A program made the translations under genes and the position numbers. Source: an uncultured bacterium (GTDB taxonomy: Bacteria; Patescibacteriota; Gracilibacteria; BD1-5; UBA2023). Taken from it: 64,000 nt of DNA. The DNA lies in NCBI GenBank assembly GCA_903908595.1, contig CAIVSN010000144.1:1167-65166 (forward strand). The letters run 5' to 3'. The notes beneath the pieces are model-generated. The model was not told the DNA's origin. It ran no database searches and worked only from the letters and a program-made list of their open reading frames with translations. Positions 1 to 64,000 of the stretch are shown piece by piece. How positions within the stretch are numbered: position 1 is the first letter of the stretch; each line of letters begins with the position of its first letter.

Positions 1-1
1 G

Positions 2-79
2 GTTCGGCAGATGGAACAGAAGGTCCTGGAAAAAATTCGGAAATGCCCCGGGATAGAAAAAATCCGGAGCGTGTTCTAG
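2..79 (+). CDS. C-terminal ~25 codons of an unidentified CDS entering from upstream of the window
   Basis: Frame is open from the window edge to TAG 77-79 (...VRQMEQKVLEKIRKCPGIEKIRSVF*). No family recognised; it may be non-coding. Confidence 0.2.
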   Translation, partial: VRQMEQKVLEKIRKCPGIEKIRSVF

Positions 80-194
80 GCGGCATATCCAGCGGGGTTT
101 CAGAAAAATACCCCGGCAGACCACCAGGGAATTCAGAAAAACGATAAAGCTTTCCCTGGAAAAATACGACATCGTTTCTCCCGGCAGGCCACCA

Positions 195-316
195 GGGAAT
201 TCGGAAAAACGATGAAATCCGAAGCCGAATTCGAGTACCGTAGCGAGGCGTACCGATAGGTACGTTGAGCGAGGAACGCAGAATTCGGCAAGGAGTTCGC
301 GTTTTGCCGAATTCCC
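195..316 (-). repeat. Copy 1 of a ~120-nt structured post-CDS element: conserved core CGAACTCC..CCTCGCT..hairpin..CCTCGCT..TTCGGATTTCATC, with copy-specific inverted arms
   Basis: Arms GGGAATTCGGAAAAACG (195-211) / CGTTTTGCCGAATTCCC (300-316). Middle stem GCCGAATTC/GAATTCGGC. Apical hairpin CGTACC-GATA-GGTACG. Ends 1 nt from the pilB stop. Confidence 0.85.
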
Positions 317-317
317 C

Positions 318-1685
318 CTAGTCGATCACGGAGAAGACTTCTTCCAGGCTGGTCTTTCCCCGCATCGCCTTGAGCACGCCGTCTTCCCGCATCAGCATGA
401 GGTCGTTCTTCCGGGCTTCGGCCATGATTTCCACCGGGCTCGCGCCGCTTCGGATCATGGCGCGGATGGTATCGCTGACGTACAGGACCTCGTAGATTCC
501 CATCCGGCCCTTGTATCCGGAATACCCGCAGCGATCGCACCCGGTGGAACGGCTGAGCTTGAAGCCCCGTTTGTGTGCCTTGGATACCGCTTCGATACCG
601 ATATCCCGCATCATCCAACGGATAATGTCGTTCTGCGACTCGTCCGCTTGGTAGGTCTCGATGCAATGGGTACACAGCCTTCGGACCAGCCGCTGGGCGA
701 TAATGATGTCGATGGCGCTCGAAAGGATGTACGGCGGAAGCCCCATGTTCAGCAGGCGTTCCAACGTTTCGGAAGCGGACTTGGTATGGAGGGTGGAGAG
801 TACCAAATGCCCCGTCAAAGCCCCCTGTGCCGCGGTATTCGCCGTCTCCAGATCGCGGATTTCCCCGATCATGATGATATCCGGATCCTGCCGCATCAAC
901 GCCTTGAGCCCCGAATGGAAATTATACCCGTTCTTTTCGTTGACCTCGGATTGCACGATGCCCGGCAGCTCGTATTCGATGGGGTCTTCGAGGGTAATGA
1001 TTTTCCGGGTGGGGATGTTGAGATCCTGCATCATGGAATACAGGGTGGTGGTTTTTCCGGATCCGGTCGGGCCCGTGACGAGAATCATGCCGGATTTCTT
1101 GTTGAGGCTCTTGTCGATCTGCCTTTTGGAAGTCCAGATGAATCCGAGTTCTTCGACCTTGGGAATCGACTTGGTCGAATCCAACACCCGGCAGACGACG
1201 TTTTCCCCGGTGCGTACCGGAAGCGTCGAGACCCGAACGTCGATATGCCCGTCCGCTACTTCCGTGATGCGGTATTTCCCGTCCTGAGGGATGTTGGTGA
1301 TGTTCAGCTTGAGTTCGGACTTGTATTTGAGGCGTTCGAGCAGGAGCTTGTATTCCGGCCGGGACAGCCGGAGGACGGTAGCGAGGGATCCGTCGATCCG
1401 CATCCGGATCTCGGCTTCCGTTTCGGTGACGTCGTAGTGGATATCGGAACTTCCGAGCCCGAGCGCCCCCTTGGTAAGGAGAATCAGCGCCGTTTCCGAA
1501 TCCTGCGCGAGAAGCGACTTGTGGAGGTGCCTTTCGAGTTCGGCGAATTTTTCCTCCAACCGGACATGGGTCTCGCTGAGAATCGCGGTTTTTACTATGC
1601 GGAATTCATTATCGTTCTCGATGGGAATGGGAAGCGGTTCGACGGGTTTCGGCAGAACGCGCGGGGGGTGGGAAAAATCGGTCAT
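318..1685 (-). CDS. pilB: Type IV pilus / type II secretion assembly ATPase (GspE/PilB family)
   Basis: Walker A GPTGSGKTTTL, MRQDPDIIMIGEIRDLETA, C-terminal Cys cluster CTHC..CDRCGYSGYKGR. Start chosen at ATG 1683-1685 (MTDFSHPP); the longer ORF to 1967 would overlap the divergent RNHCP gene. Stop TAG. Confidence 0.9.
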   Translation of the reverse strand: MTDFSHPPRVLPKPVEPLPIPIENDNEFRIVKTAILSETHVRLEEKFAELERHLHKSLLAQDSETALILLTKGALGLGSSDIHYDVTETEAEIRMRIDGSLATVLRLSRPEYKLLLERLKYKSELKLNITNIPQDGKYRITEVADGHIDVRVSTLPVRTGENVVCRVLDSTKSIPKVEELGFIWTSKRQIDKSLNKKSGMILVTGPTGSGKTTTLYSMMQDLNIPTRKIITLEDPIEYELPGIVQSEVNEKNGYNFHSGLKALMRQDPDIIMIGEIRDLETANTAAQGALTGHLVLSTLHTKSASETLERLLNMGLPPYILSSAIDIIIAQRLVRRLCTHCIETYQADESQNDIIRWMMRDIGIEAVSKAHKRGFKLSRSTGCDRCGYSGYKGRMGIYEVLYVSDTIRAMIRSGASPVEIMAEARKNDLMLMREDGVLKAMRGKTSLEEVFSVID

Positions 1686-1760
1686 GGCCGAATCATACCA
1701 TATTTCCGATTGAGTTGCAAAAATGGAGCGTCCGAATAGCATCGGCATATGGGATTTGTC

Positions 1761-2078
1761 ATGCGAAACGAATCGTTCGTCTGCCGGGCTTGCTGAGCGG
1801 CGGTTTCGGAGCACCCCGGCGGCTCGGCGAGGAACCACTGCCCGAAGTGCCTCGTTTCCCTCCACGTCGACGGGGAAATGCCCGGGGACCGGGCCAGCGA
1901 CTGCGGGGGCCTCATGAAGCCGATAGGATTCGAAGAGCGCAAGGGCAAGGGCATGGTGGTAGTCCACCAGTGCCAGAAATGCCGGAAGCGCATCGTGAAC
2001 AAGCTCGCTCCCGACGACGATTACCTGCCGGTCGTCCGGGCGCTCGGAGAAATCCAGGCGCGGGAACTGCTGGAATAG
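1761..2078 (+). CDS. RNHCP domain-containing zinc-ribbon protein
   Basis: MRNESFVCRAC[TGA=G]AAVSEHPGGSARNHCPKCLVSLHVDGEMPGDRASDCGGLMKPI...HQCQKCRK. In-frame TGA 1794-1796 falls on the Gly of CxxCG. Stop TAG 2076-2078. Confidence 0.8.
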
Positions 2079-2158
2079 CCAAAGGCCCCGAGCGCGGACC
2101 CGAAGTGCGCCACAAACGATTGTCCAGGCGCGGGAATTTCTCGATTAACCAAAATCAC

Positions 2159-3100
2159 ATGGAAACCTTGCCGAACATCATCCGGGAAAAATGGCAGCGG
2201 TACGAAATTGCCCCCGAAGATACCGTCGTGCTCGGGGTTTCTTGAGGCATCGACAGCATGGTGCTGCTGGACCTGGTCGCGCAGGCGCACCCGGCCGGAA
2301 AAATCGTCGTCGCCCACGTCGATCACGGCATTCGGGAAGCCAGTGCCGGGGATGCGGAATTCGTCCGCGCGAAATGCTCCGGATACGGAATCTCATTCGA
2401 ATGAACCCGCGTGGATATCCGGGAAATCGCCCGATCGGGAAAAACCAGCGTGGAAGCCGCGGGAAGAACGGTCCGGTACGGATTTTTCGAGAACGTCCGC
2501 GCCCGGTCCCAGGCGAGATTCGTCATCACGGCCCACCACCGGGACGACAGCATCGAAACCGTGCTCATCAATCTCATCCGGGGCGCGAGGCTGCGCGGGC
2601 TCTCGGGCATGGCCGAACGGCAGGGCACGCTGTTGCGGCCGCTCTTGGAAGCAAGCAAGGCGTCGATCCGGTCCTTCGCGGAGACGCGAGGCATCGCATA
2701 TCGGGAAGACTCCACCAACGCGGATTCCCGGTACGTTCGCAATCGGGTACGGAACGATATCCTTCCGCAGATGGAAGCCATCAATCCGTCGGTACGCGAC
2801 ACGCTTGCCGATTTTGCCGAATATGCCGGAAAACTGGACCGCATGGTCGAAGGCCTGCTCGCCGTGCACCTCTCGGGGAATTCGATTCGCGAGGAAGATT
2901 TCGCGAAGTTGCCGGAACTCCTGCGGCTCGCGTTCGTGGAAAAGATCTATGGGGCAGCCAACGGGGGTACCATCGGGCTTTCGGCCGGAAACATGGAGGA
3001 GATATGCCGGTTCATCCTGGAAGCCCGTGGCGGTACCGTCAAAGAACTCGGGAAGCTCCGGTTAGAGAAGCGGGGAAGGAAAGTGGGGTGGGGTGACTAG
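2159..3100 (+). CDS. tilS: tRNA(Ile)-lysidine synthetase
   Basis: Joins ORF tail 2159-2245 with ORF 2411-3100 in the same frame. PP-loop reads VLGVS[TGA]GIDS = SGGxDS (TGA 2243-2245); second TGA 2402-2404. Downstream HHRDDSIETVLINLIRG, TilS-like. Stop TAG. Confidence 0.9.
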
Positions 3101-3388
3101 AGAGACCCTGTCGAAATGCGAACTCCTTGTCAATTTTTCCGCTCCTCGCTCTACGTATACCCAAAAGGAATTGGTTTCCCGGTTTTTCCAGCCTCATCTT
3201 CGGACATCTTATATTTTTTTCTTCGGTCACTTATTCCCGATAAGCTCCCGGAAGAAGAAAAATAAAACCTGTTCCGAATCTGTGACCGTAAAACACCGAA
3301 AACCAATTCCTTTTGGGTATACTTGCCAGTACGTTTCGCTACGGTGCTCGAAATTGACTTCGGATTTCATCATTTTGCCAGGGTCTCT
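3101..3388 (+). repeat. Copy 2 of the structured post-CDS element, carrying a nested insertion in its apical hairpin
   Basis: Arms AGAGACCCTGTCGAAATG (3101-3118) / CATTTTGCCAGGGTCTCT (3371-3388). Middle stem AAATTGAC/GTCAATTT. Starts at the base after the tilS stop. Confidence 0.8.
3158..3319. repeat. ~162-nt palindrome-ended insertion nested inside element copy 2
   Basis: 20-bp terminal inverted repeats TACCCAAAAGGAATTGGTTT (3158-3177) / AAACCAATTCCTTTTGGGTA (3300-3319), plus inner CGGTCAC/GTGACCG. It interrupts the 3' arm of the apical hairpin present in the other copies. Confidence 0.7.
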
Positions 3389-3415
3389 GAAAAAAATCAA
3401 TCAGGTCTCGCATAT

Positions 3416-3461
3416 CACGAAAAAACCTCCATCCCGGATCCGGGACGGAGGTTTTTTCGTG
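3416..3461. terminator. Bidirectional rho-independent terminator between the convergent tilS and SLH genes
   Basis: CACGAAAAAACCTCCATCCCGG-ATC-CGGGACGGAGGTTTTTTCGTG: long GC stem flanked by an A-run and a T-run. Confidence 0.75.
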
Positions 3462-3468
3462 ATATCGG

Positions 3469-4530
3469 TTATTTCAGCTTGAACGCATTGACCACGACCT
3501 TCGCGATTTCCGCTCGGGTGATATGGTCAGATGGGCGGAAAATCAGCTTTCCCAACGTCAATTGTCATTCGAAGATTTTTTCGGCCTTCATGCTTTCGAC
3601 ATACAATGACAAACTGTTACTTTTTGGAACGTCGGAAAATACCCCGACGTACCCCGAAGTACGAAGTTTGAGCGACACGGAAAGGATTTTTGCGACCTCG
3701 GCCCGGGAAATGTTGTCATTCGGACGGAACTCGTTCGCGGAACTAACGATTTTATTGGAAATCGCGTACCGCAGATACGGGCTGGCCCAAGGGACGGTTG
3801 ACAAATCCTTGAAAGGCAGAGTTACGCCGGACGCGGACTGCACGTCCCATCCCGCCGAATTTCCGACGATCTTGAGAAATTCCGCCCGGGAAAGGGAATC
3901 GTTCGGTCGGAATTCTTTGGCATTTTGGACTATTCCTCTCTTGATAAGCACGCTAATATATTCCTTGGCCCAGTTATCGGCAATGTCCGTCGCTATCGGC
4001 ACGATGACTTGACCGCTATTCGTGGTCGTTCCGGTGGACGTTGAACCGTTTCCTGTCGTAGTCGACGAGTTACCGTTTCCGGTACCGGTGTTCGTTGAAC
4101 CGGATCAGTTTACGGTAGCTCCGCTGGACGTCGAACCGGATCCGGTAAGGGGCGCGGTACACTTGCCATCGTAGGAACTCCCGGAAAGATCGCCGGTGGG
4201 GCAATAATCCGCAGATGATCCTCCACCCCCGCCCCCGCCTCCTCCGCTGGATATGGCGTTGCAGCTGACTCCGGAAAGCTGGAATCCGCCGTTGCACGTA
4301 ATGGAACAGTTCTGCGCGTTTACCGAACCGTTGGCGACGGTCGCGGGATTGCAGGGAATGGACAAATTCAAACCGGTGGAGATTCCGGTGGAAATGCTGC
4401 CACTGGCTTCGCTGGTACCTCCGCCACCTCCAGGACCACCTCCGCCACCTCCGCCACCGCTAACGAGTCCATGGGTAGTATTTACGAGAAATAGCATACT
4501 CGCCACTACGAGAAAAATAATTCGTTTCAT
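3469..4530 (-). CDS. Secreted Gly-rich/Cys-containing protein with three C-terminal SLH (S-layer homology) domains
   Basis: Joins ORFs 4105-4557 and 3565-4002 plus a 32-codon tail through TGAs at 4105-4107 and 3565-3567. Signal peptide MKRIIFLVVASMLFLVNTTHG, poly-Gly tracts. Three repeats of the type EFRPNDxxxRAE..K. Stop TAA 3469-3471. Confidence 0.8.
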
Positions 4531-4545
4531 AATATGATTATAAGA

Positions 4546-4580
4546 GTAAAAAGACAAAGACTGGATTCCTCCAGTCTTTG
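4546..4580 (-). terminator. Rho-independent terminator after the giant surface-protein gene
   Basis: CAAAGACTGGA-GGAA-TCCAGTCTTTG followed by a T-run on the minus strand. Confidence 0.7.
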
Positions 4581-4592
4581 GTGTATCAGTAA

Positions 4593-7500
4593 CTATTGCG
4601 TCAGGATTCCGTAGCTCGTGGAGTACGAACCTCCGGCACCCGCAGGGATCTTGTAGAATACGTCGATGAAGAATTGTCGTCCTCCCGTTGAAGCGTCGGC
4701 ATCCATGCCGTTCACGCTCACGCTCGAACCGTACGAATTGGTAACGTCTACGGCTGAACCGGAACCGGTTGCGTAATCGGCAACCCCGTCCTGGGAAACG
4801 ACCATTCGGGTATTCGTTGCCGCAGCGAGCGTTCCGATCCCGTTTGACCAGTCGGCCAACTTGAAGGAAGCTCCGGTCTGGGAGAACGAATTGGCCGTCA
4901 CGGCGAACCGGAAGTGGTATCCGTTGGTGTAATCACCGGAAACCACGGGATCCCCATGGGGTATCCGGGCAATGTTCGTGATGGCGATACCGCTATTCGA
5001 TGCCGCCGTCTTGAACGACATCGGAACGGAATTGACGGTCTGGCCATTCACGGCAAACCGAACCTGGTAATAGTACGTCGTGTTGGCGGCAAGTCCGGAA
5101 ACCGTAGCCGGAGAGGTGGCAAGAGTAGCCCAAGTACCAGAGTAGGCGAGCATGGAGATTCGGTATTCCTTTACCGTAGGCACCACGTCGGTAGCGTACG
5201 TGATTACGGCGCTAGAATTGGTAACCGTACCGACGGAGAGTCCCGTAATATCCGGGGCGCTCGCGGATTGCGTCGTGAAGTAAACTTCCCGATCGCCCGT
5301 TACCACGTTCCCTGCGGCATCTTGGAGAGCTCCGGAGAGCACCGTGATCCGGTAGGAAGTCGAGTATTCGAGCGTTCCATATGGAACGGCAAGGGAATTC
5401 GTCGTTACGGAAGAAGTGCCGGAAGACACGTCCGAAAGATCCGAAGCCTTTCGTACCAATACCATCGCAGCGTCGTTCAATACGAGAATTTCGTCATAGA
5501 CCAACGATGCGTTACCGCTAGAAACCGAAACGGCGGTTGCGGCATTCGTCGGAGCGGAAGATACGAAGCTCGGAGCCGCGGTATCCGCCGGAGTATCCGC
5601 GTTTACCTGGTAGGCAACGGTAAGGGAGGCAGTATGCCCGGTCGTGGAAACCACTTCGATGACATACGCGTGCGCTCCTAGGGTGGTAGCCCCAGAGAGG
5701 GTGGCGACGGTGACGGTTGAGCCGGTGGCGACGGAAGACCCGTTGACGGTCGCGGTAGCCGCGCCGGACATCGTGACCTGGAGGCCGTTAGAGAACCGGG
5801 AAGCCGCTTCCGTTGCCGTGTACGCGGAAACGATGGACGCTCCGGAGAGGGTGACGGTCGGGGTTACGGGAGTGGCCACGTCCGCGTTTACCTGGTAGGC
5901 AACGGTAAGGGAGGCGGTATGCCCGGTCGTGGAAGTCACTACGATATTGTACGTGTGGGCTCCAAGGGTAGTCGCCCCGGAGAGGGTAGCTACGGTGACG
6001 GTTGAGCCGGTGGCGACGGAAGACCCGTTGACGGTCGCGGTAGCCGCGCCGGTCGTGCTGACCTGGAGGCCGGCGGAGAACCGGGAAGCCGCTTCCGTTG
6101 CCGTGTACGCGGAAACGATGGACGCTCCGGAGAGGGTGACGGTCGGGGTGACTATGGCAGTAGAAGCCGTAGTTTTGACGGCATACACCTTTGTTCTTTC
6201 GTTTCAAGTCGAATCTTTTACCTTGACCTGCACGTAGTAGACCGTGCTTGCCGTCAGTCATCCGGGCATGGAATTGGTCTTTACGGCAGTCGTATACGCT
6301 CAATCATAGGCATTAATTCAAAGAACGCCGGTAATTGCCGCATCCGAAGCGAAGGTAACTTCCATATCGAACGCTTCATCCGCGCTTACTACGGCATCAA
6401 ACGAACTACTGGTAATGTTAACGAAAGACGCCTCTTGGTTTGGAGCTCCCACGTCGGCATTGCTCAAAGTTTTCACCGTATATACCTTGCTTCTCGTATT
6501 TCAGGCACCGTTTGCCAAATCGCTAACGATGACTCTGACATAGTACAGGGTATTTGGGGTCAACGATCCTATGGTATCGGTCGTTGGAGTCGTACCAGTA
6601 ACGTTGTTATACGCAGCCGTTTGATCGACGGAAACAAAATTCGAAACGGTATCGACATCGACCCGTACGTCAAACGAATCGTCAGCCGTCGTTATCACGT
6701 CAAATCATGTAGCGGATATGTTGTTGAAACTTACATCCTGATCTGGCGCAGTGGTATCCCCCGGAGCGTCTGCATTGACTTGGTAGGCAACGGTAAGGGA
6801 GGCAGTGTGCCCGGTCGTGGAAGTCACGACGACGCTGTAGGTATGTGCTCCGAGTGTGGTAGCTCCGGAGAGGGTAGCTACGGTGACGGTTGAGCCGGTG
6901 GCGACGGAAGACCCGTTGACGGTCGCGGTAGCCGCGCCGGTCGTGCTGACCTGGAGGCCGGCGGAGAACCGGGAAGCAGCTTCTGTTGCCGTGTACGCGG
7001 AAACGATGGACGATCCGGAGAGGGTGACGGTCGGGGTGACGGGGGTTACCGTGTCCGCGTTGACTTGGTAGGCAACGGTAAGGGAGGCGGTATGCCCGGT
7101 CGTGGAAGTCACGACGACGCTGTAGGTATGCGCTCCGAGTGTGGTAGCTCCTGAGAGGGTAGCTACGGTGACGGTTGAGCCAGTGGCGACGGAAGACCCG
7201 TTGACGGTCGCGGTAGCCGCGCCGGTCGTGCTGACCTGGAGGCCGGCGGAGAACCGGGAAGCCGCTTCCGTTGCCGTGTACGCGGAAACGATGGACGCTC
7301 CAGAGAGGGTGACGGTCGGGGTGACGGGAGCGACGGCAGAAGTTACGTGAACGGTAATGCTGGATGTATCCCCCCATACGTTATTTGCCTGAGCGGAAAA
7401 GTATATGGTGTAAGTACCCCCGGTCCATACTAGGGTGCTCGGGCTAACGGTTGCCGTGAAGTTTTCGTATTTTGAGTCAGTGAGAGTTCCGTCCGAAGGA

Positions 7501-10500
7501 GTCACGGCAATTCCTCCCGAAGGAAGACATGCCGTTCCCGAATTCACGGTTCCGATACAGTATTTTACGGTGTCGAAGTTATTCGACGGGCTAACGGCAC
7601 GACCGGCGATAGCAAAGCTCGTTGTCCCGGTTGTAATGGACGAATCATTGAGGGTGAGCCCGACTACCGTTGGTCCTCCTATAATCCCCTGATTCGTTAC
7701 CGCCGCAAGCTCCATGGTGTTTGCGTCCTTGACTTGCCCTCCTCCGTTTGGAATGGAGAGCCGGTCGGTAGCGGTATTGATTCCGCCTGGAATCGTTACC
7801 CGAATCAGCTTGTTCGTTGCGCCAAAAGCAAGGTTTGAAGGATTCACTCCCGCTATCGTGAAATTTGCCAGATTCGTAATCGATGACGCGTGCATAAGTT
7901 CCGTGAACTCGACTTCCGCCACAGTGGAAGAAAGGAGGTACGAAGTAACATACAGGGGCACGACGTTATCCGTTGCAGTTCCATCGAAATTCGTTCCGTT
8001 TGCCGCCGCCGCGAGTCCTTTCGCAACCGTGTTGTCCGCAGCGTCTTTTATTCCGGCGTGATTTGTCTGTGATATGATTGCATCAACGGTTTCTCCGCCG
8101 TTGTACGCGACTCCTTGCGTTACGTAGAGTTTTACCGTCGAACCCGTAAGCTCTCCGGCGTTTGCATAAACGAGGGGCTGAGCATTCGGCGCAGGATTGG
8201 CGAATGACCAGTTCCCCGCCGTAAACGTACCCGCGGAAACGTCTTCGGAATAGGTAACGACGAGCGCATCTACGATACCGTCGCTCGCGGTCTCTCCATT
8301 TTCTCCGGCGTCGGAAGTCTTAACAGTCAAAACTACTGGATCGGCATCGTCCGTCACGGCGGAGACTCCCCCAAAAGTAGCTACCGCGTTATTTGCGGCA
8401 TCTTCGAGGCTATTCGGCGTATTTCCATTCGTGTAGGTCATTCCGATAGTTCCAGAAGAACCGGTTTCTCCGGCATCTAGGGACGTAAGGGGAACGGTCA
8501 TGGCATTCGTAGTGAAGCTAACCGCCCCAACCGAACCGGCTCAAAGCGAACCGTATGCGATACCCCAGTCTCCCGCTTCGTAAGAACTCGCGGAAATATC
8601 CTCAGAAAAGGTATAAACGAATCGGTCAACTTGACCATTCCCATCGGAATCCTGGAATTTTCCGGAAGTGACTACCGGAAGCGCCTTGTCAGCGATGGAT
8701 TGATCTCCGTATCCAGCAGCGCTGTTATGGAGCGTTGCCGCGTCTTTTACGGTACCTCATGTGAAACTTACCTTCAATGCGGCCGTCGTCTGATCCCCAT
8801 CGGCCGTGTCGAGATTCAACGTTATCGTATCGGTAGTAACGCCAACGGAAGATACGTCAATGGAAGTCGACGTTCCGTCCAATTCGACGAGATAACTTCC
8901 CGTGTTCGTGCTTGCGGCACCGGTTCCGGATACGTCCTCCGAGAATTTCAACGCCATGGTGGTAGTTTTCCCCGAAGCGTTTCCCATGGTCTTCGTTGCC
9001 GCATGGGCAGTAAGGAGGCTTGGATCGGCATTGTCGGTAGCGGCAATGGTAAATGTCGCAACGGCATTGTTCGCCGCGTCGTTCAACCCTCTTGAAGCAT
9101 CGACAAAGTTATCCGTATAGGTGATTTGTGGATTGGTTGCTCCGCCGGTAACATCGGCAGCTCCAAGAATATCGATAGCAAGGACACGGGAAGTAGGAAT
9201 GCTTGTCGCCGATTCGTTCGTCAATGCAACGGTTCCGGCAACGGCGGTCGTATAGTCTGCCGCATCGTATCCGTCGTCTTCGATATCTTCCGAGAACGTG
9301 ATGTCTACCCGGTCGACTTGGCCGTCGAAATCGCTATCTATATAGGTAGACGTGAGCGCGAATGGCGCAACTCCGTCCGTTTGGACGGAAGTAGATGCAA
9401 GGGCAACCGCCAGATTGGACGCGCTGTCGGATGCGTGCGTGGTACCGCCGGTAGAATATGCCACCTTCATCTTGCTGGTATCATTGTCCGTATCGACCTG
9501 ACTCAACGAAAGGACCGCTATGGAAGCGTCACCTCCGTCAAGCGCCACTCCCGAAACGTCGACGGCCGTGTCAAGCGAATTCTTCACGGAGAAAGAATTG
9601 GCGCTGGGCGCGATAGAAAGCTCTTCCGAGTATTTCACCTGGACGCTTTTCGTCAATCCGTTTGGAGCGACATTCGGAACGGTCGCGGTCGCGACGTCCG
9701 TCATGAGGGCTACCGGAGACGCCTTGTCGAGGGCATTCACCGCAACATAATCGACGATGGTATTGGCAATGGTTGCCTTGTCCTGGATATCCGGATCCGT
9801 TGGGCTATCCCCCGTATACGATACGGCCGGGGTAGCGCTTGTATCAGGAGTTCCGCTTTCTACGAGGCCCAAACAGATATAATCGCTGTCCGCGGTCCTT
9901 GTGGCTGCGCCGGAACAGTCGGCAGCGGCTGAAAAAGCCGTAGCGAACGCACCGACGGTGAAATCGTTGGCTCGAACGCCGTCATCTTCTATGGCTTCTG
10001 AAAATTTTACGTATAAAGCGTCGATTTGCCCATTGCCGTCGAGGTCTCTCGTCTCCGTATAGAGAATGGAAGGATTCGCCGCATCGGTAATGCCGAGATC
10101 GCTTACTGCGGCACCGGAATTATCCGATGAGCCGGCCTCGTCCTTAATGATGCCTCCGGTATAGGAAACCTGGAGCTGTTTCGTCGTCTGATTAAGGTCT
10201 GCTGCCGAGAGATTCAAAGTAACCGTGCTCGTAGTCCTGTTTACGGAAGTAACGACGATACCGGTAGCGGTTCCCGCTATCTCGACGGTATAATCGCCAA
10301 CCGTATTGCTGGAATTTGCCGAAACGTCTTCGGAATACTTCATGGCAAGAGTGGTGGTCTTTCCCACTCCGTTATCGTTCGTTATAGTAGTCGCGTGAGT
10401 CGAGAGAAGCAAGGGTTTCGCTCCGTCAGTAGACGTTTTGGATGCGAAAGACGCGAGGGGGTTGGAATTGAGATCGTCGACGAGCCCAATCTGCTGTATT

Positions 10501-11990
10501 TTTAGGGTGTAATCCGTCTTGTCGGCCGAAAGGGTTTCCGTACCGTCGGCAACGCCTATATATATGACGCTGTCATTTGCGACGTCTATGGCGTTCCCCG
10601 TACTTGGGGTAAGCGACGAGAAAGATTCGATAAGATTTACTCCGGTAGTATCCGCGATACCCACGGCATAATCCGTAGCGACGACCGTCGAATCCTCCAT
10701 CGCTTCGGAGTAGGTTATCTTTACGTAATCCACGACCCCGTCGTTATTGTTGTCGAGGGTCACGGAAGAGAGATACTGGGGAGCGGCTCCGTCGTTGTTT
10801 CCTGACCCAGCGTTATAAGCGATGGTTTGTGAAGCGGTAGTTGCCATTCCGTTCATGTCGGTAACGGATCCGGAGAGCTGGACCCCCTCCTTATCGGTAC
10901 CGACTAACTGGCCCGGTCCCATGAGCGTAACGTATTCGTCGTCTGCGGCATCGGTATAACCGTGCAATGGCGCCGCTTTCTTCATAAGGGAAACCGGGTA
11001 GGTTCCTCCTGCGTCATCATCAGCGGAGAAATCGTCGTATCCGGTTATGCTGGCGTCGCTGATCGGCTCAGAGAACATAACGTAAATTTCATCGTTGCGA
11101 CCGTCTTGTCCAGCCGTAGGGCCATTATCGGTAGTCGCGTCGTAGTTCGTTACGGAAACCATAACGGGCACGGCAGCGTCTATGGAAGCGTTGGTAGCAT
11201 CCGAAATGACGGCATTTCCCTGAGAATAATTATCCGTCAGGCTTCCGGCAGCATAGGCTACGTTTGGCGTAGCGTTCGTATCCGGTCCGATCTCGTCGAA
11301 ACCGATCACGATGATGTTGTCGTTCTCGTGATCGCCCGAAACGGTTTCCGCGGGAACGAACGTTGGATTCACGTATCCCGTCACGGTAAAATCGCTCGCC
11401 GTAACGCTGGTATCCTTGATATTGGCGCTGAACGCGTCGGCAAATGTGATCTTTACGGCATCGAGCTGGCCGTTGAGGTCCCGGTCGAGGGTATGGACGG
11501 CGGATATGGTCGGCGCGGTGTTGTCAATCCCAAAAGTAATGGCCGGTGTCAATGATCCGGCTCCGCCACCGGTAATTATTACCCGGCTCTTATAGCGGTT
11601 GGTAGCAGATTCGATCCTTGCAGTGGTATCCCAAGTAAGGGTATAGGAATTCGAATTTACACCAGGACTGACTTGGGCAAATTGCTGATACGCGCCATCA
11701 TCGGTGAAATCCGCGTTATTGTTCGCATCGTATAAGTAATACCCGGTAATAACTGCTCAAATATCGCTACACGTATCTCCGGGAGTGACGCTTACGTTGT
11801 AGCTATAGGCATTTCATCTTATCGAAGCGCCCGATGCCGGACCGACGTCAGTAAGGGTACATCCTCCGATAGCATTCGCCACCGGCACCAAATTCACAAT
11901 TCCAAAAAGCGATTGGGTCATAATCATCGTGACCAGCGATATGCCCGCAACGATTCTTTTTGAAGTTGTCTTTATTTTTAATAGAGCCAT
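4593..11990 (-). CDS. Giant (2,465-aa) secreted repeat-rich surface protein with Ig/FN3-like modules and Dx[DN]xDGxxD Ca-binding-like motifs
   Basis: ORFs 8757-11552, 6705-8501, 6501-6698 and 4593-6188 share one frame. They join through 10 TGAs (11814, 11757, 8757, 8541, 6705, 6501, 6318, 6300, 6258, 6204). N-terminal signal MALLKIKTTSKRIVAGISLVTMIMTQSLFGIVNLVPVANA from ATG 11988-11990. Stop TAG. Confidence 0.8.
5598..6152 (-). repeat. Tandem pair of ~273-bp (91-aa) near-identical coding repeats inside the giant gene
   Basis: VTPTVTLSGASIVSAYTATEAASRFS.GLQV...GHTASLTVAYQVNAD occurs twice. The DNA is nearly identical to the pair at ~6768-7325. Boundaries approximate. Confidence 0.8.
6768..7325 (-). 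repeat. Second tandem pair of the same ~273-bp coding repeat
   Basis: Same 91-aa unit twice. Long identical runs, e.g. GGTGACGGTTGAGCC.GTGGCGACGGAAGACCCGTTGACGGTCGCGGTAGCCGCGCCGG, are shared with 5598-6152. Boundaries approximate. Confidence 0.8.
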
Positions 11991-12305
11991 AAAACAATGA
12001 AGTGAAAAAAATAATACGGAAATAGGGAAAGTCGCGCTACTCCGAAATTCGGTGAAAGGATAGACTTCTTCTTTCCAAATGCAATTTATTTGTAAAAATA
12101 CAATTGGTATTTTTAGTTTTAAATATAGTTTTTAAAACCGGTTTGCGCATTCTGCAAGAAACCGGTAATTCCCACGTGATAAAGAATCCTCTCAATACCA
12201 CGATTTCCAATGCGGTCGCCGAAATCAACAAAATCGGAATTGCCGGTTTTGAAAAAGCGAACCTCGTGGGGAAAAAATCTATTGACAATAAAATAATTTA
12301 TTTTT

Positions 12306-12992
12306 TTAAAAAAACCGCCTGACGATGAAAAAAACCGAAACGAGCCCGAAGAGCAACAAGACGCCCATGAAAGCCATCCCCGGAAGCGATTCCCAGAAAT
12401 CCAATTGTTGCCTCGAGGCTCATTTGAGCGAATCCGAAGCGGCGGAGCCGTTCGAAACGTCCATTCTGCCGCCGATGGAACCGAACGTGGAACCCATATT
12501 CCTTTGCGGAATACTTGCCGAATCAGAGATGCTCTTGGACGATTCGGATTTTTCCATTGTCTGGTCGAATGCGGGCGCACCGGGGGACATTCCGGGGCTT
12601 GGGTTTGGGATTGACCGGGTTTCTTCCGACAAGATGGCCGGAGCGTACGTCGCCTGATGGGTCTCCGAGTTTTTCACGGGACTCCCAAGCCATCCGTACA
12701 TGCCGAATCCTACCGTCAGGAGCAGACAGAAGGAAAGGGCGAGACGGAAGTACGGCAGGGAATATTTCGAGAAAAACGGACGGCGGACGGGATAGGTTTC
12801 GTCATACGTTTCCAGCAATTCGCTTTTTAGGCCGCTACGGAAATCCGCGTCGATTTTTACGGGCGATTCGGACTTGGATTTCAGGGCGTGGAAGATCTCC
12901 CCGTACTCCCGGACTTCGGAAGACAGGGGCTCTCCCCGTTCGCATTTTTCCAAAATGCGCTGGAGCCGGTCGAAATCGATAGGGGGGTTCAT
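12306..12992 (-). CDS. Putative anti-sigma factor (single-pass membrane protein with a second C-terminal hydrophobic segment)
   Basis: ORF 12420-12992 extended through TGA 12420-12422 to TAA 12306-12308. Start lies 1 nt after the ECF sigma stop. TM segment LPYFRLALSFCLLLTVGFGMYGW. Function inferred from position only. Confidence 0.6.
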
Positions 12993-12993
12993 G

Positions 12994-13524
12994 CTATTTC
13001 AATAAGAGTACTGCGAACGCCGCGAAAAGCGGGAGGGAATTCTTGAGGGCTTCGATGCCGCGGGCGAACCCCATCTTGGCGGCGGATTCGCCGATGCCGA
13101 CGATCTTCGCGATTTCGGCGAACGGGAGTTCCTCGAAGATTCGGAGCGCGATGATTTCCTGGTTCTTGAGGGGGAGTTTGCGGAGCGAATCCATGACCTG
13201 GTCCAAGCGGATACCCGCATCGATGGTTTCCCCGTGACGCGTTTGGTACGAGAGGGCCTCTTCGAAGTCCTCGATGGAAGCGTGGGCCTCGTCCTTCCGG
13301 TAATGGTCGACAATCGCATTGGAAGCGATCGAATAGAGCCAGGTCGAGACGTTTCCCTTGTCGGCATCGAATTTTCCGAGGTTTTTGAGAGCCTTGAAGA
13401 ATACCTGGGAGACGAGGTCTTCGGAAGTGGCGTGATCTTCCACCCGATGGAACACGTACCGGTAGAGTTTTGGGAAAAACTCCTCGTAGACGTTGGCGAA
13501 TTCTTCCTTGGTGATCAATGGCAT
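12994..13524 (-). CDS. ECF-type RNA polymerase sigma-70 family factor
   Basis: Region 2 (DLVSQVFFKALKNL..STWLYSIASNAIVDHYRK) and region 4 HTH (LPLKNQEIIALRIFEELPFAEIAKIVGIGESAAKMGFARG). Confidence 0.85.
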   Translation of the reverse strand: MPLITKEEFANVYEEFFPKLYRYVFHRVEDHATSEDLVSQVFFKALKNLGKFDADKGNVSTWLYSIASNAIVDHYRKDEAHASIEDFEEALSYQTRHGETIDAGIRLDQVMDSLRKLPLKNQEIIALRIFEELPFAEIAKIVGIGESAAKMGFARGIEALKNSLPLFAAFAVLLLK

Positions 13525-13576
13525 TGATTATTTTCGGAGAGGATACGGCATCTGCGAGGAGTTTCAATACAAAATG

Positions 13577-15910
13577 CTATTTCTTTTCCTTCTTGGCCCG
13601 TTTGAAGAAGCGGATGGCGAGGTAAGCGAGACCGGCTATCAGGCTCGCGATGCCGAGCAGGATTACGATATTTTGAACGTTCGGCGATTCGGATACCCCT
13701 TCCTTCCGGGTCGACTGGATTTTGTCGGAATTTGAGGATTCGGCGCTATCGGTGAAAGTAGCTGCCATTTTCGGACTCGCGCTCATCGATTCGCTCTTCG
13801 CACCACCGAACATGTTGCCCAGCGTTTCCATTACTCCTGCTGGCGCGGGTGCCCCCTTGAGGGAATCGTTCACGGAGCCCATATTCGAGGAAGATCCTTG
13901 GAAGCCGATTCCCGGCGCGTACAGTTTTCGGCTGGCCGATGCACTTTCGGCGGCCCCATAGACTCCGGCATAATCCTTCCCTTCCACCTCGTATACCGGC
14001 ACTTCGACGGTTTCGGTTTTTCCGCTCGTATTGCGGATCGCGTCGTCGATCGCTACGAAGGAAGTATATTCCGACATGATGGAATACCTGAGCCCGAGCG
14101 CCGTGACTTCCTCTTCGAGTTTTCCGTTCGGGACGAACCGGTTGGACTTGTAGATTTCGGCGATTTTCTGCCGGGCCCAGTAGGCGGCGATGCTGGAATT
14201 GGCGGTTTCCTCATTTTTGAAGGTCATTTTTATGGTCTGGGAATAGTCCTCGTTCCCCCGTTTCGCGGTGATTTTGATATTCCGTTCCTTGTCGAGCGAA
14301 CCGGGCAATCCTCCGGCGGAGTATTTGCCGTAGACATAGAGCGGCTGTCAGGCGTACAAATCGGCGAATTTTTCGGGAAGCACGCCCGTAACGTCGAGCC
14401 CGTCCCAGTCGATCTTGATGTCCGTGAGCACGGGAGCGGCAAAATTGCCATAGAATTCGTCCACTTTTTTACCGACGTCGTCTTCCCCGAGCACGTAGGT
14501 CGCCTTGCCGTTGCCGCTTTCCGCTAGCTTGTCGATGAGGTAACGGTTGGCCGAAGCGTCAACCCCGAACATGAAGAGCCGGTTGGATCCGAGATCGTTC
14601 CTGACGGCGCTCAGGATTTCGGATTCGTTCCCCACGTCGCCGTCGGTCATCCCGAGGATGATCCGCATACGGTCACCGTGATCGCCATGGTCCTTGAGCG
14701 CCTCTTTGAACGGTTGGAGCATCATGGTTCCCCCGCCGGCCACGAGGTTTTCCACGTACTTCAATCCTTCTTTTTTCGTATTTTCGTCGGCATTTCTCGC
14801 GGCAGGAAACAAGGTGAACACCTGGGTGTTAAAATTGTACACGTTGAAGCTGTCGTTCGGTCCGAGGTCCGCTATGGCCTTTTTCATCGCCTTCTTGACG
14901 GTTTCGATCGGGCGGCCCATCATGGATCCTGAAGTGTCGAGCACGAAAACGATTTCCCGGTTCCGGATTTCGGATTTCTTCGGGGATTTCTGGGGTTCCG
15001 CGACGAGGGCGAAGTACCCGTCCTTTTCTCCGGCAACCTTATGCGTGAGGAATCCTATCTGAGGCACGTCGGAAGCCACGTCGTAGGTAAAGGAAAAATC
15101 CTTGTTCGGTATCTTGTCGGTATCCTTGAGCGTGATTTCCGCTTCGGAGTCGCTGATTTTCTTGACGTTCACGTCGTGGGAATTGCTCTTGAGGCCCCTG
15201 ATATTCACGCCCGCCACGATATGGAGCTTCACGTCGATCGAGTGCCCTTCTCGGTATCCCTCGGGAATAGACGGACTCGTAATATTGTTGGCATCGACGA
15301 CGCTCGCGGGATTGTACCGCGGTCCGACGACCATGGGAAACACGAAGTTGTAGACCCCTTTGTCATATTTCACGACTTCGAAATAGGAAATCCTGATCTT
15401 GATGGAATCCCCGGGCAGGATGTTCGCCACCTTCTGGGTAAAAATGTTCGGGCGTTCCTGATTGAGGAGCGCGGCAGTCTGGCCATTGCGCTTCGCTTCC
15501 TGGTATTTTTGCTCGGCAGCCTTCCGCGTGTCGATTTTCCCGACGATCTTGCGGTCGCCGATCTGCATTTCCATGCTGTCGACGCTGGCCTCGTGCGGAA
15601 GCGGGAAATTATAGGTCGCCTCTATCGGGCTCTTGTAGGGATTCTGGAATTCCTGGGTAACGTAGGTCCGGGCCACGAACCCGGAAATCTCGGATTCCAC
15701 GCTCGTGTGTTTGAGCGGAAGCGCGGCGACCTGCCCGGCTTCCTCGTGGGAAAAGGCGTTCGGATCCTCAGCGCCGCCGATAACGGTAATCATTTCCCCT
15801 TGGGTAATCTTGTCGAAGGGGATTTCTTTGGTCGTCGCATCGTCTCCGGCGAATATACCGTTCGGGACTCCCAGGAGCATGAGGAGAACGAAGGAAAGCA
15901 ATTTCTTCAT
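13577..15910 (-). CDS. VIT domain + von Willebrand factor type A domain surface protein with a C-terminal membrane anchor
   Basis: ORFs 14348-15910 and 13577-14308 joined through TGA 14348-14350. Signal peptide MKKLLSFVLLMLLG, VIT-like N-terminus, vWA MIDAS motif VFVLDTSGSM. C-terminal TM IVILLGIASLIAGLAYLAI + RFFKRAKKEKK. Confidence 0.85.
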
Positions 15911-16056
15911 AGGAAGGAAATTAGGGAAATAGGGGGGAAACCATGGGTATTTGTTTGGCTTCTAAAGGGTAATACGGAATTCCGGGAAAAAAGTCACAAA
16001 AAAGTTTCTCGGATTTCTCAAGCACGGATACCCAGATTTCGAATTGGGAAAAAAAT

Positions 16057-16085
16057 TTGCATACGGCTCCCTAGTAGCATATACT
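16057..16085 (+). promoter_or_regulatory. Putative sigma-70-type promoter of the pilin-SPRY gene
   Basis: TTGCAT (16057-16062) - 17 nt - TATACT (16080-16085), 38 nt before the ATG. The same TTGNAT-17-TATACT architecture recurs before other pilin genes. Confidence 0.45.
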
Positions 16086-16122
16086 TTGAACGATTCTCGA
16101 ATCGCATTAATCATTTCGTATC

Positions 16123-17571
16123 ATGGTAAATAAACAAGGTTTCACATTAGTGGAACTCATAGTGGTCATAACTATACTTTCAATCCTTTGAACCATGGGT
16201 TTCATCTCGCTTAAAGGATATTCCAGTTCGGCTCGCGACAGCAGTCGGCTTACGGCGATATCCGATATCAGAAAGGGATTGGAGCTGAGCAACGTGAGGA
16301 CTGGAACCTACCCCGACCCAACCGGCGGAATCGGAGTGACATTTTCCGGCGGTATCGTTTGGACTCAGGGTTCCGTGGGGGATTCCGTCATGCAGATGGT
16401 GAATTCAGACGCATACAAAGCCGGGAAAAAACCGATCGATCCCCTCCATGCCGGAGTGGAGTTCACGTATTCGGTTTTGAATACGAAAAAGGAGTACCAG
16501 CTGGCGACCGTACTCGAAAACGAAGGCACGGCAGGTATCTCGAAAGCATACGTCGGAGGAAATTTCAACGGACTGATAGCGAAAGCGGTAACGGGAACCA
16601 CTACCTACTACCTGACGCTTCCGAGCATTGTCCTGTCGAACCTTGCCAATTCCGAACTTTCCGTACCTTCTACCCAATCCGGAAATCTCGTGTTGCACGA
16701 TAAGACCAACATTCCCAGTACGTACGTCGGCAGGGTACCAACGGGAAACATCGCAGTCACCTTCGATGCGCTGAGGAATTCCAACCTCGTTACGAGCGGA
16801 ACGGGAATCGTCGCCTATTCGAACTCCGGGCCTTTGGATTCCGCCGGAGCCACGGCGCTAATGACCAATCTCTATGCCATATACAATGCGAGCAACCTGA
16901 AGACAGATAGCACGGGCGCGCCACAAATAACCTGATTCCTCAGCGGGGGGAACGGTACGGCCACCTTGACGAACCTCTATAATACGGCAATCCGGGGAAA
17001 CCTGGGGAACACGAACGTCATAGTGGCGACGTCGAACGGGTGAAACAATATGCCGACGGGAACTACCCTCGATCTGGCGCTATCGCACGGAGTAACATGA
17101 AACCTGACGAATGCGCCACCGAGCATCAATTCGAACTACTGAAACGGCTGATTCGCCAATGTCCCCATGAGCTCAGGGAAGTGGTATTGGGAACTGACCT
17201 GCGGAGCGATAAGCCAGAGCGCGTTCTGAATCGGTATCCAGAATTCCAACAATACGACGATTGATCATTTCAACACGACCGGGAAAGGGTGAGTTTTTTA
17301 CTACTGATACAATGGGAACAAGAGTATCGACGGCGTATGGAGCACCTACGGTTGAGGATATTCGACGTCCAGCATCATCGGAGTCCTATTCGACGCCGAT
17401 GCCAGGACGATTGAGTTTTTCAAAAACGGGGTGAGCCAGTGAGTGCTGCCTATCGGGATTTCATGAACCACGTTTTATCCGATCAACCTGAACGGAAGTT
17501 CCGCGCCAGGAAACAACGTCACGTATAATTTTTGAGCGACGGCTTTCGCGTATCCGGGATCGTTCCATTAG
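16123..17571 (+). CDS. Type IV pilin-like protein (prepilin N-terminal methylation domain) fused to a C-terminal SPRY/B30.2-like domain
   Basis: MVNKQGFTLVELIVVITILSIL[TGA]TMGF. ORF 16195-16935 continues in frame through 12 more TGAs to TAG 17569-17571. The tail reads GKWYWELTCG..FGIGI..YYGYNGNK..IIGVLFDADARTIEFFKNGVSQG..YPINL..NFGATAFAYP. Confidence 0.8.
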
Positions 17572-17623
17572 GGAAACGTGGGTAACGCGAGTCGGACGTA
17601 TCGTGGTTGGATAAGGATATGGA

Positions 17624-18274
17624 TTACAACGTATTCGTGATTTCGTTCAATTGTTCGATTTGGGCGTGGATTCTCATCCGTTGCATATCAATGGCTCCTT
17701 TTCATGAGGGATTTTCTACCGTTCCGGCTTTCTCTTGCAGATCGCGTTCGAGCCCGACGAGCTCATTCTGGTGGAGGACAGTCCATTCTTGGATGGAATT
17801 GGTAAAATCTTTCATAAGGGTAACGAATTGGCTTCTCTCGTAGGCTACCATGTCGTCGATTCCCGATTCGAAATCTTTCGGCAACTTGAAAATGAAAGAA
17901 AAACGCCTCCACTTTAAAAGCTTGGAAAAACTTGATTTGGAATTTATCAAATTCTCGCTAACTTTCCGGATTGCCAACTTAATGGATGCAAGGGTCTCGG
18001 GGTCGATTCAGGGTGTCAAAGCATCCTCGGCAATGAATCCGAGGAGTTCGGCATAACTGGCCTTAATGCGCTTTTTATTTTCGACGACAACATTCAATTC
18101 CTCGGCAATTCAAACACGTTCAGTCGCTACGTCGTAAAGTAAGAAAGAAACAATTGAAAAAATGCCGAACGCGAGAGACCAGAAAAAGATTTCATCCTGT
18201 CCATTTAACCAAGGATTTTTAATAAGCACCATGAAAAGCAAAGCGAACAAACCGAAAATAACGTATTGATTCAT
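17624..18274 (-). CDS. Hypothetical membrane-anchored coiled-coil protein
   Basis: ORFs 18110-18358 and 17702-17977 joined in frame through TGAs 18110, 18008 and 17702 to TAA 17624-17626. Start at ATG 18272-18274 (MNQYVIFGLFALLFMVLI, two TM segments). Low-GC segment. Confidence 0.55.
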
Positions 18275-18358
18275 TATGAATTTCACTTCCAATTTTTTAA
18301 TTCGAATGAAATGCGGATGTGATTCGGATTCATATATATACCTTTCCATACACGCCAA

Positions 18359-18964
18359 TTACGAAATAATCTCCCCCTCCAATTCCGCAAACTCCGCAAT
18401 CCGAAAATGCCCGCCCGTCTCAAACAAATGATACTCCGCCCCGGGCAACTTCCCCCGGATATGTTCCGACAATGCCACAGGAACGATCATATCGTCCTTC
18501 GCCTGCCAGATATGCACGGCATCGGCGCACCGAGAAAGCCGCTCCCAACCCTCGTCTGCGGGCTCGGAAAAAGACCCGTCGCCATAGCATGCCGCGACGA
18601 GATGGACGGCGGAAACCTTCCGGTCGGAAACATCCGTCTCCGCCAGGTACTTGATAATGAAATTCCCCCCGAGCGAATGCCCGACGAACGTGATTTCCGA
18701 ATCTACGGGAACCGTCGCCAGAACCCGGTCGAGAATAATTTTCCATTCTGCATATTTCGCGTTCTGCTTGCAGGGAAAAGCCGGGAAAAACACCGACCAA
18801 CCCCGCGCGTATGCTTTATCGCAAAGGGCGTTCTTCCAGCCTCACGCCAAAATGGGATCCGCCGGCTCGTACGCCTCGATCCGATATCCGGTCCTCAAAA
18901 AATCAACATAGGCCTCTTGGGTATTCCAAGAATCGCCGCCGTGAAGAATAATAAGCGTTTTCAT
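18359..18964 (-). CDS. Alpha/beta serine hydrolase (YdeN/RBBP9-like)
   Basis: MKTLIILHGGDSW...; nucleophile elbow GHSLGG; ...GGHF. N-terminus recovered through TGA 18842-18844. Stop TAA. Confidence 0.75.
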
Positions 18965-18977
18965 AGTTCGGATGGAA

Positions 18978-20225
18978 TTACCCCTCGATAACCACGTCCT
19001 TTTTGGAATTTTTCTGCTTTTTCGAAGAACCCGCCGGAACGATGATTTCTCCTTTTTCCTTCTCGGAATCGAGCATATGGTTGACTATGGCCTGCTGCAC
19101 GAGCATGAAGAGGGTTCCGATGAACCAATAGATTCCCACCCCGATAGGGAAATACAAAACGGAAACGGCGATCACCACCGGAAGCACGTAGAGCATGAAC
19201 TTGTTCATCATCTGCGGATCGGGCATGATCGAGTTGGGATCCCGATCTTCCGGCTTCACTTCCGGAAGCGGTACCGCCCGCCTTTGGGAAAGCCAAATTT
19301 GGAGGAACTGCGTGACCCCCACGACGACCCCGAGAATCGCGGCCGTAACTCCGCCGATAGCCAGCAAATCCATTCCGAGGAAAATATGATCGAGTTTGGA
19401 AACGTCGAAAGATTGGAAAATCGGATACAGGTAGAAATAGTTGCTATGATCCTGGATAGAAGAAAGCACCCAGTACAAAACCAAGAGTATCGGGGTCTGG
19501 ATGAGCAGCGGGAGACAGGAACCGAGCGGGTTCACCTTTTCCTGCTTGTAGAGTTCCATGAGTTCCATGCCCATTTTCGCCTGGTCGGATTTGTGCTTGT
19601 TCTGGAGCTCCTTGACTTTGGGTTGGATTTCTTGCATCCGCTTGGTACTTATCATCATCTGGTGTTGGGGTACCAGGAGGATCAATCGGACGACGATCGT
19701 GATGATGACAATAGCGATTCCGAGGCTATGGCCCGGCAAATATTGGATGATTCCGACGAAAAAGTTGAGGATCGGCGCGTAAAAAACCGTGGCCATGAGG
19801 GTCCGGATCCAGCTTCGTTCTTCCACCGTGACGTTCGCCGTGATTTCCTTGCCTCCGGAAACGAGCTTGAAACCGACGCTTCCCGGCTGGTTGAACAGGG
19901 CGGTAAGCTCGGAAATATCCAAGGCCTGTTCGGACTTCGGCGCCACTTTCACGTCCTTGCAGAACGCTTGAGCGGCAGCGTCGATACTGACGGTTTTCAG
20001 GTCCTTGAGAATCGCGAGATCGCTGCAGGTATTGAAAGCGATGGCAGAATCGGTAGGATTCTTGAACGTGACGACCGGATAGTTCGGCACCACGACCGCG
20101 GCTTTGGAGAGCACGAATGCCGGGTCGTTCGATTCGACCACTTTTTTCGGTGACGGCAAAAAGAGATTCATCGCGAGCAGGAGGACGAACGTAATGAGGA
20201 GAAAATTGAGCAATCGGTCTTTCAT
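18978..20225 (-). CDS. yidC: Membrane protein insertase YidC
   Basis: YidC/Oxa1 core (RLILLVPQHQMMISTKRMQEIQPKVKELQNKHKSD..MELYKQEKVNPLGSCLPLLIQTPIL). Start at ATG 20223-20225 (MKDRLLNFLL). Synteny rpmH-rnpA-yidC. Confidence 0.9.
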   Translation of the reverse strand: MKDRLLNFLLITFVLLLAMNLFLPSPKKVVESNDPAFVLSKAAVVVPNYPVVTFKNPTDSAIAFNTCSDLAILKDLKTVSIDAAAQAFCKDVKVAPKSEQALDISELTALFNQPGSVGFKLVSGGKEITANVTVEERSWIRTLMATVFYAPILNFFVGIIQYLPGHSLGIAIVIITIVVRLILLVPQHQMMISTKRMQEIQPKVKELQNKHKSDQAKMGMELMELYKQEKVNPLGSCLPLLIQTPILLVLYWVLSSIQDHSNYFYLYPIFQSFDVSKLDHIFLGMDLLAIGGVTAAILGVVVGVTQFLQIWLSQRRAVPLPEVKPEDRDPNSIMPDPQMMNKFMLYVLPVVIAVSVLYFPIGVGIYWFIGTLFMLVQQAIVNHMLDSEKEKGEIIVPAGSSKKQKNSKKDVVIEG

Positions 20226-20233
20226 GGGGAAAA

Positions 20234-20572
20234 TTATTGGATTTTGTGGATGAGGGCACGGAGTTCTTGGGCGAACCGGCTCGCGCATTCCGCGTCCTTT
20301 CTTTGGAGTACGGTTCACTTCTTGGCGACGAAGACGATATCCCCGGAGACGTTTCCGAGATATTCCCCGCAGATATCGTACAGCATCCTCCGGAAAAAAT
20401 TCCGGTCGACGCTGGTTTTTGCCACCTTCCCGGACAGGATAAGGGCAAATCGCGGATATTCAAGCCGGTTTTGCGCGACGTTCGCCACCAGGATACTCGA
20501 AAAGAAAGGTTTTTTACGACGTAAAACCTTTCCTATTTGAGCTTCTTTGAGTCGATATCGTTTTGCGATCAT
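20234..20572 (-). CDS. rnpA: Ribonuclease P protein component
   Basis: MIAKRYRLKEAQIGKVLRRKKPFFS..; ORF 20315-20572 extended through TGA 20315-20317 to TAA 20234-20236, giving 112 aa (canonical size). Sits between rpmH and yidC. Confidence 0.85.
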
Positions 20573-20582
20573 GCATTCTAAC

Positions 20583-20604
20583 GTCCAGAATATGCATTCT
20601 GGAC
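20583..20604 (-). promoter_or_regulatory. Perfect 9-bp hairpin between rpmH and rnpA
   Basis: GTCCAGAAT-ATGC-ATTCTGGAC. Its arm sequence AGAATGCAT is repeated over the rnpA start codon, so alternative pairing is possible. Confidence 0.4.
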
Positions 20605-20614
20605 AAAGTAAGAA

Positions 20615-20890
20615 TTACTCGGCGTTCGCGACGGAACCCTCCCGGTTGGTATCCGGTCGGAATTTTTCGTTGGAACCCGGGTATCGTACCACTCGGGCAG
20701 AACCTCCGGCAACGATGTGCATTTTGGACTTCCCGTTGGTCATCTTGAACCGGTTCGGGTAGCTTACCGCCAAAACGTGTCGACCCTTCCGTCGGCGCGC
20801 GGCAATAACCTTGGCTCCGCCCTTGGTAGACATTCTCTGAAGGAATCCGTGAATCCGAAGACGCTTTCGCTTTTTGAATTTTCCAATCAT
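20615..20890 (-). CDS. rpmH: 50S ribosomal protein L34 with a ~45-aa C-terminal extension
   Basis: [38 protein letters not shown] is canonical L34. The frame then stays open for ~45 more codons to TAA 20615-20617. Confidence 0.8.
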
Positions 20891-21000
20891 ATACTAAAAA
20901 AAGAATGCCAGAATGATAGGGATAAGTCCGATTAAGTCAAAGTGAAATTGGAGAAACCTCTGAAAATTTACAAATACCGCCTCTTGCATATAGTGCGGCC

Positions 21001-21717
21001 ATGTTCATATCTGTTTTCGCGGTCGCCCTCGCCGTCCTCGCTTCCCTCGCCGGTTGGCTGCTCTCCCGGTCTCCCCTCTCCAAAAGATCCATCCAGATCC
21101 TCATCGGGCTGGGGGCCGGGATGATGACCAGCATATCGCTTACCGACGTGCTTCCCGAAGCAATCGAAGCGGGGGAATCCGCCGGGATCGTCTTTTTCGT
21201 AGGATTTTGCGTGGTATTCCTGTTGGACTATTTCCAATGCACCCACCCGCACGAAGGGCACGACGACGCACACCGGCACGAGCACTCCAAAAAATCCGTC
21301 TGGAATTTCGGGGGGCTGTACATCCATACGTTTTTCGACGGGGTCGCCATCATAAGCGCCTTTTGAATCGCTCCGGCCCTGGGAATCATGGTGACCACCG
21401 GGGTCATCCTCCACCAGATTCCCGTTTCGCTCTCGCTCGCGGCCATCGCCCAGCATTCGCATTTCGACAAACGGCAAAAACTCTGACTGTTCGCCATGTT
21501 CGCGGGCTCGCTCGGATTGGGATCACTGGCGCTCAGTATCTTTTCCCTCGGAAACCTCGCGCCGTACGTCCTGGCGTTCGCGGGAGGCACGCTGCTGTAT
21601 ATCGGGGCTTCCGACCTCTTGCCGGAGCTGAAACACCATTCCAAGAACGCGTTGGGGGTCGTAGGGTTTTTCGTCGGGGGGTGCATTCCTATCGTCAGCC
21701 ACCTCATCGGGGGGTAG
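21001..21717 (+). CDS. ZIP-family divalent metal transporter (ZupT-like)
   Basis: ORFs 21001-21366 and 21496-21717 joined through TGAs 21364-21366 and 21484-21486. His-rich loop HPHEGHDDAHRHEH, ...GVILHQIP..., LLYIGASDLLPEL. Stop TAG. Confidence 0.85.
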
Positions 21718-21847
21718 GAACCTCATCAAAACGCGAACTCCTTGTCGAATTCTCCGTTCCTCGCTCTACGTACTTGCCAGTACGTTTCGCTACGGTACTC
21801 GAATTCAACTTCGGATTTCATCGTTTTGATGAGGTTCTTGAAGTTTT
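21718..21847 (+). repeat. Copy 3 of the structured post-CDS element
   Basis: Arms GAACCTCATCAAAACG (21718-21733) / CGTTTTGATGAGGTTC (21832-21847). Middle stem GTCGAATTC/GAATTCAAC with a G-U pair. Apical CGTACT-TGCC-AGTACG. Starts at the base after the ZIP stop. Confidence 0.85.
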
Positions 21848-21850
21848 TCA

Positions 21851-21880
21851 AAAATAAAAATCCCATGGAATTCACGGGAT
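21851..21880 (-). terminator. Rho-independent terminator after rnc
   Basis: ATCCCGTG-AATTC-CATGGGAT followed by TTTTTATTTT on the minus strand, 7 nt after the rnc stop. Confidence 0.6.
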
Positions 21881-21886
21881 CTGTAT

Positions 21887-22618
21887 CTATTTTCCAAACC
21901 ACTCTTTCTTCCGCTCCAGCGCGTTCTCCGCCGCGGAAGACTGCGCCTTTTTCTTGCTGGATCCGGTGCCCTGTCCGATGAGGATATCCTTGAGGTACGC
22001 ACCGACCGTGTAGATTTTGTCATGGTCCGCGCCGGTTTCGGCAATCAGCTCGTAGTGCGGGGTCACGAAATGGGATGCCTGAATGATTTCCTGGAGGTTG
22101 GACTTCGGATCGATGTGGAGCTCGTCTTCCATGATGCCGGAAAGCGTGGAAATGATATGCGCATGTACGAATTTTCTGGCTTCCTCGATGCCGAGATCTA
22201 GGTAAATTGCCCCGAGGAGCGCTTCGAAGGTATTCGCGAGGATGTAGGGATTCTGGTTCCCGCCCGCCTGGGTTTCCCCTCGGGAAAGGAGGATGATATC
22301 CTGGAGCCCGAGCCGGAGCGCCACGTCCGCGAGGTTGCGGCCGCGGACCAGCGCGGAACGGACATCGGTCAATTGCCCCTCCTGGTACGTCGTGAACGCC
22401 TTGAAGAGGTATTCGGTCGTAATGAGCTCGAGCACGGCGTCGCCGAGATACTCGACCCGTTCGTTGCTCTCGGGAAGGCTGAGCTCGTTGAGCACGGAAC
22501 GGTGGAAAAACGCTATCGGATAGCTATGTAAATCGACGTATGGAATCTCAAGAGAAATCAGAAGAAGTTCTACTTTCTCTTCAAATGCCACCGAATCGAA
22601 ACGGTTGGAGCGCTTCAT
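21887..22618 (-). CDS. rnc: Ribonuclease III
   Basis: RNase III signature NERVEYLGDAVLELI; C-terminal dsRBD (..GSSKKKAQSSAAENAL). Confidence 0.9.
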   Translation of the reverse strand: MKRSNRFDSVAFEEKVELLLISLEIPYVDLHSYPIAFFHRSVLNELSLPESNERVEYLGDAVLELITTEYLFKAFTTYQEGQLTDVRSALVRGRNLADVALRLGLQDIILLSRGETQAGGNQNPYILANTFEALLGAIYLDLGIEEARKFVHAHIISTLSGIMEDELHIDPKSNLQEIIQASHFVTPHYELIAETGADHDKIYTVGAYLKDILIGQGTGSSKKKAQSSAAENALERKKEWFGK

Positions 22619-22627
22619 GTTCAGGGA

Positions 22628-23098
22628 TTAGAAAAATAATTTTTTTCGGGGGACGATCGTAGCCAAAACCGTGGATTTCTCGTCCTTGAGCTTGTTCAGG
22701 ACCCCGTTGATCATCTCGCGGGCCCCGTCGTCGGAAAACCGTTTCGCGAGCTCGACCGCCTCGTTGATGGAGACTTTTTCCGGAACCTGGTCGCACTTGA
22801 GGTACAGCATTTCGTAGGCCGCGATAAAAATCGGGAGGAGGTTGATGATCGGCATGATGTCCGCGTCGAATTTCGGTGCGTACAGCGCGACGATCTGCAG
22901 CAGGGTTCCTTCTTCCCTCTGGATTCCTTCGAAAGACTCGGAGTAATATGCGTCGGCAAACGCTTGGTCCACCGGGCTCGAATAGTAGCTCGAAGCGAAT
23001 TCCTTGGGATCGTACGAGTCGCCAAGCATGGATTTCGCATAGAGCGACTGGAGCAGGAACTCGCGGATTTCGCGTCGGGTAAGCTTTCGCATGGTCAA
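22628..23098 (-). CDS. nusB: Transcription antitermination factor NusB
   Basis: REIREFLLQSLYA...; NusB-like helical protein of 156 aa adjacent to rnc. Confidence 0.8.
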   Translation of the reverse strand: MTMRKLTRREIREFLLQSLYAKSMLGDSYDPKEFASSYYSSPVDQAFADAYYSESFEGIQREEGTLLQIVALYAPKFDADIMPIINLLPIFIAAYEMLYLKCDQVPEKVSINEAVELAKRFSDDGAREMINGVLNKLKDEKSTVLATIVPRKKLFF

Positions 23099-23130
23099 GG
23101 AAGAGGGTAAGGAACAATCGGCGCGTATTG

Positions 23131-23151
23131 AAAAAGCCAGCTTTCGCTGGC
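23131..23151 (-). terminator. Rho-independent terminator after the small basic protein gene
   Basis: GCCAGC-GAAA-GCTGGC followed by TTTTT on the minus strand. Confidence 0.7.
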
Positions 23152-23157
23152 CCTTGT

Positions 23158-23394
23158 CTACGCTCGAACGGTAGTGATCTTATCCGATTTGGACTTGGCC
23201 TTCTTGATGACCTGCCGACCTCGGTATTGCCCGGTGACCGGGGAAGCGAAGTGGGCGAGACCCGTAGCATTGCCGGCCTCGTCGTACTGGAGGACCACGG
23301 AATTTTTTACTTTGCGGACCTTTTCGAAGAGCCATTTGCCATGGCGTTGTCCAGTCTGTACCTTCGAGGCTTTTTTTGGAGGTGAAAAAGTCAT
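23158..23394 (-). CDS. Small basic hypothetical protein (78 aa)
   Basis: Complete ATG..TAG ORF, Lys/Arg-rich (MTFSPPKKASKVQTGQRHGKW..), followed by its own terminator. Family not recognised. Confidence 0.55.
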   Translation of the reverse strand: MTFSPPKKASKVQTGQRHGKWLFEKVRKVKNSVVLQYDEAGNATGLAHFASPVTGQYRGRQVIKKAKSKSDKITTVRA

Positions 23395-23470
23395 AATATT
23401 GTGAAAAGAATGGCGAAATGATAGAGAGAGTTACGTTTTTGTCAAAGTTTATTTCTGGGAAAAAGTGTCT

Positions 23471-23506
23471 GGTGGAAAAGCGGGGCATTTTTGGAACGCC
23501 CCGCTT
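23471..23506 (-). terminator. Rho-independent terminator after the pilin gene 23517-25334
   Basis: AAGCGGGGC-GTTCCAAAAAT-GCCCCGCTT followed by TTTCC on the minus strand, 10 nt after the TAA. Confidence 0.65.
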
Positions 23507-23516
23507 GGAACTGGAG

Positions 23517-25334
23517 TTATTTGTAGATGGTATAGCCGTAGCAGTAGCCGTCACTGACAGCGGAGGTAGAGTCTCAATATATGTTACTTTGAGTGGTACT
23601 ATTTAAATAACCGTATGTATCACCGCAATATCCATGAGAACAGAGGCTCTGATTTCCATTTGCCATAGTCGTGGTAACTCCGGAAAGCATCGACTGTACT
23701 CATTTACTATATACGTTCAAACCATTCACACGTAAGAATAATGAGCAAGCATAGCTATCCGAAGTTGTCGACCTGTAGATATTATAAATATACCCATTGG
23801 CCGTACCAGTAGACCAAGGGGAATTCTCAGTAATGGTCGTAGTGGGATGGGAAGACCCGTCGCTACTGTTCACATTTGGGCTTACTTGCTTTATCAAGCT
23901 GCAAGCGTACGTTGATTCAGAGGGGGTCTCATAGTGGATGGAATGATTCGGGCTGTATACTCAATATGTTGCGTGTATTCTCCATCTCCAAGAATTCGTG
24001 CCGTTTGCGGGATGTTGATACGAATCGGGATAAAACATCGTAGCGTGATTTTTCGCGGCTTCCACTTCGCACTGCGTTAACGTCATGACTCCAAGATTCT
24101 TGGTATAGGCATTGCGAATACACGACGGACAAGATCCGCCATTGGAAGACCACCCCGAAGTATCCGAAGCCAAGGAATTTCTCAAAGCACAGGCCGACCC
24201 ATCCCAAGCGTATCCCCAGCCAGTATTGCACTTGTACTGGCAGGTATTCGTCGCGGGACTCGCGAAATATCCCGCCGTCACCGCATTGAGCGAGGTTCCG
24301 CCGGACGCGCTCGACAGCGAGTAGCTCGACGTGGTATTGAAATATACTGAACCCGTTGGAAGTCCCGTACAGGCCCCGTCTACCAACGTGTTAGCCGTGC
24401 CGCCCCCTCCGCCCCCTCCCGCGCTTCCCCCCAATTGCGCGCTCACCAAACTCGTCCCGAACGACGCGAACGACCCGCTTGAGGTATTCATGAGCGTCGC
24501 GATGTTCTGGTTGCTTCTGATATCGGATCCGGAATACGCCGCCTGCAATGCCGCCACCATGGCGTTCAGGTCCGCCGCGCTCGCCGGCAATCCGCTCGGG
24601 TTCGAGGCCGTCTTCGCCCCGGAATGCACCACCGCCCCCGGAGGGAACGCGCTCGCCCCACGCAGGGCCTTCCCGTTGAACAGGAGCGAGCCCGAAAGCG
24701 AGCCTATGGGAGCGGAAGCCCCCGCAACGCTCCCGCTGTTCGTGAGGATGCCCGGGACGGCGAGGACGTACACCATGCCCCCCGTGCTCACCTTCGCGGT
24801 AAGCCCCCCGAAGTTCCCCCGGACGTAGGCCATGGAAGGGTTCCCGGCTTCGGCGTGGGCGGTGCCCGCGAGGAAGCCCGCGTCCGCGGCGTTCTGCGCC
24901 AGGTCGCCCTCGTACTCCGCCTTCAGCTGGTACGCTTTCCCTTCGGCGAGGGAAGAGTACCCGTACTCCGTGTTCTTCAGCGGGTCCAAGGGCTTCTCGT
25001 TGAGCCCCCCTCCGGCGATCGTCCCCTTGAAGTACTGCATGACGAGCGGTCAGACCGTCCCCTGGTTCCAGACGGTCCCACCCGAGTGCGTCACGGCGAA
25101 CGAGCCGTCCGGCAACGGATAGGAGCCCGATACGACCACGGAAAGGTCCAAAGACTTGGATGCCTGCGCGAGGTCGCCAATGCGGGCGGAGTCGCGGGCG
25201 CGCGACGAATAGCCCCCTATCGAGAGGAAGCCGATGGTGCCGAGGATGGCGAGGATAGTTATGACGACTATAAGCTCGACGAGGGTGAACCCTTTGAGTT
25301 TCCGGGATGCGGAAGGTGGTTTGGTGAAGAACAT
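23517..25334 (-). CDS. Type IV pilin-like protein with a large Cys-rich C-terminal domain (605 aa)
   Basis: MFFTKPPSASRKLKGFTLVELIVVITILAILGTIGFL. ORFs 25050-25505, 23961-25040 and 23700-23897 are in one frame, joined through TGAs 25050, 23961, 23700 and 23574. Stop TAA 23517-23519. The tail contains >15 Cys (CQYKCNTGWGYAWDGSAC...). Confidence 0.85.
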
Positions 25335-25567
25335 ACCGAATATGGTAAAAAAGTATCGTATCGACCAAAGTTTACTACATGTTATATGGAAAACAAAAGA
25401 AAATCGACAGTTTGACATTTCTACTTTGGATTGACAAGAAAATCGACAGTTTATTTTTGGGAAAATAGTGTCTGATGGAAAAGCGGTTCGGAAAACGTCG
25501 TTCAATTATCTGCTTCAAACTTATCCGAAGCATTTGCCGAACCACGAAGTTGTAACGGAACCCGATA

Positions 25568-25602
25568 TATGCCCAACGGGAATTGGTTTCCCGTTGGGCA
25601 TA
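25568..25602 (-). terminator. Perfect 14-bp hairpin after tail-collar-like gene A
   Basis: TATGCCCAACGGGA-(7 nt)-TCCCGTTGGGCATA, 25 nt after the TAG. No clear T-run. Confidence 0.45.
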
Positions 25603-25626
25603 TAAACCGTCTTCAATGTTCGCAAC

Positions 25627-26262
25627 CTAATTCTTCTGACAGTACAACAGCGCGATATACGGCTGCATGTTGTCCGGGGCGGTTCCAGCTCATACTATAG
25701 TGGCTATAGCAGCACCTGCCAATGATGTATCAATGGTACCTCAGATAGATCAGGATTTCATCGGGATCGATGGAGTGGCATCTGAATAAACCCTTACGGC
25801 ACCAGCATATGTCCCAAGAGAGGTACCCGTGGGATTAGTTCAAAAATTACCTCAACTTGACCCATTGAGGCTTAAATTGTTTACAGTAGTTATGCTGACT
25901 CAACCAAGCGATACCGTGACGTTCGCATCACTCAGGGATGGTTTGCTTTTGTCTCAACCCATATCCCCCACGCTCGCATTGCTGCCAGCACCATTCCCCC
26001 GTCCGATAACCGTCCTTCCGGCAGCGGCCGAATATTCGGTCCAGCCGCTTGGGCAGCTCGCGAGATTGAAGCTCATGACCGCACCGGTCGGAATTCCGCT
26101 CTGAACGGTGTTCACGAGCTGGTTCCATTTCTGATAGTCGAGCTTGTCGCCGCTCGATGCCGTGAGCCCGGCCCAGGCGTAGACTCCGGTAGCGGTGAGC
26201 GCGATGGTGGCGGCAAGGCTCAGCGCGTATTTGCCGGCCGTCTTCATGGTTTGGTTTTTCAT
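25627..26262 (-). CDS. Secreted phage-tail-collar-like (MdpB-like) protein, paralog A
   Basis: MKNQTMKTAGKYALSLAATIALTATGVYA signal. PTGAVMSFNLASCPSGWTEYSAAAGRTVIGRGNG. Seven TGAs (25954, 25900, 25852, 25840, 25750, 25741, 25690). Ends ...APDNMQPYIALLYCQKN*. Alternative start 26283. Confidence 0.65.
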
Positions 26263-26387
26263 ATGGGTAAATTGGTTTTTCATATGGGTAAAAGTGAAAA
26301 GATAAGTTGAGTCTTTGCGTCCGTACTTATACCAAATTCATTTGATTCACCTGGCCTGCGAGCAAGTGGAGTTAGATTAATATGGTA

Positions 26388-26578
26388 TTAGAGCGAACAA
26401 TCGTCCACCGAGCTTCCATCGGTCGTCCCGTTTCAAAGGACGCAAGCTTCGGAAGCTCCCGGAGACTGCGACCCGCCTCACGTCGTGATTTTCCCGCTGA
26501 GCTGGTTGGAAACGATGGCGGTGCCGAGACTTTGAATGGCTCGGGCTCCGGTCGCGGAAAGGAGGTCAGCAAGGCTAG
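26388..26578 (-). pseudogene. Relic 3' fragment of a pilin gene, duplicated together with the collar gene
   Basis: Reads ...SLADLLSATGARAIQSLGTAIVSNQLSGKITT[G]GSQSPGASEACVL[G]NGTTDGSSVDDCSL*. About 140 nt are near-identical to the 3' end of pilin 27214-28248. It has no N-terminal half and abuts the stop of collar gene B. Confidence 0.75.
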
Positions 26579-26582
26579 AAAA

Positions 26583-27167
26583 CTAATTCTTCTGACAGTA
26601 CAGCAGCGCGATATACGGCTGCATGTTGTCCGGGGCGGTTCCTCAGCCTGCAATGGACGTCGTCACTCAGCCAAGATTCACGGGAGCTACTGGTGGCGTT
26701 CCTGTTGGCAGATAAATTGCGGCTGACGTTGGACCCGCAACTGTGCTCGTAAGTCATAAGTTTCAAGATTGTACCATAATCGCTCCTCCTGTTGAAGACG
26801 TACCCACCGAAATATTCGTAGTTACCGTTGCGCTCGAGAGACTCGGAGCGCTCTTCTCCCCTCCGACGTCTCAAACACTTGCATTACTCCCCGCGCCGTT
26901 CCCCCGTCCGATAACCGTCCTTCCGGCAGCGGCCGTATATTCGGTCCATCCCGTCGGACAGCTCGCGAGATTGAATGCCGCGACTTCGCCCGGAATTCGA
27001 CCGCTCTGAACGGTATTCACGAGCTGGTTCCATTTCTGATAGTCGAGCTTGTCGCCGCTCGATGCGGTAAGCCCCGCCCAGGCGTATACTCCGGTAGCGG
27101 TGAGCGCAATAGTGGCGGCAAGGCTCAGCACGTATTTGCTGGCCGTATTCATGGTTTGGTTTTTCAT
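26583..27167 (-). CDS. Secreted phage-tail-collar-like protein, paralog B
   Basis: MKNQTMNTASKYVLSLAATIALTATGVYA... N-terminal ~95 aa and C-terminal ~20 aa nearly identical to paralog A, with a divergent middle. Five in-frame TGAs. Stop TAG 26583-26585. Confidence 0.65.
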
Positions 27168-27213
27168 ATGGGTAAAAGTGAAAAGATAGAAAAATGAATT
27201 TTAGCGTCCGTAC

Positions 27214-28248
27214 TTAGAGCGAACAATCGTCCACCGAGCTTCCATCGGTCGTCCCGTTTCAAAGGACGCAAGCTTCGGAAGCTCCCGGAGACTGCGACCC
27301 GCCTCACGTCGTGACTTTCCCGCTGAGCTGGTTGGAAACGATGGCGGTGCCGAGATTCTGTACCGCGGTCGTTCCGGTCGCGGAGAGGAGGCTTGCCACA
27401 TTGGAATTGGACGCGACGTCGGATCCGGCATAGGCGGACTTGAGCGCGGTTACCATGGCAGTGATCTGTCCGCTGGCGTCGCTTCCGGGAAGACCCGCGG
27501 TACTGGTGAAGACGACCCCGCTATTGGTTCGGGCGTTGGGATTGTAGGTACTGGCGTTCAGAAGGGGCTTACCGTTGAAGAGGAGGGTGCCGGAGAGGGC
27601 GTTGCTTTCGATCTTGAGGGCGTTGCCCGCCCCGGTCCCGCTGTTGGTAACGATGCTCGGGACGGCGAGGACGTAGGTGACGGATCCTGTGACGGTCCTG
27701 GCGGTGAGCCCTCCGTAGTTCCCACGGACATACGCGATCGTGGGGTTGCCGGCGTCGGCGGAGGCGGTCTGGACGAGTGGGTTTCCGGTTTGGTAGTAGG
27801 CGGTCGGATTCGGGAGGTCGTTCTCATATTCGGACTTGATCTGGTAGGCGTTGCCGAAGGCGAGAGTGGAATAGGTATATTCGGTATTCTTGAGCGGATC
27901 GAGGGGCTTTTCGTTGAGCCCACCCCCCGCTATCGTCCCCTTGAAGTATTGCATGACGTTCGTTCATACCGTTCATTGGTTCCAAACCGTTCCGCCGGAA
28001 TAGGTGACGGCGAAAGCGTTGTCCGGGATAGGATAGGCTCCGGCGGTGACGACGGAAAGGTCGAGAGATTTGGCCACTTGGGCGACGTCTCCTACCCTGG
28101 CGGAATCCCGGGCTTTGGAGGAATATCCGCCGATGGCGAGGAAGCCAATGGTTCCGAGGATCGCGAGAATGGTTATGACTACGACAAGCTCCACGAGGGT
28201 GAAGCCTTTGAACTTCCGAGAAACGGAAGATTTTTTGGAGTAGAACAT
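27214..28248 (-). CDS. Type IV pilin-like protein (344 aa, short C-terminus)
   Basis: MFYSKKSSVSRKFKGFTLVELVVVITILAILGTIGFL. WNQ[TGA]TV[TGA]TNVMQYFKG matches WNQGTVGSLVMQYFKG of the paralog near 59 kb. TGAs at 27973, 27964, 27304 and 27259. Stop TAA 27214-27216. Confidence 0.85.
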
Positions 28249-28282
28249 ACCGGATGTGGTAAAAGAATATCGTATCGCCCAA

Positions 28283-28311
28283 AGTATATTGCAAGTTTAC
28301 ACGAAAATCAA
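28283..28311 (-). promoter_or_regulatory. Putative promoter of pilin 27214-28248
   Basis: Minus-strand TTGATT - 17 nt - TATACT. The -35 hexamer is fused to the T13 tract. Confidence 0.45.
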
Positions 28312-28322
28312 AAAAAAAAAAA
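28310..28322 (-). repeat. Homopolymeric T13 tract (A13 on the plus strand) at the -35 edge of a pilin promoter
   Basis: 13 consecutive A at 28310-28322, read directly. Confidence 0.9.
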
Positions 28323-28560
28323 TGTCGGAAAACCGTATGAAAGAGGGCGTATTCCGGCAATCACGCTCAAAAAATTCAACCTGAGGAAAACAGCGATTCG
28401 TCCCTCCCCAATACCTATCTAACTAACGGGTAAATCGGTTTGCCTGCCGTTCATGGAGCGCAATCAAAACAGCCGAAGACAACATGGGAGCTCTTTCAGA
28501 GGGGAATGGTACAGACTTCAATAAGCCAGAAATGGGTTTCAGTGAATATTTTTCGCATCC

Positions 28561-28590
28561 AAAAAAAATCCCCGGAACTCTCTCCGGGGA
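28561..28590 (-). terminator. Rho-independent terminator after rnj
   Basis: TCCCCGGA-GAGAGT-TCCGGGGA followed by T8 on the minus strand, 5 nt after the TAA. Confidence 0.8.
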
Positions 28591-28595
28591 AAATA

Positions 28596-30602
28596 TTAAT
28601 GCACCAGCACCATCACTATCGGTTCCTTCCCGATCTCCTCGAAAACGAAATCCTGGATTTTCTTCCCAGCATAGCTTCGGAAATCGTCCACCCCGGAAAA
28701 CCGTTGAATTTCATTTTTCAGGGTCGTATCGAGAAAGTCGTAAATCCGGTCCTCCAATCCAGGGAAATTCCCCAGTCCGGGCATTCCCGCGAGATCGAGC
28801 TTGAAGAGGTATTCTCCCGGCTTCTTCGCGATGGAAACCGCGATGGTTCCGTTTTGTCGGAGCTGTTCCCGGTCGTGGATTTCCTTTTCGGTCGTCATTC
28901 CGACGGTATATCCGTCGGTCGTGATGAGCCGATGGGAAACGAACATGTCCGTAATCCGGAAGTCGTCTTTCGTGAATTCGATGATCTGGCCGTTTTTCGA
29001 AATGATGACGCGGTCCTTGGTGTATCCCACCTCATACGCGTTCTTGGCGTTCCCGTAGATCATGTGCGGATATCCGTAGACCGGCATGTAAACCTCGGGC
29101 CGGATGAGGGAAATCATCCTTTTGGTATCTTCCGCCCGGGCGTGTCCCCCGGCGTGGATTTCGGATTCCTTGTATTGGTAGATCCGGGGCCCCTGGGCCA
29201 TGATGATATCGAAGAGCCCTTGGACGTTCCGTTCGTTCCCCGGAATGACCGAACTGGAGAATACCACCGTGTCCGACGGGCGGAGCGCGGTATCCTTGGA
29301 TTCCCCGGTCGCGATCCGCATGAGCGCGGCGTAGCGTTCCCCCTGAGCTCCGGTACAGCAGATGGTCACCTTGTTATCGGGAAGCCGGTTCGCCTCCTCC
29401 ATGGAAATGATCGTTCCCGGTTTCGGCTTGGCGTAACCGAGCTTGAAGGCGATGTCCATATAGTTGTTCATCCCCCGTCCGAGCAGCACGATCTTTCGGT
29501 CGAATTTTTCGGCAGTCGCGATGATGAGCATGACCCGGTCGATAATCGAACTGAACGTCGCGGTAATGATGCGGTTTTCGGATTTTTTGAAAATTTCCTC
29601 GATGGAACCGATGACTTCGGATTCGGAAATGCTGGATCCAGGAAGGTGTGCGTTGGTCGAGTCGGACAAGAGGGCCCGGACTCCCCGGTTCCCGATGCTT
29701 TCGAGGAGGCTAAAATCGGTACTCGGGCGGTACGGCAACGGATTCGTGTCGAATTTCCAGTCCCCGGTATGGACGAAGCGTCCCACGGGAGTCTCGATGA
29801 GGAGGCCCACGGAGTCCGGAATGGAGTGGTCCACCGTGAACGGCATGATCTGGAAATGCGTTCCGAGGGAAAATGTCGCGTTCCGGGTAATCCGTTCGAG
29901 ATTGCTCATCGGTTCGCCGTTTTCCCCCTGCTTCATCGCGATGAGCTCGAAGGCCATGGAGGTCGCGTACGTCGGGATGTTGCGCCCGAGCTGCTTGACC
30001 GCGAAAGGAACCGCGCCGATATGGTCGATATGCCCGTGGGTGATGACGACTCCGACGACGTTCTTGCCCTTGAGGTACGCGAGATCGGGAATGCTTCCGT
30101 TAATTCCGTGCTGGTACTGGTCAGCGAATTGGATTCCCATGTCGATGATGAGGATTTCGCCGTCGTACTCGAACGCGGTACAGTTGAGCCCTACCTGCTC
30201 GACCCCCCCGAGCGGGATGATGCGGAGCACGCCCTTCGGCGTAGGGGTGGGCTTGAGTTCCTCGTATCCGAGAAACGACTTGAGCGCCATTTGCGGGGTA
30301 ACGAACGGAAACGACCGCTTGTTGCGGAATTTTGGGATGCTGACGAAGCTGGAACCGGGCTCCACCTTCTTGCCTCCGACTTCGGAACGCCGATCGGAAC
30401 GGGCATAGTAGCCATCCTTTTTGGAAACGCCCGGAGAGGCGGAACGGGGGGCGGGGCGGGAGGCGGGGCGAGGATCCGCATGGGGGGATTTCGCTTTCGG
30501 TGCCGGTCGTGATGGCAGTCTGGCATCGGAACCGGTTGCCGGTTTCGGTGCGGGAGTAGGAAACGTCTCGTCTGGAGTCAAGTCCAATGAATCTTGGGTC
30601 AT
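28596..30602 (-). CDS. rnj: Ribonuclease J (metallo-beta-lactamase/beta-CASP) with a ~100-aa Pro/Ala/Ser/Lys-rich N-terminal extension
   Basis: HxHxDH motif VVITHGHIDHIGAVPF; beta-CASP-like middle; 668 aa. Confidence 0.9.
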   Translation of the reverse strand: MTQDSLDLTPDETFPTPAPKPATGSDARLPSRPAPKAKSPHADPRPASRPAPRSASPGVSKKDGYYARSDRRSEVGGKKVEPGSSFVSIPKFRNKRSFPFVTPQMALKSFLGYEELKPTPTPKGVLRIIPLGGVEQVGLNCTAFEYDGEILIIDMGIQFADQYQHGINGSIPDLAYLKGKNVVGVVITHGHIDHIGAVPFAVKQLGRNIPTYATSMAFELIAMKQGENGEPMSNLERITRNATFSLGTHFQIMPFTVDHSIPDSVGLLIETPVGRFVHTGDWKFDTNPLPYRPSTDFSLLESIGNRGVRALLSDSTNAHLPGSSISESEVIGSIEEIFKKSENRIITATFSSIIDRVMLIIATAEKFDRKIVLLGRGMNNYMDIAFKLGYAKPKPGTIISMEEANRLPDNKVTICCTGAQGERYAALMRIATGESKDTALRPSDTVVFSSSVIPGNERNVQGLFDIIMAQGPRIYQYKESEIHAGGHARAEDTKRMISLIRPEVYMPVYGYPHMIYGNAKNAYEVGYTKDRVIISKNGQIIEFTKDDFRITDMFVSHRLITTDGYTVGMTTEKEIHDREQLRQNGTIAVSIAKKPGEYLFKLDLAGMPGLGNFPGLEDRIYDFLDTTLKNEIQRFSGVDDFRSYAGKKIQDFVFEEIGKEPIVMVLVH

Positions 30603-30627
30603 ATTGGTATGGGTGAAAATAAAATTT

Positions 30628-31134
30628 TTATAAAGTATGTATGAGAACGATTACGCAGGGAATCCTTCAGAGGATTTCCTTGAGCAATTTTTCGATATCC
30701 TGCTTGAGCAATCGGTTCAGGTCCTTGATTTCGATATCCGGAATGTCCTGGATGGCAATCTCGTAGAATTCCCGGGAAGCGCTCACGATCTGGGAATGGA
30801 GCATTTTCCCATTCTGGGGAAGCATGAGCCCGCGGCTTTCGAGGTGGACCCCGGAAAGCAGCGCCCGCGAATCCGTATCGCAAAGGTACGTGACGACCAA
30901 AACCCCCTGTTCCTGCATCAGGGCGCGGAGTTCCGCGACATGGGGCGGAAGCTTCGGGTGTCCCCCTCCGGGATTTTTTCCGGGTCAGCGGGGATTGCGG
31001 TGATTCGGCTTCTTCTGGAAGCCAGGATGCCCTCCGGAAGGGTGCGGGGGGCGTGGCGTAACGTCACCGAAAACGTCCGAATATTCGGAACCGGGGTTGG
31101 GAGTATGACCGTATCAGGGCCTGTGGGTATTCAT
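30628..31134 (-). CDS. Hypothetical protein with a Pro/Gly/His-rich N-terminus and a folded ~85-aa C-terminal domain
   Basis: ORF 30667-30918 ends in TGA, so under code 25 it runs to TAA 30628-30630. The upstream frame stays open through TGAs 30985 and 31114 to ATG 31132-31134. The alternative start at ATG 30916-30918 is equally possible. Confidence 0.4.
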
Positions 31135-31294
31135 ACTAAAACTGGCATTCGTCCCGTTTCTCTTGCCAAAAAATAGCGGAAAAACCGGGACTTATCAAAA
31201 AATAATCGAGCAGGGCTCGGGAATATCATCCGAATTTCGAAAAAGGAAATCTCGAAATTCCCGTGATATTCGCGAACAAGACCCAGTATAATTC

Positions 31295-32482
31295 TTATTT
31301 CATATAAAACAAGTATTTATTTAGGGCAATCGGGATTTTCGTGGTATCCCAACTGTATTGCGGAATCGGATCCGACTCGAATGCGGTGCCGACAAACTCC
31401 TGGTTCGGAAATATTTTTTTTTGGAAAAAAACGTACTTCGCCTTCAGTATTTTGCTGGACTTGGCACGCTTGGCGAAGTCGTCGTTATGGAACATATAGT
31501 AGTTGAACGATTCCCCGAAATCCTCATACTTGTTGGTCATGGCATACCCGCTGACGAAGTCCGAGAGGGCCATTTTTGGTTTTTTCGTGGACGTGTCGAC
31601 CCAGGAAATCGCGTAGAACGCATCGCTTGGGTCCGATAAAACCCGGCCTTCCGTCAAATATCGGATATCCACCACGTGCCCCAGCTCGTGGGCAAGGACC
31701 TTGATGCTTTCGTATTCGGAAGCGAGCGGGGCAACCAGGCTTACCTTCTCCGTGGTCATTTGCCCCCGGGGTTCGATCCGGTCATCCACGATCTCCACCA
31801 GGATCGGGGATATCATGGATTCCAGTTTCTTGCTCGAAAGCAAGGCCCGGTAGTTGCCGACAAGCGATGGCGAAACGGTTTTTGCGGCAAAAATGTTCAT
31901 TTCGTATTTCCTGGGAGCGCTGCCAAGGGAATCGGATGAATCGGCGGGCGGAGAATCGGGAATCGCGGGCGGTTCGGGCTCGGGAGGGGCAGCTGGCTCC
32001 GGTACGGGAGTAACGGTTGGCTCCGGTTCAGAAACGACCACGGGCGGGATTTCCGTCACGGGTTCGGGAACGACGGCAGATTCTGTCGAAACGATCGGCT
32101 CGGGATCGAGCGTAACGGGCGGAGGCGGAATATCCGTCACGGGTTCGTCAACTTTTGCGGTTTCCCCGTCCGCAGGAGATTCCGAAACGGTCGGCTGGAC
32201 CGGGGTTTCCTGTTCTATCGGCTGGGGCAACGCTTCCGGATCCTTCTCGATCGCGGATTCCGCCGAAGGCGACTCTGCGGGGCTTTCGGCCGTTTCGCCC
32301 CGGGTCCGGTCGATTACGACGACCATTTTGGGAGATTCGGTATTCTTGGCTTCGCGGAACGGATTGGCTTCGTCGAAATCGGCATCCCGACTGGCAATTT
32401 CCCCGCTCGAAAGGGACATCCAGGAAAACATCAGGACGGTGAAGAAACAAAAATAGAAAGCGAAGAGCGAATATTTCTTCAT
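31295..32482 (-). CDS. Secreted putative zinc metallopeptidase (HExxH) with a Pro-rich linker
   Basis: Signal/TM MKKYSLFAFYFCFFTVLMFSWM; P/E/T-rich spacer; KVLAHELGHVVD motif. Start overlaps the stop of the upstream mini-pilin by 1 nt. Confidence 0.7.
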   Translation of the reverse strand: MKKYSLFAFYFCFFTVLMFSWMSLSSGEIASRDADFDEANPFREAKNTESPKMVVVIDRTRGETAESPAESPSAESAIEKDPEALPQPIEQETPVQPTVSESPADGETAKVDEPVTDIPPPPVTLDPEPIVSTESAVVPEPVTEIPPVVVSEPEPTVTPVPEPAAPPEPEPPAIPDSPPADSSDSLGSAPRKYEMNIFAAKTVSPSLVGNYRALLSSKKLESMISPILVEIVDDRIEPRGQMTTEKVSLVAPLASEYESIKVLAHELGHVVDIRYLTEGRVLSDPSDAFYAISWVDTSTKKPKMALSDFVSGYAMTNKYEDFGESFNYYMFHNDDFAKRAKSSKILKAKYVFFQKKIFPNQEFVGTAFESDPIPQYSWDTTKIPIALNKYLFYMK

Positions 32483-33066
32483 TACCCGCTGGTACTATAA
32501 ATCAGCTTGATGATCGCGTTCACGAGGGGAAACGACAGGAGCATCATCACGAATCCGATGATGCCGAACTTGAGGGAACCCTTGGCCTTCTTGATTCGCT
32601 CGTCGTCTCCGGCGGCTATGGTATAGAGGATGCCGGCGTACACGATAGCCCCGACCGAAAGGATGGATCCGGCGAGGATGAGCTGGTTGGCTATAGCGAT
32701 GACCTTGTCGCGGGCGCCGCCTTCGACTTTGTAGTCTCCTTCGGAAGATATCGCCTTGTCGGGTTCGCAGCCGGCAAGCATGTCCTTGACCGACATGCCT
32801 TCGAAACTGTCGACGTCCATGGGTCCGCAGGGATTCCCGGCCACGGTAGCGGCAGCTCCTCAACCTCAGCCTCCAGCTCAGGCGGAGGAGGCTCAGGCGG
32901 AGGAAGATCAGGCTCCGGCAGCATTCGAATCCGACATAGCTCATAGATTTGCAGCCTGATTGTTTGCCTCAGCGGAATTTCCATCTTCATTTGCCCATGC
33001 CGTTCCGCCAATCGAAAGTGACCATGCGAACCAGCCCAACAGCATCGCCGAAAGTATCTTTTTCAT
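32482..33066 (-). CDS. TrbC/VirB2-like (T4SS-pilin-like) small membrane protein, paralog 1, with a Gly/Ala/Ser linker
   Basis: Signal MKKILSAMLLGWFAWSLSIGGTAWA from ATG 33064-33066; G/A/S linker containing 7 TGAs. Two-TM hairpin LILAGSILSVGAIVYAGILYTIAAGDDERIKKAKGSLKFGIIGFVMMLL. Confidence 0.6.
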
Positions 33067-33070
33067 AAAT

Positions 33071-33445
33071 TTAAAAGGAAAAGCCGGAAACGATCCGGAT
33101 CGCGACGTACGCCAGCGGCGCTATCGTCAGGCCTATGACGATATACACGAAAGCGATCCAGGCCTTTTTGAATTCCTCGGGATCGCCTTTGGCCGTGAAA
33201 AGCCGGTACCCGATGAACACCATCGATCCGATCGCGATAACGACGTACGAACCGATGAGATAGGATTGGATCGTTTTGAGAAAGTTGCCCTGTATCGTGA
33301 CGTCCGTGCTTTCTTCGGCGCTGTTCGACCCTCCGCCGACAAGCAGGTCTTCTTCCAGCGAACCCGCCGCATACGCGGGCACCGTCAAAATGGCCAATGA
33401 GAAACAAAAAACCAAGAGCGACAAGACTGACAATACGTATTTCAT
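33071..33445 (-). CDS. TrbC/VirB2-like small membrane protein, paralog 2
   Basis: Signal MKYVLSVLSLLVFCFSLAILTVPAYA; two-TM hairpin separated by AKGDPEEFKKA. Confidence 0.6.
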   Translation of the reverse strand: MKYVLSVLSLLVFCFSLAILTVPAYAAGSLEEDLLVGGGSNSAEESTDVTIQGNFLKTIQSYLIGSYVVIAIGSMVFIGYRLFTAKGDPEEFKKAWIAFVYIVIGLTIAPLAYVAIRIVSGFSF

Positions 33446-33446
33446 G

Positions 33447-33818
33447 TTATGAGATTTTAAGGGCGTTGATGGCTTCGATGATGGCGTAGGCCGCCCCGCT
33501 CAGCACGACCCCGATCAGGGCGTACTGGATAATACTTTTCGCCGATTTCACCTTGCTTTCGTCGCCATAGGAGAGCATCATGAGGATTCCCGCGTAGGTC
33601 AGGGCCAGGATGGCCAGGATGCCCGAAAGCATGATGGCCTGCTTGATGATTTTGGCGATGCTGGTATCGATGCTGGCGTCCTCGAAGGGAAGACCCAACT
33701 TGTCGGGTTCGGGAAGCGAATCCGCCGCGAAAACCGCGCCGGTATGAAGCATGGCCAACGTGGCCAAAATGCCAAGCAGCATGGTTATCTTGAGGGAACG
33801 GGAAAAATTTAGGCTCAT
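33447..33818 (-). CDS. TrbC/VirB2-like small membrane protein, paralog 3
   Basis: Signal ...MLLGILATLAMLHTGAVFA; hairpin MLSGILAILALTYAGILMMLSYGDESKVKSAKSIIQYALIGVVLSGAAYAI. Confidence 0.6.
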   Translation of the reverse strand: MSLNFSRSLKITMLLGILATLAMLHTGAVFAADSLPEPDKLGLPFEDASIDTSIAKIIKQAIMLSGILAILALTYAGILMMLSYGDESKVKSAKSIIQYALIGVVLSGAAYAIIEAINALKIS

Positions 33819-34339
33819 ATGATCCAGGTTACGAATTGTATTATCCCATACGCGAGCAGGGCGACGAAGATCGCGATGATATTGTAGGTGATGATGATTT
33901 TGCCCTTGTTGGCCTTCTCGCTGTCCCCCCCGCTGGTTGCCATGTAGAATCCGCCGATGACGATGGAGAGGACCGCGCCGGTACTCACGATGATCAGGAG
34001 GATTCTCGCGACGCGTTGGAGGAAGGGCTTGATGTTGCCGGTACCGGCCGCATACGGATCGGTCTGGGATTTCGAGGACGGGGAAATGGAATTCGGATCG
34101 AATTTGAATTTCGTGTCCATCAGGGGGGATTTGGCGGCGGTACTTGCTCAGGCTCAGGCTCCGGCTCCGGCTCAGGCTCAGGCTCAGGCTCCGGCTCCGG
34201 CTCCGGCGGCATCCAAGGCATCCCCGGGACCTCCTATTCCATCGTCATAGGTATCCGCATACCCCACCGAAGCCACCGAAACAAACGTGCCCATTCCGAC
34301 GCAAACAGCCATCACGATTCTCAATAGGTTCTTGCTCAT
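33809..34339 (-). CDS. TrbC/VirB2-like small membrane protein, paralog 4, with a (Gly-Ala)n linker
   Basis: MSKNLLRIVMAVCVGMGTFVSVASVGYA signal from ATG 34337-34339. (GA)10 linker with 5 Gly spelled TGA. The ORF-track stop at 33815 is TGA, so the CDS runs 2 codons further to TAA 33809-33811. Confidence 0.6.
34146..34205 (-). repeat. Hexanucleotide microsatellite GCTCAG/GCTCCG x10, encoding (Gly-Ala)10
   Basis: Read directly. Five units give TGA-GCC and five give GGA-GCC on the coding strand. Confidence 0.9.
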
Positions 34340-34449
34340 GCGGCGGATTCTACCCCATACCGGAAAAAACTCAAAAATATTGCATTCGAATTTCCTTGGA
34401 TATACTTTCTGTACCCAATAGGAATTGGTCACTTACCGCTTCTCCCCCC

Positions 34450-34812
34450 ATGCGCATATTCCTTTCGATTTTCTTCAACGGCCTCATCCTCTACGGGCTG
34501 AGCTTTTTCCTTCCGGAAATCACCGCGACCGGGGATCTCAAGCTCTACTTCATCGGCGGCGTCATACTCGGGCTTCTCAACACGTTCGTCAAGCCGATCC
34601 TCGGCGTGCTCGGATTTCCGTTCGTCATCCTCACGCTCGGGCTGTTCAGCCTGGTCATCAACGGCGTGATCCTCGCGCTGCTGCAAAAAATTATCGAGGT
34701 CCTGAGCATCGACGGGGTGAGCTACGATTTCGGCGGGTGGCTCAACTTTGCAATTGCGGTTGTTATTTTCAGTATCTTCAATACACTTTACGGCACTTTT
34801 TTCAAACGATAA
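34450..34812 (+). CDS. Phage holin family 4 / YvlD-like four-TM membrane protein
   Basis: GGVILGLLNTFVKPILGVLGFPFVILTLGLFSLVINGVILALL matches the holin-4 (YvlD) core from memory. ATG 34450. Confidence 0.65.
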   Translation: MRIFLSIFFNGLILYGLSFFLPEITATGDLKLYFIGGVILGLLNTFVKPILGVLGFPFVILTLGLFSLVINGVILALLQKIIEVLSIDGVSYDFGGWLNFAIAVVIFSIFNTLYGTFFKR

Positions 34813-34813
34813 T

Positions 34814-35035
34814 ATGACCACCGTACTTACCTACCTTCTCGTCGCCATCAGCGCGATACTCTGCTTCCTCATCGTGCTCCAATCCAAGGGAACCGGTCTT
34901 TCGCTCGCTCCGGGATCCGGGGATTTCGGGAAATTCGAAAAACGCGGGCCGGAAAAAATACTTCACATCATCACGACGGGTTTCGTCGTGGCGTTCGTGG
35001 TTTGCGCTACGCTCATCTTCTTCTTGGCCGCCTAA
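34814..35035 (+). CDS. secG: Preprotein translocase subunit SecG
   Basis: 73 aa, two TM helices, LIVLQSKGTGLS motif typical of SecG. Confidence 0.7.
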   Translation: MTTVLTYLLVAISAILCFLIVLQSKGTGLSLAPGSGDFGKFEKRGPEKILHIITTGFVVAFVVCATLIFFLAA

Positions 35036-35062
35036 CCCCAGGCGCTCGCGCCAAAAAATCCC

Positions 35063-37558
35063 ATGGACCACTTCCACCAGATTAAAAAATACCTGTTTTT
35101 GCTTGCCTTCGTCATTTCCACGACCCTGGGAATCCACGTGGCCATAGTATATCTGTATGACGAAGCGGAAACGGTGGCGGAACGCGGCGGAACTTTTAGC
35201 ATCGGAGCCATCGGGATGTCCCCGAGCCTGAATCCGACCCAGTACACGCTCGATACGCTCAACGATTTCGTCCTGAGGTTCCTGTATCGCGGCCTGCTTC
35301 GGTACAATCCGGAAACCAAAGTCATGGAGTGAGACCTCGCGAATTGCGACATTACCAAAAGCCTCGGGGAAATCCGGTGTTTTTTCAAGTCCGGTTCGGC
35401 ATGGAGCGACGGAACCAAGGTAACGATCGAAGACGCGCTCGCCACGTATTCCCTCTTGGCGGAAACCGATACCAACAAAAAACTCCAGTCCGCCCTCTCC
35501 AAGTTCTCGATTACCCGGGAAGGGACGGTTTTGGTATTCCGATCGACCAATTCTTCCATCGAAACGCTCCAGTTGCTCACGATTCCGATCATCAAGAAAT
35601 CCGTTTCCGAACGGATCCGGAACGAAGGAAAATTCCAAGAAGAAGCCTACGGATGACCGTACAAGCTCGACAAGCGGGAAAACGACGCCGTTCGGATGAG
35701 TGACAATATCACGCTCTTGTCTAACGAAAGCCAGCCGAGAAACGACAGCTATTCCCGGATCGTTCTGAAAGTTTTCGGCGAACCGAATTCGCTTGCGGCC
35801 CAAAAGGACGGCCTCAATCTCGTGTTCCCCGGATACTATGGTACCCTGGACATGGGACAGCGGTTCGCGAAGAACCAAATACTGACCCCGGATTTCGTCG
35901 GGGCTTTCCTGAACAGCGAACGGATCAATCCCGAACGGAGGAAGGTACTCTCGGGAATCATCAGCCGGATTGTCGAAAATACCGAAAAGAAACTCAAGCC
36001 GATAAAAAATCCGTTTTTTACGGACAGTTCGATCGTGGCCCCTTTGGGAGAAGACGTGGACGCCGAACTTCGGAAGGTCGGGTATTTTCGCAAAAAGGAC
36101 TTGCCGAAAAACGAAAAAAACGGTACGCAATCGGGAACGCTGAGCAAACCGGCCACTTCGGTGCCCGTAGCGGAAACTCCCGTTGCCGCGATACCGCCGC
36201 CCGTCGTGCCGCCGCCCGTCGTGCCACCGCCCGTGACAGCTCCCGCAGAAACCGTGCCCCCCGCAGTAACCGTCTCCCCCGCGCCGAAACCCGTTGCCAA
36301 GCCAACGGCGAAAGACCTCTCGTACTTTACGGCACCAAGCCGGAAACCGGTCGTTTCGCTCCCGTTCAAAACGGAAATTCTGATCGGGGGAAACGTTCCG
36401 AAAGGCGTGACCGCGGTCTATATCAACAATTACCAGCTCAAAGGGTACGCCGCGGGCGAAACCCGTTTCACTTACCGGGCCAGAACCGATCTGGGGAACC
36501 TGAAAAAATGAACGAACACCTACCGGCTCTCATTCGAAAAGAACGGGGTGAAGGTGGTCCAGGAATCCATCGTGATCCATAATGGCGACGGCTTCGTCAT
36601 TGAGGTTCCGGAAGAAACGACCGAAACGGCGATTATCCCGAAACCCGCCGAAACCGATGTGATACCCTCCGTTTCGAGCGGCAGTTCCGTGTCGAGCGGC
36701 AGCTCCAGTGAGAAGGCTGCGAGCGGCGGCCTGCAAACCGGTGCGATTTTCACTCCGGAAACGGCTACGTGAGGCGGGGTTTCGAACTCCGGTAGCATCG
36801 GAGCGACGGATTTGGCTATCGCGACGGGAACCACCGTCGCCACCGGAAGCACGGGAAGCGGAATAGTGAAAGCCGCTACCGGTAGCGCGACCGGCATTTC
36901 CATAGACATACCGCAAGTTGCCCCTGCCACAGAAGACAAAAAACTCTACTTCAAAAACGGAACCCCGGTCAAACTCACCGTGAGAATCCTGAGCCCGAAA
37001 ACCGAAATATCCGACATTTCCGCGGAAATCGTATCCGGCTTGGAAAAAATCGGATTCGCCATCCAGTTCGAAGAAGTGGAAAGTTCGACCTCGTCGCTCG
37101 TCGAATCCAAGAATTACGAGACGAAGAACTATGATATTTTCATCACCTGAGTAAATCTCGGGTACATGGGCACTTACGTCATGCCGTATTTCCATTCCGG
37201 ACAGGTTCAGAACGGGTTCAATTTTTCCCTCATCCGGAACCCGGGGCTCGATATCCTCCTCGAAGAGCTCAAGAACAAGGATCTGACGATCGAAGGCCGT
37301 ACGCGCGAATTCGAAAAGATCAACGATATCCTCAAAAAGGAATCCGTGCTGGTTCCGATCGGTACTTCCCCGATAACTTCGTTCATCGACAAGAATATCC
37401 AGGATTTCAAAATTCCGTGATTCCTCCCTTCCGCGGTATTCATCGACAACGCCATTCTCGGATCCTACATCAACAAGAGCTACATCGTAAAATTCGAAAA
37501 GAAAACCTTCGACGGATTTGTCGCTTGGTGTGCCGAACATCTCTTCTCTTCCCCGTAA
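35063..37558 (+). CDS. Family-5 extracellular solute-binding protein homolog (peptide/nickel SBP fold) with a large Pro/Ser-rich insertion (831 aa)
   Basis: Six standard-code ORFs (35063, 35456, 35696, 36548, 36812, 37166) share one frame. They join through TGAs 35330, 35654, 36509, 36770, 37148 and 37418. LRFLYRGLLRYNPETKVME[G]DLA and NYDIFIT[G]VNLGYMGTYVMPYFHS are SBP_bac_5-like. Stop TAA 37556-37558. Confidence 0.7.
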
Positions 37559-37559
37559 C

Positions 37560-38546
37560 ATGAGAGAAGAGATAGTGATTCCCGCATGGGAAGTAGCGAG
37601 CAAAAACACGGAAATCAAGATTTTCAATTTTTTTCCTTCGCTGCTTTCGACGGTATACTTGTCGCTCATCCTCCTGTATCAGGTTTCTTGGACCTACATC
37701 AACGTGTTCAGTCTCAACGACCAGTTCTTTACCATCGTTATCAACTTCGTCCATCAGAGCTATTTCACGGAGGTCATCGTGGGATTCGTCGTATTTTTCC
37801 TCGCGTATATCCTGATTACCCCGATATCCCAAGGCGGGATTATCGCCCTGATCGACGCGGAATGCCAGGGAAAATCCGATTCGCAGAAGACCATCAATTT
37901 CGGGCTCGGAAGGGGATTCAAGTATTTCCTGCCGGTATTCGAGGCCAACAACATCACCGCGCTGTTCAAGCTCCTCTCCATTCTGACGTTCACGATATTT
38001 TTACTCCGGTTGTTCGGAGTGGCGTACATCGCGTATATTTTTGGCGCGATGGGAATGTACTTCCTCCTGGCGATGCTGTTGAATATATTTTTGGCGTATA
38101 CGCATTTTTTCATCGTGCTCGAACGCATGAGCGCATTCGACGCCATAGTCGCCTCTTCCACGATGGCCCTGGAAAACCTCGGGATAACCTTCAAGCTCTA
38201 CGTGACCCTCATCCTGGTGTACGTTCGGACGGTGCTTACGGTATTGGTGTTCATCCTGCTTCCGTTCGCCGTTTCGGCCATTTTTACGTATATCACGATC
38301 GCGGGCGTAAAATTGATTTTTTTCGGCCTCGTGGCCTTGTTGATCCTGGCATTCCTGATTTTCGTAAGCCACCTCAACAGCGTGCTGGAAATCTTCGTGG
38401 AGACCCTGTGGTACCGGGCCTACGTCGACAACAAGGGAAAAATGGAAACCGACGGGCCGAAACACGGATCGGACCATACGGAAAAATCGCACGGCGGGCA
38501 CGATAGCGGGCACGGGCACGAAAGCGGGCACGGAGAACACCATTAA
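37560..38546 (+). CDS. Polytopic membrane protein with a His-rich C-terminal tail
   Basis: At least 6 hydrophobic helices. Tail HGSDHTEKSHGGHDSGHGHESGHGEHH. ATG 37560 lies 1 nt after the SBP stop. Confidence 0.7.
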   Translation: MREEIVIPAWEVASKNTEIKIFNFFPSLLSTVYLSLILLYQVSWTYINVFSLNDQFFTIVINFVHQSYFTEVIVGFVVFFLAYILITPISQGGIIALIDAECQGKSDSQKTINFGLGRGFKYFLPVFEANNITALFKLLSILTFTIFLLRLFGVAYIAYIFGAMGMYFLLAMLLNIFLAYTHFFIVLERMSAFDAIVASSTMALENLGITFKLYVTLILVYVRTVLTVLVFILLPFAVSAIFTYITIAGVKLIFFGLVALLILAFLIFVSHLNSVLEIFVETLWYRAYVDNKGKMETDGPKHGSDHTEKSHGGHDSGHGHESGHGEHH

Positions 38547-38566
38547 ATTTTTTTCTCAATCGGATT

Positions 38567-38878
38567 ATGGAACATACCATTCTCGTAGTCGGAACCTGGG
38601 TTTTCTGAATCCTCGGGCTCTTTGGCGGAATGCCCGCGATGATGTCGCCGATGATGCTGGACAATCCCGACTCGGCAAATAATAAGCGCCTCGTGATGAC
38701 CATGTACGCCGTCATGACTTTCCCGATCGTTTGCCTCATATCCCTGCCGCTCGCGTGGTACGTATACGGGAATTTCAGCGAAACGTACGGATGCCTGCTG
38801 GTTTTTGTGCCACTCGTGAACATCGGGATGCTTCTCGTATTCCTCTTGACGAACGGAAATGGCAAGGAGAACGGATAG
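38567..38878 (+). CDS. Small membrane protein (103 aa)
   Basis: MEHTILVVGTWVF[TGA]ILGLFGG... joins to ORF 38630-38878. Three hydrophobic segments. Stop TAG. Confidence 0.55.
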
Positions 38879-39010
38879 GACGATATCGAAATCGCCTCTG
38901 ATCCGATTTGCCGAATCGGGTTCGTGGGGCAAACAAGGCTCCGGAAGGAGAACCATGGAAACAAAGTGACTCGAAACGGGTATCGTGGAGGCATGAAATC
39001 CTTCGATATT

Positions 39011-39039
39011 TTCATTTGCTTTCCAGATTCGAATATACT
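39011..39039 (+). promoter_or_regulatory. Putative promoter of paralog A
   Basis: TTCATT - 17 nt - TATACT followed by AACTGTC. The same arrangement is duplicated at 39539-39567. Confidence 0.4.
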
Positions 39040-39093
39040 AAACTGTCTTCGTCCGATACGTCGGAATCCTTTTTATTTCTTTATTTCATACAT

Positions 39094-39507
39094 ATGGGAC
39101 TCGCAGAAAAAAGAGTGGTGAAACAATTCCAAGACGAAAACCTTCCAAAAATCCAAGAAGAGATGAAAACGCTCTCCGGCGTCGAAATCCCGTTCGAGGT
39201 AGAATGGGAATCGCTTCCCGACGATGGGAGCGCCAGCTATTTGATGGAGGGGCTCAATTACGTGTACTTTCTCCCGGTCCTCGAGGCGTTCCGATCCGTT
39301 TGTGCCGATGAAATGGGCAGGGAATCCATTGCGGCAAACCTGAAGAAAATCGTCATACGGAATCATGAGCCCGAACCGAACTACTTTGAAGCCATTACTT
39401 TCGTGGACGGGGTTCTCCTGATCGATCAGCGGCTCTCCAACATCGAAGAGAACTACATGAAAGAACGGGCAAAAAAAGTATTGGAAGCACTGGAAGCCGG
39501 ATTGTAG
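39094..39507 (+). CDS. Hypothetical protein, tandem paralog A (137 aa)
   Basis: MGLAEKRVVKQFQDENLPKIQEEMKTLSGVEIPFEVEWESL... By eye ~80% identical to 39623-40039. Confidence 0.7.
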   Translation: MGLAEKRVVKQFQDENLPKIQEEMKTLSGVEIPFEVEWESLPDDGSASYLMEGLNYVYFLPVLEAFRSVCADEMGRESIAANLKKIVIRNHEPEPNYFEAITFVDGVLLIDQRLSNIEENYMKERAKKVLEALEAGL

Positions 39508-39538
39508 AAACCCGGGGACTCCAAATCTCCCGATTTCT

Positions 39539-39567
39539 TTCATTTGCCTTACGTCTTAATATATACT
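39539..39567 (+). promoter_or_regulatory. Putative promoter of paralog B
   Basis: TTCATT - 17 nt - TATACT followed by AGACTGTC. Confidence 0.4.
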
Positions 39568-39622
39568 AGACTGTCAACGACCGAAACGTCAGAAAACTAT
39601 CTTATATCTTCACATTTTTCCT

Positions 39623-40039
39623 ATGGGACTCGCAGAAAAAAGAGTAATGAAGCAATTCCAAGATGAGCAGCTTACAAAAATGCAAGCAGAGATGAAGGAA
39701 CTTGCCGGGGTTGAAATACCGTTTGAAGTAGAGTGGGAATCGCTTCCCCGCGAAAATAGCGCCAGCTTTCTGATGGACGGGCTCAACTACGTGTTTTTCC
39801 TTCCGGTTCTGGAAGCGTTCCGATCTGTCTGCGCCGACGAAATGGGCAAGGAAGCCATCGCCGCGAACTTGAAAAAAATCGTCATACGGAACTCCGAAGC
39901 AAAAGAGGGAAGCCCTCAGCCGGAAATCTCGTTCCTGGACGGGGTCCTCCTTATCGATCAGCGGCTCTCCAATAGCGACGAGAACTATATGAAGGAACGC
40001 ACGAAGGTGGTCATTCGTGCATTGGAAGCCGGTTTGTAA
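39623..40039 (+). CDS. Hypothetical protein, tandem paralog B (138 aa)
   Basis: MGLAEKRVMKQFQDEQLTKMQAEMKELAGVEIPFEVEWESL...ALEAGL*. Confidence 0.7.
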   Translation: MGLAEKRVMKQFQDEQLTKMQAEMKELAGVEIPFEVEWESLPRENSASFLMDGLNYVFFLPVLEAFRSVCADEMGKEAIAANLKKIVIRNSEAKEGSPQPEISFLDGVLLIDQRLSNSDENYMKERTKVVIRALEAGL

Positions 40040-40092
40040 CAATCATGCGGGAACGTCCGTTCGATTCTTTCGTTTCTTTAATCCCATAGCCT

Positions 40093-40794
40093 ATGCGCTT
40101 CGCACCCGACACGTTCGACGTCGACAAAATCGGCTTCGTCCTCTATCGTTGCATGGACAAGATCCGAACGAATCCCAATGGCGTTCCCATGAGCTTCGGG
40201 TTGTCCAACGGTTCCGAAAAAACCGGTTGCCTGATTGGGTTGGAAAACGATACCGTCTGCATCCAGGAATACGCCAGGATGGGCGAAAACGGGTTCTCCG
40301 AAAACGATAGGATAGCGTTTTTTTCCATCGAGAGCATCGTCACGTTCCAAATCCACAACGCCTCGGTGCCCGAAATTTTCGGGATATTCTGAAAAAACCG
40401 GAAAACGGGAACCTTCGTTTCCAAGCTCGCGACCCGCCGGGATTTCGCGAAAATGCTGGCCGGGGTGACGGGATCGGAAAATATCACGGTGGAAATCCTC
40501 TGGGATACCTTCGATATCGACGACGCCGAAATCGCCGTGCGGTTCGTGGAATTTTTGGCGGCAGCGGAAGCGGCAATCCGAAGCGTGTGTTCCGACGATA
40601 TGGGAAAACGGGCCTGGGCCGACAAGGTCCGCCGACTATCGCTGGAAGGAGCCGAAAGGACGGGCGTGGAGTGGCAACAAACGGAAGATTCGAGCGTGCT
40701 CGCTTTCTCGTTTTGCCATTCGCGAATCCGGGAGAAGGCGAATTTCGACGATGTCACGAAAGCGTTGGAACAAGGGTTGAACCGGGCGTTGTAA
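40093..40794 (+). CDS. Hypothetical protein whose C-terminal half is a distant third paralog of the 39094/39623 genes (233 aa)
   Basis: ORFs 40093-40392 and 40453-40794 joined through TGA 40390-40392. AIRSVCSDDMGKRAWADKVRRLSL..ALEQGL parallels AFRSVCADEMGKEAIAANLKKIVI..ALEAGL. Confidence 0.6.
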
Positions 40795-40923
40795 CCGAAT
40801 TCTGATTGTCAACTTGCAAAAATAAGAATTTTGAATATCTTCCCATTCATGAAGCATTACCGATTCGAATCCAGGTATTTTTAATTAAAGGGGTCTCACC
40901 GACCTCTTTTTTCTTGCCCCATC

Positions 40924-42522
40924 ATGAAAGTCATTTTCGTCACCGGAGGCGTTTTGTCCGGAATAGGAAAAGGCATTACCGCTGCCAGCATCGGGGCCAT
41001 TCTTAAGGGAATGGACCATCGCGTGTTCTGCCAGAAATTCGACGGGTACCTCAACGTGGATCCCGGCACGATGAGCCCGTTCCAGCACGGGGAAGTCTTC
41101 GTCACGGAAGACGGGACGGAAACGGATTTGGACCTGGGCCACTACGAGCGTTTCCTCGACGTCGAGCTCAACAAGTATTCCTCGTTCACGACCGGAAAAA
41201 TCTACGAGGAAATCATTTCCCGGGAACGAAAAGGAGAATATCTGGGCGGAACCGTGCAGATCGTTCCTCACCTGACGGACCTCATCAAGGAAAAAATCAC
41301 GCTCGGGCACCAGACCTCGGGGGCGGATATCACCATCGTGGAAATCGGAGGAACCGTCGGCGACATGGAAAACGAATACCTGCTCGAAAGCGCCCGCCAA
41401 CTCCACACGGAGCTCGGGCGGGAAAACGCGATTTTCGTGCACGTAGCGCTCCTGCCCTACCTCGGCGCGAGCAAGGAACTCAAGACCAAGCCGGTGCAGC
41501 ATTCCGTGAGGGAACTCATGAGCTACGGCATTACGCCGGATTACCTCGTGCTCCGCGCGGACATGCAAATCCCGGACGACGTCCTCGAAAAGGTCGCCCG
41601 CGCCACCGGTATCCAGCATTCCCATGTCATTCCGGCAGCGACGGCGGACAGCATTTATCACGTTCCTTTGGATTTCGAAGAAAACCGCCTTTCGGAGAAA
41701 CTTTCGGCAAGCCTCGGACTGCCAAGCCGGAAATGCGATCTCGCGAAGTGGGAGCATCTCGTGGATAACATTTCCGCGTCCGAAGAAATCCTGAACCTGG
41801 GAATGATCGGCAAGTACAACGATCTCGAAGACGCGTACTACTCCCTCAACGAAGGGCTCCGGACGGCCGGGTATTTTTACCGGAAAAACGTGCGGATACA
41901 ATTCATCGATGCGACGCTCGTCGAGAAAAAGGGTATATCCGTCCTGGAAGGACTGGATGGCATCTGCATTCCGTGAGGATTCGGGGAACGCGGCATCGAA
42001 GGCATGGTGCTCGCGACCGAATACGCTCGGACGAACAAAATCCCGTTCCTGGGGATTTGCCTCGGCTCGCAGATCATGGCCATCGAATTCGCGAGGAACG
42101 TCCTCGGTATCGCGGACGCGAACAGCGAAGAATTCTCGCCAGAAGGCAAGTCGAACGTCGTCCGCATCATGGAAACCCAGAAATCGGTACGATCGAAAGG
42201 CGGTACCATGCGGCTGGGAACCTATCCGTGCGAGATTAGGAAAAGGACGCTCGCCCACGAAATCTATGGAGTGGAAACCGTTTCCGAACGGCACCGCCAC
42301 CGTTTCGAGTTCGACCCGGAATACCGGGAACGGATGGAACAGGCGGGATTCGTGGTTTCAGCGGTATCCCCCGACGGGTTGCTCGCGGAAATCGTCGAGC
42401 TCCGGGACCACCCGTACATGATCGCCACGCAAGCGCATCCGGAATTCAAGTCGAGGCCGACCCGGCCGCACCCGCTGTTTTTGGGGTTGGTACGGGAGAT
42501 GGGAAAAAATGCCAAGGGCTAG
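40924..42522 (+). CDS. pyrG: CTP synthase
   Basis: MKVIFVTGGVLSGIGKGITAASIG...; ORFs 40924-41976 and 42004-42522 joined at GICIP[TGA]GFGERGIEG = PGGFGxRG of the glutaminase domain (TGA 41974-41976); GICLGSQ active-site Cys. Confidence 0.95.
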
Positions 42523-42543
42523 GCTTACCCCGAACCTTGGCTA

Positions 42544-42589
42544 AGTCTCTCAGCAAAAATAAGTTGCAACGTATTTTTGCTGAGAGACT
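42544..42589. terminator. Long inverted repeat between the convergent pyrG and TPR genes
   Basis: AGTCTCTCAGCAAAAATA-(10 nt)-TATTTTTGCTGAGAGACT. The right arm overlaps the TPR gene stop codon. Confidence 0.6.
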
Positions 42590-43514
42590 AACTATCCGTT
42601 TCCGACTTCTTGAAATACAGGAATTCCCCTCGCATTTTTTCCAAGTCGAAAACGAAATAATACTCGTACGTGGAATACTGGGTACTGTTGTAAATATCGG
42701 TTTCGGTGTGCTTTTTCCATTTGGCTTCGAAAATCGAATCCGTCCTTTTCCCGAACCATGCGCCATTGTCCAAATCGAAAGGAAGGAACCGATCCTCCTC
42801 GTCATATGACAGCAGCGAATGCGGGAAAATTTCTTCCGATCCGCCAGAATCCCGGACGCTCGGAGTCGCGTTGACGCGGAAATCGGCTTCCTGAACGTAA
42901 TTTTTTTGTCTCATGACGATCGTTTGCCCACGGTAATGAAAGCGGCACAAATCGACATGGCGCACGCGGTAGTATTCGGATTTGTCGGGGTTCCGGTGAT
43001 CCGCGTCGTATCTCGGGCTCTCGTACCGCTGCCAATCGATCATGATCGGATCCTCCAATGAGGAGGAGGTCGCGAACACCTTGCTCCCGGCATATTCCGA
43101 TTTTTTTCAGAAAAATTTCACGGCGTCGGCATCCAGGCCGTCAATGTGGTTCAATCGCCAAAAATTCCATTTCCGTCAAACGTCTTTTCCGACGAAACAC
43201 GGGGATCCGGTTTTCATTTCTCCCGTTTCGGAATCGTACATTTCCCGAATCTTGTCGTATCGCTTCAATCGCAGCCAGCATTCGGTCATGTCCGTGCTCA
43301 TGTCCTCCAACGCGGAAATCTTATCGAATTCGGCCATGGCTTCCTCGTACTTTCACAATCGGGACAATATCCTTCACCGGAAATGGATTGCCCTCAGGTT
43401 GTCGGGATACGAAGCCAGGATCTTGTTGAAAATTTCCATGGCTTTCCCGTATTGCGACGAGTAGTACGATTGTTCTCATTGGGCTTGGTACGATTGCGAT
43501 AGTTTTTCGTCCAT
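42588..43514 (-). CDS. TPR-repeat N-terminal domain protein with an uncharacterised C-terminal domain (308 aa)
   Basis: ORF 42588-43079 extends upstream through 5 TGAs to ATG 43512-43514, with TAA just upstream. The N-terminus reads YYSSQYGKAMEIFNKILASYPDNLRAIHFR[G]RILSRL[G]KYEEAMAEFDK. Confidence 0.7.
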
Positions 43515-43543
43515 GGTGCGTTTGATAAAATAAACGGGTTATG

Positions 43544-44194
43544 CTAAGTGCCTACCGCGTAACCACTGTATAATAACACAATTCTGCGAACGCTTCAAGT
43601 TTCGGGGGCTGGGGTTCCCGGGATTCAGATATTTCATGACATTGATCCATGGAAAAAGCCCGCTCGTGCGGGCTTTTCGTATATGTACCAACTCTCCGAC
43701 ATGCCCAATTCTCAGAATCGGGCAATCGAGTTATGGTCATCTTCCTTGATCGCCCCGTAGTGCCGCATTATCAGTATCAACAGCGTGGCCAGAATCGTCT
43801 GGCTGAACTGGAATACGATATACGAAATCATCAGGCCGGGTTCGAAGCCGTGAACCCTGACGATCGTCGCCAAAAAGACGACGACCGTCAGGCTGGAAAT
43901 TTCCGCGAGCAGCGACACTATGACATTCGTGGTTTCCTCGGGAATCGCCGATTGCATTCGTAATGCGACATACAGCAACACCGAGAACGATAGGCATATC
44001 GTAACGCCGGTAATCGGATAAAAGAACGAGAAAAGGGTCAGTCCGAGAACGAAAACCATGTAAACGAACAGGTTACCGAACAGATTTTCTGCCAAGCGTA
44101 TCAGATAAAACATGAAACCTCCTAATTTTTCGTGAAGAAATGCCAAAAGGAATTCGGGCAAAATGGAGCATAGCGTCATGGGGAGGATTGTCAA
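43544..44194 (-). CDS. Polytopic membrane protein; the 3' end is ambiguous
   Basis: ORF 43712-44194 has 4-5 TM helices and ends in TGA. Strict code 25 extends it 56 codons through three more TGAs to TAG 43544-43546, passing through a terminator-like hairpin. The start could also be ATG 44177-44179. Confidence 0.5.
43653..43677. terminator. Canonical-looking intrinsic terminator hairpin (A5-GCCCGC-TCGT-GCGGGC-T4)
   Basis: Read directly. Lies 35 nt downstream (minus sense) of TGA 43712-43714, inside the code-25 extension of the membrane-protein ORF. Confidence 0.6.
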
Positions 44195-44259
44195 TGATCT
44201 CGTGCGGAAGGTCGTGGAAAATCAGCAAGCGCTCGTCTCGATCCGAAACGATGGGAAAG

Positions 44260-44643
44260 TTACGAAAAGCTCTTGGGCTTTTCTCCGCCATCGGCCAACA
44301 TGACCCGGTACACGCGATTGTTTTTCGAGTAATATTCGTGCTTTATAACGAGTTCGATGCCGTTTTCATGAAACGCGAAATCGACGGGAAAATGCTCCTG
44401 CACGTCGGTTTCCAGCATGGTATTGAATGCGAAAGTCGCATAGCGGGTCTTCCATAGGACGGCCCCCTTCGCGTCCGTGGCCGTGACAAAACAATCCTGA
44501 GCGCAGATATTCCCCACTTCGTTTTCTCGGTTTACGCTAGACAAAGCGTAGAGTATATCGTCTCGCGAAATAGGCTGGACGCGCCATCCGGGTACGGGGA
44601 CCCCGTCGATGACTTGTTCGATTCTTGGGGGTTGGCGCGACAT
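44260..44643 (-). CDS. Hypothetical protein (127 aa)
   Basis: Complete ATG..TAA ORF with TAA in frame upstream. Family not recognised. Confidence 0.55.
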   Translation of the reverse strand: MSRQPPRIEQVIDGVPVPGWRVQPISRDDILYALSSVNRENEVGNICAQDCFVTATDAKGAVLWKTRYATFAFNTMLETDVQEHFPVDFAFHENGIELVIKHEYYSKNNRVYRVMLADGGEKPKSFS

Positions 44644-44766
44644 ATGGAAAAAATAGGAATTGCTTCGATAGCTTTACCCCGCCATAGTACCTCAATGTAA
44701 CGGGCATGCAAGGGAAATGGCAGTTGGCAACGCTCATGGGAACACGGAAAACTTCGCGGAAAACGC

Positions 44767-45366
44767 CTACTTCAAAGCCTCTTCGCACATCCAGATATCT
44801 TCTTTCCGTTCCCTCGCTTTCGAATGGTCGTTCCACTCCGCATACGGTTTCACCGAGACCGTTCTCAAATGGTGAAATCTCACTTTTCCGTTTTTGGAAA
44901 AAACTTCGTTCCAATTCAGGCGTTTCCGCTTGCCATCGAGCGGATCGCTCACCCAAAGTCAGTCGTCATCGTATCCAAATGCCACGGAAACGTGGCGGAT
45001 TATTCATTTCGATCTCGCCAAAGGTATTTCCGTACTCACGAGCACCGGTTCGCCACGGTCGATCATTTCTTTGAACTCCGACTTCGTAGAATATTCGGCA
45101 ATCACGACGTGCGTGAGGTCCGAGAATTTTTTCTTGGATTCCCAGGTCGCCAGGGTCTTGCCGTCGAATCCGATCGAACCGAGAACCTGCTTGAGCCGGA
45201 GTTTCGTGCCGTATTTGGCCTCAAGGGCGATGTTCACTGAAGTAAAATAGCAAGAATTCCTCGATTGGTAAGCCACGGGAAACGGGTTGGTCGGTAAAAA
45301 TACCGGAGCCGCGAAAACCGTGCCGAACCAGAGGAAAAATACGGGAAGCGCGGCAATCCGGCGCAT
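44767..45366 (-). CDS. Secreted papain-fold cysteine peptidase, C39-like
   Basis: Signal MRRIAALPVFFLWFGTVFA. Putative nucleophile QSRNSCYFTSVNIALEAKYG. His/Asp region RHVSVAFGYDDD[G]LWVSDP. TGAs 45004 and 44959. Stop TAG. Confidence 0.6.
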
Positions 45367-45367
45367 A

Positions 45368-45775
45368 CTATTCGATAACGTCGCTGAAATCGTCCTTCTT
45401 CCCGTCTTTTCGGTATTCATGGATCCCGTTCCGCGTCGCGAGCAAAGCCAAACACGCGGCCATCTGCCGTTTCGGGGAAATGTCCCCTCCGATCATTTCC
45501 CGGACGTTTTCGTACGTGTACCCGAGGATTTCTTCGAGCGTAGTCCCGACAATCGCTTCCCCAAAAATCGCTGCGGCGGCGGTGGTGACGATAGCCGTAT
45601 CCCCTTCGAACGAATACCCGGTCACCCGTTCGTCGGACACCGCGACGTGTACGGTCATGCTATCCCCACAGCTCCGGTTGCTCTCGTGATACGAAAAAGT
45701 CGGGTTCGGCAAAGCCCCCTTGTTTGGGGGATTCTTGGCATATTCGAGGATAAGGGCGGAAGCGTCGGAGTTCAT
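45368..45775 (-). CDS. sufU: SUF-system Fe-S cluster scaffold, SufU/IscU-like
   Basis: NPTFSYHESNRSCGDSMTVHV...AACLALLAT. 135 aa, from ATG 45773-45775. Confidence 0.85.
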   Translation of the reverse strand: MNSDASALILEYAKNPPNKGALPNPTFSYHESNRSCGDSMTVHVAVSDERVTGYSFEGDTAIVTTAAAAIFGEAIVGTTLEEILGYTYENVREMIGGDISPKRQMAACLALLATRNGIHEYRKDGKKDDFSDVIE

Positions 45776-45822
45776 GGAAATGAGAAAATGATTTAGTGGA
45801 CATCCGCAGGTCTGTATCACCC

Positions 45823-45949
45823 CCGGAAACCCCGAGAAAATGATGAAATCCGAAGTCGGTTTCGAGCACCGGAGCGAGGCGTGCTGGCAAGCACGTTGAG
45901 CGAGGAGCGGAAAAACCGACGAGGGGTTCGCATTTTCTCGGGGTTTCCG
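45823..45949 (-). repeat. Copy 4 of the structured post-CDS element (between sufS and sufU)
   Basis: Arms CCGGAAACCCCGAGAAAATG (45823-45842) / CATTTTCTCGGGGTTTCCG (45931-45949), 19 bp perfect. Middle stem GTCGGTTT/AAACCGAC. Apical CGTGCT-GGCA-AGCACG. Confidence 0.9.
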
Positions 45950-45953
45950 CATT

Positions 45954-47204
45954 TTATCGGGGTTTCCGGACGATATCGTCCAGTACCTCGAAAAACTTCT
46001 CCAGATCGTCCTGGGTCGTGTACATCGAAATGCTCATTCGCACCGTTCCGGAAATCTCCTGCCGGATATGGAACGGCTCGGCGCAGTGGTGCCCGGCCCG
46101 GACGCAGACGTCCTCGGCCGCGAAGGCGTCGGCCACGTCGGTAACGTGTTTCCCTTCGACCGTGAACGAGAATACCCCGGCCCGGATGGCACCGGATGGC
46201 AAAACGGCGACCGTGGGGCCGACGAGCGTTACCGTTTCGGACCGCTCCGCGAATTCTTCGAGCGCGTATTCGACGAGTTCCCGCTCGGTCTCGGCGACTT
46301 CCGGGTATCCGCCGACCGATTCGAAGTATTCGACGGCCGTGAGCAGGGAAACGGCTCCCGTGAGGTTCGGGGTTCCCGGCTCGAATCGGTACGGGAGGCC
46401 GGAAACCTCGTATCCGTCCGTATGGACAAAATTGATCGCTCCGCCGCCGCCGATGCAGGGTTCCATGGATTTGAGAAGCTCTTTCTTCCCCCACAGGATG
46501 CCGATGCCCGGATCCGCCCACATCTTATGGCCGGTAAATACCGCGAAATCAAGCCCGTTCGCGACTACGTCGACCGGGCCGTGCGGCACGAGCTGGCTCG
46601 CGTCCATGATGCGGTAGGGCGGCTTTCCCCATTCGGCTTGCCAATATTTCCCGATAGCGTCGTTGACCTCCGGAAAATTCACCCCTACGCCCGTCACGTT
46701 GGAGCATCACGTGAACGATACCACCTTGGTGTTCGGGGTGAGTTTCGCGACGAAGTCCGCCATATCGAGCTCGTAATCCGCATTCAGCCCGACGAATTCC
46801 ACCTCGATGCCGAGGGATTCCCGGAGCATCATCCAGGGGACGACGTTCGCGTGGTGCTCGACGATCGAGAGCAGCACCCGGTCGCCGGTTTTGAGCCAGC
46901 CGCTCCGCGCCATGGAACCCGCGAGCAGATTGAACGCGCCGGTAGCGTTGTTGGAATACGCGATTTCGTAGTGGCTTTCCGCGCCGATCAGGCGGGCGAC
47001 CGCGATTTTGGACTCCTTGTAGAGGGATTCCGAGAGCTCCGAGAGCTCGTACGAACCCCGATGGATATTGGCATACCCCCGTTCGAGGTATTCCGCGACC
47101 GCGTCGATGACGGCGGCGGGCTTCTGCGCGGTACTCGCGCTATCGAGATACACGAGGTCCGGATGGGATTCGAAAATCGGGAAGTCGGAGCGGATATCGG
47201 TCAT
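45954..47204 (-). CDS. sufS: Cysteine desulfurase SufS (class V aminotransferase)
   Basis: ORFs 46707-47204 and 45954-46697 joined through TGA 46707-46709 (VVSFT[G]CSNVTGV). YLDSASTAQKP; C-terminal active-site RAGHHCAEP. Confidence 0.9.
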
Positions 47205-47216
47205 TTTTGATAAAAA

Positions 47217-48176
47217 TTAAAATCCTAAATTTTTGAAAATTTGTTTCTGGAGATATTCGAGCGCCGGTTCCGCCAGTCCGGCATACGTCTGGGAAATCCG
47301 GGCGGAAAGATACGTTTTCTGCGCCAGTGTACGGGAGATTCCGCGGGATGCAAGGTAAGAAAGCATTTCCCCGGAAACCCGTTCCACCGTGGCCGAATGG
47401 CTCGCGAGCCCGTCTTCCGAAGCGACCCGGAGTTCGGGAATTCCCCGGACTCCTCCGGTTTCCCCGAGCAGGAGCGCGGATTCGTGGATTTTGACGTCGT
47501 AATCGGCGGTACCGGATCGGACGTCGGCGGAAATTTTCGCGTTCGCCCGGGCCCCGTCAGGCACGAGGACCAGGGCTTCGTGGACATATCAGTTCGATAC
47601 GCCGGAAACCGTCCCGAGGCTCGTGAAACGGCGCTCCGCCGAAACGTCCCCGACGATGACCGACCGGAGTTCGGCCTGGGCCTTCGCGGTTGCAAGGATT
47701 ATCTGGATTTCGCTCGCATCCGAGAGCTCGAGGGAAAATATTTTCGCGTCGCCCGTCACGGAGATTTCCGTGATTCCTTCGCCGTAAACGAAATAATTGC
47801 CAGAGCCGAGCACGTGCGAAGTTCCCGCCTCCAAAATCGAAATGCCCGCGAATTCCTTCGGCGCCTTCGCCGGGTCCCCGGCAAACCGGAAACTCGAACC
47901 GCACCCGCACCGCCCGGTGACTTTTTCCGAAGTGAAAATCCATTTTTCTCCGGATCGGGTGATTCGGGAACCGTCGAGTTTTTCGGATTCGGAAGCGGGG
48001 CAGGACACCGTGAACCCGTCGTCCATCGTGAATGTTTCGAGGATTTCCCCGGTCGGGATTTCCGTCAGGACTTCTACTTTGGTGCCTTCGCATCCTTTTT
48101 TGATGAGATGCACGAACACCTCGCGAACGCCCTGTTCACGGAATTTCTGAAGCGATATTTTGTCGAGAGTAATCAT
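47217..48176 (-). CDS. sufD: Fusion of a HesB/IscA (SufA-like) domain with a short SufD-like C-terminal domain
   Basis: N-terminus KKGCEGTKVEV...GRCGCGSSFRF (IscA CGCGxSF motif). ORFs 47589-48176 and 47217-47564 joined through TGA 47589-47591. C-terminus LLLGETGGVRGIPELRVASEDGLASHSATVERVSGEMLSYLASRGI is SufBD-fold-like. Confidence 0.75.
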
Positions 48177-48242
48177 AAAGTTACGGTAATATATAGACTC
48201 TTGCGGAATTCCCGAAAGTATCCGCAGTACCCATGTCCCTCA

Positions 48243-48369
48243 CTTGGAATCGCGAGAAAATGATGAAATCCGAAGTCGGTTTTGAACACTGCAGCGAGGC
48301 GTGCTGGCAAGCACGTTGAGCGAAGAGCGGAAAAATCGACAAGGAGTTCGCATTTTATCGCGATTCCAA
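48243..48369 (-). repeat. Copy 5 of the structured post-CDS element (between sufB and the sufA/D fusion)
   Basis: Arms CTTGGAATCGCGAGAAAATG (48243-48262) / CATTTTATCGCGATTCCAA (48351-48369). Middle stem GTCGGTTTT/AAAATCGAC. Apical CGTGCT-GGCA-AGCACG. Confidence 0.9.
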
Positions 48370-48371
48370 TT

Positions 48372-49787
48372 TTATCGCGATTCCAATTCCATGCCAATGA
48401 GAATGTTCATCTCCACCGCATATTCGAGCGGGAGTTCGCTGACGATCGGTGCGAGGAACCCATTGACGATCATCTGCTTGGCGGAGGTTTCGTCCATACC
48501 CCGGCTTTCGAGATAGGCGAGCGTTTCCTCGGAAATTTTCCCAACGCTGGCTTCCTGTGCGACGAGCGCGTCCGGGGTGCCGACCCGGATGTCGGGGGTC
48601 GTGTCCGACCGGGACCGTCCGTCGAGCAACAATCCGTCGCACGTCACCTGGGAGACCGCCCCTTTCGCGCACGGCTTGATATCCACGAGCCCCCGGTAAT
48701 TCGAAACCCCGCCCGCTTTCGAGAGCGACTTAGAAATGACTTCCGAGGTCGTCCGCTCTCCGATGTGGATAACCTTGGCGCCCGTGTCCGCCACCTGCCC
48801 GGCATTCGCGAACGCGACCCCGATATGGCGGGCTTTGGAATCGTCGCCCACGAGCACGGAACACGGATAGAGCATCGTTACCCCGGAGCCGAGATTTCCC
48901 CCGATCCATTCGACGAATCCGCCTTCTTGGACGATGGCCCGTTTGGTATTGAGGTTGTACGTGTCGATCGACCAATTCTCCACGGAACTGTACCGCATCT
49001 TGGCGGACGACCCGACATATATTTCGACACAGCCAGCGTGCAGGCTCGACGTCCCGTATTTTGGCGCGGAACACCCCTCGATGTAGTGGGCCTCGGACTC
49101 GTCTTCGAGCACGATGATCGTGTGCTCGAACTGCCCGCCGGACTTCGCGTTCATCCGGAAATACGCTTGGAGCGGTTCCGCGATCTTGACGCCCTTCGGG
49201 ACGTAGAGGAAGGTTCCCCCACTCCAAACCGCCCCGTGCAATGCCGCAAATTTGTGATCCGAAGCCGGCACGGCCTTCATGAAATGCTTCCGAAGGAGCT
49301 CCTCGTGACGGTGGATCGCTACCGACATGTCCTCAAAAATCACGCCCTGTTCGACCAATTCTTCTTTGAGCTTGTGGTAAACGACCTCACTGTCGTACTG
49401 GGCCCCGACCCCCGCGAGCATCTGGCGTTCCGCTTCAGGAATCCCGAGCTTTTCGAAGGTGTTCTTGATGGTTTCCGGCACGTCGTCCCACGATTTGGCA
49501 TCGGTCGCCCCGGCGGGTTTGGCAAAATAAAAGATGCCCCGTAAATCGAGCCCGCTCAAGTCCGGCCCCCATTCGGGCATGGGCTTCGACTCGAAGATTT
49601 TCAATGACCTGAGGCGCAGTTCCAGCATCCATTTCGGTTCGTTCCCGTTTTTGGAAATCTGTCGGACCACGGCTTCGTCGATGCCCGCCGCGGAAACCGC
49701 CGCATAGGCGATATCGTCCCGCCCGTCGAAAATCTCGCGGGAAAGCCCCTCGAATATATGCGCGTTCGTCGTTTGATTGGAAGGCAT
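48372..49787 (-). CDS. sufB: Fe-S cluster assembly protein SufB
   Basis: 471 aa; the SufB family is recognisable throughout (..SGGQFEHTIIVLEDESEAHYIEGCSAP..). Confidence 0.9.
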   Translation of the reverse strand: MPSNQTTNAHIFEGLSREIFDGRDDIAYAAVSAAGIDEAVVRQISKNGNEPKWMLELRLRSLKIFESKPMPEWGPDLSGLDLRGIFYFAKPAGATDAKSWDDVPETIKNTFEKLGIPEAERQMLAGVGAQYDSEVVYHKLKEELVEQGVIFEDMSVAIHRHEELLRKHFMKAVPASDHKFAALHGAVWSGGTFLYVPKGVKIAEPLQAYFRMNAKSGGQFEHTIIVLEDESEAHYIEGCSAPKYGTSSLHAGCVEIYVGSSAKMRYSSVENWSIDTYNLNTKRAIVQEGGFVEWIGGNLGSGVTMLYPCSVLVGDDSKARHIGVAFANAGQVADTGAKVIHIGERTTSEVISKSLSKAGGVSNYRGLVDIKPCAKGAVSQVTCDGLLLDGRSRSDTTPDIRVGTPDALVAQEASVGKISEETLAYLESRGMDETSAKQMIVNGFLAPIVSELPLEYAVEMNILIGMELESR

Positions 49788-49790
49788 AGG

Positions 49791-50552
49791 CTAAATGATC
49801 GGATGAACGTGCGAAGGCGCGGCGAAACCGGTTTTTTCGACTTCCCGGAGGAGTTCTGCGGATCCGGTTTCGGCAATTTTCCCGTCTTCCATGACGATGA
49901 CGCGGTCGGGCGGGAGGAATTCCGCGAGCCGGTAGTTGTGGGTGACGACGATAAGCGTCCGTTCCGGGGTCGCAAGTTCGGCAAGGGAAGCCGCGACGGA
50001 CTTGAACGCGTCGATGTCGAGTCCCGAGTCGATTTCGTCCACGAGGACGTACTTGGGGTTCAGGATTTCCATCTGGAGCATCTCGACGCGCCGTTTCTCG
50101 CCCCCGCTGAATCCCACATTGAGGTCTCGCCCGAGGAACGACTCGGGAAGCCCGAGCTTCTCCAGCTTCTGCACGATGTACCGCCGGAACAAAAACGGCG
50201 TGACGGGTTTGGTTTCCGGGTGTTCCCGCTTGAGCTTTTCGTTGGAAATCGTCCGGAGGAATTCCCCAAGCTTGATGCCCGGGATTTCCGGGATATTCTG
50301 GAGCGCGAGAAAAATCCCGAGGTGGGCGCGTTCGGTGATGTCCATATTCGAGATATCCTTGCCATCGAGTTCGATGGTCCCGGCCGTAATCCGGTATTTC
50401 GGATACCCCATGACGCTCATCGCGAGGGAGGATTTCCCGCCGCCGTTTTTCCCGACGACATAATAAGTTTTTCCCGTCTGGAACTGGATATCGATACTTC
50501 GCAACACGGATTTTTCCCCTACGGAAACTGAGAGGTTTTTGAGTTCCAACAT
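49791..50552 (-). CDS. sufC: Fe-S cluster assembly ATPase SufC
   Basis: ABC ATPase with Walker A GKNGGGKSS, signature FSGGEKRR, Walker B YVLVDEIDSGLD. Confidence 0.9.
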   Translation of the reverse strand: MLELKNLSVSVGEKSVLRSIDIQFQTGKTYYVVGKNGGGKSSLAMSVMGYPKYRITAGTIELDGKDISNMDITERAHLGIFLALQNIPEIPGIKLGEFLRTISNEKLKREHPETKPVTPFLFRRYIVQKLEKLGLPESFLGRDLNVGFSGGEKRRVEMLQMEILNPKYVLVDEIDSGLDIDAFKSVAASLAELATPERTLIVVTHNYRLAEFLPPDRVIVMEDGKIAETGSAELLREVEKTGFAAPSHVHPII

Positions 50553-50646
50553 AATATGTGACTAAATTGGTCGTATATTAGGGGAAATCGGGGAAAATTC
50601 AAGAAAAAACGTATTTGCCACCGAATGGAAACGGAATTCCAAATCT

Positions 50647-52260
50647 TTATTTTATCCAAATGATACCGGATTGATTATCATATGATCAAGCGCCCGAAAT
50701 ATCAAATCGCATTCAATTCTCAGTACTGTAGGTACTATACCCAAAACGTTGTCAAAAATTACTATAGGCGGTCGGCAAATATTGAGTACCGTCGAAGTAT
50801 CACGATACATCGGTTCCCGCGGCATTCGTTTCCGCATTGTTCAGTGTCGAATACACTGTACATAGGAACGATCCCGCACAACTTCATCCGGAATTCATTC
50901 GGAGATCCGTAGGCCATGTTTTGCCGCTCGTCCTGTGATACCAATCGGAAGCGGATTGGTCGGATCGGACCAATTTCAAGACGGAATTCGTTCTGGAACT
51001 TATGGCATTCAAATCCGCAGTACTCATCCTTCCGCTCGTTCCGAACGTTTTGTTCACTATACTGCTCAAATTGCAACCATTTGAATTGTTGTAACACGCA
51101 GCCCCCATATTCCCGTTCGTGATTTTGAAGGCAAGCGACCACCCTCCGCCATCCGAAGTCATATCGCAGTAAGCCTTGAAACTGCTGGTACCAGTAGGAT
51201 TTATCCAATATACGCCATCGCCGGTATCTCCGGTATACAGTTTCGGGGCGGACGGATTCTTGTATGAGAAGCAACTCGTAGCATACGTCCCGTCCGCCCA
51301 ATTCCTTCATGTAGTGTCGTTTCCGGAAATATATCCGCTTGCCACGGGGACGATCAATGGGGAAACCGTGCTTGTTCCTCCGAGATGCCCGACCAACATG
51401 CTGGTGCCATAGGTCGCGAGGGAACCGCTTGACAGGGAAACGAGCGTCGCGATGTTCCGGTCGGACCTGAGGTCGCTTCAGGAATACGCGTTCTGAAGCA
51501 TCGTCATCATCGAGGAAATCTCCGAGTCCGTACTCGGAAGCTTGGCTCAAGAGAACACCACTTGGGCAGGGTTGAACCCACTCGCGTTTCGAAGCGCCTT
51601 CCCATTGAAAAGGAGGGTACCGGAAAGCGAAGCCACGGGCACGGGAGCCCCATTGGTGGTCCCGCTGTTCGTAACGATGCTCGGGATCGCGAGAACATAG
51701 ACGCTGCTCCCCGTGGTCGTTTTCGCGGTAAGTCCCCCGAAATTCCCACGGATGTAGGCCGTCGCCGGATCTCCCTCTGCGGCGAATGCGGATTCAACGA
51801 GCAAGTTTCCATTCATAGCCGCTTGGTTCATATCCCCTTCACATTCCGCCTTGATCTGGTAGGCCTTCCCTTCCGCGAGAGTGGAATACGTATATTCGGA
51901 ATGCTTCAATGGATCGACGGGTTTTGTTCCCAATCCCCCTCCCGGAATGGTAGCTTTGAAATACTGCATGACGAGCGGTCCGATAGTTCCCTGATTCCAG
52001 ACGGTTCCCCCGGAATATGTCACGGCAAACGAATTATCGGGAAGCGGGTATGATCCGGAAGTGACGATGGCAAGATCCAAAGATTTGGATACCTGTGCAA
52101 TGTCCCCGATCCTCGCCGAATCCCGGGCTTTGGACGAATACCCGCCGATAGCGAGAAACCCGATGGATCCAAGTATCGCAAGAATAGTGATTACTACGAT
52201 AAGTTCTACGAGAGTGAATCATTTGATTTTCCTCCGGAAGGGATATTGCCTTGTACACAT
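50647..52260 (-). CDS. Type IV pilin-like protein fused to a C-terminal fibrinogen-related (FReD-like) domain (537 aa)
   Basis: MCTRQYPFRRKIK[TGA]FTLVELIVVITILAILGSIGFL, with TGA 52219-52221 as the Gly(-1) of the prepilin site. Nine TGAs in total. Tail: ATSCFSYKNPSAPKLYTGDTGDGVYWINPTGTSSFKAYCDMTSDGGGWSLAFKITNG. Stop TAA 50647-50649. Confidence 0.8.
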
Positions 52261-52300
52261 ACGTGAATTGATTGAAAATACGGTATTCCAGCCAATCGAC

Positions 52301-52329
52301 AGTATAATCCACGAAGGGAGGAAATTCAA
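52301..52329 (-). promoter_or_regulatory. Putative promoter of the pilin-FReD gene
   Basis: Minus-strand TTGAAT - 17 nt - TATACT followed by GTCGATT, 40 nt before the ATG. Confidence 0.45.
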
Positions 52330-52409
52330 TCGAAAATCAAAAAAACGCAAGGAAAATCCAGGTCCAACGGCAAAATCGCGCACTCGCGAATTCTTTTCTC
52401 GCAGATATC

Positions 52410-53861
52410 CTACGCTACCAGCATCTTCAACGCCGCCGGATTAAACAGGAAAAAATACCCAAGCACCAGCATGATGCTTCCTCCGATAATCAGGCAATAC
52501 CTCGTGTATTTGGTCGTGAGTCCCAGGTATTGGAACGCGTACAGCGCAATCCCGAACACCACGAAGTCGTCCACCATGTAGAACAGCGTGTATATGCTGA
52601 TGTAGAATTGCTTCCCCGCGAATCCGACGGAACTCATTTCGAGCAGTTTGGTGAACGCCTGGGGGATTCCCACGGAACACGCGAATTCGATGACGTTCAC
52701 CGAGAACGCCACCCCGATGGTCGCGAGGAAAATCCCGAACGACATGGGCGCATTGACGATGTTCCGGATCTTTTCGGTCAATTTCTTTTTCTGGCTCATG
52801 CTGGTGACCTTGCACTCCCCGTCCTTGTTCGTGAAGAATTCATAGAGGAAAAATATCCCCGCCCCGATGGAAACCACCCCGATGATCGGCGTCACGATCC
52901 GGTCGAGCTGGACGAAATCCCAGGTCTTGTACCACACGTTGAGGATCGCGTAGTACATGATCGCTTCCGCCAGGATGAAAATTCCCGCGATCTGGAGCAT
53001 TTTCTTCCGCGAACCCGTCTGCGCGAGAATCGTGAGGAATACCACGAGCACCCACATCGCGCACGGGTTGAAGCCGTCCACGAACCCGAGCAGCATCGCG
53101 AGGAACAGCAGGGAATAGTCCTTGAGGTTGATCGTGCCCATCCACGGGATCTTGACGTATACCCCGCCGGCGGCGGCCGTTTCGGCTTTGGCGGACTTGG
53201 GGATCAGGCAATTTTCGCCGTCCTCGCAGGTCGCGCCGCCCTTGGTCGTTACGACGTTCGTAAGGACGTCCTCGAAGTACGAGCTCTTGTTCATTTTCGC
53301 GACGGCTTCCGCGATCATCCGGCCAGTCGTGTCGGCATCCTGGAATCCCTCTATGACGGAATTTCCGACGAGGAGAATCGGGGTAGCCTTGCTGATGCCC
53401 TTCTCGGTGGTGAACTTGTCGAAGAGCGCACGGTTGGTCGCGTCTTCGAGGTCATAGTACTTCGGACGAACGGAGCCGGTACCGTAGGCGGAGGAAAGGA
53501 ATTTTTCGAGCGCGATGCAGTGCGTGCAATCCTTGCGGGAAAATATGGAGAATTCCATGACTTTTTCCGCTGGAATGGGGACTTGGACGATGTCCCCCTG
53601 AATGGGAAGTTCCACGGCCTTCTCCGCGGGAATCGGGAGTCTGGCGGCATCGTTCCGTACTGGCAATTCCTTGATTTTCTCCACTGGAATCGGGACCCGC
53701 ACGATGTTGCTCCGGTAAGAATCCGGCGGCATGGGGGACGCGGTCATCCTGTCGGCGAGCTCCCGGGATACCGCCCCGTCGGGCGCCGGTGCCGCAACCA
53801 AACCGAATACGCTTTGGGAAGTCAGCGTCAACGCCAAAATTCATAAAAAAAATCGGTTCAT
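52410..53861 (-). CDS. Glutaredoxin/thioredoxin-like domain fused to a CcdA/DsbD-family thiol-disulfide transporter membrane domain
   Basis: Signal MNRFFL[TGA]ILALTLTSQSVFG from ATG 53859-53861. FSRKDCTHCIALEKFL redox motif. Membrane core LLGFVDGFNPCAMWVLVVFL. Confidence 0.7.
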
Positions 53862-53905
53862 AAAATAGTGGTAGGAAATAGAAAAAACGTGGGGATTTCC
53901 CTATC

Positions 53906-54280
53906 CTAGACCTGAATTTTTATGCTCCCGACGTAATGCAATCAGAAATGGTATTCGTCGAATCGGTACGCGGAAAGCGGAACCTCCGTCGCCTTGGCCG
54001 ACAGGAAAAAAGCTTGTGCGGCAAAAGCCGTCCCGAGCCCATGGTAGCCTCCCGCGGTTTTTCCGCCCGCGTCCGCGACGGGAGCGTTGACCGCGAGCGG
54101 CTGCCGGGAACACGTGGTCAGTTTCGTTTCCGCGTCGGTCTCGCAACGGACGTTCGCCAAACACCGGTCTACGAACGGTTCCGGAGCCGCCGCATTGACC
54201 TGGCCTACGCCAAAAGCCCATGCGGCCGAGAAATGGACCGTGAGCAATGAGAGCAACAGCGATACGAGAACGTTCTTCAT
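53906..54280 (-). CDS. Small secreted hypothetical protein (124 aa)
   Basis: Signal MKNVLVSLLLSLLTVHFSAAWA. The ORF-track stop 53942 is TGA, so the CDS extends to TAG 53906-53908. Confidence 0.5.
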
Positions 54281-54360
54281 CGGGGATATGATAGCAGAAA
54301 ATATCCGGAAATCCAAAAAAAATCCAACCGTACCTTCGTTTTGGACAAATTCCCATGTCA

Positions 54361-54401
54361 ATCCGTTCGCATTCTCCTGATTCCGGAGAATGCGAACGGA
54401 T
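54361..54401 (-). terminator. Perfect 17-bp hairpin between two minus-strand genes
   Basis: ATCCGTTCGCATTCTCC-(7 nt)-GGAGAATGCGAACGGAT. No T-run. Confidence 0.4.
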
Positions 54402-54422
54402 AAAATCGGGCCGGTTTGGGCT

Positions 54423-54782
54423 TTAATTCCTACTTGGATCATTCTCCAATACCCGTTCGCAGTAATTGGCTACGGCCTCGAGAATGGAAGGGGCATAGGA
54501 GCATGGGGGACCCTCGAACTCATGTCCAAAATTGGCGATGTAGTCCACCATTCCCTTTTTGTACTCGAACCTGCAGGCCGATACGGAATTTGGGACACAG
54601 ATAGGACAGTGCGGCCTTTGCAATGGAGCTTCTGGCGCGAATCTTCCGCCTGCGAGAAAATCGTGCAACCGGACGATATCGTCGATCCTTGAAGCATGGA
54701 AGGTACTTTTCAGAAACGGGGCGTGCGGATGACGGAATTCCGGTCACAAGATTTCGAGCAATTTCTTAAGGTACTTTTCCAT
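54423..54782 (-). CDS. Hypothetical protein (119 aa)
   Basis: MEKYLKKLLEIL[TGA]PEFRHPHAPF... joins ORF 54423-54668 in frame (TGA 54744-54746). Stop TAA. Family not recognised. Confidence 0.5.
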
Positions 54783-54953
54783 TCTGGTCTCTTTCTTGTT
54801 GTTTTTGTACGGCACGACCTCGGAATGGGCAAAGTTCGGCGGTAGCGGTGAAATCGATGACATGGATTGGCGCTTATGCGATAAAATCCGAGAATACGGC
54901 ATATCCATATTTTGAAAAAGACAAAAGAGAGACAAATTCGCATGGAATAGGCC

Positions 54954-55721
54954 CTACCCGATTTCCACCCCGACCGGGCAATGGTCGGAACCCAGGATTT
55001 CCTGACGGATGAACGCGTTGCGAAGCGAAGGAACGAGAACTCCCGAAACCATGTGGTAATCGATTCTCCAACCCACGTTCCGGGATCGTGCCCCACCGAA
55101 ATTCGACCACCAGGTGTATGCCTCGGGCGTATCCGGATAAAAATGCCGGAACGTGTCGACGAACCCGTGGTCGACGAACGCCTGGAATCCCGCCCGTTCC
55201 TCGTCGGTGAACCCCGCGTTTCCGCGGTTCGCCTTCGGATTCTTGAGATCGATGTCCTGGTGGGCCACGTTGAGATCCCCGCAGAAAATCACCGGCTTCT
55301 TCGCTTCGAGCATTTTCATATGCTCGTGAAAGGTACGGTCCCACCGCTGCCGGTACGGCAATCTCGCGAGATCCGGCTTCGCGTTCGGCGTGTACACGGT
55401 CGTGAAATAGAAATCCGGGAACTCGAGCGTCAGCACCCGCCCCTCGTTGTCCGTATCGATGGCGCCGTCCAGCCCGAGCTCGACGCTCAGCGGGATTTTC
55501 TTGGTGAAAACCGCTGTGCCCGAGTATCCCGGACGATCCGCGCCGTGCCAATAGACCTCGTATCCGAGGTCGTTCAACTCGGCGAGGATCGGGTTCTGGT
55601 CTTCTTTGGCCTTGACTTCCTGGAGGCCGACGACGTCGGGGTTTTCTATCCGGAGATAGTCGAGGAAGCCCTTTTTGGCGCAGGCGCGGATGCCGTTGAC
55701 GTTCCAGGAGATGAATTTCAT
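54954..55721 (-). CDS. xth: Exodeoxyribonuclease III (AP endonuclease)
   Basis: MKFISWNVNGIRA...LQEVK...GDLNVAHQDIDL...SDHCPV. Confidence 0.9.
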   Translation of the reverse strand: MKFISWNVNGIRACAKKGFLDYLRIENPDVVGLQEVKAKEDQNPILAELNDLGYEVYWHGADRPGYSGTAVFTKKIPLSVELGLDGAIDTDNEGRVLTLEFPDFYFTTVYTPNAKPDLARLPYRQRWDRTFHEHMKMLEAKKPVIFCGDLNVAHQDIDLKNPKANRGNAGFTDEERAGFQAFVDHGFVDTFRHFYPDTPEAYTWWSNFGGARSRNVGWRIDYHMVSGVLVPSLRNAFIRQEILGSDHCPVGVEIG

Positions 55722-55866
55722 AAGCGGTCGGAAATGGTAAGTGGGGAAACTATATGGAAAAAATGAGGGTTGGGAAGGGGAATGACAACAACGCTCGAAT
55801 ATTTGACTTCCCCCAAACCTTCCGTACTATCAAACCCGGCATTTTCCAACGAAAAAGGAGGCGACT

Positions 55867-56130
55867 ATGCTAAAAAACCAAAATCTTTCGACGGCTATTC
55901 CCGCTGCTACGGCAAACGATACGGACCTGGGGTTTTCCAAACCGGAAGCCCTGATACATATCAAAGAGGTTTTGGGGAGAAATCACCCGAAACGTCAGCC
56001 CGAAATCGGCAAACTCGAACCAAGTGCGGTAGAACTGTACCTATGGTGCTACTTCTACATGAGGAACCGAGTGTTGTACCTGAGAAAGAACCCGTATTTA
56101 GGATTACTGTGATTGTCACATTCGTTTTAG
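55867..56130 (+). CDS. Small hypothetical protein (87 aa) with a strong Shine-Dalgarno sequence
   Basis: AAGGAGG lies 7 nt before ATG 55867. One TGA (56110-56112). Stop TAG 56128-56130. Lower-GC segment. Confidence 0.5.
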
Positions 56131-56211
56131 GCCAATAAAAATACAAACATGCTAGGACATAGTGTCACAATCACAGTGATCACACTGTTTAGGTAATTTC
56201 TAAATACTGAA

Positions 56212-56239
56212 GGCTCCCGTTGCAAAACGGGGCCTTTTT
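56212..56239 (+). terminator. Rho-independent terminator
   Basis: GGCTCCCGTT-GCAA-AACGGGGCC followed by TTTTT. Confidence 0.75.
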
Positions 56240-56294
56240 CATTGGCTTGGACTATCTTGTCCAGTTCTAAGTCTCTAGGCCCACGCGTTCCCGC

Positions 56295-57230
56295 TTAGCT
56301 CCGGTGGGATTCTATGACATATTCGCGTACTTTCCGGGCGTAATCGAGCCAACCGTACGCCGATTTCCGATACCGTTCCAGAGTTTCAATCGGAAAATTC
56401 GCCGGGTGCTTCCGGAGGATTGCGAACTTTTGCTCGATAATCCGCTCCGGGGAAAGCCCATTGGGATCGGGCAGATCCGTATCGACGCACGTTCCCCCGT
56501 TTTCGGTCGGCGCGATTTCGTGCACGAGAATATCCAGGCAACGGTTAGCCGCGTCCGCGTTCCTCGGGTTCGCCGCATGGGCCAGCAAGAGCTGGAACAT
56601 CGTTTCCCCTCAGGGCAAACGCACGTTCACTCCCCTGGATTCCGCGATATGCCTCGCGAATTCCGAAACGTCGTCTTGGAAGCTCCCGTGCGGCCCCCCG
56701 TCATAGGACACGAAGGATCTGGACAACCCCATGAGCCGCATGCCCGCCGAAGCCGTTGCCGGGGGAGTCGCGACGCCAGACTGGATCATCAGGGTTCGAA
56801 TCTGCTCCGCGTACGTCTCGCAAGCGTCGTCGATATCGTAATACCCGCTTTCGAGCAGGGTTTCAAGAAGATTTTTCCCGCTCGGGAAACGGTAATCCAA
56901 TGCGAGCTTTGCGGAATATTCGGAACCAGAATCCGCATACCGGTCCAATTCTCCGAGGTCCCGGAGCAGGCCGTACATCGGGGAGGAAGGAATATTGTGA
57001 CGGTAACCGGGCAAGCCCTTGAGGATATTTTTGAGGATGGACTGGAAAATCACGTAATTCAACCGTTCGGTATTTTCGATATCCACCCGCTCGCGGTTCA
57101 GGATTCTTTCGATCCGCTCGCGGTTGGCGCAGAAGATTTCCGCGGCTTCCGCGGCTCTCAACTCGTCCGAATCCCCGATTCTCCGATGGTCGCCTTCGCC
57201 GGCGATATTCGCGGTTCCAATGTTTGGCAT
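56295..57230 (-). CDS. Hypothetical protein (311 aa)
   Basis: ORFs 56610-57230 and 56295-56600 joined in frame through TGA 56610-56612. Stop TAA. Family not recognised. Confidence 0.6.
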
Positions 57231-57394
57231 GGCTCGATGATACCATTCATGAGATGGGGTGTCAAAAAATGGGTGGTTTGGGAGACGGATGCGAGAATGG
57301 AAGCCCGTCGATCAAAACGCGTGTCAAAAAATGGGGGCAGTTTCGGAGGAAAATGCGCCGGCCGGCTCCCCCTCTCGCCGGCCGTCTCTTGGTA

Positions 57395-57511
57395 AACCCT
57401 CTCGAAACGATGAAATCCGAAGTCGATTTTGAGCACCGTAGCGAGGCGTTCATTGGTACGGAGAGCGAGGAGCGCAAAAATTGATGAGGAGTTCGCGTTT
57501 TGGTGAGGTTC
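57395..57511 (-). repeat. Copy 6 of the structured post-CDS element (most degenerate arms)
   Basis: Core conserved (GATGAAATCCGAAGTCGATTTTGAGCACCGTAGCGAGGCG...GAGCGAGGAGCGCAAAAATTGATGAGGAGTTCGC). Right arm CGTTTTGGTGAGGTTC is almost identical to the copy 3 arm. Lies 40 nt after the pilin stop. Confidence 0.75.
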
Positions 57512-57551
57512 TTACGATGAAGAGACAGAAGTGACGAAAGCGTCGAATACC

Positions 57552-59474
57552 CTAATTCTTGAGGCAACGGAGCGAGAACCCGTTCCCACGAGTATTTGAA
57601 TACGCGATATTGCCGCCGCCGGAGGAGAAGTCTGCGATGTAGGAGTTCGGGGAATACGGAGACGACGACCAGTAGTAGCCGCCCGACCCCTGATTGTAGT
57701 AGTACCCATTAATCCAATGCCGGTACCCGGCAAGGGGGAGCTTGAGCGCGCACCGGGTCCGGTCGTACGCGTTCGCCTGGTTGCAGGAGCCGAAAGCGGC
57801 GTTCGAATTGACGATGGCGTAGAGCGTTCCCCATTGGGTGGAGGTATCCGACGTTCCGCCGGTCGGGATATGGTATCCGGACGGGCAAGGTCACTGGGCG
57901 TCGCCGCCGTTGCCGGCGTTCCATCCGCCGGACGGGTTTGTGGCCCCGGCCCATTTCCAGTCGCCATAAAAGGCTTCCCCCTGGTAGAAGTTCGGGGTTC
58001 ACGTGGTATTCGCGGGCGACGTGAGCGTCCCGCCGTACTGGCTGGCCGTCCAAGTCCCGGAAGTGACGATGTCGTTGCGCCCCCACTGGTAGTAGTTGCC
58101 CTGGACGGCCGCAACCCGGTTGATCGGCAGGGCTGACGCGGTCGCGGTCGGGTTCGGCGACTGCGCGGGAACGGCATCGTACCCGGCCGAGGTCGTGGCG
58201 CCCACGTTGCAGGCGGCCCAGATCTGGACGTTGTCGGTGCCCTGTTGCCATACGGCGATATCGTTGGTATCGCAGGACGGATCGGACTTCGTGCCGCTCG
58301 TGCCGATGCCGGCGGCGGTTACCGTGACGTTGGTTCCGCCGTAGGAGAACTGCTGGGATGGCGCGTAGGTAGTGGCGGAAGCGTATGCTGGAGCCATCGG
58401 GGTCGGGGTTCCGCTTCCCCCGCTCGTCGTCGCTTTCCCGCCGAGCTGATTGGACACGATGGCGGTGCCGAAGCTTTGGACGGCGCCGGTGCCGGTGGCG
58501 GAGAGGAGGGACGCTACGTTCGTATTGGAGATTACGTCAGAGCCGGAGTAGGCGGACTTGAGGGCCGTCACCATGGCGGTGATCCGGCCGTCCGCGTCGC
58601 TTGCCGGAAGCCCGCCGGTGCCGGAGAAGACGACTCCGCTGTTCGCGCGGGCGTTGGGATTGTAGGAAGAAGCGTTCTGGAGCGGCTTGCCGTTGAAGAG
58701 GAGGGTGCCGGAGAGGGCGTTCTGCTCGATCCGGAGGAGGTTTCACGCCCCGGTCCCGCTGTTGGTGATAATGCTGGGTATCGCGAGGACGTAGGTGAAG
58801 GAACCGGTGACGGTCTTGGCGGTGAGTCAGCCGTAGTTGCCACGGACATAGGCGATAGTGGGGTTGCCGGCTTCGGCGGAGGCGGTCGGAAGCAAGGGAT
58901 TGCCGGCTTGGTCGGAAGCGGTCGGGACGAGCGGGTTGCCGGCTTGCCCGCCGTCCCGGTACGCCGTGGGATTGGGGACGTCGTTCTCGTAGTCGGCCTT
59001 GATCTGGTAGGCGGTGCCGAAAGCGAGGGAGGAGTAGGCGTATTCGGAGTTTTTGAGGGGGTCGGTGGGCTTGTCGTTGATACCGCCGCCGTTCACGGTA
59101 CCCTTGAAGTACTGCATGACGAGGGATCCGACGGTTCCTTGGTTCCAGACGGTCCCGCCGGAATAGGTGACGGCGAAGGAATTGTCCGGTACCGGGTAGG
59201 TACCGGCGGTGACGACCGAGAGGTCGAGGGACTTGGAGATCTGGGCGACGTCGCCGACGCGGGCGGAATCGCGGGCTTTGGAGGAGTATCCGCCGATGGA
59301 GAGGAAGCCGATGGTGCCGAGGATGGCAAGTATGGTGATGACTACGACGAGCTCAACGAGGGTGAAGCCATGGAAGGATTTTTTCTCGGGTTTCGAACCG
59401 TGGGCAATCCCAGTGGCATGGGAAGCGCGAACGGTTGCGGGGACGGATGCGTTGGCATTCTTTGTGGGTTTCAT
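57552..59474 (-). CDS. Type IV pilin-like protein fused to a C-terminal FISUMP-like (Fibrobacter succinogenes major paralogous) domain (640 aa)
   Basis: ...KKSFHGFTLVELVVVITILAILGTIGFL. ORFs 58827-59681 and 57999-58574 joined with the tail through TGAs 58827, 58743, 57999 and 57891. Tail: NYYQWGRND...[G]PCPSGYHIPT...LKLPLAGYRHWINGYYYNQGSGGYYWSSSP...GFSLRCLKN*. Confidence 0.8.
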
Positions 59475-59620
59475 GGGATTTTTGGTAAGGAAAGTACTTG
59501 GGGAACCGGAGGGCGGGGCGTTCGGCGAAACGAAAAAACCCCAGCCGGGAGCGGGAGGGCCACTGGCGGGGGAGTTCGGGGACGCGTGAAAGACGGCGGA
59601 TCCGGGACAGATCGCTACTC

Positions 59621-59665
59621 CGGCGTTCGGCGTTCGGCGTTCGGCGTTCGGCGTTCGGCGTTCGG
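59621..59665 (-). repeat. Heptanucleotide tandem repeat (CGGCGTT)x6.4 in the upstream/leader region of the pilin-FISUMP gene
   Basis: Read directly: six perfect units plus CGG, about 150 nt upstream of ATG 59474. On the minus strand it begins 4 nt after a TATCAT hexamer. Confidence 0.9.
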
Positions 59666-59907
59666 AAAATGATACTTTCATATTTGGGCGTCAAAAGACA
59701 TTTCGCGGAAATTTTACCGTATTATTTCCGAAAAGGAAATTTTGTTCATGGAGAATAGAAAAATATTTTTGAATGAGCCGTTAGGACTGGAAAAATACCT
59801 TCCGATAACCCGTTCATGTTTCATACGATTCATATTAACTATATGAAATTTGAAATACGATTCATATTTCATATACTTAATAATAAGCAACATCTCCCCA
59901 CCAAACC

Positions 59908-61044
59908 ATGTTTCCCCGATCCCTCTCTCAAAAAATCACCTCCAAATACCATCTCGGAAAGATCATCATGATTCTCGGTCCGCGCCAAGTAGGCAAAACC
60001 ACGCTCGTGAAAACGCTCTTGCAAGAAATCCCGGATTCCGACAAAATTTTTTTGACGGGCGACGACTCCGACGACCGGGCCCTGCTGTCGAGCGAAAGTT
60101 TTGCCAAAGCCGATCGCAGTATCGGCTCGGCAACGTATGTCGTCATCGACGAATGACAAAAGATTCCGAATATCGGGAACACGCTCAAACTCCTCGCCGA
60201 CCGGTACGGGAAAACCAAACAGCTGTTCGTAACGGGGTCGTCCAGCGTCCACCTCCTCGACCGCACCGACGAGCCCCTGACGGGAAGGAAATTCGTATTT
60301 ACCCTCTTTCCGATATCCGTTGGGGAATACGCCGAAAAATACGGGATTCGCGACACGGAAAAGGAGCTCGAACCGGAGCTGTTGTACGGCATGTATCCCG
60401 AAGTCCTCGAACTGCCGGATATCGCGGACAAAATCACCCGGCTGATGGAATTGTCCGAAAGCTGACTCTATCGGGACATTCTCGAATTCCAGGAAGTGCG
60501 CAATTCCGCCGTCATTCACAAGCTCTTGGAATTGCTCGCGCTCCAGATCGGCAGCGAGGTTTCCTACCACGAACTCGCGACGCAGCTGTGAATGAGCGCC
60601 CAAACGGTCGAACGGTACGTCGACCTCCTGGAAAAAAGTTTCGTAATCTTCCGCCTTTCCCCGTATTTCACGAACAAGCGAAAGGAGATTTCGAAAATGA
60701 AAAAAATATATTTTTACGATTTGGGGATCCGAAACGCCCTCATCCGATCGTTCAACCCGCTCCGGATCCGATCCGACGTCGGCGCGCTTTTTGAAAATTT
60801 TTGCATCGTCGAACGCATGAAACACCGGCAATACTCGGAGAGTTTGGCCTATCCGCATTTTTGGCGGGGGGCGCAACAGGAAGAAATCGACCTGATAGAA
60901 CTGACCGGCACGGATATCCGCGCGTTCGAAATCAGATACCGGCCGCAAAAAATCAAGGTACCGAAAAAATTCTCGGACCTCTACCCCCTGGCGACCTACG
61001 AAATCGTCTCGAATCAAAACTATGTGGAATTCATCTCGGGTTAG
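59908..61044 (+). CDS. AAA-family ATPase with a C-terminal DUF4143-like domain
   Basis: Walker A GPRQVGKTTL, Walker B YVVIDE[TGA]Q. TGAs 60154, 60463 and 60589 (ATQL[G]MSAQTVERYVDLLEKSFVI fits the lGis..Tv..Yl motif). Stop TAG. Confidence 0.75.
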
Positions 61045-61123
61045 CACGAAAATCCCGAAAAATCCAGTTGAAGCCGGCCGATAATCGCGTATACTCCCGT
61101 TTTCAACCGTAACCACTCCCCCC

Positions 61124-62569
61124 ATGGACTTTCACGAGCTCTCCATTCTCCAAATCCAAGAACTGATCGCCGCCGGCAAAACCACCGCCGCGGACGTGTT
61201 CTCCCATTTCAAAAAACGCGCGGAAGCGCTCAATCCGAAGCTAAACGCGTTCGCGACGATCGCGGACGCTCCCGCCGCTTTCACCGGGAAAGGTTCCCTC
61301 GCCGGCATTCCCCTCGGTATCAAGGAAGTGTTTTCCCAGGCCGGGGTCCGTACCAGCGCCGGCTCCAAAATCCTCGAAAATTTCAAGCCGCCATATACCT
61401 GCACCGTCGTGAACCGGCTCAAGGAATCCGGAGCCGTCAGCCTCGGGACTTGCAACATGGACGAATTCGCCATGGGATCGAGCGGGGAAAACTGCGCGTA
61501 CGGCCCCGCCCGCAATCCCTGGGCGTTCGACCGGGTACCCGGAGGTTCGAGCTCGGGATCGGTCGTGGCCGTGGCCGCGGGCTTGGTCCCGGCCAGCCTT
61601 GGGACGGACACCGGGGGTTCCATCCGGACTCCCGCGAGCCTCTCCGGCGTCGTCGGATTCAAGCCGACCTACGGGCGCAACAGCCGGTTCGGCGTCATTG
61701 CCATGGCCAGCTCCCTCGACTGCCCCGGCACGTTCACCCGGACCGTCCGCGACGCGGCGACCATATATGAGGCAATGGCGGGAAACGATCCGATGGACTC
61801 CACCTCCCTCGACGCGCCGACCGCCATCGACCCGGGCATTTGGGACCGCAAGGACCTCAAAGGCGTCCGTGTGGGAGTCCCGAAAGAATACTTCCGGGAT
61901 GGCCTCGATGCCGGAGTCCGGGAGCAGGTCCGGAACGCCATTGCCAAAATGGAGGAACTCGGAGCGGAAATCGTCGACATAACCCTCCCGAACTCCGAAT
62001 ACGGGATCGCGGTCTACTACGTCATCATGGCCGCGGAAGCGAGCACCAACCTCGCCCGCTACGACGGCGTGCGGTTCGGGCACATCTCCGGGGACGGCGC
62101 GGACATCGCGAAAAACCGGGCCGAAGGCTTCGGCCCAGAACCCACCCGGCGCATCATGCTGGGATCGTTCGTGCTTTCGAGCGGATTCTACGACGCCTAC
62201 TACAAGAAGGCTTCCCTCGTCCGGGAACTCATCCGCGACGACTTCCTGCAAGCGTTCGAGCAGGTCGACGTCATCGTCGGGCCGGTCGTTCCGACGGTTG
62301 CCTGGAAGATCGGGGAAAAGGTCGAAGATCCCCTCAAGATGTACCTCGCGGACATCTATACCGTGCCTCCAAGCCTCGCCGGGATTCCCGGGCTTTCCCT
62401 TCCGATCGGCTTTGCCAAGCCCGAAGACGGATCTGGGGATGCGGTCGAGCTTCCGGTAGGGCTCCACATGCTCGCCGGGCATTTGCAGGAAGAAAAACTC
62501 TTCATGGTAGCCCACGTCCTTGAGGAGGCGATGGCAGAATCCTTGCAAGGCAAACAACCGAACGCATAA
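61124..62569 (+). CDS. gatA: Asp-tRNA(Asn)/Glu-tRNA(Gln) amidotransferase subunit A
   Basis: Amidase signature GGSSSGSVVAVAAG..GTDTGGSIRTPAS; 481 aa. Confidence 0.9.
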   Translation: MDFHELSILQIQELIAAGKTTAADVFSHFKKRAEALNPKLNAFATIADAPAAFTGKGSLAGIPLGIKEVFSQAGVRTSAGSKILENFKPPYTCTVVNRLKESGAVSLGTCNMDEFAMGSSGENCAYGPARNPWAFDRVPGGSSSGSVVAVAAGLVPASLGTDTGGSIRTPASLSGVVGFKPTYGRNSRFGVIAMASSLDCPGTFTRTVRDAATIYEAMAGNDPMDSTSLDAPTAIDPGIWDRKDLKGVRVGVPKEYFRDGLDAGVREQVRNAIAKMEELGAEIVDITLPNSEYGIAVYYVIMAAEASTNLARYDGVRFGHISGDGADIAKNRAEGFGPEPTRRIMLGSFVLSSGFYDAYYKKASLVRELIRDDFLQAFEQVDVIVGPVVPTVAWKIGEKVEDPLKMYLADIYTVPPSLAGIPGLSLPIGFAKPEDGSGDAVELPVGLHMLAGHLQEEKLFMVAHVLEEAMAESLQGKQPNA

Positions 62570-62570
62570 C

Positions 62571-63461
62571 ATGGGCTTCCTTTCGGCATTTTTCAGCGGC
62601 GGCGTGGGGTTCGGGGTACTCTCCGCGCTCATGGGAAGCACGTCCACGATATTCTACCGCAAAGCCATTGCCATCTGGCCGTACGGGCGGAGCTCGTTCG
62701 TGCTCTTCGGGAACTGGATCGGCACGATGATGGCCATTGGAATCCTCCTGTTCGGCAACGTCAATTGGGGCCCGGATATCGAATGGTACGTGGTTCCCGT
62801 CTTCCTGATCCTCGCCTTCAGCATGTTCCACAACGGGAACCGGATCATGGAACTCAACCGTAACGAAAAACTCTCCACGCTCCAGATTTTCGGAAACATC
62901 GCCACGATTCTCACGATTGTCGCGGGATTTTTCCTGTACGGCAAAACTTCGGTCTATACCTTGGGAATCGCCATCCTCTGCGGGGCCATCCTCTTCGGAA
63001 CGCAATTCTTCGAAGGCGGCGGATTCTGCCCCCCAAAGAATTGGAAACCCATCGTTACGACCTACTTGATCGGCGGCATCCAATCCCTCGCCATCGTCTG
63101 GATGGTGGCGAAAATAGGATACGTGGGCTATTTCGTCATCAGCTCCTTCGCTGCCACCATTACCGCCGTCATGGTGCTGCTATTCCAGAAAAAAATGGGT
63201 GAGGCCTGGCTCGGCACCCGGCAATTCTACGTGTATCGGACGGTAGACGGAGTCATTTTCAATTCGGTCCGTTTCATCTACTTCTTCCTCGTGGGAAGCC
63301 TCGGGCCGGTAGTCACCACGCTGCTCGGAATGATCGGCAACATCACGACCCTGATTTTTGGCCGGTTGTTCCTGGGCGAAAAAAACAGCGCGAAAGAATG
63401 GGGCATCAATATCCTCCTCTGCGTGCTCGTGGGGTTGGGATTTTATTTGAAAGACCGCTAG
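62571..63461 (+). CDS. Ten-TM membrane protein, possibly a DMT/EamA-like permease
   Basis: ATG 62571 lies 1 nt after the gatA stop. Two similar five-helix halves by eye. Family assignment weak. Confidence 0.55.
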   Translation: MGFLSAFFSGGVGFGVLSALMGSTSTIFYRKAIAIWPYGRSSFVLFGNWIGTMMAIGILLFGNVNWGPDIEWYVVPVFLILAFSMFHNGNRIMELNRNEKLSTLQIFGNIATILTIVAGFFLYGKTSVYTLGIAILCGAILFGTQFFEGGGFCPPKNWKPIVTTYLIGGIQSLAIVWMVAKIGYVGYFVISSFAATITAVMVLLFQKKMGEAWLGTRQFYVYRTVDGVIFNSVRFIYFFLVGSLGPVVTTLLGMIGNITTLIFGRLFLGEKNSAKEWGINILLCVLVGLGFYLKDR

Positions 63462-63648
63462 AATCGAGCTCGCCCGAACGTATGCCTAAGCAAATTCGGT
63501 TTTCCCCTCCGGCACCTGTGCGGATGCGGTCGATGGCATACGGATTTTCCCCGGAATCCCGACGGTTTTCACGATTTTAAAAATAAATTTGCCTTTTATA
63601 ATTTTTTGCCTTTAATCCGAATCCTATCCAAAAAAATATTTTGAAATA

Positions 63649-63840
63649 ATGAACAACATCCAATGGAAATTCGGGTATTCCCCACGGGAAGTGGAAGCCG
63701 AATTAGCAAAAAAACGCCGGGGAATGGAGCCGTTCAAAGAGGGCGTCAGGACGAGGGTGGAAAATGCCATCCATGCGCCCGGGAGCTTTTCCGCGTCTCC
63801 CGGAGTGCGAATTTCCTCCGCTTCCTCCAAAAAAAGATAG
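63649..63840 (+). CDS. Small hypothetical protein (63 aa)
   Basis: ATG..TAG ORF. No family recognised; an overlapping antisense ORF is equally long. Confidence 0.3.
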   Translation: MNNIQWKFGYSPREVEAELAKKRRGMEPFKEGVRTRVENAIHAPGSFSASPGVRISSASSKKR

Positions 63841-63925
63841 CCGGCCGGAACCTTCCGAATCGAAATCGCCAACCGACGAATGGCGATTTTTTGGCGAAAT
63901 CGGCACGACGTGGTATACTGGGGCG

Positions 63926-64000
63926 ATGAAAAACCGATATCAGGATCGACTGCCCGACGGAACCGCCGTATACCGGAAATCCGGGGGCGCGGAGTACGAT
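63926..64000 (+). CDS. 5' end of an unidentified CDS running off the window
   Basis: ATG 63926 lies 7 nt after TATACT (63914-63919). MKNRYQDRLPDGTAVYRKSGGAEYD... Confidence 0.3.
   Translation, partial: MKNRYQDRLPDGTAVYRKSGGAEYD

Follow-up and report, generated by a model that had tools for sequence, protein, structure and literature searches.

UGA is very probably read as glycine (genetic code 25) across a 64-kb genome segment from a relatively GC-rich Gracilibacteria-type bacterium

The stretch of DNA analyzed here (64 kb, 54% GC; hereafter the window) carries 56 coding sequences (CDS) when genes are called with a codon model that is blind to all three stop triplets. These CDS contain around 107 in-frame TGA codons, two of which (26347 and 26338) probably lie upstream of a start codon, and one more is found at 1794; the original prediction, which held that UGA is read as glycine throughout the window, had counted somewhat more, about 115. 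TGA-bearing CDS make up 31–32 of the 56, and UGA represents ~6.6% of the glycine codons. As had been proposed, the CDS end in TAA (30) or TAG (26). Such ends arise partly by construction, the open reading frames (ORFs) having been delimited by TAA and TAG, but TAA/TAG-only termination is independently supported because a test that chose reading frames without regard to stop triplets and segment-wise coding scores agree with it: 11,288 confidently coding codons included 47 TGA, two TAA and one TAG, and the coding score was positive past almost every TGA, a few C-terminal segments downstream of a TGA scoring weakly negative. Table 11, compared with table 25, interrupts 32 of the 56 CDS, in line with the claim that reading TGA as glycine fuses neighbouring ORFs. 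However, joining neighbouring ORFs is no evidence on its own, because at 54% GC chance long ORFs fill all six frames (253 TAA/TAG-delimited ORFs of 150 aa or more). In PyrG, TilS, RNHCP, RnpA, Zip, SPRY and AAA_14/DUF4143, one Pfam or PDB match extends unbroken over TGA codons.

Five TGA codons singled out in the original prediction lie exactly where it had placed them and in the contexts it gave, namely VSgGIDS (2243–2245), IPgGFGERG (41974–41976) and CRACg...RNHCP (1794–1796) on the forward strand, and KgFTLVEL (52219–52221) and WNQGTVgPLVMQYFKG (25050–25052) on the reverse strand (g, TGA). The first of these belongs to TilS (tRNA-Ile lysidine synthase; 2159..3100, + strand; Pfam PP-loop, residues 23–199), where TGA 2243 falls in the PP-loop motif SGGxDS, in a column occupied by Gly in 4/4 PDB TilS/TtuA alignments and in 77/77 standard-code genomes; the column of the other TGA, 2402, takes various residues, K, S and L among them. 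CTP synthase (PyrG; 40921..42522, +) aligns end-to-end with PDB CTP synthases (E = 1e-165), and its TGA 41974 (P[G]GFG) corresponds to Gly in the Thermus thermophilus enzyme in the PDB alignment and, across 80 related loci, to GGN in 71 and TGA in nine. In the RNHCP-domain CDS (1749..2078, +; Pfam RNHCP, residues 7–92, across the TGA), codon 1794 sits at the CxxC-G position, a column with Gly in 82 of 105 homologues; three database homologues have W there, which we suspect to be table-4 translations.

Other genes carry TGA as well. The RNase P protein (RnpA; 20234..20494, −) has a Pfam Ribonuclease_P match (residues 3–84) across TGA 20315, a codon that is likewise TGA in three relatives. The ZIP metal transporter (20995..21717, +) is matched by Pfam Zip (residues 87–234) across both of its TGAs, 21364 and 21484, and these are TGA too in the nearest relative L002, whose orthologue of the VIT + VWA protein (13577..15910, −; Pfam VIT and VWA_3) has GGA at TGA 14348. 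An SBP_bac_5-like protein (35039..37558, +; Pfam SBP_bac_5) contains TGA at 35330, 35654, 36509, 36770, 37148 and 37418, with GGC, GGT and GGA at the first three in relative L003. Taken over 14 TGA sites comparable with relatives' DNA, nine were GGN-majority, four were TGA in a relative too and one was other. In the TPR protein (42588..43466, −), the Pfam TPR_19 match (residues 4–53) extends across TGA 43374 and 43353 (FR[G]RILSRL[G]KYEEA), TPR-motif positions that we take to be glycine; two further TGAs lie at 43176 and 43107. The AAA_14/DUF4143 ATPase (59920..61044, +; Pfam AAA_14 and DUF4143), which public table-11 calls on the same DNA split into an AAA_14 (82 aa) and a DUF4143 (150 aa) gene, has three TGAs; in two homologues their columns read A/V (60154), Y/Y (60463) and G/G (60589), so that only 60589 is a conserved Gly. 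The proposal that TGA places glycine at invariant positions does not extend to every TGA, as several, 60463 among them, stand at variable or non-Gly columns.

TGA is also found in pilin and surface genes. A giant repeat-rich surface protein (~2,450 aa; 4593..11954, −) has ten in-frame TGAs (11814, 11757, 8757, 8541, 6705, 6501, 6318, 6300, 6258 and 6204) and the top coding score of the window, positive over every one of them; inspection by eye of two internal repeats (SFTxGTVKD / SYTGGIIKD) hints that one TGA stands for Gly. A type IV pilin-like protein with a C-terminal SPRY domain (16123..17571, +) contains 13 TGAs (16189 to 17533), eight of which are crossed by the Pfam SPRY match (residues 344–459), and table 11 would break it into pieces of 22, 246, 25 aa and smaller. 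Site 16189 is Gly in 4/4 paralogues, and a C-terminal query against three homologues gave a Gly majority at 5/10 TGA sites, among them YY[G]Y and NF[G]ATAF; the SPRY strings quoted in the prediction lie within the SPRY match, as its TPR strings do within TPR_19. Four tandem T4SS-pilin-like genes (32482..34318, −; Pfam T4SS_pilin) include two with Gly/Ala-rich tracts bearing 11 TGAs (32908 to 32860; 34184 to 34148; 33815), in which the DNA is a perfect hexanucleotide repeat, (GGA GCC)n, with GGA GCC and TGA GCC units interchanging.

Four pilin paralogues are encoded on the reverse strand. The first (23517..25301; Pfam N_methyl) has TGA at 25050 (WNQGTV[G]P), where three paralogues have Gly and a fourth TGA, and at 23961, 23700 and 23574; in the second (27214..28248; Pfam N_methyl; TGA 27973, 27964, 27304 and 27259), sites 27973 and 27964 (WNQ[G]TV[G]T) are Gly in paralogues, with TGA in one paralogue at 27964. 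These two spell the prepilin Gly(−1) as GGG (25290) and GGC (28204), as had been noted. In the third, which has a Fibrinogen_C-like C-terminus (50647..52230; Pfam Fibrinogen_C) and nine TGAs, this same residue is TGA 52219, Gly in paralogues and G, G and A in relatives. The fourth (57552..59495; Pfam N_methyl; TGA 58827, 58743, 57999 and 57891) has a Fib_succ_major-like C-terminus whose match, at 24.5 bits, is below the curated cut-off of 33.9; paralogues have Gly at 58827 in 4/4 cases and at 58743 in 3/4. The segment of the paralogue near 59 kb that had been set beside WNQGTV[G]PLVMQYFKG reads WNQGTVGSLVMQYFKG.

Residue tests over many sites gave the same picture as the individual genes. Informative paralogue partners were available for 24 TGA sites, and Gly was the majority residue at 11 of them (46%) and Trp at none; in the controls, a Gly majority was found at 71% of GGN sites and at no more than 12% of the sites of any non-Gly residue. 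Conserved Gly is hence less frequent at TGA than at GGN sites (46% vs 71%). In the reciprocal test, in-frame TGAs of relatives faced a window GGN (Gly) in 738 of 948 cells (78%; background 9.6%) and Trp in five (0.5%), a result that was unchanged with alignment tables 4, 11 and 25. TGA columns are therefore strongly enriched in Gly and essentially never Trp, which bears out the central claim of the prediction; the checks suggested with it, as far as they were run, all turned out in its favour. A few TGAs occupy non-Gly columns (60463, Tyr in both homologues; 17227, I/V/L; 2402, K/S/L; 47589, R or K); from the alignments, these would fit Gly substitutions at tolerant positions and do not point to another amino acid. 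The remaining codons were standard across 1,355 conserved columns, with CGG at Arg in 30/32 and CGA at Arg in 6/6, and Trp columns were held by TGG alone (15/16).

The best GatA and PyrG matches of the window are Gracilibacteria metagenome-assembled genomes (MAGs). Above 52% identity for GatA and 56% for PyrG, nearly all matches come from Gracilibacteria-type MAGs with in-frame-TGA orthologues, and PyrG orthologues at or below 55% identity (Peregrinibacteria and others) have no in-frame TGA, L216 being the sole exception. By these best matches, the window would belong to the UGA-recoded Gracilibacteria/Absconditabacteria clade. A tRNA(UCA) of 76 nt with G1:C72, C2:G71, G3:C70, U73 and an encoded CCA was found in 72 Gracilibacteria-type MAGs, among them JAVHRB01, the nearest relative (PyrG 91%), and the high-GC cousins L103, L115 and L155 (74%); by the criteria of PMC8629427 these are Gly identity elements, and ARAGORN labels the tRNA tRNA-SeC, not Gly. 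The 64-kb window contains neither tRNA nor release-factor genes, and among 69 metagenome contigs with the clade tRNA(UCA) none matches the window GC. RF1 with a PxT motif is present in two relatives' loci and RF2 was not seen in ~3 Mb of such loci, a weak sample; in the literature, none of the BD1-5 genomes examined has prfB (PMC6851277), and proteomics of another BD1-5 bacterium identified UGA as Gly (PMC4032931).

The use of TGA is uneven: its share of the Gly codons is 1.7% in housekeeping and 10.0% in pilin/surface genes, which makes it around six times rarer in the former. This gene-class bias tracks GC3 (rho = −0.39) and the TGA share across relatives tracks genomic GC (rho = −0.67); mutational bias therefore accounts for much of the TGA pattern. 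In relatives with 22–23% GC, most Gly codons of PyrG are UGA, and TGA is used too by public relatives at 58–60% GC. The lineage of the window has 54% GC compared with 44% in a sister (85–91% protein identity).

Were the standard code in use, the TGAs would be true stops and the interrupted CDS would be pseudogenes, artefacts of assembly or sequencing, or ORFs joined by chance in a GC-rich sequence. The chance abundance of long TAA/TAG-free ORFs in six frames and the weakly negative scores of some post-TGA segments lend this reading something, but TGA alone breaks coding frames, the essential PyrG, TilS and RnpA would end inside their domains, an independent assembly contains the identical sequence, and relatives likewise have TGA at four of these codons and mostly GGN at the others. 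Given the TGA-only frame breaks, the domain-crossing matches and this codon conservation, we rejected the standard code, which has hardly any chance of being correct. Code 4, known from Mycoplasmatales and several insect endosymbionts, would make UGA tryptophan; it fuses the ORFs equally well, and it can draw on the W in the RNHCP column and on ARAGORN not calling the relatives' tRNA(UCA) Gly. Against it, Trp is the majority partner at no TGA site of the window and is nearly missing from the reciprocal cells, the TilS, PyrG and RNHCP columns are Gly, TGG alone holds the Trp columns, and U73 with the first three acceptor pairs gives the clade tRNA(UCA) Gly, not Trp, identity (PMC8629427). The TGA-column counts, Gly and not Trp, led us to reject code 4 as just as improbable as the standard code.

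Selenocysteine insertion, to which the ARAGORN name tRNA-SeC might point, is more improbable still, as it would have to operate at ~107 sites in 31 genes, at none of which Cys is the majority partner; the tRNA, with its 76 nt, 7-bp acceptor stem and short variable loop, fits the general tRNA model, and Pfam matches in the window revealed no selenoprotein family or Sec machinery. Less remote, though still quite unlikely, is an ambiguous or context-dependent UGA, read mostly as Gly but to an appreciable extent also terminating or being misread (as Trp through near-cognate pairing, for instance) and excluded from core genes by selection. The scarcity of TGA in housekeeping relative to pilin/surface genes, its lower frequency at conserved Gly and the rare non-Gly peptides at UGA in a BD1-5 bacterium (PMC4032931) are in its favour; however, no CDS requires TGA as a terminator, and the gene-class bias also follows GC3, as the share in relatives follows GC.

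We are thus nearly certain that the window derives from a Gracilibacteria-type (Patescibacteria/CPR) genome on code 25, in which UGA encodes glycine and translation stops at UAA and UAG alone. Judging from relatives and published work, UGA would be decoded by a tRNA-Gly of its own (anticodon UCA), RF2, which otherwise recognizes UGA, would have been lost, and UAA and UAG would be handled by RF1. UGA is a minor Gly codon of this lineage, found mostly in pilin, surface and accessory genes, and every other codon keeps its standard meaning. The code is already known in this group and, as the original prediction recognized, is no new biology (PMC8629427, PMC4032931, PMC6851277). With NCBI table 25 (SR1/Gracilibacteria) the window shares UGA at Gly columns, UAA/UAG-only ends and Gracilibacteria MAG relatives, the nearest of which bear the tRNA(UCA) typical of the clade, with its Gly identity elements, and nothing essential differs; its GC content slightly exceeds the 0.21–0.53 range given in 2021 for these clades (PMC8629427), and UGA is a small share of Gly codons compared with its majority in PyrG of the relatives at 22–23% GC. 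Absconditabacteria (SR1) have UGA = Gly in common with the window, together with a proposed CGA/CGG = Trp (Shulgina & Eddy 2021, PMC8629427) that is absent here, where both codons fall at Arg. UGA as a sense codon is also shared with table 4 (Mycoplasma/Spiroplasma and insect endosymbionts), but here it is Gly rather than Trp, the tRNA has Gly identity, and the lineage is CPR and not AT-rich. The literature describes RF2 as lost in both the table-4 and the Gracilibacteria groups.

When annotated with table 11, 32 of the 56 genes come out truncated or split, the essential PyrG, TilS and RnpA included, and the pilin and surface proteins lose their domain architecture, so the remaining findings in the window need to be read with table 25. 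To a recoding that is already well documented, the window contributes a further lineage of relatively high GC content, and one that lacks the additional CGA/CGG reassignment put forward for Absconditabacteria. A tentative and rather doubtful extension is that UGA-Gly is in retreat in this GC-rich branch, nearly purged from housekeeping genes and from the most strongly conserved Gly positions and surviving mainly in fast-evolving genes for pilins and surface proteins. Should selection against UGA as a costly or ambiguous codon, and not GC drift alone, be responsible, closely related lineages of differing GC could provide a natural test of the disappearance, and possible reversal, of a reassigned stop codon.

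The window (64 kb, 54.0% GC, zero N) uses genetic code 25, in which UGA is read as glycine: the observation behind the original prediction was confirmed and its interpretation is supported. ORF length was insufficient as evidence, as long ORFs are abundant in all six frames at 54% GC (253 ORFs of at least 150 aa when bounded by TAA or TAG only). Greedy longest-ORF calling and a first naive self-trained codon model were both drawn to antisense shadow frames, such as those opposite TilS and PyrG. We therefore used an iterated codon model in which stop triplets were unscored, seeded with 12 genes identified by visual inspection of translations and conserved motifs. The model returned 56 CDS covering 84% of the window, all ending in TAA (30) or TAG (26), as originally noted. 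The hand count of about 115 in-frame TGA codons proved slightly high, with 107 found within 31 of these CDS and one more at 1794 in the RNHCP gene. In a blind test that ignored all three stop triplets and counted only codons with one clearly winning frame, 11,288 codons included 47 in-frame TGA, 2 TAA and 1 TAG, against off-frame rates of 1.2%, 0.41% and 0.35%, respectively. The coding score was positive in nearly all segments following a TGA; the few weakly negative ones lie in C-terminal domains of odd composition in pilin-like genes, and one in a doubtful short CDS (12319-12792). Fragmentation under table 11, where UGA is a stop, was also borne out: the pilin-SPRY gene (16123-17571, + strand), which encodes a type IV pilin-like protein with a C-terminal SPRY domain, falls into pieces of 22, 246, 25 aa and smaller, and an AAA_14/DUF4143 gene (59920-61044, + strand) is split in two in public gene calls on identical DNA.

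The five TGA codons originally quoted were all found in the translations at the positions and in the peptide contexts claimed (lowercase or bracketed G denotes a residue encoded by in-frame TGA): TilS VSgGIDS (2243, +), PyrG IPgGFGERG (41974, +), RNHCP CRACg...RNHCP (1794, +), the prepilin KgFTLVEL (52219, -) and the pilin paralogue WNQGTVgPLVMQYFKG (25050, -). The prepilin Gly(-1) is encoded by GGG (25290) and GGC (28204) in the two paralogues cited for comparison, and the paralogue of the WNQGTV site near 59 kb reads WNQGTVGSLVMQYFKG. Family alignments likewise placed glycine at the first three of these columns, as anticipated. The TilS PP-loop site is Gly in 4/4 PDB alignments and, read from DNA, in 77/77 standard-code genomes (the locus scan yielded these 77 sequences and retrieved no close relatives). 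The PyrG site is GGN in 71/80 and TGA in 9/80 related loci, and Gly in the T. thermophilus structure, while the RNHCP CxxC-x site is Gly in 82/105 homologues. Three database entries among the RNHCP homologues (P0003-P0112) carry Trp at this column; in these cases an automatic pipeline may have read Gracilibacteria TGA codons with table 4.

More broadly, 14 sites could be aligned to relatives' DNA, of which nine were GGN-majority, four were TGA in the relative too and one was Arg. A SPRY-region query covering 10 sites and three homologues gave a Gly majority at five (YY[G]Y and NF[G]ATAF among them) and small residues at three. Paralogue partners were informative at 24 sites, 11 with a Gly majority and none with Trp. 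In the paralogue control a Gly-majority partner was seen at 71% of GGN sites and at 12% or less for every other residue; the corresponding value of 46% for TGA sites of the pilin paralogues indicates that UGA-encoded glycine tends toward less conserved Gly positions. Domain matches also run across TGA codons. PyrG residues 2-526 align without interruption to PDB CTP synthases (E = 1e-165), and matches to the TilS PP-loop (residues 23-199; Pfam and PDB), RNHCP (7-92; Pfam), Zip (87-234; Pfam) and Ribonuclease_P (3-84) each cross a TGA, the SPRY match (344-459; Pfam) crosses eight, and AAA_14 and DUF4143 are two adjacent Pfam matches in one TGA-containing gene. In the PDB search, the ZIP and RnpA queries gave zero matches, alignments of the fibrinogen-like domain ended before its TGA sites, and those of SPRY were weak and below column-level scoring.

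In a reciprocal, annotation-independent test, in-frame TGA codons of relatives' orthologues were scored against the aligned window codons. Glycine (GGN) stood opposite the relatives' TGA in 738/948 cells (78%; Gly background 9.6%) and Trp in 5/948, and the Gly fraction was unchanged with alignment tables 4, 11 or 25. A Codetta-like tally of 1,355 conserved columns found all sense codons standard, with CGG as Arg in 30/32, CGA as Arg in 6/6 and TGG as Trp in 15/16. These column counts rule out additional Arg-codon reassignments. A further change of CGA/CGG to Trp has been proposed in Absconditabacteria (PMC8629427) and is therefore absent from the window, which differs from the proposed Absconditabacteria code in this respect.

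Among GTDB contigs (one genome per species), GatA and PyrG matched best to MAGs labelled 'Patescibacteria group' or Candidatus Gracilibacteria; JAVHRB01 (isolate auto_43_30; GatA 85% and PyrG 91% identity) is the nearest relative. In-frame TGA is present in nearly all PyrG orthologues of more than about 56% identity, whereas those at or below 55% (Peregrinibacteria and others) are TGA-free, except at one locus (L216). No tRNA genes were found in the 64-kb window. A tRNA with anticodon UCA was first found in one relative's locus, and scanning 596 Gb of genomes with a pattern derived from it gave 76 matches, of which 72 came from Gracilibacteria-type MAGs and represent one conserved tRNA of 76 nt. 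This clade tRNA combines G1:C72, C2:G71 and G3:C70 with discriminator U73 and a CCA end that is encoded, and these features match the Gly identity criteria used by Shulgina & Eddy (PMC8629427) exactly. It is found both in the nearest relative (L110) and in cousins of 57-60% GC (L103, L115, L155), which brackets the window's lineage from either side. When metagenomes were scanned with the clade tRNA, the 69 contigs obtained were all at or below 42% GC and hence none came from this species. Four further UCA-anticodon tRNAs, of 71-73 nt with an ordinary tRNA-Gly body (GCGGG...CCCGCU), come from standard-code phyla: an Akkermansia MAG (L086), Gemmatimonadales (L101), Deltaproteobacteria (L120) and Alphaproteobacteria (L137). 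Bin contamination could account for them, or they may be carried by phages or act as natural UGA suppressors.

Two relatives' loci contained an RF1 gene with the PxT motif, and no RF2 was found among about 3 Mb of loci, a weak sample. BD1-5 genomes are reported to lack prfB and to have prfA (PMC6851277), and UGA = Gly in BD1-5 has been confirmed by proteomics (PMC4032931). In one Gracilibacteria relative (L030, around 4011, + strand), the Gly of the SGVHRVQR motif in RF1 is itself encoded by an in-frame TGA.

Reading UGA as Trp (code 4) is excluded by the column counts and the tRNA identity. Nor can the TGA-interrupted genes be pseudogenes or errors: their frames are interrupted by TGA alone, orthologues have TGA at some of the same codons, and an independent assembly (ENA ERZ18659389, scaffold_7519), which runs 1.4 kb past the window's right end, agrees with it at 100% identity across 3,989 bp (60012-64000). 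Given this identity, the same strain was present in the ERZ18659389 sample (BUCK21-1_SAMEA6872936). Selenocysteine is excluded by too many sites, aligned columns without Cys and an ordinary tRNA architecture. There may be some ambiguity in UGA decoding. A number of TGA codons fall away from Gly columns, at a variable TilS column (2402), an I/V/L column in SPRY (17227) and an R or K column in a SufD-like gene (47589). The three TGA columns of the AAA_14/DUF4143 gene are A/V, Y/Y and G/G in two homologues; they include a DE[AV]Q position (60154) and a site in an SYLxRD context that is Tyr in both (60463-60465, + strand). It may be that this accessory ATPase is in decay or has diverged unusually far. 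The non-Gly columns fit glycine at tolerant positions in accessory genes, and none points to another meaning of TGA.

Under code 25, TGA makes up 6.6% of the window's Gly codons and is spread very unevenly across genes (chi-square p = 7e-11), with 8/465 in housekeeping genes versus 73/727 in pilin and surface genes (Fisher p = 2e-9). TGA is absent altogether from many core genes, including PilB, RNase J, GatA, SufB/C-like and YidC. The TGA share falls with rising gene GC3 within the window (rho = -0.39) and with rising GC in relatives' PyrG and GatA (rho = -0.67), where TGA forms the majority of Gly codons at 22-23% GC and one or two codons are left at 58-60% GC. JAVHRB01 loci (L002, L158) have about 44% GC compared with 54% in the window, a large shift between close relatives, and its PyrG has five TGA codons compared with one. 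Code-25 relatives at 58-60% GC lie beyond the upper bound of 0.53 listed for recoded clades in 2021 (PMC8629427).

Five type IV pilin-like paralogues (16123-17571, 23517-25301, 27214-28248, 50647-52230 and 57552-59495) share a conserved region as well as the methylation motif at the N terminus, the common N-terminal part spanning about 200 residues in all five and up to about 300 in four. Their C-terminal modules are, in gene order, SPRY, Cys/Tyr-rich, none, Fibrinogen_C-like and Fib_succ_major-like (weak, below Pfam cut-off), which suggests swappable adhesin tips. A duplicated block (25609-27391) holds two TGA-rich paralogous 'tail-collar-like' genes without a match in a Pfam search; its repeats D7, D8 and D10 are 81-94% identical, and 26388-26565 is a 178-nt copy of the pilin 3' end at 27214-27391 (93% identity, both TGA kept). 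A giant surface protein (4593-11954, - strand; about 2,450 aa) has many repeated domains, in which visual inspection of the translation suggests FN3-like motifs, and four tandem repeat units of 285-300 nt (5572-7329; 84-86% identity). Four tandem T4SS_pilin (TrbC/VirB2-like) genes were identified by Pfam (32482-34318, - strand), two of which have N-terminal Gly/Ala-rich tracts from a hexanucleotide repeat, (GGA GCC)n, whose units are either GGA GCC or TGA GCC, an interchange that adds to the evidence for glycine at TGA. Three putative tandem paralogous small genes (39073-40791, + strand) have in common a DNA block of 80-88% identity (repeats D4, D11). The window also has at least six copies of a palindromic, REP/MITE-like intergenic repeat of 120-130 nt (197-314, 45828-45945 and 48248-48365 on the + strand; 21719-21836, 3322-3387 and 57456-57515 on the - strand). 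The copy at 45820-45950 forms one long hairpin when folded (-75.9 kcal/mol, z = -9.2), and Rfam gave zero family matches anywhere in the window, these repeats included.

Code 25 is established biology for Gracilibacteria, so that its novelty here is low, as the original prediction acknowledged; yet all other calls in the window depend on it.

Follow-up and report, generated by a model that had tools for sequence, protein, structure and literature searches.

Modular type IV pilin-like genes pair a common carrier with different C-terminal heads in a code-25 Gracilibacteria-type bacterium

Gracilibacteria are uncultivated bacteria with an altered genetic code and, presumably, a life spent attached to other cells or preying on them. 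Modular pilins are already published, and so are the many large GspG-like paralogs of Gracilibacterium. A survey by Raynaud et al. (2021; PMC8179133) counted more than 1,200 modular pilins in 264 architectures and, in the sections of it used here, one of the 15 most frequent architectures is represented by a Candidatus Gracilibacteria protein. The same sections describe the modular pilins of Streptococcus sanguinis, PilB with a vWA head and PilC with a ConA-like lectin head. The closed genome of Gracilibacterium BD1-5, as excerpted from Sieber et al. (2019; PMC6851277), encodes 15 GspG proteins with an average length of 528 aa. Finally, the target domains of diversity-generating retroelements (DGRs) include FISUMP and a GspG-type pilin domain (PMC11661182).

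We analysed a 64-kb stretch of DNA, here called the window, for which a first-pass annotation had listed five pilin genes. All five were recovered at exactly the coordinates given there (pilins A to E, Table 1), intact under genetic code 25 only. ORF calls under table 11 split every one of them, with 13 in-frame stops in A, 4 in B, 4 in C, 9 in D and 4 in E. All 34 are TGA, the genuine stop codons of the five genes being TAA or TAG, and the TGA codons in the well-aligned part of the carrier fall in near-invariant Gly columns (10–13 of 13 sequences, paralogs and database homologs combined). Because every in-frame stop is TGA and those of the carrier align with near-invariant Gly, we assign code 25 (UGA = Gly) to the source organism, which is a Gracilibacteria-type bacterium. 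A self-trained code-25 gene map, approximate for short genes, was used for the window, and Rfam and tRNA scans of the 64 kb were empty. The fragmented table-11 form is also the one in which many database entries of this pilin family appear. For annotation the lesson is that the family becomes visible under code 25 only.

Table 1. Coordinates and main properties of the features discussed (positions in the window).
Feature	Position	Strand	Properties
PilB/GspE-type assembly ATPase	318..1685	-	PF00437 E = 1.8e-111; the window's only pilus-machinery gene
A promoter, sigma-70-like	16057..16085	+	TTGCAT, 17 nt, TATACT
Pilin A	16123..17571	+	482 aa; class III signal peptide, divergent carrier, C-terminal SPRY head (residues 353-471); PF07963 E = 9.9e-8; PF00622 SPRY E = 1.6e-8, 35.1 bits vs cutoff 26.3; carrier HMM E = 4.5e-56
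Pilin B	23517..25334	-	605 aa; carrier, Gly-rich linker, orphan Cys-rich head of ~290 aa
B promoter-like element	25369..25396	-	TTGTTT, 16 nt, TAAACT; position homologous to C promoter
X2	25627..26283	-	218 aa; N-terminal hydrophobic segment; no family; tandem duplicate of X1 (88% DNA identity)
Relic	26388..26579	-	copy of the last 63 codons + stop of pilin C; no start codon; one codon past the TAG of X1, same frame
X1	26583..27167	-	194 aa; directly downstream of pilin C; no family assigned
Pilin C	27214..28248	-	344 aa; carrier alone + short tail with Cys-x15-Cys loop; carrier HMM E = 6.4e-155
C promoter, sigma-70-like	28283..28311	-	TTGATT, 17 nt, TATACT
Pilin D	50647..52260	-	537 aa; carrier + fibrinogen-like head with YCDxxxxGGGW motif
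D promoter, sigma-70-like	52301..52329	-	TTGAAT, 17 nt, TATACT
Pilin E	57552..59474	-	640 aa, 34-aa leader; carrier + FISUMP/C-type-lectin-like head

The five proteins have a common layout, in which a prepilin leader and a hydrophobic alpha-1 helix are followed by a carrier of ~290 aa, a Gly/Ser/Thr-rich linker after a conserved QLGG and the head. Every one of them carries a class III (prepilin) signal peptide, G-FTLVEL(I/V)VVITIL; in a six-frame motif scan of the window, G-FTLVEL occurred exactly five times and in the pilin genes only, as the N-terminal motif had been described. The Pfam N_methyl profile (PF07963) matches all five above cutoff (E = 6e-8 to 5e-7), and so does TIGR02532. Across the family F1 and E5 of the mature N-terminus are invariant and alpha-1 is strongly conserved. 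The conserved core proposed at first pass is present in B–E, which are 58–81% identical in protein over ~300 aa, but not in A, whose carrier is only 35–41% identical to theirs; the statement that only the C-terminal modules differ is therefore true for B–E and untrue for A. Within the carrier there is also a variable loop, at about mature residues 145–175.

The identity values bear on the age and the reality of the copies. Between B–E, identity at 4-fold sites is 42–58%, against 37% expected at random: these are old paralogs under selection whose 4-fold sites are almost saturated, and the carrier has been kept at 58–81% protein identity despite this. A single tract shared by C and E reaches 83–92% 4-fold-site identity, a value that rests on only 13–23 sites. 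We also considered whether the paralogs could be assembly artefacts, that is, collapsed or chimeric metagenome repeats. Nothing in the data speaks positively for this, the worry coming only from the metagenomic origin that database matches suggest. Since DNA identity between copies is only 70–77%, too low for mis-joining, and since each copy sits in its own housekeeping context (NusB/RNase III, RNase J, SUF operon, exonuclease), an artefact is hardly conceivable, and the copies are neither collapsed nor duplicated in assembly.

We next turned to the C-termini. Domain searches gave the heads listed in Table 1, with none in C, and bore out the part of the modular-repertoire proposal that concerns different C-terminal modules on one pilin carrier. 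The SPRY head of A and the fibrinogen-like/GGGWT head of D both score above cutoffs, the latter with PF00147 (E = 1.2e-5) and NF040941 (E = 7.4e-13). In E the FISUMP match lies under curated cutoffs, and the head is called FISUMP-like by homology to the relatives P0003 and P0013 (34% identity to the P0003 head, E = 1e-18). The B head had no Pfam match, no known fold and only five relatives in the database. Further heads are found on the same carrier in relatives, including FISUMP, ConA-like, DUF285/LRR, TSP1 and Lcl_C. Like PilB and PilC of S. sanguinis, the window proteins thus join a prepilin motif and pilin module through a short linker to a head of ligand-binding type (PMC8179133, in the sections used). 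They differ from S. sanguinis PilB, with its small pilin module, by a conserved, lineage-specific carrier of ~290 aa that has no fold match in the PDB, and from described modular pilins in having four different heads distributed over at least five paralogs within 64 kb. The architectures quoted here from the survey include neither a SPRY nor a fibrinogen-like head (PMC8179133).

The carrier family is large. At E <= 1e-10 it comprises 1,724 clusters in a 50%-identity representative library, with typical lengths of 500–1500 aa, and full-length carriers stand in tandem arrays on Gracilibacteria and Peribacteria contigs. No relative came up in a metagenome scan that used single-protein patterns, and an alignment-based scan gave only relatives of at most 40% identity. 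Among database proteins, P0001 is almost the same as C, of which it is a strain variant. A Magnetospirillum genome island also holds an intact family member in code 25, which is a new point of the present analysis. Here, as in Gracilibacterium BD1-5, a CPR bacterium using code 25 has numerous large paralogs of GspG/pilin type; in the excerpts used, Sieber et al. counted GspG only (PMC6851277), and the carrier, the diversity of heads, the duplication history and the link to DGRs are added here.

The DGR link comes from the E head, through its homology to those of P0003 and P0013. In these two relatives the last ~190 nt of the gene form true variable repeats, accompanied by template repeats, by bAvd and by a reverse transcriptase, and mismatches between variable and template repeats fall at template adenines in 15 of 16 cases at one locus (L161) and 18 of 20 at the other (L162). 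An adjacent DGR thus mutates the E-type head in both relatives whose loci were examined, a second new point. The last ~190 nt of E are homologous to these variable repeats, and its head resembles in this respect the DGR variable proteins with C-type-lectin-fold, DUF1566 or FISUMP C-termini. Unlike them, E lies in a 64-kb window without reverse transcriptase, Avd or template repeat: tblastn searches under code 25 with the L162 reverse transcriptase and the L161 and L162 bAvd gave no match in the window better than E = 0.3, and no second copy of the E 3' end was found there. Either a DGR located elsewhere in the genome acts on E, or E is no longer diversified.

The paralogs arose by old gene duplications, followed by replacement of the head at the linker. 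The database protein P0005 resembles B across the carrier and diverges past the QLGG linker. A more recent event accounts for the relic, which is real as the first-pass annotation had claimed, except that its reading frame extends one base beyond the end coordinate given there (26578). Compared with the last 63 codons of pilin C, the relic shows 87% protein and 93% DNA identity; it was left by one recent tandem duplication, which also copied X1. Neither X1 nor X2 has a match in Pfam, NCBIfam or PDB.

Promoter-like strings were present where the first-pass annotation had placed them (Table 1). No such element lies within ~110 nt of the start of E, leaving four of the five pilin genes with one of their own. 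A shared promoter architecture did not survive as a trait of the family: TATACT at ~30–55 nt before the start is the general -10 box of this genome; upstream windows totalling 5.1 kb hold 9 copies (1.75 per kb), against 0.106 per kb elsewhere. Six of these nine copies precede non-pilin genes, and at 59908 and 61124 there are genes that likewise have TTGnnn-N16-18-TATACT upstream. With a motif this general in the genome, we discarded the idea of a promoter or operator specific to the pilins. The near-identical leaders of B and C are real, and are accounted for by DNA homology of the two loci that extends ~70 bp upstream of the start codons (24721-25403 aligns to 27626-28318); this alignment indicates common descent of the two loci.

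These data allowed us to weigh variation of the pilE/pilS type, in which gene conversion into one expressed locus, or mutually exclusive expression, would evade recognition by host or phage. Several dispersed paralogs with identical 5' coding ends, the promoterless 3' fragment formed by the relic and the C/E tract would all fit such a system. All five copies are, however, complete genes, signal peptide and start codon included, their heads belong to unrelated domains rather than being variants of one sequence, and a simple tandem duplication that included X1 explains the relic. In addition, the paralogs are nearly saturated at synonymous sites, so that no homogenisation is under way. Together with the promoter-like elements of four copies, this makes antigenic or phase variation of that type improbable.

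What ties the family to filaments is alpha-1. The family profile matches solved pilins (Geobacter PilA-N, PilE1, MshA, PpdD and GspG) over this helix only (profile positions 8–73, E from 3.6e-12 to 1e-3). For structure prediction, AlphaFold was run on the homologs P0003 and P0014 in place of the window proteins, P0014 being 60% identical to C. The carrier is predicted with high confidence: the P0014 model (pLDDT 86, pTM 0.79) consists of alpha-1, an antiparallel beta-sheet and a C-terminal three-helix bundle, with a disordered linker; in the models of the homologs alpha-1 is predicted to span ~50 residues, the sheet that follows it reaches pLDDT >90, and the Gly/Ser/Thr linker is predicted to be disordered. 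Foldseek searches of the PDB with the whole bimodular model or the carrier alone returned no match (best E ~1.4–1.6). Evidence for a canonical pilin fold therefore stops at alpha-1, and a carrier whose predicted fold has no structural match in the PDB is a further new point of this work. To our knowledge, no characterised pilin module comes near its ~290 aa in size. The first-pass assignment of a PilB was correct in that the gene encodes a T2SSE-family ATPase. PilD, PilC and PilM/N/O-type machinery were absent from the window genes scanned, and a six-frame motif scan of the window showed no small canonical major pilin.

Automatic annotation often gives such proteins the name GspG, also listed in the Gracilibacterium genome paper (PMC6851277, as excerpted), and weak NCBIfam and Pfam matches to GspG/T2SSG do cover the N-terminal ~65 residues. 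If this were taken literally, the proteins would be T2SS pseudopilins, building a piston in the periplasm or cell wall that exports proteins, and not an adhesive pilus. Yet the matches reach 23–28 bits against a cutoff of 88.85 and are confined to alpha-1; no full-length match to TIGR01710 or PF08334 is above cutoff, and the pilins measure 344–640 aa versus ~130–150 aa for GspG. Lectin-like, DGR-diversified C-terminal heads would moreover be senseless on an internal piston, and the published Gracilibacterium genome, as far as the excerpted text goes, lacks a PilQ secretin, as would fit a cell that has no outer membrane (PMC6851277). We regard a pseudopilin role as very improbable.

A less remote, though unlikely, alternative is surface display without polymerisation. 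The signal peptide and alpha-1 would then serve as a membrane anchor or short stalk and the carrier as a spacer for lectin-like heads, an arrangement that would resemble the Sulfolobus 'bindosome' of class III-signal sugar-binding proteins. The very large size of the subunits (344–640 aa), a carrier that has no structural match to solved pilins past alpha-1 and the lack of a small canonical major pilin in the window all favour it. It is countered by the invariant F1/E5 and conserved alpha-1, the residues used in filament assembly, by the presence of the PilB ATPase, and by experiments, quoted from the survey, in which bulky-headed modular pilins were incorporated into type IV pili (PMC8179133).

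Altogether, we favour, with a probability of roughly 0.6, the reading that the five genes of the window are transcribed independently and encode modular type IV pilin-like proteins, which provide a repertoire of attachment specificities on a common carrier. The roles of these proteins as adhesins and as parts of a pilus are what we infer. A prepilin peptidase would cut between G and F, and PilB-driven machinery would then move the alpha-1 helix out of the membrane to become part of a type IV filament. Packed into this filament, or capping it, the carrier would bear a head that the linker allows to project, and the heads would recognise distinct glycans or proteins on the surface of host or prey cells; were their targets indeed different, the set would act as a repertoire of attachment specificities. 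By analogy, the proteins may be compared with ETEC CofB, T2SS GspK and the PilY1/PilC tip adhesin, in which a filament-entering carrier displays an additional binding domain, most likely at the tip (PMC8179133, in the sections used), although these have no sequence or detectable structural similarity to the window pilins. Pilin C is a candidate for the bulk subunit.

A bolder extension of the favoured reading, which we hold to be doubtful, is that the carrier represents a new structural class of pilus subunit forming the filament in code-25 CPR bacteria, with C as its bulk, headed paralogs interspersed or at the tip, and heads that set the host or prey. If this were true, heads exchangeable at the linker, and subject to DGR rewriting in some lineages, would decide which host or prey can be attached to, and the code-25 member in the Magnetospirillum island would be the trace of a physical association. 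More generally, one carrier with interchangeable lectin-like heads, which in sister lineages are besides mutated by a retroelement, is a concrete candidate for a host-range determinant, and the family supplies defined proteins to express, locate and assay for binding.

In a six-frame motif scan of the window, the prepilin motif G-FTLVEL had exactly five hits, one in each of the genes named as pilins by the first-pass annotation (A to E), and all five products matched Pfam N_methyl and TIGR02532 above cutoffs. Under the standard bacterial code these genes contain in-frame stops (13 in A, 4 in B, 4 in C, 9 in D and 4 in E), which are TGA in every case, and their true ends are all TAA or TAG. When aligned with paralogs and database homologs, the TGAs within the well-aligned carrier, a conserved unit of ~290 aa common to the five pilins, all fell on near-invariant glycines (Gly in 10-13 of 13 sequences), as in IL-G-T, K-G-FTL and GTV-G, so that the window uses code 25 (UGA = Gly), consistent with the source names attached to the homologs. 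Code 25 is the code of Gracilibacteria and Absconditabacteria, and the gene map of the window is a self-trained code-25 prediction.

Pilins B, C, D and E are mutually 58-81% identical in protein over about 300 residues, whereas A shares only 35-41% with them, so that the first-pass view that the copies differ only in their C-terminal modules holds for B-E but not for A. Similarity among the copies ends after a conserved '...QLGG' and a Gly/Ser/Thr-rich stretch, past which the sequences are unrelated. At the DNA level the copies are pairwise 70-77% identical, and 4-fold degenerate sites are 42-58% identical between copies vs 37% expected from composition. By these near-random sites, together with the DNA identities, the duplications are old and assembly artefacts, a refuting condition named at first pass, are excluded; such a reading of the paralogs is poorly supported, and so is one of A-E as an antigenic-variation system. 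The carrier protein sequence itself is maintained by purifying selection.

The five pilins differ in their C-terminal heads (listed below with the other features). Only five relatives of the B head were found among 5.8 billion clusters, and the E head shares 34% identity across 256 residues (E = 1e-18) with that of a database homolog, P0003.

Features of the window and of related loci (positions in the window unless a locus is named)
Feature	Position	Strand	Description
Pilin A	16123-17571	+	head SPRY (PF00622, 35.1 bits vs cutoff 26.3)
Pilin B	23517-25334	-	head an orphan Cys-rich domain, about 290 aa, no Pfam family
Pilin C	27214-28248	-	no head; 30-residue tail with Cys-x15-Cys loop
Pilin D	50647-52260	-	head fibrinogen-like, YCDxxxxGGGW motif (NF040941, E = 7.4e-13; PF00147 above cutoff)
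Pilin E	57552-59474	-	head FISUMP/C-type-lectin-like, scores under curated FISUMP cutoffs
Relic of C	26388-26579	-	63 codons and stop
X1	26583-27167	-	194 aa, between C and B
X2	25627-26283	-	218 aa, duplicate of X1
Direct repeat	23446-23483, 25448-25486		38-39 nt, 92% identical
Region 5' of E	59538-59748	-	weak promoter-like site
SLH-domain protein	3469-4506	-	
2,434-aa protein	4593-11897	-	long internal repeats, 89-96% DNA identity
ECF sigma factor	12994-13518		adjoins VIT-VWA gene
VIT-VWA protein	13577-15910	-	divergent from pilin A
VirB2-like paralogs	32482-34315	-	four, small, in tandem; T4SS_pilin/TrbC
RNase J	28596-30290	-	full gene
96-aa ORF	30628-30918	-	RNase J C-terminal domain only
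Duplicate pair	38996-39506, 39523-40038	+	~137 aa each, unknown function, 76% DNA identity
Presumed CTP synthase	40924-42522		judged by eye from the N-terminus, without family search
Amidase	61124-62569		taken as GatA-like
~105-bp repeat	206-306, 3111-3156 + 3320-3387, 21727-21827, 45837-45936, 48257-48356, 57405-57502		copies 78-89% identical
DGR cassette, L161	10001-13875		complete
DGR cassette, L162	10001-13818		complete
Carrier ORF, L001	about 9995-12046		686 codons; ELWxxDGT-repeat head

The carrier belongs to a large family: in a search of a 50%-identity representative library, 1,724 clusters matched it at E <= 1e-10 and 83 reached <= 1e-30, the majority of 500-1500 aa. Contigs of Gracilibacteria and Peribacteria contain full-length carriers, many of them arrayed in tandem, two to four together. 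Recognisable heads among 48 homologs comprise FISUMP (6), ConA-like lectins (3, plus one of 3-keto-disaccharide hydrolase type), DUF285/BspA-LRR (3), TSP1 and Lcl_C/DUF1566; most heads matched no Pfam family.

Against solved pilins, the family profile matched only in alpha-1 (positions 8-73), including that of Geobacter PilA-N, S. sanguinis PilE1, MshA, PpdD and GspG; the reading of A-E as pseudopilins is poorly supported. AlphaFold models, built on two homologs as proxies for the window's own pilins, predict the carrier at high confidence (mean pLDDT 86 and pTM 0.79 for homolog P0014) as an alpha-1 helix of ~50 residues and an antiparallel beta-sheet, with a variable loop modelled at low confidence and, at the C-terminus, a three-helix bundle, past which the linker is disordered. 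Neither model had a match in a Foldseek search of the PDB (best E about 1.4-1.6), so that the signal peptide and alpha-1 are what places these proteins in the type IV pilin superfamily.

Of the GTDB representative genomes, the one with the best-matching carrier is Magnetospirillum sulfuroxidans J10 (L001, NZ_JAGTUF010000002.1), an isolate assembly. There, an intact ORF with the same carrier is open under code 25 only, with five in-frame TGAs (the first at the Gly of G|FTLIEL, two in NIN-G-TLYF), and lies in an AT-richer insert of about 2.3 kb that is flanked by integrase, PIN and resolvase genes and has its junctions at about 9.8 kb and 12.1 kb in L001. The scaffold-length homologs of this carrier that bear a name all come from Gracilibacteria (46-53% identity). 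The ORF is either a recent code-25 gene transfer into an alphaproteobacterium, where it would be untranslatable, or a chimeric assembly.

The relic noted at first pass is real: its translation matches the C-terminal end of C at 87% identity, without a difference in the final 33 residues, and it lacks a start codon. Tandem duplication of a unit made of the 3' end of C and X1 gave the relic and X2. X1 and X2 each carry a hydrophobic segment at the N-terminus and share a conserved ending, ...NMQPYIALLYCQKN, and neither matched Pfam, NCBIfam or PDB sequences. A direct repeat brackets pilin B with its promoter and terminator, and could mark insertion or duplication of this cassette.

The TTGnnn-17-TATACT elements lie before three pilins where the first-pass annotation placed them, but as a signature of the pilin family they are ruled out. 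TATACT occurs 22 times in the window on both strands, and nine copies are on the same strand as a predicted start and 15-110 nt 5' of it (1.75 per kb upstream vs 0.106 per kb elsewhere; 1.9 hits expected upstream from local composition), and six of these nine lie before non-pilin genes; the full TTGnnn-N16-18-TATACT is also found 5' of the genes at 59908 and 61124. The element is the ordinary sigma-70-type promoter of the organism. Near-consensus promoters of their own precede A, C and D, the B promoter is weaker (TTGTTT-16-TAAACT, at a position homologous to that of C) and E lacks such a promoter in the ~110 nt around its start. The B and C leaders are indeed near-identical, because the two loci are homologous in DNA to about 70 bp 5' of their start codons. 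The only promoter-like site upstream of E is weak and about 250 nt away from the start; a terminator-like hairpin and T-run come after it, about 65 nt before the ATG; this region, which had no match in an Rfam search, could be a long regulated leader.

Complete cassettes of diversity-generating retroelements (DGRs) were found in two Gracilibacteria MAGs, at the loci of P0003 (L161) and of a further homolog, P0013 (L162). In both relatives examined, bAvd, a template repeat and a reverse transcriptase lie directly 3' of a carrier-plus-FISUMP-like pilin gene, whose final 189-194 nt form the variable repeat. Mismatches between variable and template repeats fall on template adenines (15 of 16 in L161, 18 of 20 in L162), the hallmark of a DGR. 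The last ~190 nt of E, at 57552-57740, can be aligned with these variable repeats as far as the common ...GFS(L/V)RCLKN terminus, so that E is a homolog of DGR targets and at most a candidate target itself; no reverse transcriptase, Avd or template copy was found within the 64-kb window.

The pilin genes are dispersed among housekeeping genes (TilS, YidC, RnpA, RNase III, NusB, RNase J, a ZIP transporter and the SUF operon), and the window encodes a rich surface proteome, including an SLH-domain protein, the 2,434-aa repeat protein, a VIT-VWA protein and four VirB2/T4SS-pilin paralogs, the last a second pilin paralog cluster unrelated to A-E. Elsewhere, both genes of a tandem duplicate pair have their own TATACT box, and the 96-aa ORF beside RNase J is perhaps a partial duplicate, or else stems from a gene wrongly split in the code-25 map. 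A dispersed intergenic repeat of ~105 bp contains an internal palindrome (CGTAC-TGGCAA-GTACG) and resembles a REP or MITE element; one copy is interrupted by an insertion of ~160 nt and another lies immediately downstream of pilin E.

The analysis documents a signal peptide, alpha-1, a conserved carrier, a linker, divergent heads, independent promoters and old paralogy under selection. The window also encodes the PilB ATPase claimed at first pass. A prepilin peptidase would cleave the leaders, PilB would drive insertion into a type IV filament, and the heads would be presented as adhesins toward host or prey surfaces; the carrier would either form the body of the filament, C being its bulk subunit, or be confined to the tip. 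The main rival is non-polymerising surface display via a class III anchor.

Modular pilins have been defined experimentally and surveyed (more than 1,200 proteins in 264 architectures, one Gracilibacteria example included; Raynaud et al., 2021, PMC8179133), a closed Gracilibacterium genome is described with '15 GspG proteins ... on average 528 aa' (Sieber et al., 2019, PMC6851277), and surveyed DGR target domains include FISUMP and a GspG-type pilin domain (PMC11661182). The family, correctly recognised at first pass, therefore belongs to an already known kind. To this, our analysis adds the definition of the shared ~290-aa carrier, which is without PDB match, the inventory of heads and duplication history of the paralogs, the generic nature of the promoter, and the coupling of such pilins to DGRs in sister lineages.

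What the first reader, a model, noticed from the sequence alone, without database searches (positions are those of the whole stretch)
16936..17571. Type IV pilin with a C-terminal SPRY/B30.2-like domain hidden behind 12 TGA codons
The standard-code pilin ORF stops at 16935. In code 25 the frame runs on for 212 codons and reads as a textbook SPRY pattern: GKWYWELTCG...FGIGI...YYGYNGNK...IIGVLFDADARTIEFFKNGVSQG...FYPINL...NFGATAFAYP. Several of the TGAs fall on conserved SPRY glycines.

SPRY is a protein/ligand-recognition module that is common in eukaryotes and sporadic in bacteria. A pilin-SPRY fusion would place it on a pilus, plausibly as an adhesin of an episymbiotic CPR cell.
Basis: partly seen in the sequence, partly recalled or inferred. 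Interest (0 to 1): 0.75.

Follow-up and report, generated by a model that had tools for sequence, protein, structure and literature searches.

The report
Pilus protein with SPRY binding head
A bacterium that reads the TGA stop codon as glycine encodes a pilus-subunit-like protein carrying a SPRY binding domain at its end; this is a real gene that standard annotation misses, but it is one more member of an already known class of "modular pilins".

Summary
With TGA read as glycine, 16123..17571(+) is one 482-codon gene with 13 in-frame TGAs, 12 of them at or after 16933.

- **N-terminus:** residues 1-27 form a class III (prepilin) signal peptide, MVNKQG|FTLVE.
- **Scaffold:** residues 1 to about 305 are a pilin scaffold shared by a large Gracilibacteria-type family.
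- **C-terminus:** residues about 306-482 are a SPRY domain. It scores 35.1 bits in Pfam (cut-off 26.3) and 138 bits against an HMM of 27 homologues.

Glycine is the best of all 20 residues at the TGA positions and tryptophan the worst. Homology to the closest relatives runs straight through the TGA at 16933, so translation does not stop there.

The gene is one of five pilin paralogues in the window that share this scaffold; four carry a large C-terminal head (SPRY, fibrinogen-C-like, FISUMP, Cys-rich), the fifth only a short tail. This matches the "modular pilin" class of Raynaud et al. 2021.

A SPRY head is rare in this family: 0 of 77 sampled members, plus one other lineage whose database entry is cut at a TGA. 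Its nearest relatives are phage tail-module proteins.

A role as a pilus-displayed adhesin is inferred, not shown. One unexplained point is that TGA makes up 38% of glycine codons in the SPRY part, against 6% elsewhere.

The parts
16123..17571 (+). Complete coding sequence under code 25: 482 codons plus a TAG stop, with 13 in-frame TGA (Gly) codons. It encodes the modular pilin-SPRY protein.
   Evidence: Homology to P0001-P0004 runs across the TGA at 16933.
16056..16085 (+). Sigma-70-like promoter match (TTTGCA, 18 nt spacer, TATACT) in the 212-bp divergent intergenic region. Weak evidence.
   Evidence: 1 site found against 2.0 expected in shuffles, so it is not significant on its own.
16123..16140 (+). 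Leader peptide MVNKQG of the class III (prepilin) signal. Cleavage is predicted after Gly6.
   Evidence: PF07963 at 31.7 bits (cut-off 21.2). TIGR02532 at 28.7 bits (cut-off 16.3).
16141..16203 (+). Hydrophobic alpha1-N tract FTLVELIVVITILSILGTMGF, with Glu at +5. It contains the TGA at 16189, read as Gly.
   Evidence: Sequence. The alignment consensus is ILGT.
16123..17037 (+). Pilin scaffold module (residues 1 to about 305), conserved in a large family of Gracilibacteria-type pilin-like proteins.
   Evidence: 1620 representatives at E<=1e-30. The model of residues 25-270 shows a long helix followed by a beta-sheet, at pLDDT 75.
16933..16935 (+). The TGA where the standard-code ORF ends. It is read through and lies inside the scaffold module, not at the domain junction.
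   Evidence: The phmmer alignment to P0001 continues from residue 271 to residue 301.
17038..17568 (+). SPRY module (residues about 306-482), including the N-terminal strands that complete the beta-sandwich. It holds 11 TGA codons.
   Evidence: family profile against the RanBP10 SPRY, E 2.8e-26; 138 bits.
17179..17535 (+). Core matched by Pfam SPRY PF00622 (residues 353-471).
   Evidence: E 1.6e-8, 35.1 bits, profile positions 1-119 of 121.
17569..17571 (+). TAG stop codon.
23517..25334 (-). Paralogue with the same pilin scaffold and a Cys-rich C-terminal head that has no Pfam match.
   Evidence: (38% identity to the SPRY gene's scaffold).
27214..28248 (-). Paralogue with the same scaffold and only a short C-terminal tail.
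50647..52260 (-). Paralogue with the same scaffold and a fibrinogen-C-like head.
   Evidence: (PF00147, E 1.2e-5).
57552..59474 (-). Paralogue with the same scaffold and a FISUMP (Fib_succ_major) head.
   Evidence: PF09603, E 1.9e-5, below the Pfam cut-off. The C-terminal motif is typical of this domain. Also.
318..1685 (-). GspE/PilB-class type IV filament assembly ATPase, the only machinery gene identified among the 45 window proteins scanned.
   Evidence: PF00437, E 1.8e-111. TIGR02538/TIGR02533, about 1e-123 but below the equivalog cut-offs.

Best explanation
This is a modular type IV pilin-like protein of a bacterium that uses genetic code 25 (Gracilibacteria type).

**What is shown**
- UGA is decoded as glycine, giving one 482-residue protein.
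- It starts with a class III signal peptide: leader MVNKQG, then F+1, E+5 and a 21-residue hydrophobic helix.
- A conserved scaffold of about 300 residues follows, then a short linker, then a C-terminal SPRY beta-sandwich of about 175 residues.
- It is one of five paralogues in the window built on this scaffold; four carry a large C-terminal head, the fifth only a short tail.

**What is inferred**
- The prepilin sits in the membrane by its N-terminal helix.
- A prepilin peptidase cuts it after Gly6.
- A PilB-type ATPase machinery, one ATPase of which is encoded at 318-1685, feeds it into a type IV filament.
- Because it is bulky, it most likely sits at the tip or sparsely along the filament.
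- Its SPRY loops bind a protein or glycan on a host or prey cell surface.

The paralogues would then be a repertoire of interchangeable adhesive heads on one carrier.
For: **Code 25**
- PyrG carries TGA at the first Gly of its conserved PGGFG motif.
- Pfam SPRY scores 35.1 bits with G against 26.7 bits with W.
- Against an HMM built without the query, G is the best of 20 residues (138.0 bits) and W the worst (117.4 bits).
- The mean Gly fraction in homologue columns is 0.40 at TGA positions, 0.43 at GGN-encoded Gly positions and 0.13 overall.

**Read-through**
- Homology to P0001-P0004 crosses the TGA at 16933.
- There is no TAA or TAG in 211 codons (24 of 20000 shuffles).

**Pilin**
- PF07963 and TIGR02532 both score above their cut-offs.
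- The model shows a helix plus a beta-sheet, and the top Foldseek hit is a Thermus type IV pilin, though not significant.

**SPRY**
- See (E 2.8e-26 to RanBP10 over the whole domain).
- A 44%-identical relative is modelled at pLDDT 91.5 and matches ASH2L and RanBP9/10 SPRY at TM 0.85-0.88.

**Modularity**
- The closest scaffold relatives (48-54% identity) carry FISUMP or DUF1566 heads instead.
- There are five paralogues in the window.
- In 77 family representatives the heads include LamG, LRR, fibrinogen-C, TSP1 and RCC1.

**Binding role**
- The nearest SPRY relative, P0071, lies in a phage tail module next to Prophage_tail, CBM96, XhlA and an amidase.
- PHROG matches include virion structural and tail-fibre-associated proteins.

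**Precedent**
- Modular pilins PilB and PilC of S. sanguinis are tip-located adhesins (PMC8179133, PMC9934059).
- Gracilibacteria express type IV pili (PMC11452946).
Against: - There is no direct evidence of expression, processing, polymerisation or binding.
- No prepilin peptidase, platform protein or obvious small major pilin was identified among the 45 window proteins I scanned; about 10 small predicted ORFs were not scanned. The ATPase lies 14 kb away among unrelated genes.
- The scaffold model found no significant structural match to solved pilins (best E 0.68). The scaffold is about twice the size of ordinary pilins.
- The structure of the window's own SPRY domain could not be predicted, because the tools refuse code-25 translations.
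- SPRY domains usually bind proteins or peptides, but the ligand here is unknown.
- The sixfold excess of TGA in the SPRY half is unexplained.
Confidence: 0.6

Rival explanations
1. The protein is a pilin-like surface protein that is not part of a filament. The class III signal peptide would serve only for export and membrane anchoring after prepilin-peptidase cleavage. The SPRY head would be displayed on the cell surface on a 300-residue stalk, as archaeal class III signal binding proteins are, or as a short pseudopilus.
For: - The scaffold is unusually large for a pilin and has no significant match to solved pilin structures.
- The family is very large, with several paralogues per genome: five in 64 kb and 1620 representatives.
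- No adjacent pilus machinery genes were found.
- NCBIfam also gives weak N-terminal matches to the GspG pseudopilin.
Against: - The alpha1-N helix with Glu+5 is the polymerisation interface in all type IV filaments, and it is strictly conserved in this family.
- Characterised modular pilins with bulky heads are incorporated into pili (PMC8179133, PMC9934059).
- A PilB-class ATPase is present in the window.
Confidence: 0.25
2. The protein is the major structural subunit of a thick pilus, with every subunit carrying a SPRY head, rather than a low-abundance tip adhesin.
For: No small conventional major pilin was seen among the window proteins scanned. The linker between scaffold and SPRY is short.
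Against: - Five paralogues with different heads share the scaffold, which argues for alternative accessory subunits.
- The paralogue at 27214-28248, which has only a short tail, is a better backbone candidate.
- Bulky modular pilins are modelled at tips (PMC8179133).
Confidence: 0.07
3. The part after 16933 is not translated or is a decaying remnant. TGA would terminate translation, or be Trp under code 4, and the SPRY-like reading would be a relic.
For: - TGA density is abnormally high in this part: 12 of 36 Gly codons against 5.9% window-wide.
- The public gene call stops at 16935.
Against: - There are no TAA or TAG codons in 211 codons (p about 0.001).
- TGAs fall on Gly columns at the same rate as GGN codons, and never on Trp columns.
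- Gly is the best and Trp the worst substitution.
- The conserved scaffold continues 30 residues past the TGA.
- In-frame TGAs occur in housekeeping genes such as PyrG at a conserved Gly.
Confidence: 0.03

Closest known systems
Streptococcus sanguinis PilC, a modular minor pilin with a concanavalin-A-like lectin module (Shahin et al. 2023, PMC9934059)
   Same: Both have a class III signal peptide, a pilin module and a C-terminal beta-sandwich binding module joined by a short linker. From my own knowledge, SPRY belongs to the same concanavalin-like clan as LamG lectin modules. PilC is proposed to act as a tip-located adhesin.
   Different: - The module family differs: SPRY here, a LamG-type lectin in PilC.
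- The carrier scaffold here is about 300 residues and unrelated in sequence beyond alpha1.
- No PilA-like partner is known here.
- The organism is a TGA-recoded candidate-phyla bacterium.
- Nothing has been tested experimentally.
Streptococcus sanguinis PilB and the 'modular pilin' class (Raynaud et al. 2021, PMC8179133)
   Same: [quoted passage not shown] That paper reports more than 1,200 such proteins in 264 architectures. Many are from candidate-phyla bacteria, including one Gracilibacteria example.
   Different: The head here is SPRY, not vWA. SPRY is not named in that paper's text or in its held supplements.
Gracilibacteria-type pilin-scaffold family with other heads (P0001, P0007, P0010, P0018, P0047 and others, and the four paralogues in this window)
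   Same: They share the same roughly 300-residue scaffold at 35-62% identity, the same N-terminal signal, and the same junction after about residue 300.
   Different: Their heads are FISUMP, DUF1566/Lcl_C, LRR, LamG, RCC1, fibrinogen-C, TSP1 or beta-propellers. SPRY occurred in 0 of 77 sampled members.
Pilin + FN3-like + 2xSPRY protein on contig SRR22315509_1123546 (L001; database entries P0026 and P0034)
   Same: It combines a prepilin signal, a related scaffold and SPRY. It is also cut by an in-frame TGA in the public gene call.
   Different: - It has only one TGA, an extra FN3-like spacer and two SPRY copies.
- Its SPRY domains are only 28-34% identical to this one, less than this one's 44% to phage-type SPRYs. 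The two fusions therefore look independent.
Phage tail-module SPRY proteins (P0071 in L165; P0074 with DUF7483/phrog_24898 'tail fiber'; phrog_10080; phrog_19943)
   Same: These are the closest SPRY sequences, at 40-44% identity over the whole domain with the same GKWYWE, FYKNGVSQG and NFGA motifs.
   Different: They have no pilin signal and no in-frame TGAs, and they sit in phage virion or tail gene clusters.
Eukaryotic SPRY domains (RanBP9/10, ASH2L, DDX1, HERC1, TRIM9/67)
   Same: Homologous domain and fold.
   Different: They are intracellular protein-interaction modules at 20-31% identity. No PRY motif was detected in the window protein, so it is not a B30.2 domain.

Membership tests
Type IV pilin / type IV filament subunit | Class III signal peptide: a short hydrophilic leader ending in Gly or Ala | tested here: met
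   The leader is MVNKQG. PF07963 scores 31.7 bits against a cut-off of 21.2. TIGR02532 scores 28.7 bits against 16.3.
Type IV pilin / type IV filament subunit | Phe (or another hydrophobic residue) at +1, Glu at +5, and a hydrophobic alpha1-N tract of about 21 residues | tested here: met
   FTLVELIVVITILSILGTMGF is read directly from the sequence. This tract is nearly invariant across the family.
Type IV pilin / type IV filament subunit | Lollipop fold: a long alpha1 helix packed on an antiparallel beta-sheet head | tested here: inconclusive
   The AlphaFold model of residues 25-270 (pLDDT 75) has a 24-residue helix followed by 7 strands. The Foldseek top hit is Thermus pilin 4bhr, but only at E 0.68 and TM 0.22/0.50.
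Type IV pilin / type IV filament subunit | Cleaved by a prepilin peptidase and polymerised by an ATPase/platform machinery | not testable with these tools
   A GspE/PilB-class ATPase lies at 318-1685. No peptidase or platform gene was found among the 45 window proteins scanned. The rest of the genome is not available.
Modular pilin (sensu Raynaud et al. 2021) | An N-terminal prepilin motif plus an additional recognised domain not specific to pilus biology | tested here: met
   PF07963 at residues 1-25 and PF00622 at residues 353-471 lie in one ORF. The definition comes from PMC8179133.
SPRY domain (PF00622) | Score above the Pfam gathering threshold over the full model | tested here: met
   35.1 bits against 26.3, profile positions 1-119 of 121, with TGA read as Gly.
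SPRY domain (PF00622) | Homology to experimentally solved SPRY domains over the whole domain | tested here: met
   As a single sequence it matches HERC1 SPRY at E 1.2e-4. The family profile that includes it matches RanBP10 at E 2.8e-26, positions 8-170 of 174.
SPRY domain (PF00622) | Bent beta-sandwich SPRY fold | not testable with these tools
   The structure tool refuses the code-25 translation. A 44%-identical relative, P0071 residues 1-171, is modelled at pLDDT 91.5 and matches ASH2L and RanBP9/10 SPRY at TM 0.85-0.88, E about 1e-14.
B30.2 / PRY-SPRY | A PRY motif (PF13765) immediately upstream of SPRY | tested here: not met
   The Pfam scan at E<=1 returned only SPRY, N_methyl and a sub-threshold HVO_0513_N hit. 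The upstream strands align with the prokaryotic/phage SPRY family instead.
Genetic code 25 (UGA = Gly) | In-frame TGA at positions where homologues have conserved Gly, not Trp | tested here: met
   The first Gly of PyrG's PGGFG motif is a TGA. SPRY columns at TGA positions are 74-100% Gly at 4 sites, with Trp at 0%. Gly is the best and Trp the worst of 20 substitutions.
Genetic code 25 (UGA = Gly) | Presence of tRNA-Gly(UCA) and loss of release factor 2 | not testable with these tools
   There are no tRNA genes and no Rfam hits in the window. The rest of the genome is not available.

The most novel reading that the evidence does not exclude
The SPRY head may have been captured from a phage tail or receptor-binding protein and grafted onto the pilin carrier. 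If so, an ultrasmall symbiont would recognise its host with a phage-derived module. The abrupt jump in TGA usage inside one ORF (2 of 36 Gly codons in the scaffold, 11 of 29 in the head) would then be the scar of a recent cassette swap from a TGA-rich recoded donor, either a cell or a phage, that ordinary gene callers cannot see. The whole scaffold family would be a head-swapping system analogous to tail-fibre exchange in phages.
Probability: 0.2. Interest if true: 0.6.

Novelty: new member of a known kind. Interest (0 to 1): 0.32.

Why it matters
**Practical point.** In TGA-recoded lineages, surface proteins like this one are invisible to standard annotation. The public call for this gene is a 246-residue fragment with no domain hit. 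The only other pilin-SPRY found is also cut at a TGA. Surveys of adhesins and host-interaction genes in Gracilibacteria will therefore undercount them unless code 25 is used.

**Biological point.** The gene adds SPRY to the list of heads carried by modular pilins. I did not find that combination in the searchable literature. It also shows a single genome region holding five pilins on one scaffold, four of them with different heads. That makes a ready set of candidates for finding what these uncultured symbionts attach to.

It does not change how pili or SPRY domains are thought to work.

Tried and rejected
1. **Structure of the window's own protein.** The tools refuse any code-25 translation, and refuse DNA references with in-frame stops. 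I modelled the TGA-free scaffold fragment and a 44%-identical SPRY relative instead.
2. **Fold search of the scaffold model against the PDB.** No significant match; the best hit, a Thermus pilin, has E 0.68. The pilin fold of the head is therefore not confirmed structurally.
3. **Code 4 (TGA = Trp).** Rejected.
4. **Greedy longest-ORF gene calling.** It produced many antisense artefacts at 54% GC. I replaced it with a self-trained codon-usage caller; those gene boundaries are approximate.
5. **Scan of species-representative genomes for close relatives.** It found only two Bacillota SPRY proteins and no source genome, so taxonomy rests on the labels of homologues and on the code.
6. **Search for more pilin-SPRY fusions.** I checked 160 metagenome and viral loci holding the closest SPRY relatives and found none beyond L001.
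7. **tRNA and Rfam scans of the window.** Nothing found.
8. **Modular-pilin paper supplements.** SPRY and its InterPro accessions are not present in the held text.
9. **Phage tail-collar idea.** I suspected a tail-collar motif in two neighbouring small proteins, but Pfam gave no support.
10. **Terminator.** No convincing terminator was found directly after the gene.
Full report
**Observation**

In the standard code there is a 246-codon ORF, 16195..16935, that ends at a TGA. With only TAA and TAG as stops, the frame is open from 16111 to the TAG at 17569-17571. The first ATG is at 16123, giving a 482-residue product.

The gene has 13 in-frame TGAs: one at 16189, one at 16933 and eleven from 17041 to 17533.

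It cuts the prepilin signal off the standard-code ORF. The public gene call for this locus is therefore a 246-residue protein with no domain hit at all.

The open frame is unlikely by chance. Only 24 of 20000 shuffles of the 211 codons lack TAA/TAG, and every other frame of the stretch has 2-6 such stops.

**Genetic code**

TGA is a sense codon throughout the window. A self-trained gene model gives 93 TGAs among 1584 glycine-type codons outside this gene. CTP synthase (40924-42522) has its single TGA at the first glycine of the conserved PGGFG motif (the motif is from my own knowledge of PyrG).

Within the finding itself:
- Pfam SPRY scores 35.1 bits with TGA as Gly. With Trp it scores only 26.7 bits, with a truncated match.
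- I built an HMM from 27 homologous SPRY domains that excludes the window sequence. Glycine is the best of the 20 possible residues at the TGA positions (138.0 bits, E 3e-43). Tryptophan is the worst (117.4 bits), and deleting the codons is worse still.
- In an alignment with 42 homologous domains, the columns under the TGAs average 40% Gly. Columns under GGN-encoded glycines average 43%, and all columns average 13%. No Trp occurs under any TGA.
- Four TGAs fall on columns that are 74-100% Gly. These include the invariant G of KNGVSQG (17440) and the G of NFG (17533).

No tRNA gene is present in the window, so the decoding tRNA could not be checked.

**Read-through at 16933**

The closest relatives of the N-terminal part (P0001-P0004, 48-54% identical) align from residue 5 to about residue 300. 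The alignment runs 30 residues beyond the TGA at residue 271 without a break. That TGA is therefore inside a conserved module, not at a domain boundary, and translation must continue through it.

**N-terminal part**

Residues 1-27 read MVNKQG|FTLVELIVVITILSILGTMGF. This is a short basic leader ending in Gly, followed by Phe+1, Glu+5 and a 21-residue hydrophobic tract, which is the class III signal peptide of type IV pilins. Both curated models pass their cut-offs: PF07963 at 31.7 against 21.2 bits, and TIGR02532 at 28.7 against 16.3 bits.

An AlphaFold model of the TGA-free fragment (residues 25-270, 20-sequence alignment, pLDDT 75) shows a 24-residue helix followed by seven strands. After that comes a less confident region containing another helix. 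Its best structural match in the PDB is a Thermus type IV pilin, but at E 0.68. The pilin fold of the head is therefore plausible, not demonstrated.

The whole 300-residue scaffold defines a large family. A profile search of 1.84 billion representatives finds 1620 proteins at E<=1e-30. In each of the best 150 the scaffold matches at the N-terminus, and total lengths run from 202 to 1409 residues.

**C-terminal part**

Residues about 306-482 are a SPRY domain.
- The Pfam match is above threshold and covers the full model.
- The single sequence finds HERC1, RanBP9/10 and DDX1 SPRY structures at E 1e-4 to 1e-3.
- The family profile finds the RanBP10 SPRY at E 2.8e-26 over positions 8-170 of 174.

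A 44%-identical relative (P0071 residues 1-171) is modelled at pLDDT 91.5. It superposes on ASH2L and RanBP9/10 SPRY domains at TM 0.85-0.88.

No PRY motif was detected, so 'B30.2' in the strict sense is not supported.

**Relatives of the SPRY head**

This SPRY subfamily (motifs GKWYWE, FYKNGVSQG, NFGAxAF) is not rare in prokaryotic data.
- A pattern-limited scan confirmed at least 417 relatives on viral contigs and at least 326 on metagenome contigs.
- It matches phage families phrog_10080 and phrog_19943, the latter annotated 'virion structural protein'.
- The closest relative, P0071, sits in a phage tail module between Prophage_tail and YomF-like genes and a CBM96 protein. XhlA and an amidase follow.
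- P0074 joins SPRY to DUF7483, which matches a PHROG annotated as tail fibre.

The head therefore belongs to a group that is typically found in receptor-recognition regions of phages.

**Modularity**

The closest scaffold relatives carry other heads: FISUMP in P0001-P0003 and a DUF1566-like head in P0004.

The window itself holds five paralogues on this scaffold:

| Paralogue | Head |
|---|---|
| 16123-17571 | SPRY |
| 23517-25334 | Cys-rich, no Pfam match |
| 27214-28248 | almost none |
| 50647-52260 | fibrinogen-C-like |
| 57552-59474 | FISUMP |

In 77 family representatives the heads include LamG_3, LRR, Flg_new, fibrinogen-C, DUF285, Lcl_C, RCC1, TSP1 and beta-propellers. None of the 77 has SPRY.

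The only other pilin-SPRY found is P0026/P0034. The DNA of P0026's contig shows that the database protein is cut at an in-frame TGA. The true product is pilin + FN3-like + two SPRY domains. Its SPRY domains are only 28-34% identical to the window's. The window's domain is 44% identical to phage-type domains, so the two fusions look independent. Among 140 intact SPRY domains in 160 further loci, none lies behind a pilin signal.

**Context**

The region is chromosomal and mostly housekeeping: YidC, RnpA, RNase III, NusB, RNase J, PyrG, Suf and GatA.

Near the gene are:
- a divergently transcribed VIT-VWA membrane protein (13577-15910);
- an ECF-type sigma factor (12994-13524);
- a 2444-residue repeat-rich surface protein (4593-11927);
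- an SLH-domain protein (3469-4506);
- a GspE/PilB-class ATPase (318-1685).

No prepilin peptidase or platform protein was identified among the 45 window proteins scanned; about 10 small predicted ORFs were not scanned. Homologues labelled by NCBI are almost all 'Candidatus Gracilibacteria'. Together with code 25, this places the organism in or near that group. The species-representative genome scan did not find the source genome.

**Mechanism**

Shown:
- one ORF under code 25;
- a prepilin signal;
- a conserved scaffold;
- a SPRY head;
- paralogues with other heads;
- a filament ATPase in the window.

Inferred from established type IV filament biology and from S. sanguinis PilB and PilC (PMC8179133, PMC9934059):
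- cleavage after Gly6;
- extraction from the membrane and incorporation into a pilus;
- a location most likely at the tip or sparsely along the filament, because of bulk;
- ligand binding by the SPRY loops to a host or prey surface.

Gracilibacteria are reported to express type IV pili and are thought to attach to hosts (PMC11452946).

The main rival is that the signal serves only for export and anchoring, so that the protein is a cell-surface stalked adhesin rather than a filament subunit. The evidence here cannot separate the two.

**Unexplained**

TGA accounts for 5.9% of glycine codons in the window and 5.5% in the five scaffolds pooled. In the SPRY head it accounts for 11 of 29 (12 of 36 from 16933 onward, binomial p 5.5e-7).

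GC and GC3 are the same in both halves. Expression cannot differ within one mRNA. The known SPRY relatives have essentially no in-frame TGAs.

Possible causes are a graft from a TGA-rich recoded donor that gene callers miss, in-situ GGA-to-TGA drift in a fast-evolving head, or homogenisation of scaffolds among paralogues. None of these was tested.

**Comparison and novelty**

The design is the 'modular pilin' of Raynaud et al. 2021: more than 1,200 proteins in 264 architectures. Many are from candidate-phyla bacteria, including a Gracilibacteria example.

SPRY is not named in that paper's text or held supplements. No paper in the searchable library combines SPRY with pilins or with these phyla.

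The finding is therefore a new member of a known kind. It carries a rare head type, and public annotation hides it because of the recoded stop codon.

**Verdict**

The function is inferred. Interest is modest.

Noticed in passing
window 16123-17037 versus 17038-17568: TGA usage jumps inside one ORF. It is 2 of 36 Gly codons in the pilin scaffold and 11 of 29 in the SPRY head, against 5.9% window-wide. GC and GC3 are the same in both halves. The fibrinogen-like head of the paralogue at 50647-52260 is also elevated (6 of 27).
   Followed up: partly
window 32482-34339 (-): Four tandem small genes match the type IV secretion pilin families (VirB2/TrbC-like: PF18895, three of the four at or above its cut-off, and for two of them PF04956 below its cut-off). 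Two of them use TGA for 20-22% of their Gly codons.
   Followed up: no
window 25627-26283 (-) and 26583-27167 (-): Two tandem paralogous small secreted proteins lie between pilin paralogues. Both end in APDNMQPYIALLYCQKN, and TGA makes up 19-23% of their Gly codons. The ending reminded me of phage tail-collar proteins, but Pfam gave no hit.
   Followed up: partly
window 4593-11927 (-): A giant surface protein of about 2444 residues contains several near-identical repeats of about 100 residues (TPTVTLSGASIVSAYTATEAASRFSAGLQV...) and 10 in-frame TGAs. An SLH-domain protein follows at 3469-4506.
   Followed up: no
window 13577-15910 (-): A VIT-VWA protein with a C-terminal membrane anchor is transcribed divergently from the pilin-SPRY gene, with an ECF-type sigma factor just beyond it at 12994-13524. 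This may be a co-regulated surface-protein neighbourhood.
   Followed up: no
L001 193-2331: Database protein P0026 (515 aa) ends at an in-frame TGA. Read with code 25, the gene continues into the rest of its first SPRY domain and a second one, absorbing the separately called 182-aa 'SPRY' gene at 1783-2331.
   Followed up: yes
L164 167-907 (ENA ERZ18659389, scaffold_62310): The public gene call for this very gene is the 246-residue standard-code fragment with no Pfam annotation. The pilin signal and the SPRY domain are both lost.
   Followed up: yes
L026 (JACCDQ010912469.1), frame 0 around codon 1002: A non-pilin SPRY domain has one in-frame TGA at a position where homologues usually have Gly (YTN-TGA-SGTAYGA). 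It may come from another recoded organism or its phage.
   Followed up: no
P0002, P0003, P0004 and many rows: Many database homologues carry Trp where the family has conserved Gly, for example ILWTIAF for ILGTIAF. They were evidently translated with code 4 instead of code 25, which degrades alignments and domain detection for this family.
   Followed up: partly
L165 1-13808: The closest SPRY relative, P0071, lies in a phage tail-to-lysis module: Prophage_tail, YomF_N, the SPRY protein, CBM96, XhlA and Amidase_2.
   Followed up: partly

What the first reader, a model, noticed from the sequence alone, without database searches (positions are those of the whole stretch)
48243..48369. Unrecognised ~120-nt structured element: six copies, always just 3' of a CDS and always in the same relative orientation
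Copies lie at 195-316, 3101-3388, 21718-21847, 45823-45949, 48243-48369 and 57395-57511. They share an ~88-nt core.

Three nested helices are maintained by compensatory changes:
- Outer arms differ completely between copies yet stay complementary. Examples: CCGGAAACCCCGAGAAAATG/CATTTTCTCGGGGTTTCCG versus GAACCTCATCAAAACG/CGTTTTGATGAGGTTC.
- Middle stem: GTCGGTTT/AAACCGAC, GCCGAATTC/GAATTCGGC, GTCAATTT/AAATTGAC, GTCGATTT/AAATCGAC.
- Apical hairpin: CGTGCT-GGCA-AGCACG, CGTACC-GATA-GGTACG, CGTACT-GGCA-AGTACG.

The internal-loop sequences are invariant: GATGAAATCCGAA, two AGCGAGG boxes, and AAGGAGTTCGC.

Each copy begins 0-40 nt after a stop codon (pilB, tilS, ZIP, sufS, sufB, pilin 57552). Each has the same orientation relative to that gene, on both DNA strands. 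This argues for function in the mRNA 3' end (stability, processing or termination) or for an orientation-specific insertion mechanism. Most copies have no T-run after the stem. I cannot match it to any named RNA family, REP/BIME or MITE.
Basis: seen in the sequence. Interest (0 to 1): 0.85.

Follow-up and report, generated by a model that had tools for sequence, protein, structure and literature searches.

The report
Structured hairpin repeat abutting stop codons
A ~125-nt hairpin-forming repeat with a conserved structured core sits right against the stop codons of six housekeeping genes in this Gracilibacteria genome; it behaves like an undescribed mobile element shared by several lineages of ultra-small (Patescibacteria/CPR) bacteria.

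Summary
The window has exactly six copies, five intact and one interrupted by a second, nested hairpin element. No Rfam family matches.

The same core occurs in another Patescibacteria genome (JAVHRB01, 9 copies in 42 kb), in a Parcubacteria genome, and in an Uhrbacteria-like contig among other metagenome contigs. Each lineage has its own outer arms. On 26 sequences, 94% of cells pair and 28 of 38 pairs show compensatory changes (0 of 500 shuffles reach this).

The element is mobile. The sites after sufB, sufS, pilB and tilS are empty in relatives with 77-92% identical proteins. A close relative carries a copy after sufU, where this window has none. An Uhrbacteria-type copy has perfect 26-bp terminal inverted repeats flanked by TA.

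In 20 of 32 copies a long ORF on the opposite strand ends within -12 to +8 nt of one particular end of the hairpin. G·U pairs and an invariant U·G wobble favour folding of the strand antisense to that gene.

Best reading: a new family of non-autonomous palindromic mobile elements (MITE/ERIC/REP-like) with an unusually conserved structured core. The mobilising enzyme, the cause of the polarity and any RNA function remain unknown.

The parts
48245..48368 (+). Focal copy (elem+ strand), lying between sufB and sufD, both of which are on the - strand. Sub-features: 5' arm 48245-48262; box 1 GATGAAATCCGAAG 48262-48275; middle helix 48275-48283 pairing with 48332-48340; apical hairpin 48298-48317; box 3 CAAGGAGTTCGC 48340-48351; 3' arm 48352-48368.
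   Evidence: Sequence; fold at -60.5 kcal/mol, z = -7.5; covariance model score 125 bits.
48369..48385 (+). T1, a 17-nt tandem copy of the 3' arm. On the - strand it encodes the last codons and the TAA stop (48372-48374) of sufB.
   Evidence: Tandem repeat. Relatives end SufB as IGMELE(S/N/G)GH*, whereas the window ends it as IGMELESR*. Similarity of the arm to its own flank scores 16, against at most 10.5 for other copies' arms.
45826..45947 (+). Copy between sufS and sufU (genes on the - strand); 89% identical to the focal copy.
45950..45969 (+). T1 of the sufS copy: a tandem copy of the 3' arm carrying the sufS stop codon TAA (45954-45956).
195..316 (+). Copy directly after pilB (on the - strand; stop TAG at 318-320).
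   Evidence: The PilB C-terminus is identical in relative L061, which has TAA and no element.
81..148 (+). Two truncated copies (81-108 and 112-148) of the leader, the 5' arm and the start of box 1, lying on the gene-distal side of the 195 copy.
   Evidence: Direct repeats, 92% identity over 37 nt.
3101..3388 (-). Copy directly after tilS (on the + strand; stop TAG at 3098-3100), split in its apical loop by a nested element.
   Evidence: The site is empty in L063.
3158..3319 (.). Nested, unrelated 162-nt hairpin element with 20-nt perfect terminal inverted repeats (TACCCAAAAGGAATTGGTTT) and TA on both sides.
   Evidence: (I14).
21718..21837 (-). Copy directly after the ZIP transporter gene (on the + strand; stop TAG at 21715-21717). 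It lies downstream of the terminator of the convergent RNase III gene.
57393..57512 (+). The most degraded copy, 39 nt from the TAG stop (57552-57554) of a pilin-like gene on the - strand.
   Evidence: (101 bits).

Best explanation
This is a family of non-autonomous, hairpin-forming mobile DNA elements, of the same kind as MITEs, ERIC/Correia elements and REPs, that is spreading within Patescibacteria (CPR) genomes.

**Anatomy.** Each copy is a ~125-nt imperfect palindrome:
- lineage-specific outer arms (terminal inverted repeats);
- a nearly invariant basal module (bulged A, UGAA/UUCG helix with a U·G wobble, A/G mismatch, UCC/GGA helix, GAA/AA loop);
- a variable middle helix;
- tandem G·A mismatches;
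- a short apical hairpin.

**Shown.**
- Copies come and go between close relatives.
- They land at, or a few nucleotides from, TA-containing stop codons (TAG/TAA).
- Some copies replace the last codons of the gene and supply the new stop.
- One particular end faces the gene.
- The helices are kept by compensatory change.

**Inferred.**
- Insertion is made by a trans-acting enzyme not seen here. It would be a TA-duplicating IS630/Tc1-like transposase for the symmetric Uhrbacteria- and Parcubacteria-type copies. For the Gracilibacteria-type copies, whose ends are asymmetric, it may be a strand-specific enzyme.
- The conserved core is kept because the element must fold as a single strand, either as DNA during transposition or as RNA once transcribed.
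- Selection in very compact genomes leaves only insertions that keep a stop codon and do not disturb the next gene.
For: **Real, structured family.**
- 94% of cells pair; 28 of 38 pairs have double changes, in 237 cells; 0 of 500 shuffles reach this; slid controls give 33-49% pairing.
- The covariance model scores copies at 90-125 bits, against about 20 bits on the reverse strand.

**Distribution.** Gracilibacteria (the window and GCA_028687815.1), JAVHRB01, Parcubacteria GW2011_GWA2_40_14, and Uhrbacteria-like contigs. Several copies occur per 8-14 kb locus.

**Mobility.**
- sufB|sufD and sufS|sufU are empty in L056, L057, L058 and L060.
- The sufU site is filled only in L057.
- The pilB and tilS sites are empty in L061, L063 and L065.
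- The argS site is empty in L067 and L068.
- Truncated copies lie next to full ones.

**MITE-like ends.**
- L037 has perfect 26-bp inverted repeats with TA on both sides. Removing the insert leaves a 41-nt spacer, against 42 nt in the empty relative.
- Parcubacteria-type termini are AACTTTCATAATTTG/CAAATTTGGAAGTT, mostly TA-flanked.
- An unrelated TA-flanked hairpin element has inserted into copy 3101.

**Stop codon.**
- In 20 of 32 copies a convergent ORF of at least 90 codons ends within -12 to +8 nt of the hairpin.
- PilB ends at the same residue in the window and in L061, with TAG plus the element here and TAA there.

**Precedent.** GTAG REPs often provide TAG stop codons to flanking ORFs (PMC3733652).
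Against: - No transposase or autonomous parent element was found in about 400 kb of loci.
- The element is absent from the phage, plasmid and viral collections.
- Gracilibacteria-type copies have no TA and no target duplication on the gene-distal side. There the flank is CCCAG or CAAG, against CTA on the proximal side.
- TA targeting by a symmetric transposase does not explain the strict polarity.
- The most conserved parts are internal loops, not the termini, and the termini differ between lineages. That is unusual for recognition by a transposase.
- A subfamily has the same arms but a strand-swapped basal module, so the core behaves like a separable module.
- The invariance of the boxes outside the window is partly built in, because the collection scans required exact matches.
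Confidence: 0.55

Rival explanations
1. The element is a single-stranded-DNA recombination substrate. It would be handled by a strand-specific enzyme, either an HUH/Y1 transposase as for REP-RAYT and IS200/IS605, or a tyrosine recombinase as for integron attC sites. The hairpin folds from the bottom strand (antisense to the gene). It is inserted next to (G/C/T)TAG, which would fix its polarity relative to the stop codon.
For: - Gracilibacteria-type copies have asymmetric ends and no target duplication.
- The gene-sense junction reads GTAG, CTAG or TTAG followed by the hairpin in 8 of 16 copies, like the GTAG head of REPs (PMC2817692; PMC3733652).
- The better-folding strand is the bottom strand, as for attC sites (own knowledge).
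- Conserved loops with variable stems fit recognition of a folded strand.
- Orientation follows the gene, not the replication direction. Copies 195 and 3101 are 3 kb apart and in opposite orientations.
Against: - At 120-180 nt it is far longer than REPs (20-40 nt).
- The G before TAG is not conserved.
- The attC R-box consensus (RYYYAAC/GTTRRRY) is not met.
- The neighbouring genes are housekeeping genes, not cassettes.
- No Y1 transposase or integrase gene was seen near any copy.
- The L037 copy looks like a classical inverted-repeat/TA element.
Confidence: 0.15
2. The element is a host-serving cis element of the mRNA: a 3'-UTR or intercistronic hairpin. It would stabilise the upstream cistron, act as an RNase III processing site, or modulate termination and re-initiation at the stop codon. 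In this reading its mobility is only the means by which it spread.
For: - It is always placed after a CDS, often inside operons: sufB-sufD, sufS-sufU, pilB-pilC, secY-adk, rpsG-fusA.
- The hairpin starts 0-8 nt after the stop codon.
- The gene-sense strand also folds strongly, at -26 to -66 kcal/mol.
- RNase III is encoded in the window.
- REP and ERIC elements have such roles (own knowledge; PMC3733652).
Against: - Orthologous genes in close relatives do without it.
- G·U pairs favour the antisense strand, 76 against 19 (50 against 19 without the invariant pair), and the invariant U·G would be an A·C mismatch in the mRNA.
- Gracilibacteria-type copies have no T-run.
- Four copies sit in the opposite orientation, just upstream of start codons.
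Confidence: 0.15
3. The elem+ strand is itself expressed as a small structured RNA. It would be an antisense RNA or a protein-binding RNA, or it would act as a terminator or insulator for transcription running antisense into the 3' end of the gene.
For: - The strand asymmetry of G·U pairs, the invariant U·G wobble and the purine-rich loops with tandem G·A are all typical of functional RNAs.
- Parcubacteria-type 5' arms contain a CATAAT motif, and the 3' arm is followed by a T-run.
- The core is conserved across lineages that have different arms.
Against: - No conserved promoter lies upstream.
- Many copies lie inside operons, where an antisense promoter would be needed.
- Copies are dispensable in relatives.
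- Copy number is high and truncated copies exist.
Confidence: 0.1

Closest known systems
ERIC/IRU, Correia (CREE) and RUP-type bacterial MITEs (TA-targeting, hairpin-forming, about 100-160 nt)
   Same: - Non-autonomous, multi-copy and intergenic.
- The whole element is an imperfect palindrome that folds as an RNA hairpin.
- TA flanks in the Uhrbacteria- and Parcubacteria-type copies.
- Sites are polymorphic between relatives.
- Co-located with gene ends.
   Different: - The conserved part is an internal structured core shared by lineages whose termini differ.
- Polarity relative to the adjacent stop codon is strict.
- Gracilibacteria-type ends are asymmetric and lack a TA duplication.
- The hosts are Patescibacteria, for which three full-text searches found no such element described.
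REP/BIME elements with a GTAG head, mobilised by RAYT (TnpA_REP) (PMC2817692, PMC3733652)
   Same: - Extragenic palindromes placed after genes.
- G·T pairs in the stems.
- The terminal TAG often serves as the stop codon of the flanking ORF.
- Clusters and partial copies occur.
   Different: - 120-180 nt, against 20-40 nt for REPs.
- Several helices with conserved internal loops.
- The GTAG head is present in only some copies.
- No RAYT gene was seen.
Integron attC sites
   Same: - A structured imperfect palindrome of similar length directly 3' of an ORF, sometimes overlapping its stop codon.
- Fixed orientation relative to the gene.
- The functional fold is on the bottom strand.
- Sequence is variable but pairing is kept (own knowledge).
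   Different: - No R''/R' core sites.
- The neighbours are scattered housekeeping genes, not a cassette array.
- No integrase.
- The conserved sequence is internal rather than at the base.
Repetitive hairpin-forming elements of organelle genomes (for example sponge mitochondria, PMC2800124)
   Same: Small mobile hairpins that invade the intergenic regions of compact genomes, with no known mobilisation mechanism.
   Different: Unrelated in sequence, and they lack a conserved core with covarying helices.

Membership tests
Any Rfam 15 family | A match at or above the family's gathering score. | tested here: not met
   No hit on the window or on 12 related loci. E-value scans return only microRNA and snoRNA noise far below threshold.
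MITE of the IS630/Tc1-mariner type | Terminal inverted repeats. | tested here: met
   Outer arms are complementary in every copy. They are 26-bp and perfect in L037. Parcubacteria-type copies share a conserved 15-nt terminus.
MITE of the IS630/Tc1-mariner type | TA target-site duplication on both sides. | tested here: inconclusive
   Present in L037, where spacer arithmetic gives 41 against 42 nt, and in about 8 of 12 Parcubacteria-type copies, although those flanks are AT-rich. Absent on the distal side of Gracilibacteria-type copies, which read CCCAG or CAAG there.
MITE (any type) | Presence/absence polymorphism at orthologous sites. | tested here: met
   Six sites compared: sufB, sufS, sufU, pilB, tilS and argS.
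MITE (any type) | A cognate autonomous element or transposase with the same ends. | not testable with these tools
   None was found in the loci held.
REP/RAYT | A 20-40 nt palindrome with a conserved GTAG or CGTC head. | tested here: not met
   Length is 120-180 nt. The junction reads GTAG in 5 of 16, CTAG in 2 of 16 and TTAG in 1 of 16 Gracilibacteria-type copies, and in no Parcubacteria-type copy.
REP/RAYT | [quoted passage not shown] | not tested
   Inverted pairs in L033 and L051 flank ordinary genes. The genomes were not searched for Y1 transposases.
Integron attC | R'' (RYYYAAC) and R' (GTTRRRY) core sites, in a cassette array with an integrase. | tested here: not met
   The arms read ...CAAAACG/CGTTTTG... 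or CAAATTTGG, which do not fit the consensus. The neighbours are sufB, pilB, tilS, secY and similar genes.
Intrinsic (Rho-independent) terminator | A G+C-rich hairpin followed by a T-run. | tested here: not met
   The terminator scan places no site at the element in the window copies scanned. Parcubacteria-type copies do end in TTTT on both strands.
Known small self-cleaving ribozymes (hammerhead, twister, pistol, hatchet, hairpin, HDV) | A match to the family's covariance model. | tested here: not met
   No Rfam hit. Cleavage itself cannot be tested here.

The most novel reading that the evidence does not exclude
The conserved core would be a new class of functional structured nucleic-acid module that rides on different MITE-like arms in different Patescibacteria lineages. 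It consists of the basal module with the U·G wobble and A/G mismatch, plus the apical tandem G·A motif.

It could be a protein-binding or catalytic RNA or single-stranded-DNA motif. Its activity, positioned against stop codons, would explain the strict polarity. Candidate activities are strand-specific self-insertion, mRNA processing, or an interaction with the terminating ribosome.
Probability: 0.2. Interest if true: 0.85.

Novelty: new variant of a known kind. Interest (0 to 1): 0.62.

Why it matters
Patescibacteria have tiny, streamlined genomes and few described mobile elements. Here a repeat occurs roughly every 10 kb, wedged between essential genes and even rewriting their last codons and stop codons. 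That makes it a significant and so far unreported force in the evolution of these genomes.

Three features together give a testable case of site- and strand-specific insertion at the ends of genes:
- a core conserved across lineages while the termini differ;
- helices maintained by compensatory change;
- a strict polarity towards stop codons.

The element is also a possible new structured RNA or single-stranded-DNA motif. Practically, a covariance model of it would improve annotation of CPR metagenome-assembled genomes, for example spurious ORFs across the element and mis-called gene ends in code-25 genomes. It would also provide a marker for strain-level variation.

Tried and rejected
- **Rfam membership.** Gathering and E-value scans on the window and related loci gave nothing meaningful.
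- **Phage or plasmid origin.** No match in IMG/VR, INPHARED or PLSDB.
- **Arms copied from the target at each insertion.** Only the sufB, sufS and (weakly) ZIP copies show similarity between the arm and its own flank. Rejected as a general rule.
- **A conserved box-1-like motif in the upstream leader, as an alternative pairing partner.** Not enriched over shuffles, 7.97 against 7.5. The cases seen are sporadic truncated copies.
- **A conserved leader or promoter upstream of elem+.** None in alignments or scans.
- **Replication-coupled orientation, as for IS608.** Rejected, because neighbouring copies 1-3 kb apart have opposite orientations that follow their genes.
- **A small ORF within the element.** Reading frames and lengths are not conserved between copies (inspection).
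- **K-turn, C/D-box, hammerhead and attC readings of the boxes.** These were checked by eye and by Rfam and did not fit.
- **An autonomous parent flanked by half elements.** Not found.
- **Literature.** Searches for a description in CPR found nothing.

Full report

Yes. I call elem+ the strand that reads GATGAAATCCGAAG...AAGGAGTTCGC. Repeat finding, alignment and motif searches recover six copies:
- On the + strand: 195-316, 45826-45947, 48245-48368 and 57393-57512.
- On the - strand: 3101-3388 and 21718-21837.

A covariance model run over the whole window with filters off finds no others. It scores the five intact copies at 101-125 bits, against about 20 bits for their reverse strands.

The focal copy folds into a single long hairpin at -60.5 kcal/mol as RNA (z = -7.5) and -34.2 kcal/mol as DNA (z = -5.5). 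The copy at 3101-3388 is split in its apical loop by an unrelated 162-nt hairpin element (3158-3319). That element has 20-nt perfect inverted termini and TA on each side.

**2. Host and genetic code**

TGA is a sense codon here. sufS has an in-frame TGA at 46707-46709, and a 2465-codon ORF (4593-11990) contains ten. SufB homologues place the window in Gracilibacteria.

All six are on the strand opposite to elem+. The gene-sense strand therefore reads GCGAACTCC...CTTCGGATTTCATC.

Measured from the outermost model pair, the hairpin base lies -1 to +6 nt from the stop codon in five copies and 39 nt in the sixth.

**3. The family outside the window**

*Reference genomes.* An exact-pattern scan of one genome per GTDB species found one other genome with many copies: the Patescibacteria MAG JAVHRB01 (GC 43%, against 54% here). 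It has 9 copies in six 8-kb loci. The scan also hit Parcubacteria GW2011_GWA2_40_14.

*Metagenomes.* A metagenome scan found a dozen distinct loci with the same two boxes but different stems. Three further hits were chance matches, about the number expected. One of these types (L037/L040) is Uhrbacteria-like by its ArgS.

*Elsewhere.* Nothing was found in viral, phage or plasmid collections. No Rfam family matches any member.

*Caveat.* Because the scans demanded exact boxes, the invariance of the boxes outside the window is partly by construction. Copies found only by the covariance model (L033:5150, L057, L046:14199, L051:11093) carry one to several substitutions in the boxes. In L051:11093 the change UCC/GGA to UUC/GAA keeps that helix paired.

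**4. Structure**

*Covariation.* I aligned 26 sequences: 6 from the window, 8 from JAVHRB01 and 12 others.
- RNAalifold predicts 38 pairs in one extended hairpin, and 28 of them show compensatory double changes.
- 94% of cells form standard pairs, against 72% after shuffling.
- 237 cells have changes on both sides, against 78 after shuffling. No shuffle in 500 reaches this.
- Sliding the partners by one to three columns drops pairing to 33-49%.

*Anatomy from the base upward.*
- Lineage-specific outer arms.
- An invariant basal module: G-C, a bulged A, UGAA/UUCG with a U·G wobble, an A/G mismatch, UCC/GGA, and a GAA/AA internal loop closed by G-C.
- A variable middle helix.
- Purine-rich internal loops with tandem G·A.
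- A 6-8 bp apical hairpin.

*Strand-swapped subfamily.* A Parcubacteria subfamily has the same arms and the same apical part, but its basal module is strand-swapped. The core therefore behaves as a separable two-stranded module.

**5. Which strand folds?**
- In the modelled pairs, G·U occurs 76 times on elem+ (50 without the invariant pair), against 19 on the other strand.
- elem+ has the lower free energy in 27 of 31 copies, by 9.5 kcal/mol on average.
- The bias is strong in the Parcubacteria-type copies and weak or reversed in several JAVHRB01 copies, and the copies are not independent. I treat it as good but not conclusive evidence.
- It runs against the direction expected from transcription- or replication-associated C-to-T bias (inference from established mutational asymmetries).

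**6. Mobility**

Orthologous loci from close relatives were fetched and scanned with the model.
- sufB-sufD: relatives with 79-92% identical SufB have a 3-25 nt junction and no element.
- sufS-sufU: empty in L057 and L060. L056 carries an unrelated hairpin there.
- sufU: L057 (91% SufB identity, GCA_028687815.1) has a copy directly after sufU. The window, L056 and L058 have none there, and the TAG stop is at the same codon in all four.
- pilB and tilS: empty in L061, L063 and L065. PilB ends ...SLEEVFSVID in both the window and L061, followed by TAG plus the element here and by TAA there.
- argS: the Uhrbacteria-type copy after argS is absent from a relative with 84% identical ArgS. The copy has perfect 26-bp inverted termini (TAGACCTC...) with TA on both sides. 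Removing it together with one TA leaves a 41-nt spacer, against 42 nt in the empty relative.
- Truncated copies lie beside full ones: 81-108 and 112-148 next to copy 195, and box-1 fragments upstream of the suf copies and of L044.

These are the marks of a non-autonomous mobile element.

**7. Relation to the stop codon**

*Counts.* Across 32 copies, 20 have an ORF of at least 90 codons on the opposite strand whose stop codon lies -12 to +8 nt from the box-3 end of the hairpin. On the mirrored side there are only two such cases, both probably spurious ORFs.

*Type of stop.* The adjacent stop is TAG or TAA in 19 of these 20 cases. The exception is one TGA stop, in a code-11 genome, which lies 8 nt away.

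*Termini that read as stops.* In the Uhrbacteria-type copies the terminal TAG of the repeat reads as a stop from either side. In L040 it terminates the upstream gene.

*Overlap with coding sequence.* In L053 the last four codons and the stop of nusG lie inside the outer stem. In the two suf copies of the window the last codons and the TAA stop belong to T1, a tandem duplicate of the gene-proximal arm. SufB ends IGMELESR* here, against IGMELE(S/N/G)GH* in relatives.

*Exceptions.* Four copies are in the sense orientation and lie 3-14 nt upstream of a start codon: rplJ, rpmB, nusA and pilM. So it is always the same end of the element that touches a CDS boundary.

**8. How it most likely works**

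*Shown.* It is a structured palindromic repeat that inserts at gene ends, is lost or absent in relatives, and sometimes supplies the stop codon.

*Inferred.*
- A trans-acting enzyme inserts it at TA-containing stop codons.
- The first base of the element (G or A) regenerates TAG or TAA, so the gene stays intact.
- In genomes with very short spacers, purifying selection removes other insertions.
- The core is maintained because the element must fold as a single strand.

*Unexplained.*
- Polarity. Near-symmetric termini and a palindromic TA target cannot give it.
- Asymmetric ends. Gracilibacteria-type copies read CTA on the proximal side and CCCAG or CAAG on the distal side, with no duplication.

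Two explanations for these remain open.
- Strand-specific insertion of a folded single strand, in the manner of REP-RAYT, IS200/IS605 or attC.
- Orientation-dependent selection at the RNA level. elem+ carries AAGGAG and an AUG and forms the stronger hairpin. This could be tolerated only upstream of start codons, while the weaker reverse hairpin is tolerated against stop codons.

I could not distinguish the two here.

**9. Comparison with what is known**

It works most like ERIC, Correia and RUP-type MITEs and like REPs. GTAG REPs are documented to provide TAG stop codons to flanking ORFs and to show G·T pairs suggestive of RNA function (PMC3733652; PMC2817692).

It fails the defining features of REPs (length and head), of attC sites (core sites and cassette context), of intrinsic terminators, and of every Rfam family. 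The membership table gives the details.

It differs from typical MITEs in three respects:
- the conserved part is an internal structured core shared by lineages with different termini;
- its polarity towards stop codons is strict;
- its hosts are Patescibacteria.

Full-text searches found no description of such an element in Patescibacteria.

**10. Verdict**

The feature is real. It is a new family, and in several respects a new variant, of hairpin-forming mobile repeats. The mobilising enzyme and any RNA-level function are unknown. Interest is moderate to high, because of the conserved core and the unexplained stop-codon polarity.

Noticed in passing
window 46707-46709; 4593-11990; whole window: TGA is read as a sense codon (code 25-like). 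sufS has an in-frame TGA where relatives would place Gly, and a 2465-codon ORF carries 10 in-frame TGA. Table-11 ORF calls fragment many genes.
   Followed up: partly
window 3158-3319: A second, unrelated 162-nt hairpin element with 20-nt perfect inverted termini (TACCCAAAAGGAATTGGTTT) and TA on both sides. It is nested in the apical loop of the copy after tilS. Single terminus-like matches occur at 25570 and 34412.
   Followed up: partly
window 81-148: Two truncated copies (leader, 5' arm and start of box 1) lie on the gene-distal side of the copy after pilB. The second forms a small hairpin followed by a T-run on the - strand (111-129).
   Followed up: partly
window 48369-48397 (- strand): A promoter-like TTGGCA-17-TAAAAT (10 of 12 matches) is created by the end of sufB together with the duplicated arm T1. 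It points through the element towards sufD.
   Followed up: no
L055:9763-9898, L036:1278-1411, L046:13071-13208, L051:9917-10053: A Parcubacteria 'B' subfamily. It has the same outer arms and apical part, but the basal module is strand-swapped (5' CAAGRTCGC ... 3' GATGAGATTGG). One copy sits just upstream of rpsL.
   Followed up: partly
L051:11093-11215 (- strand): A diverged copy directly after rpsG. In it the otherwise invariant UCC/GGA helix has become UUC/GAA, a compensatory change, and the A/G mismatch has become a U-A pair.
   Followed up: no
L056:13652-13808: A relative with 92% identical SufB carries a different hairpin of about 110 nt, with a GGAGCGAAGCGGAG loop, at the sufS-sufU junction. 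This window has the element at that same junction.
   Followed up: no
window 24400-25400, 27300-28250, 51400-52150, 58400-59320; 25600-27200: Several paralogous pilin-like genes share 70-79% identical 300-nt segments. A segment of about 900 nt is tandemly duplicated (93-94% identity) around 25.6-27.2 kb.
   Followed up: no
window 4593-11990: A giant 2465-codon ORF contains internal repeats with 285-nt spacing (5572-6156 and 6745-7329, 84-86% identity).
   Followed up: no
window 48176-48245 (- strand): Between the focal copy and the sufD start there is a 17-codon ORF (ATGGGTACT...CCGTAA) preceded by GAGGGA. It ends 4 nt before the sufD ATG. It might restore translational coupling across the insertion.
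   Followed up: no
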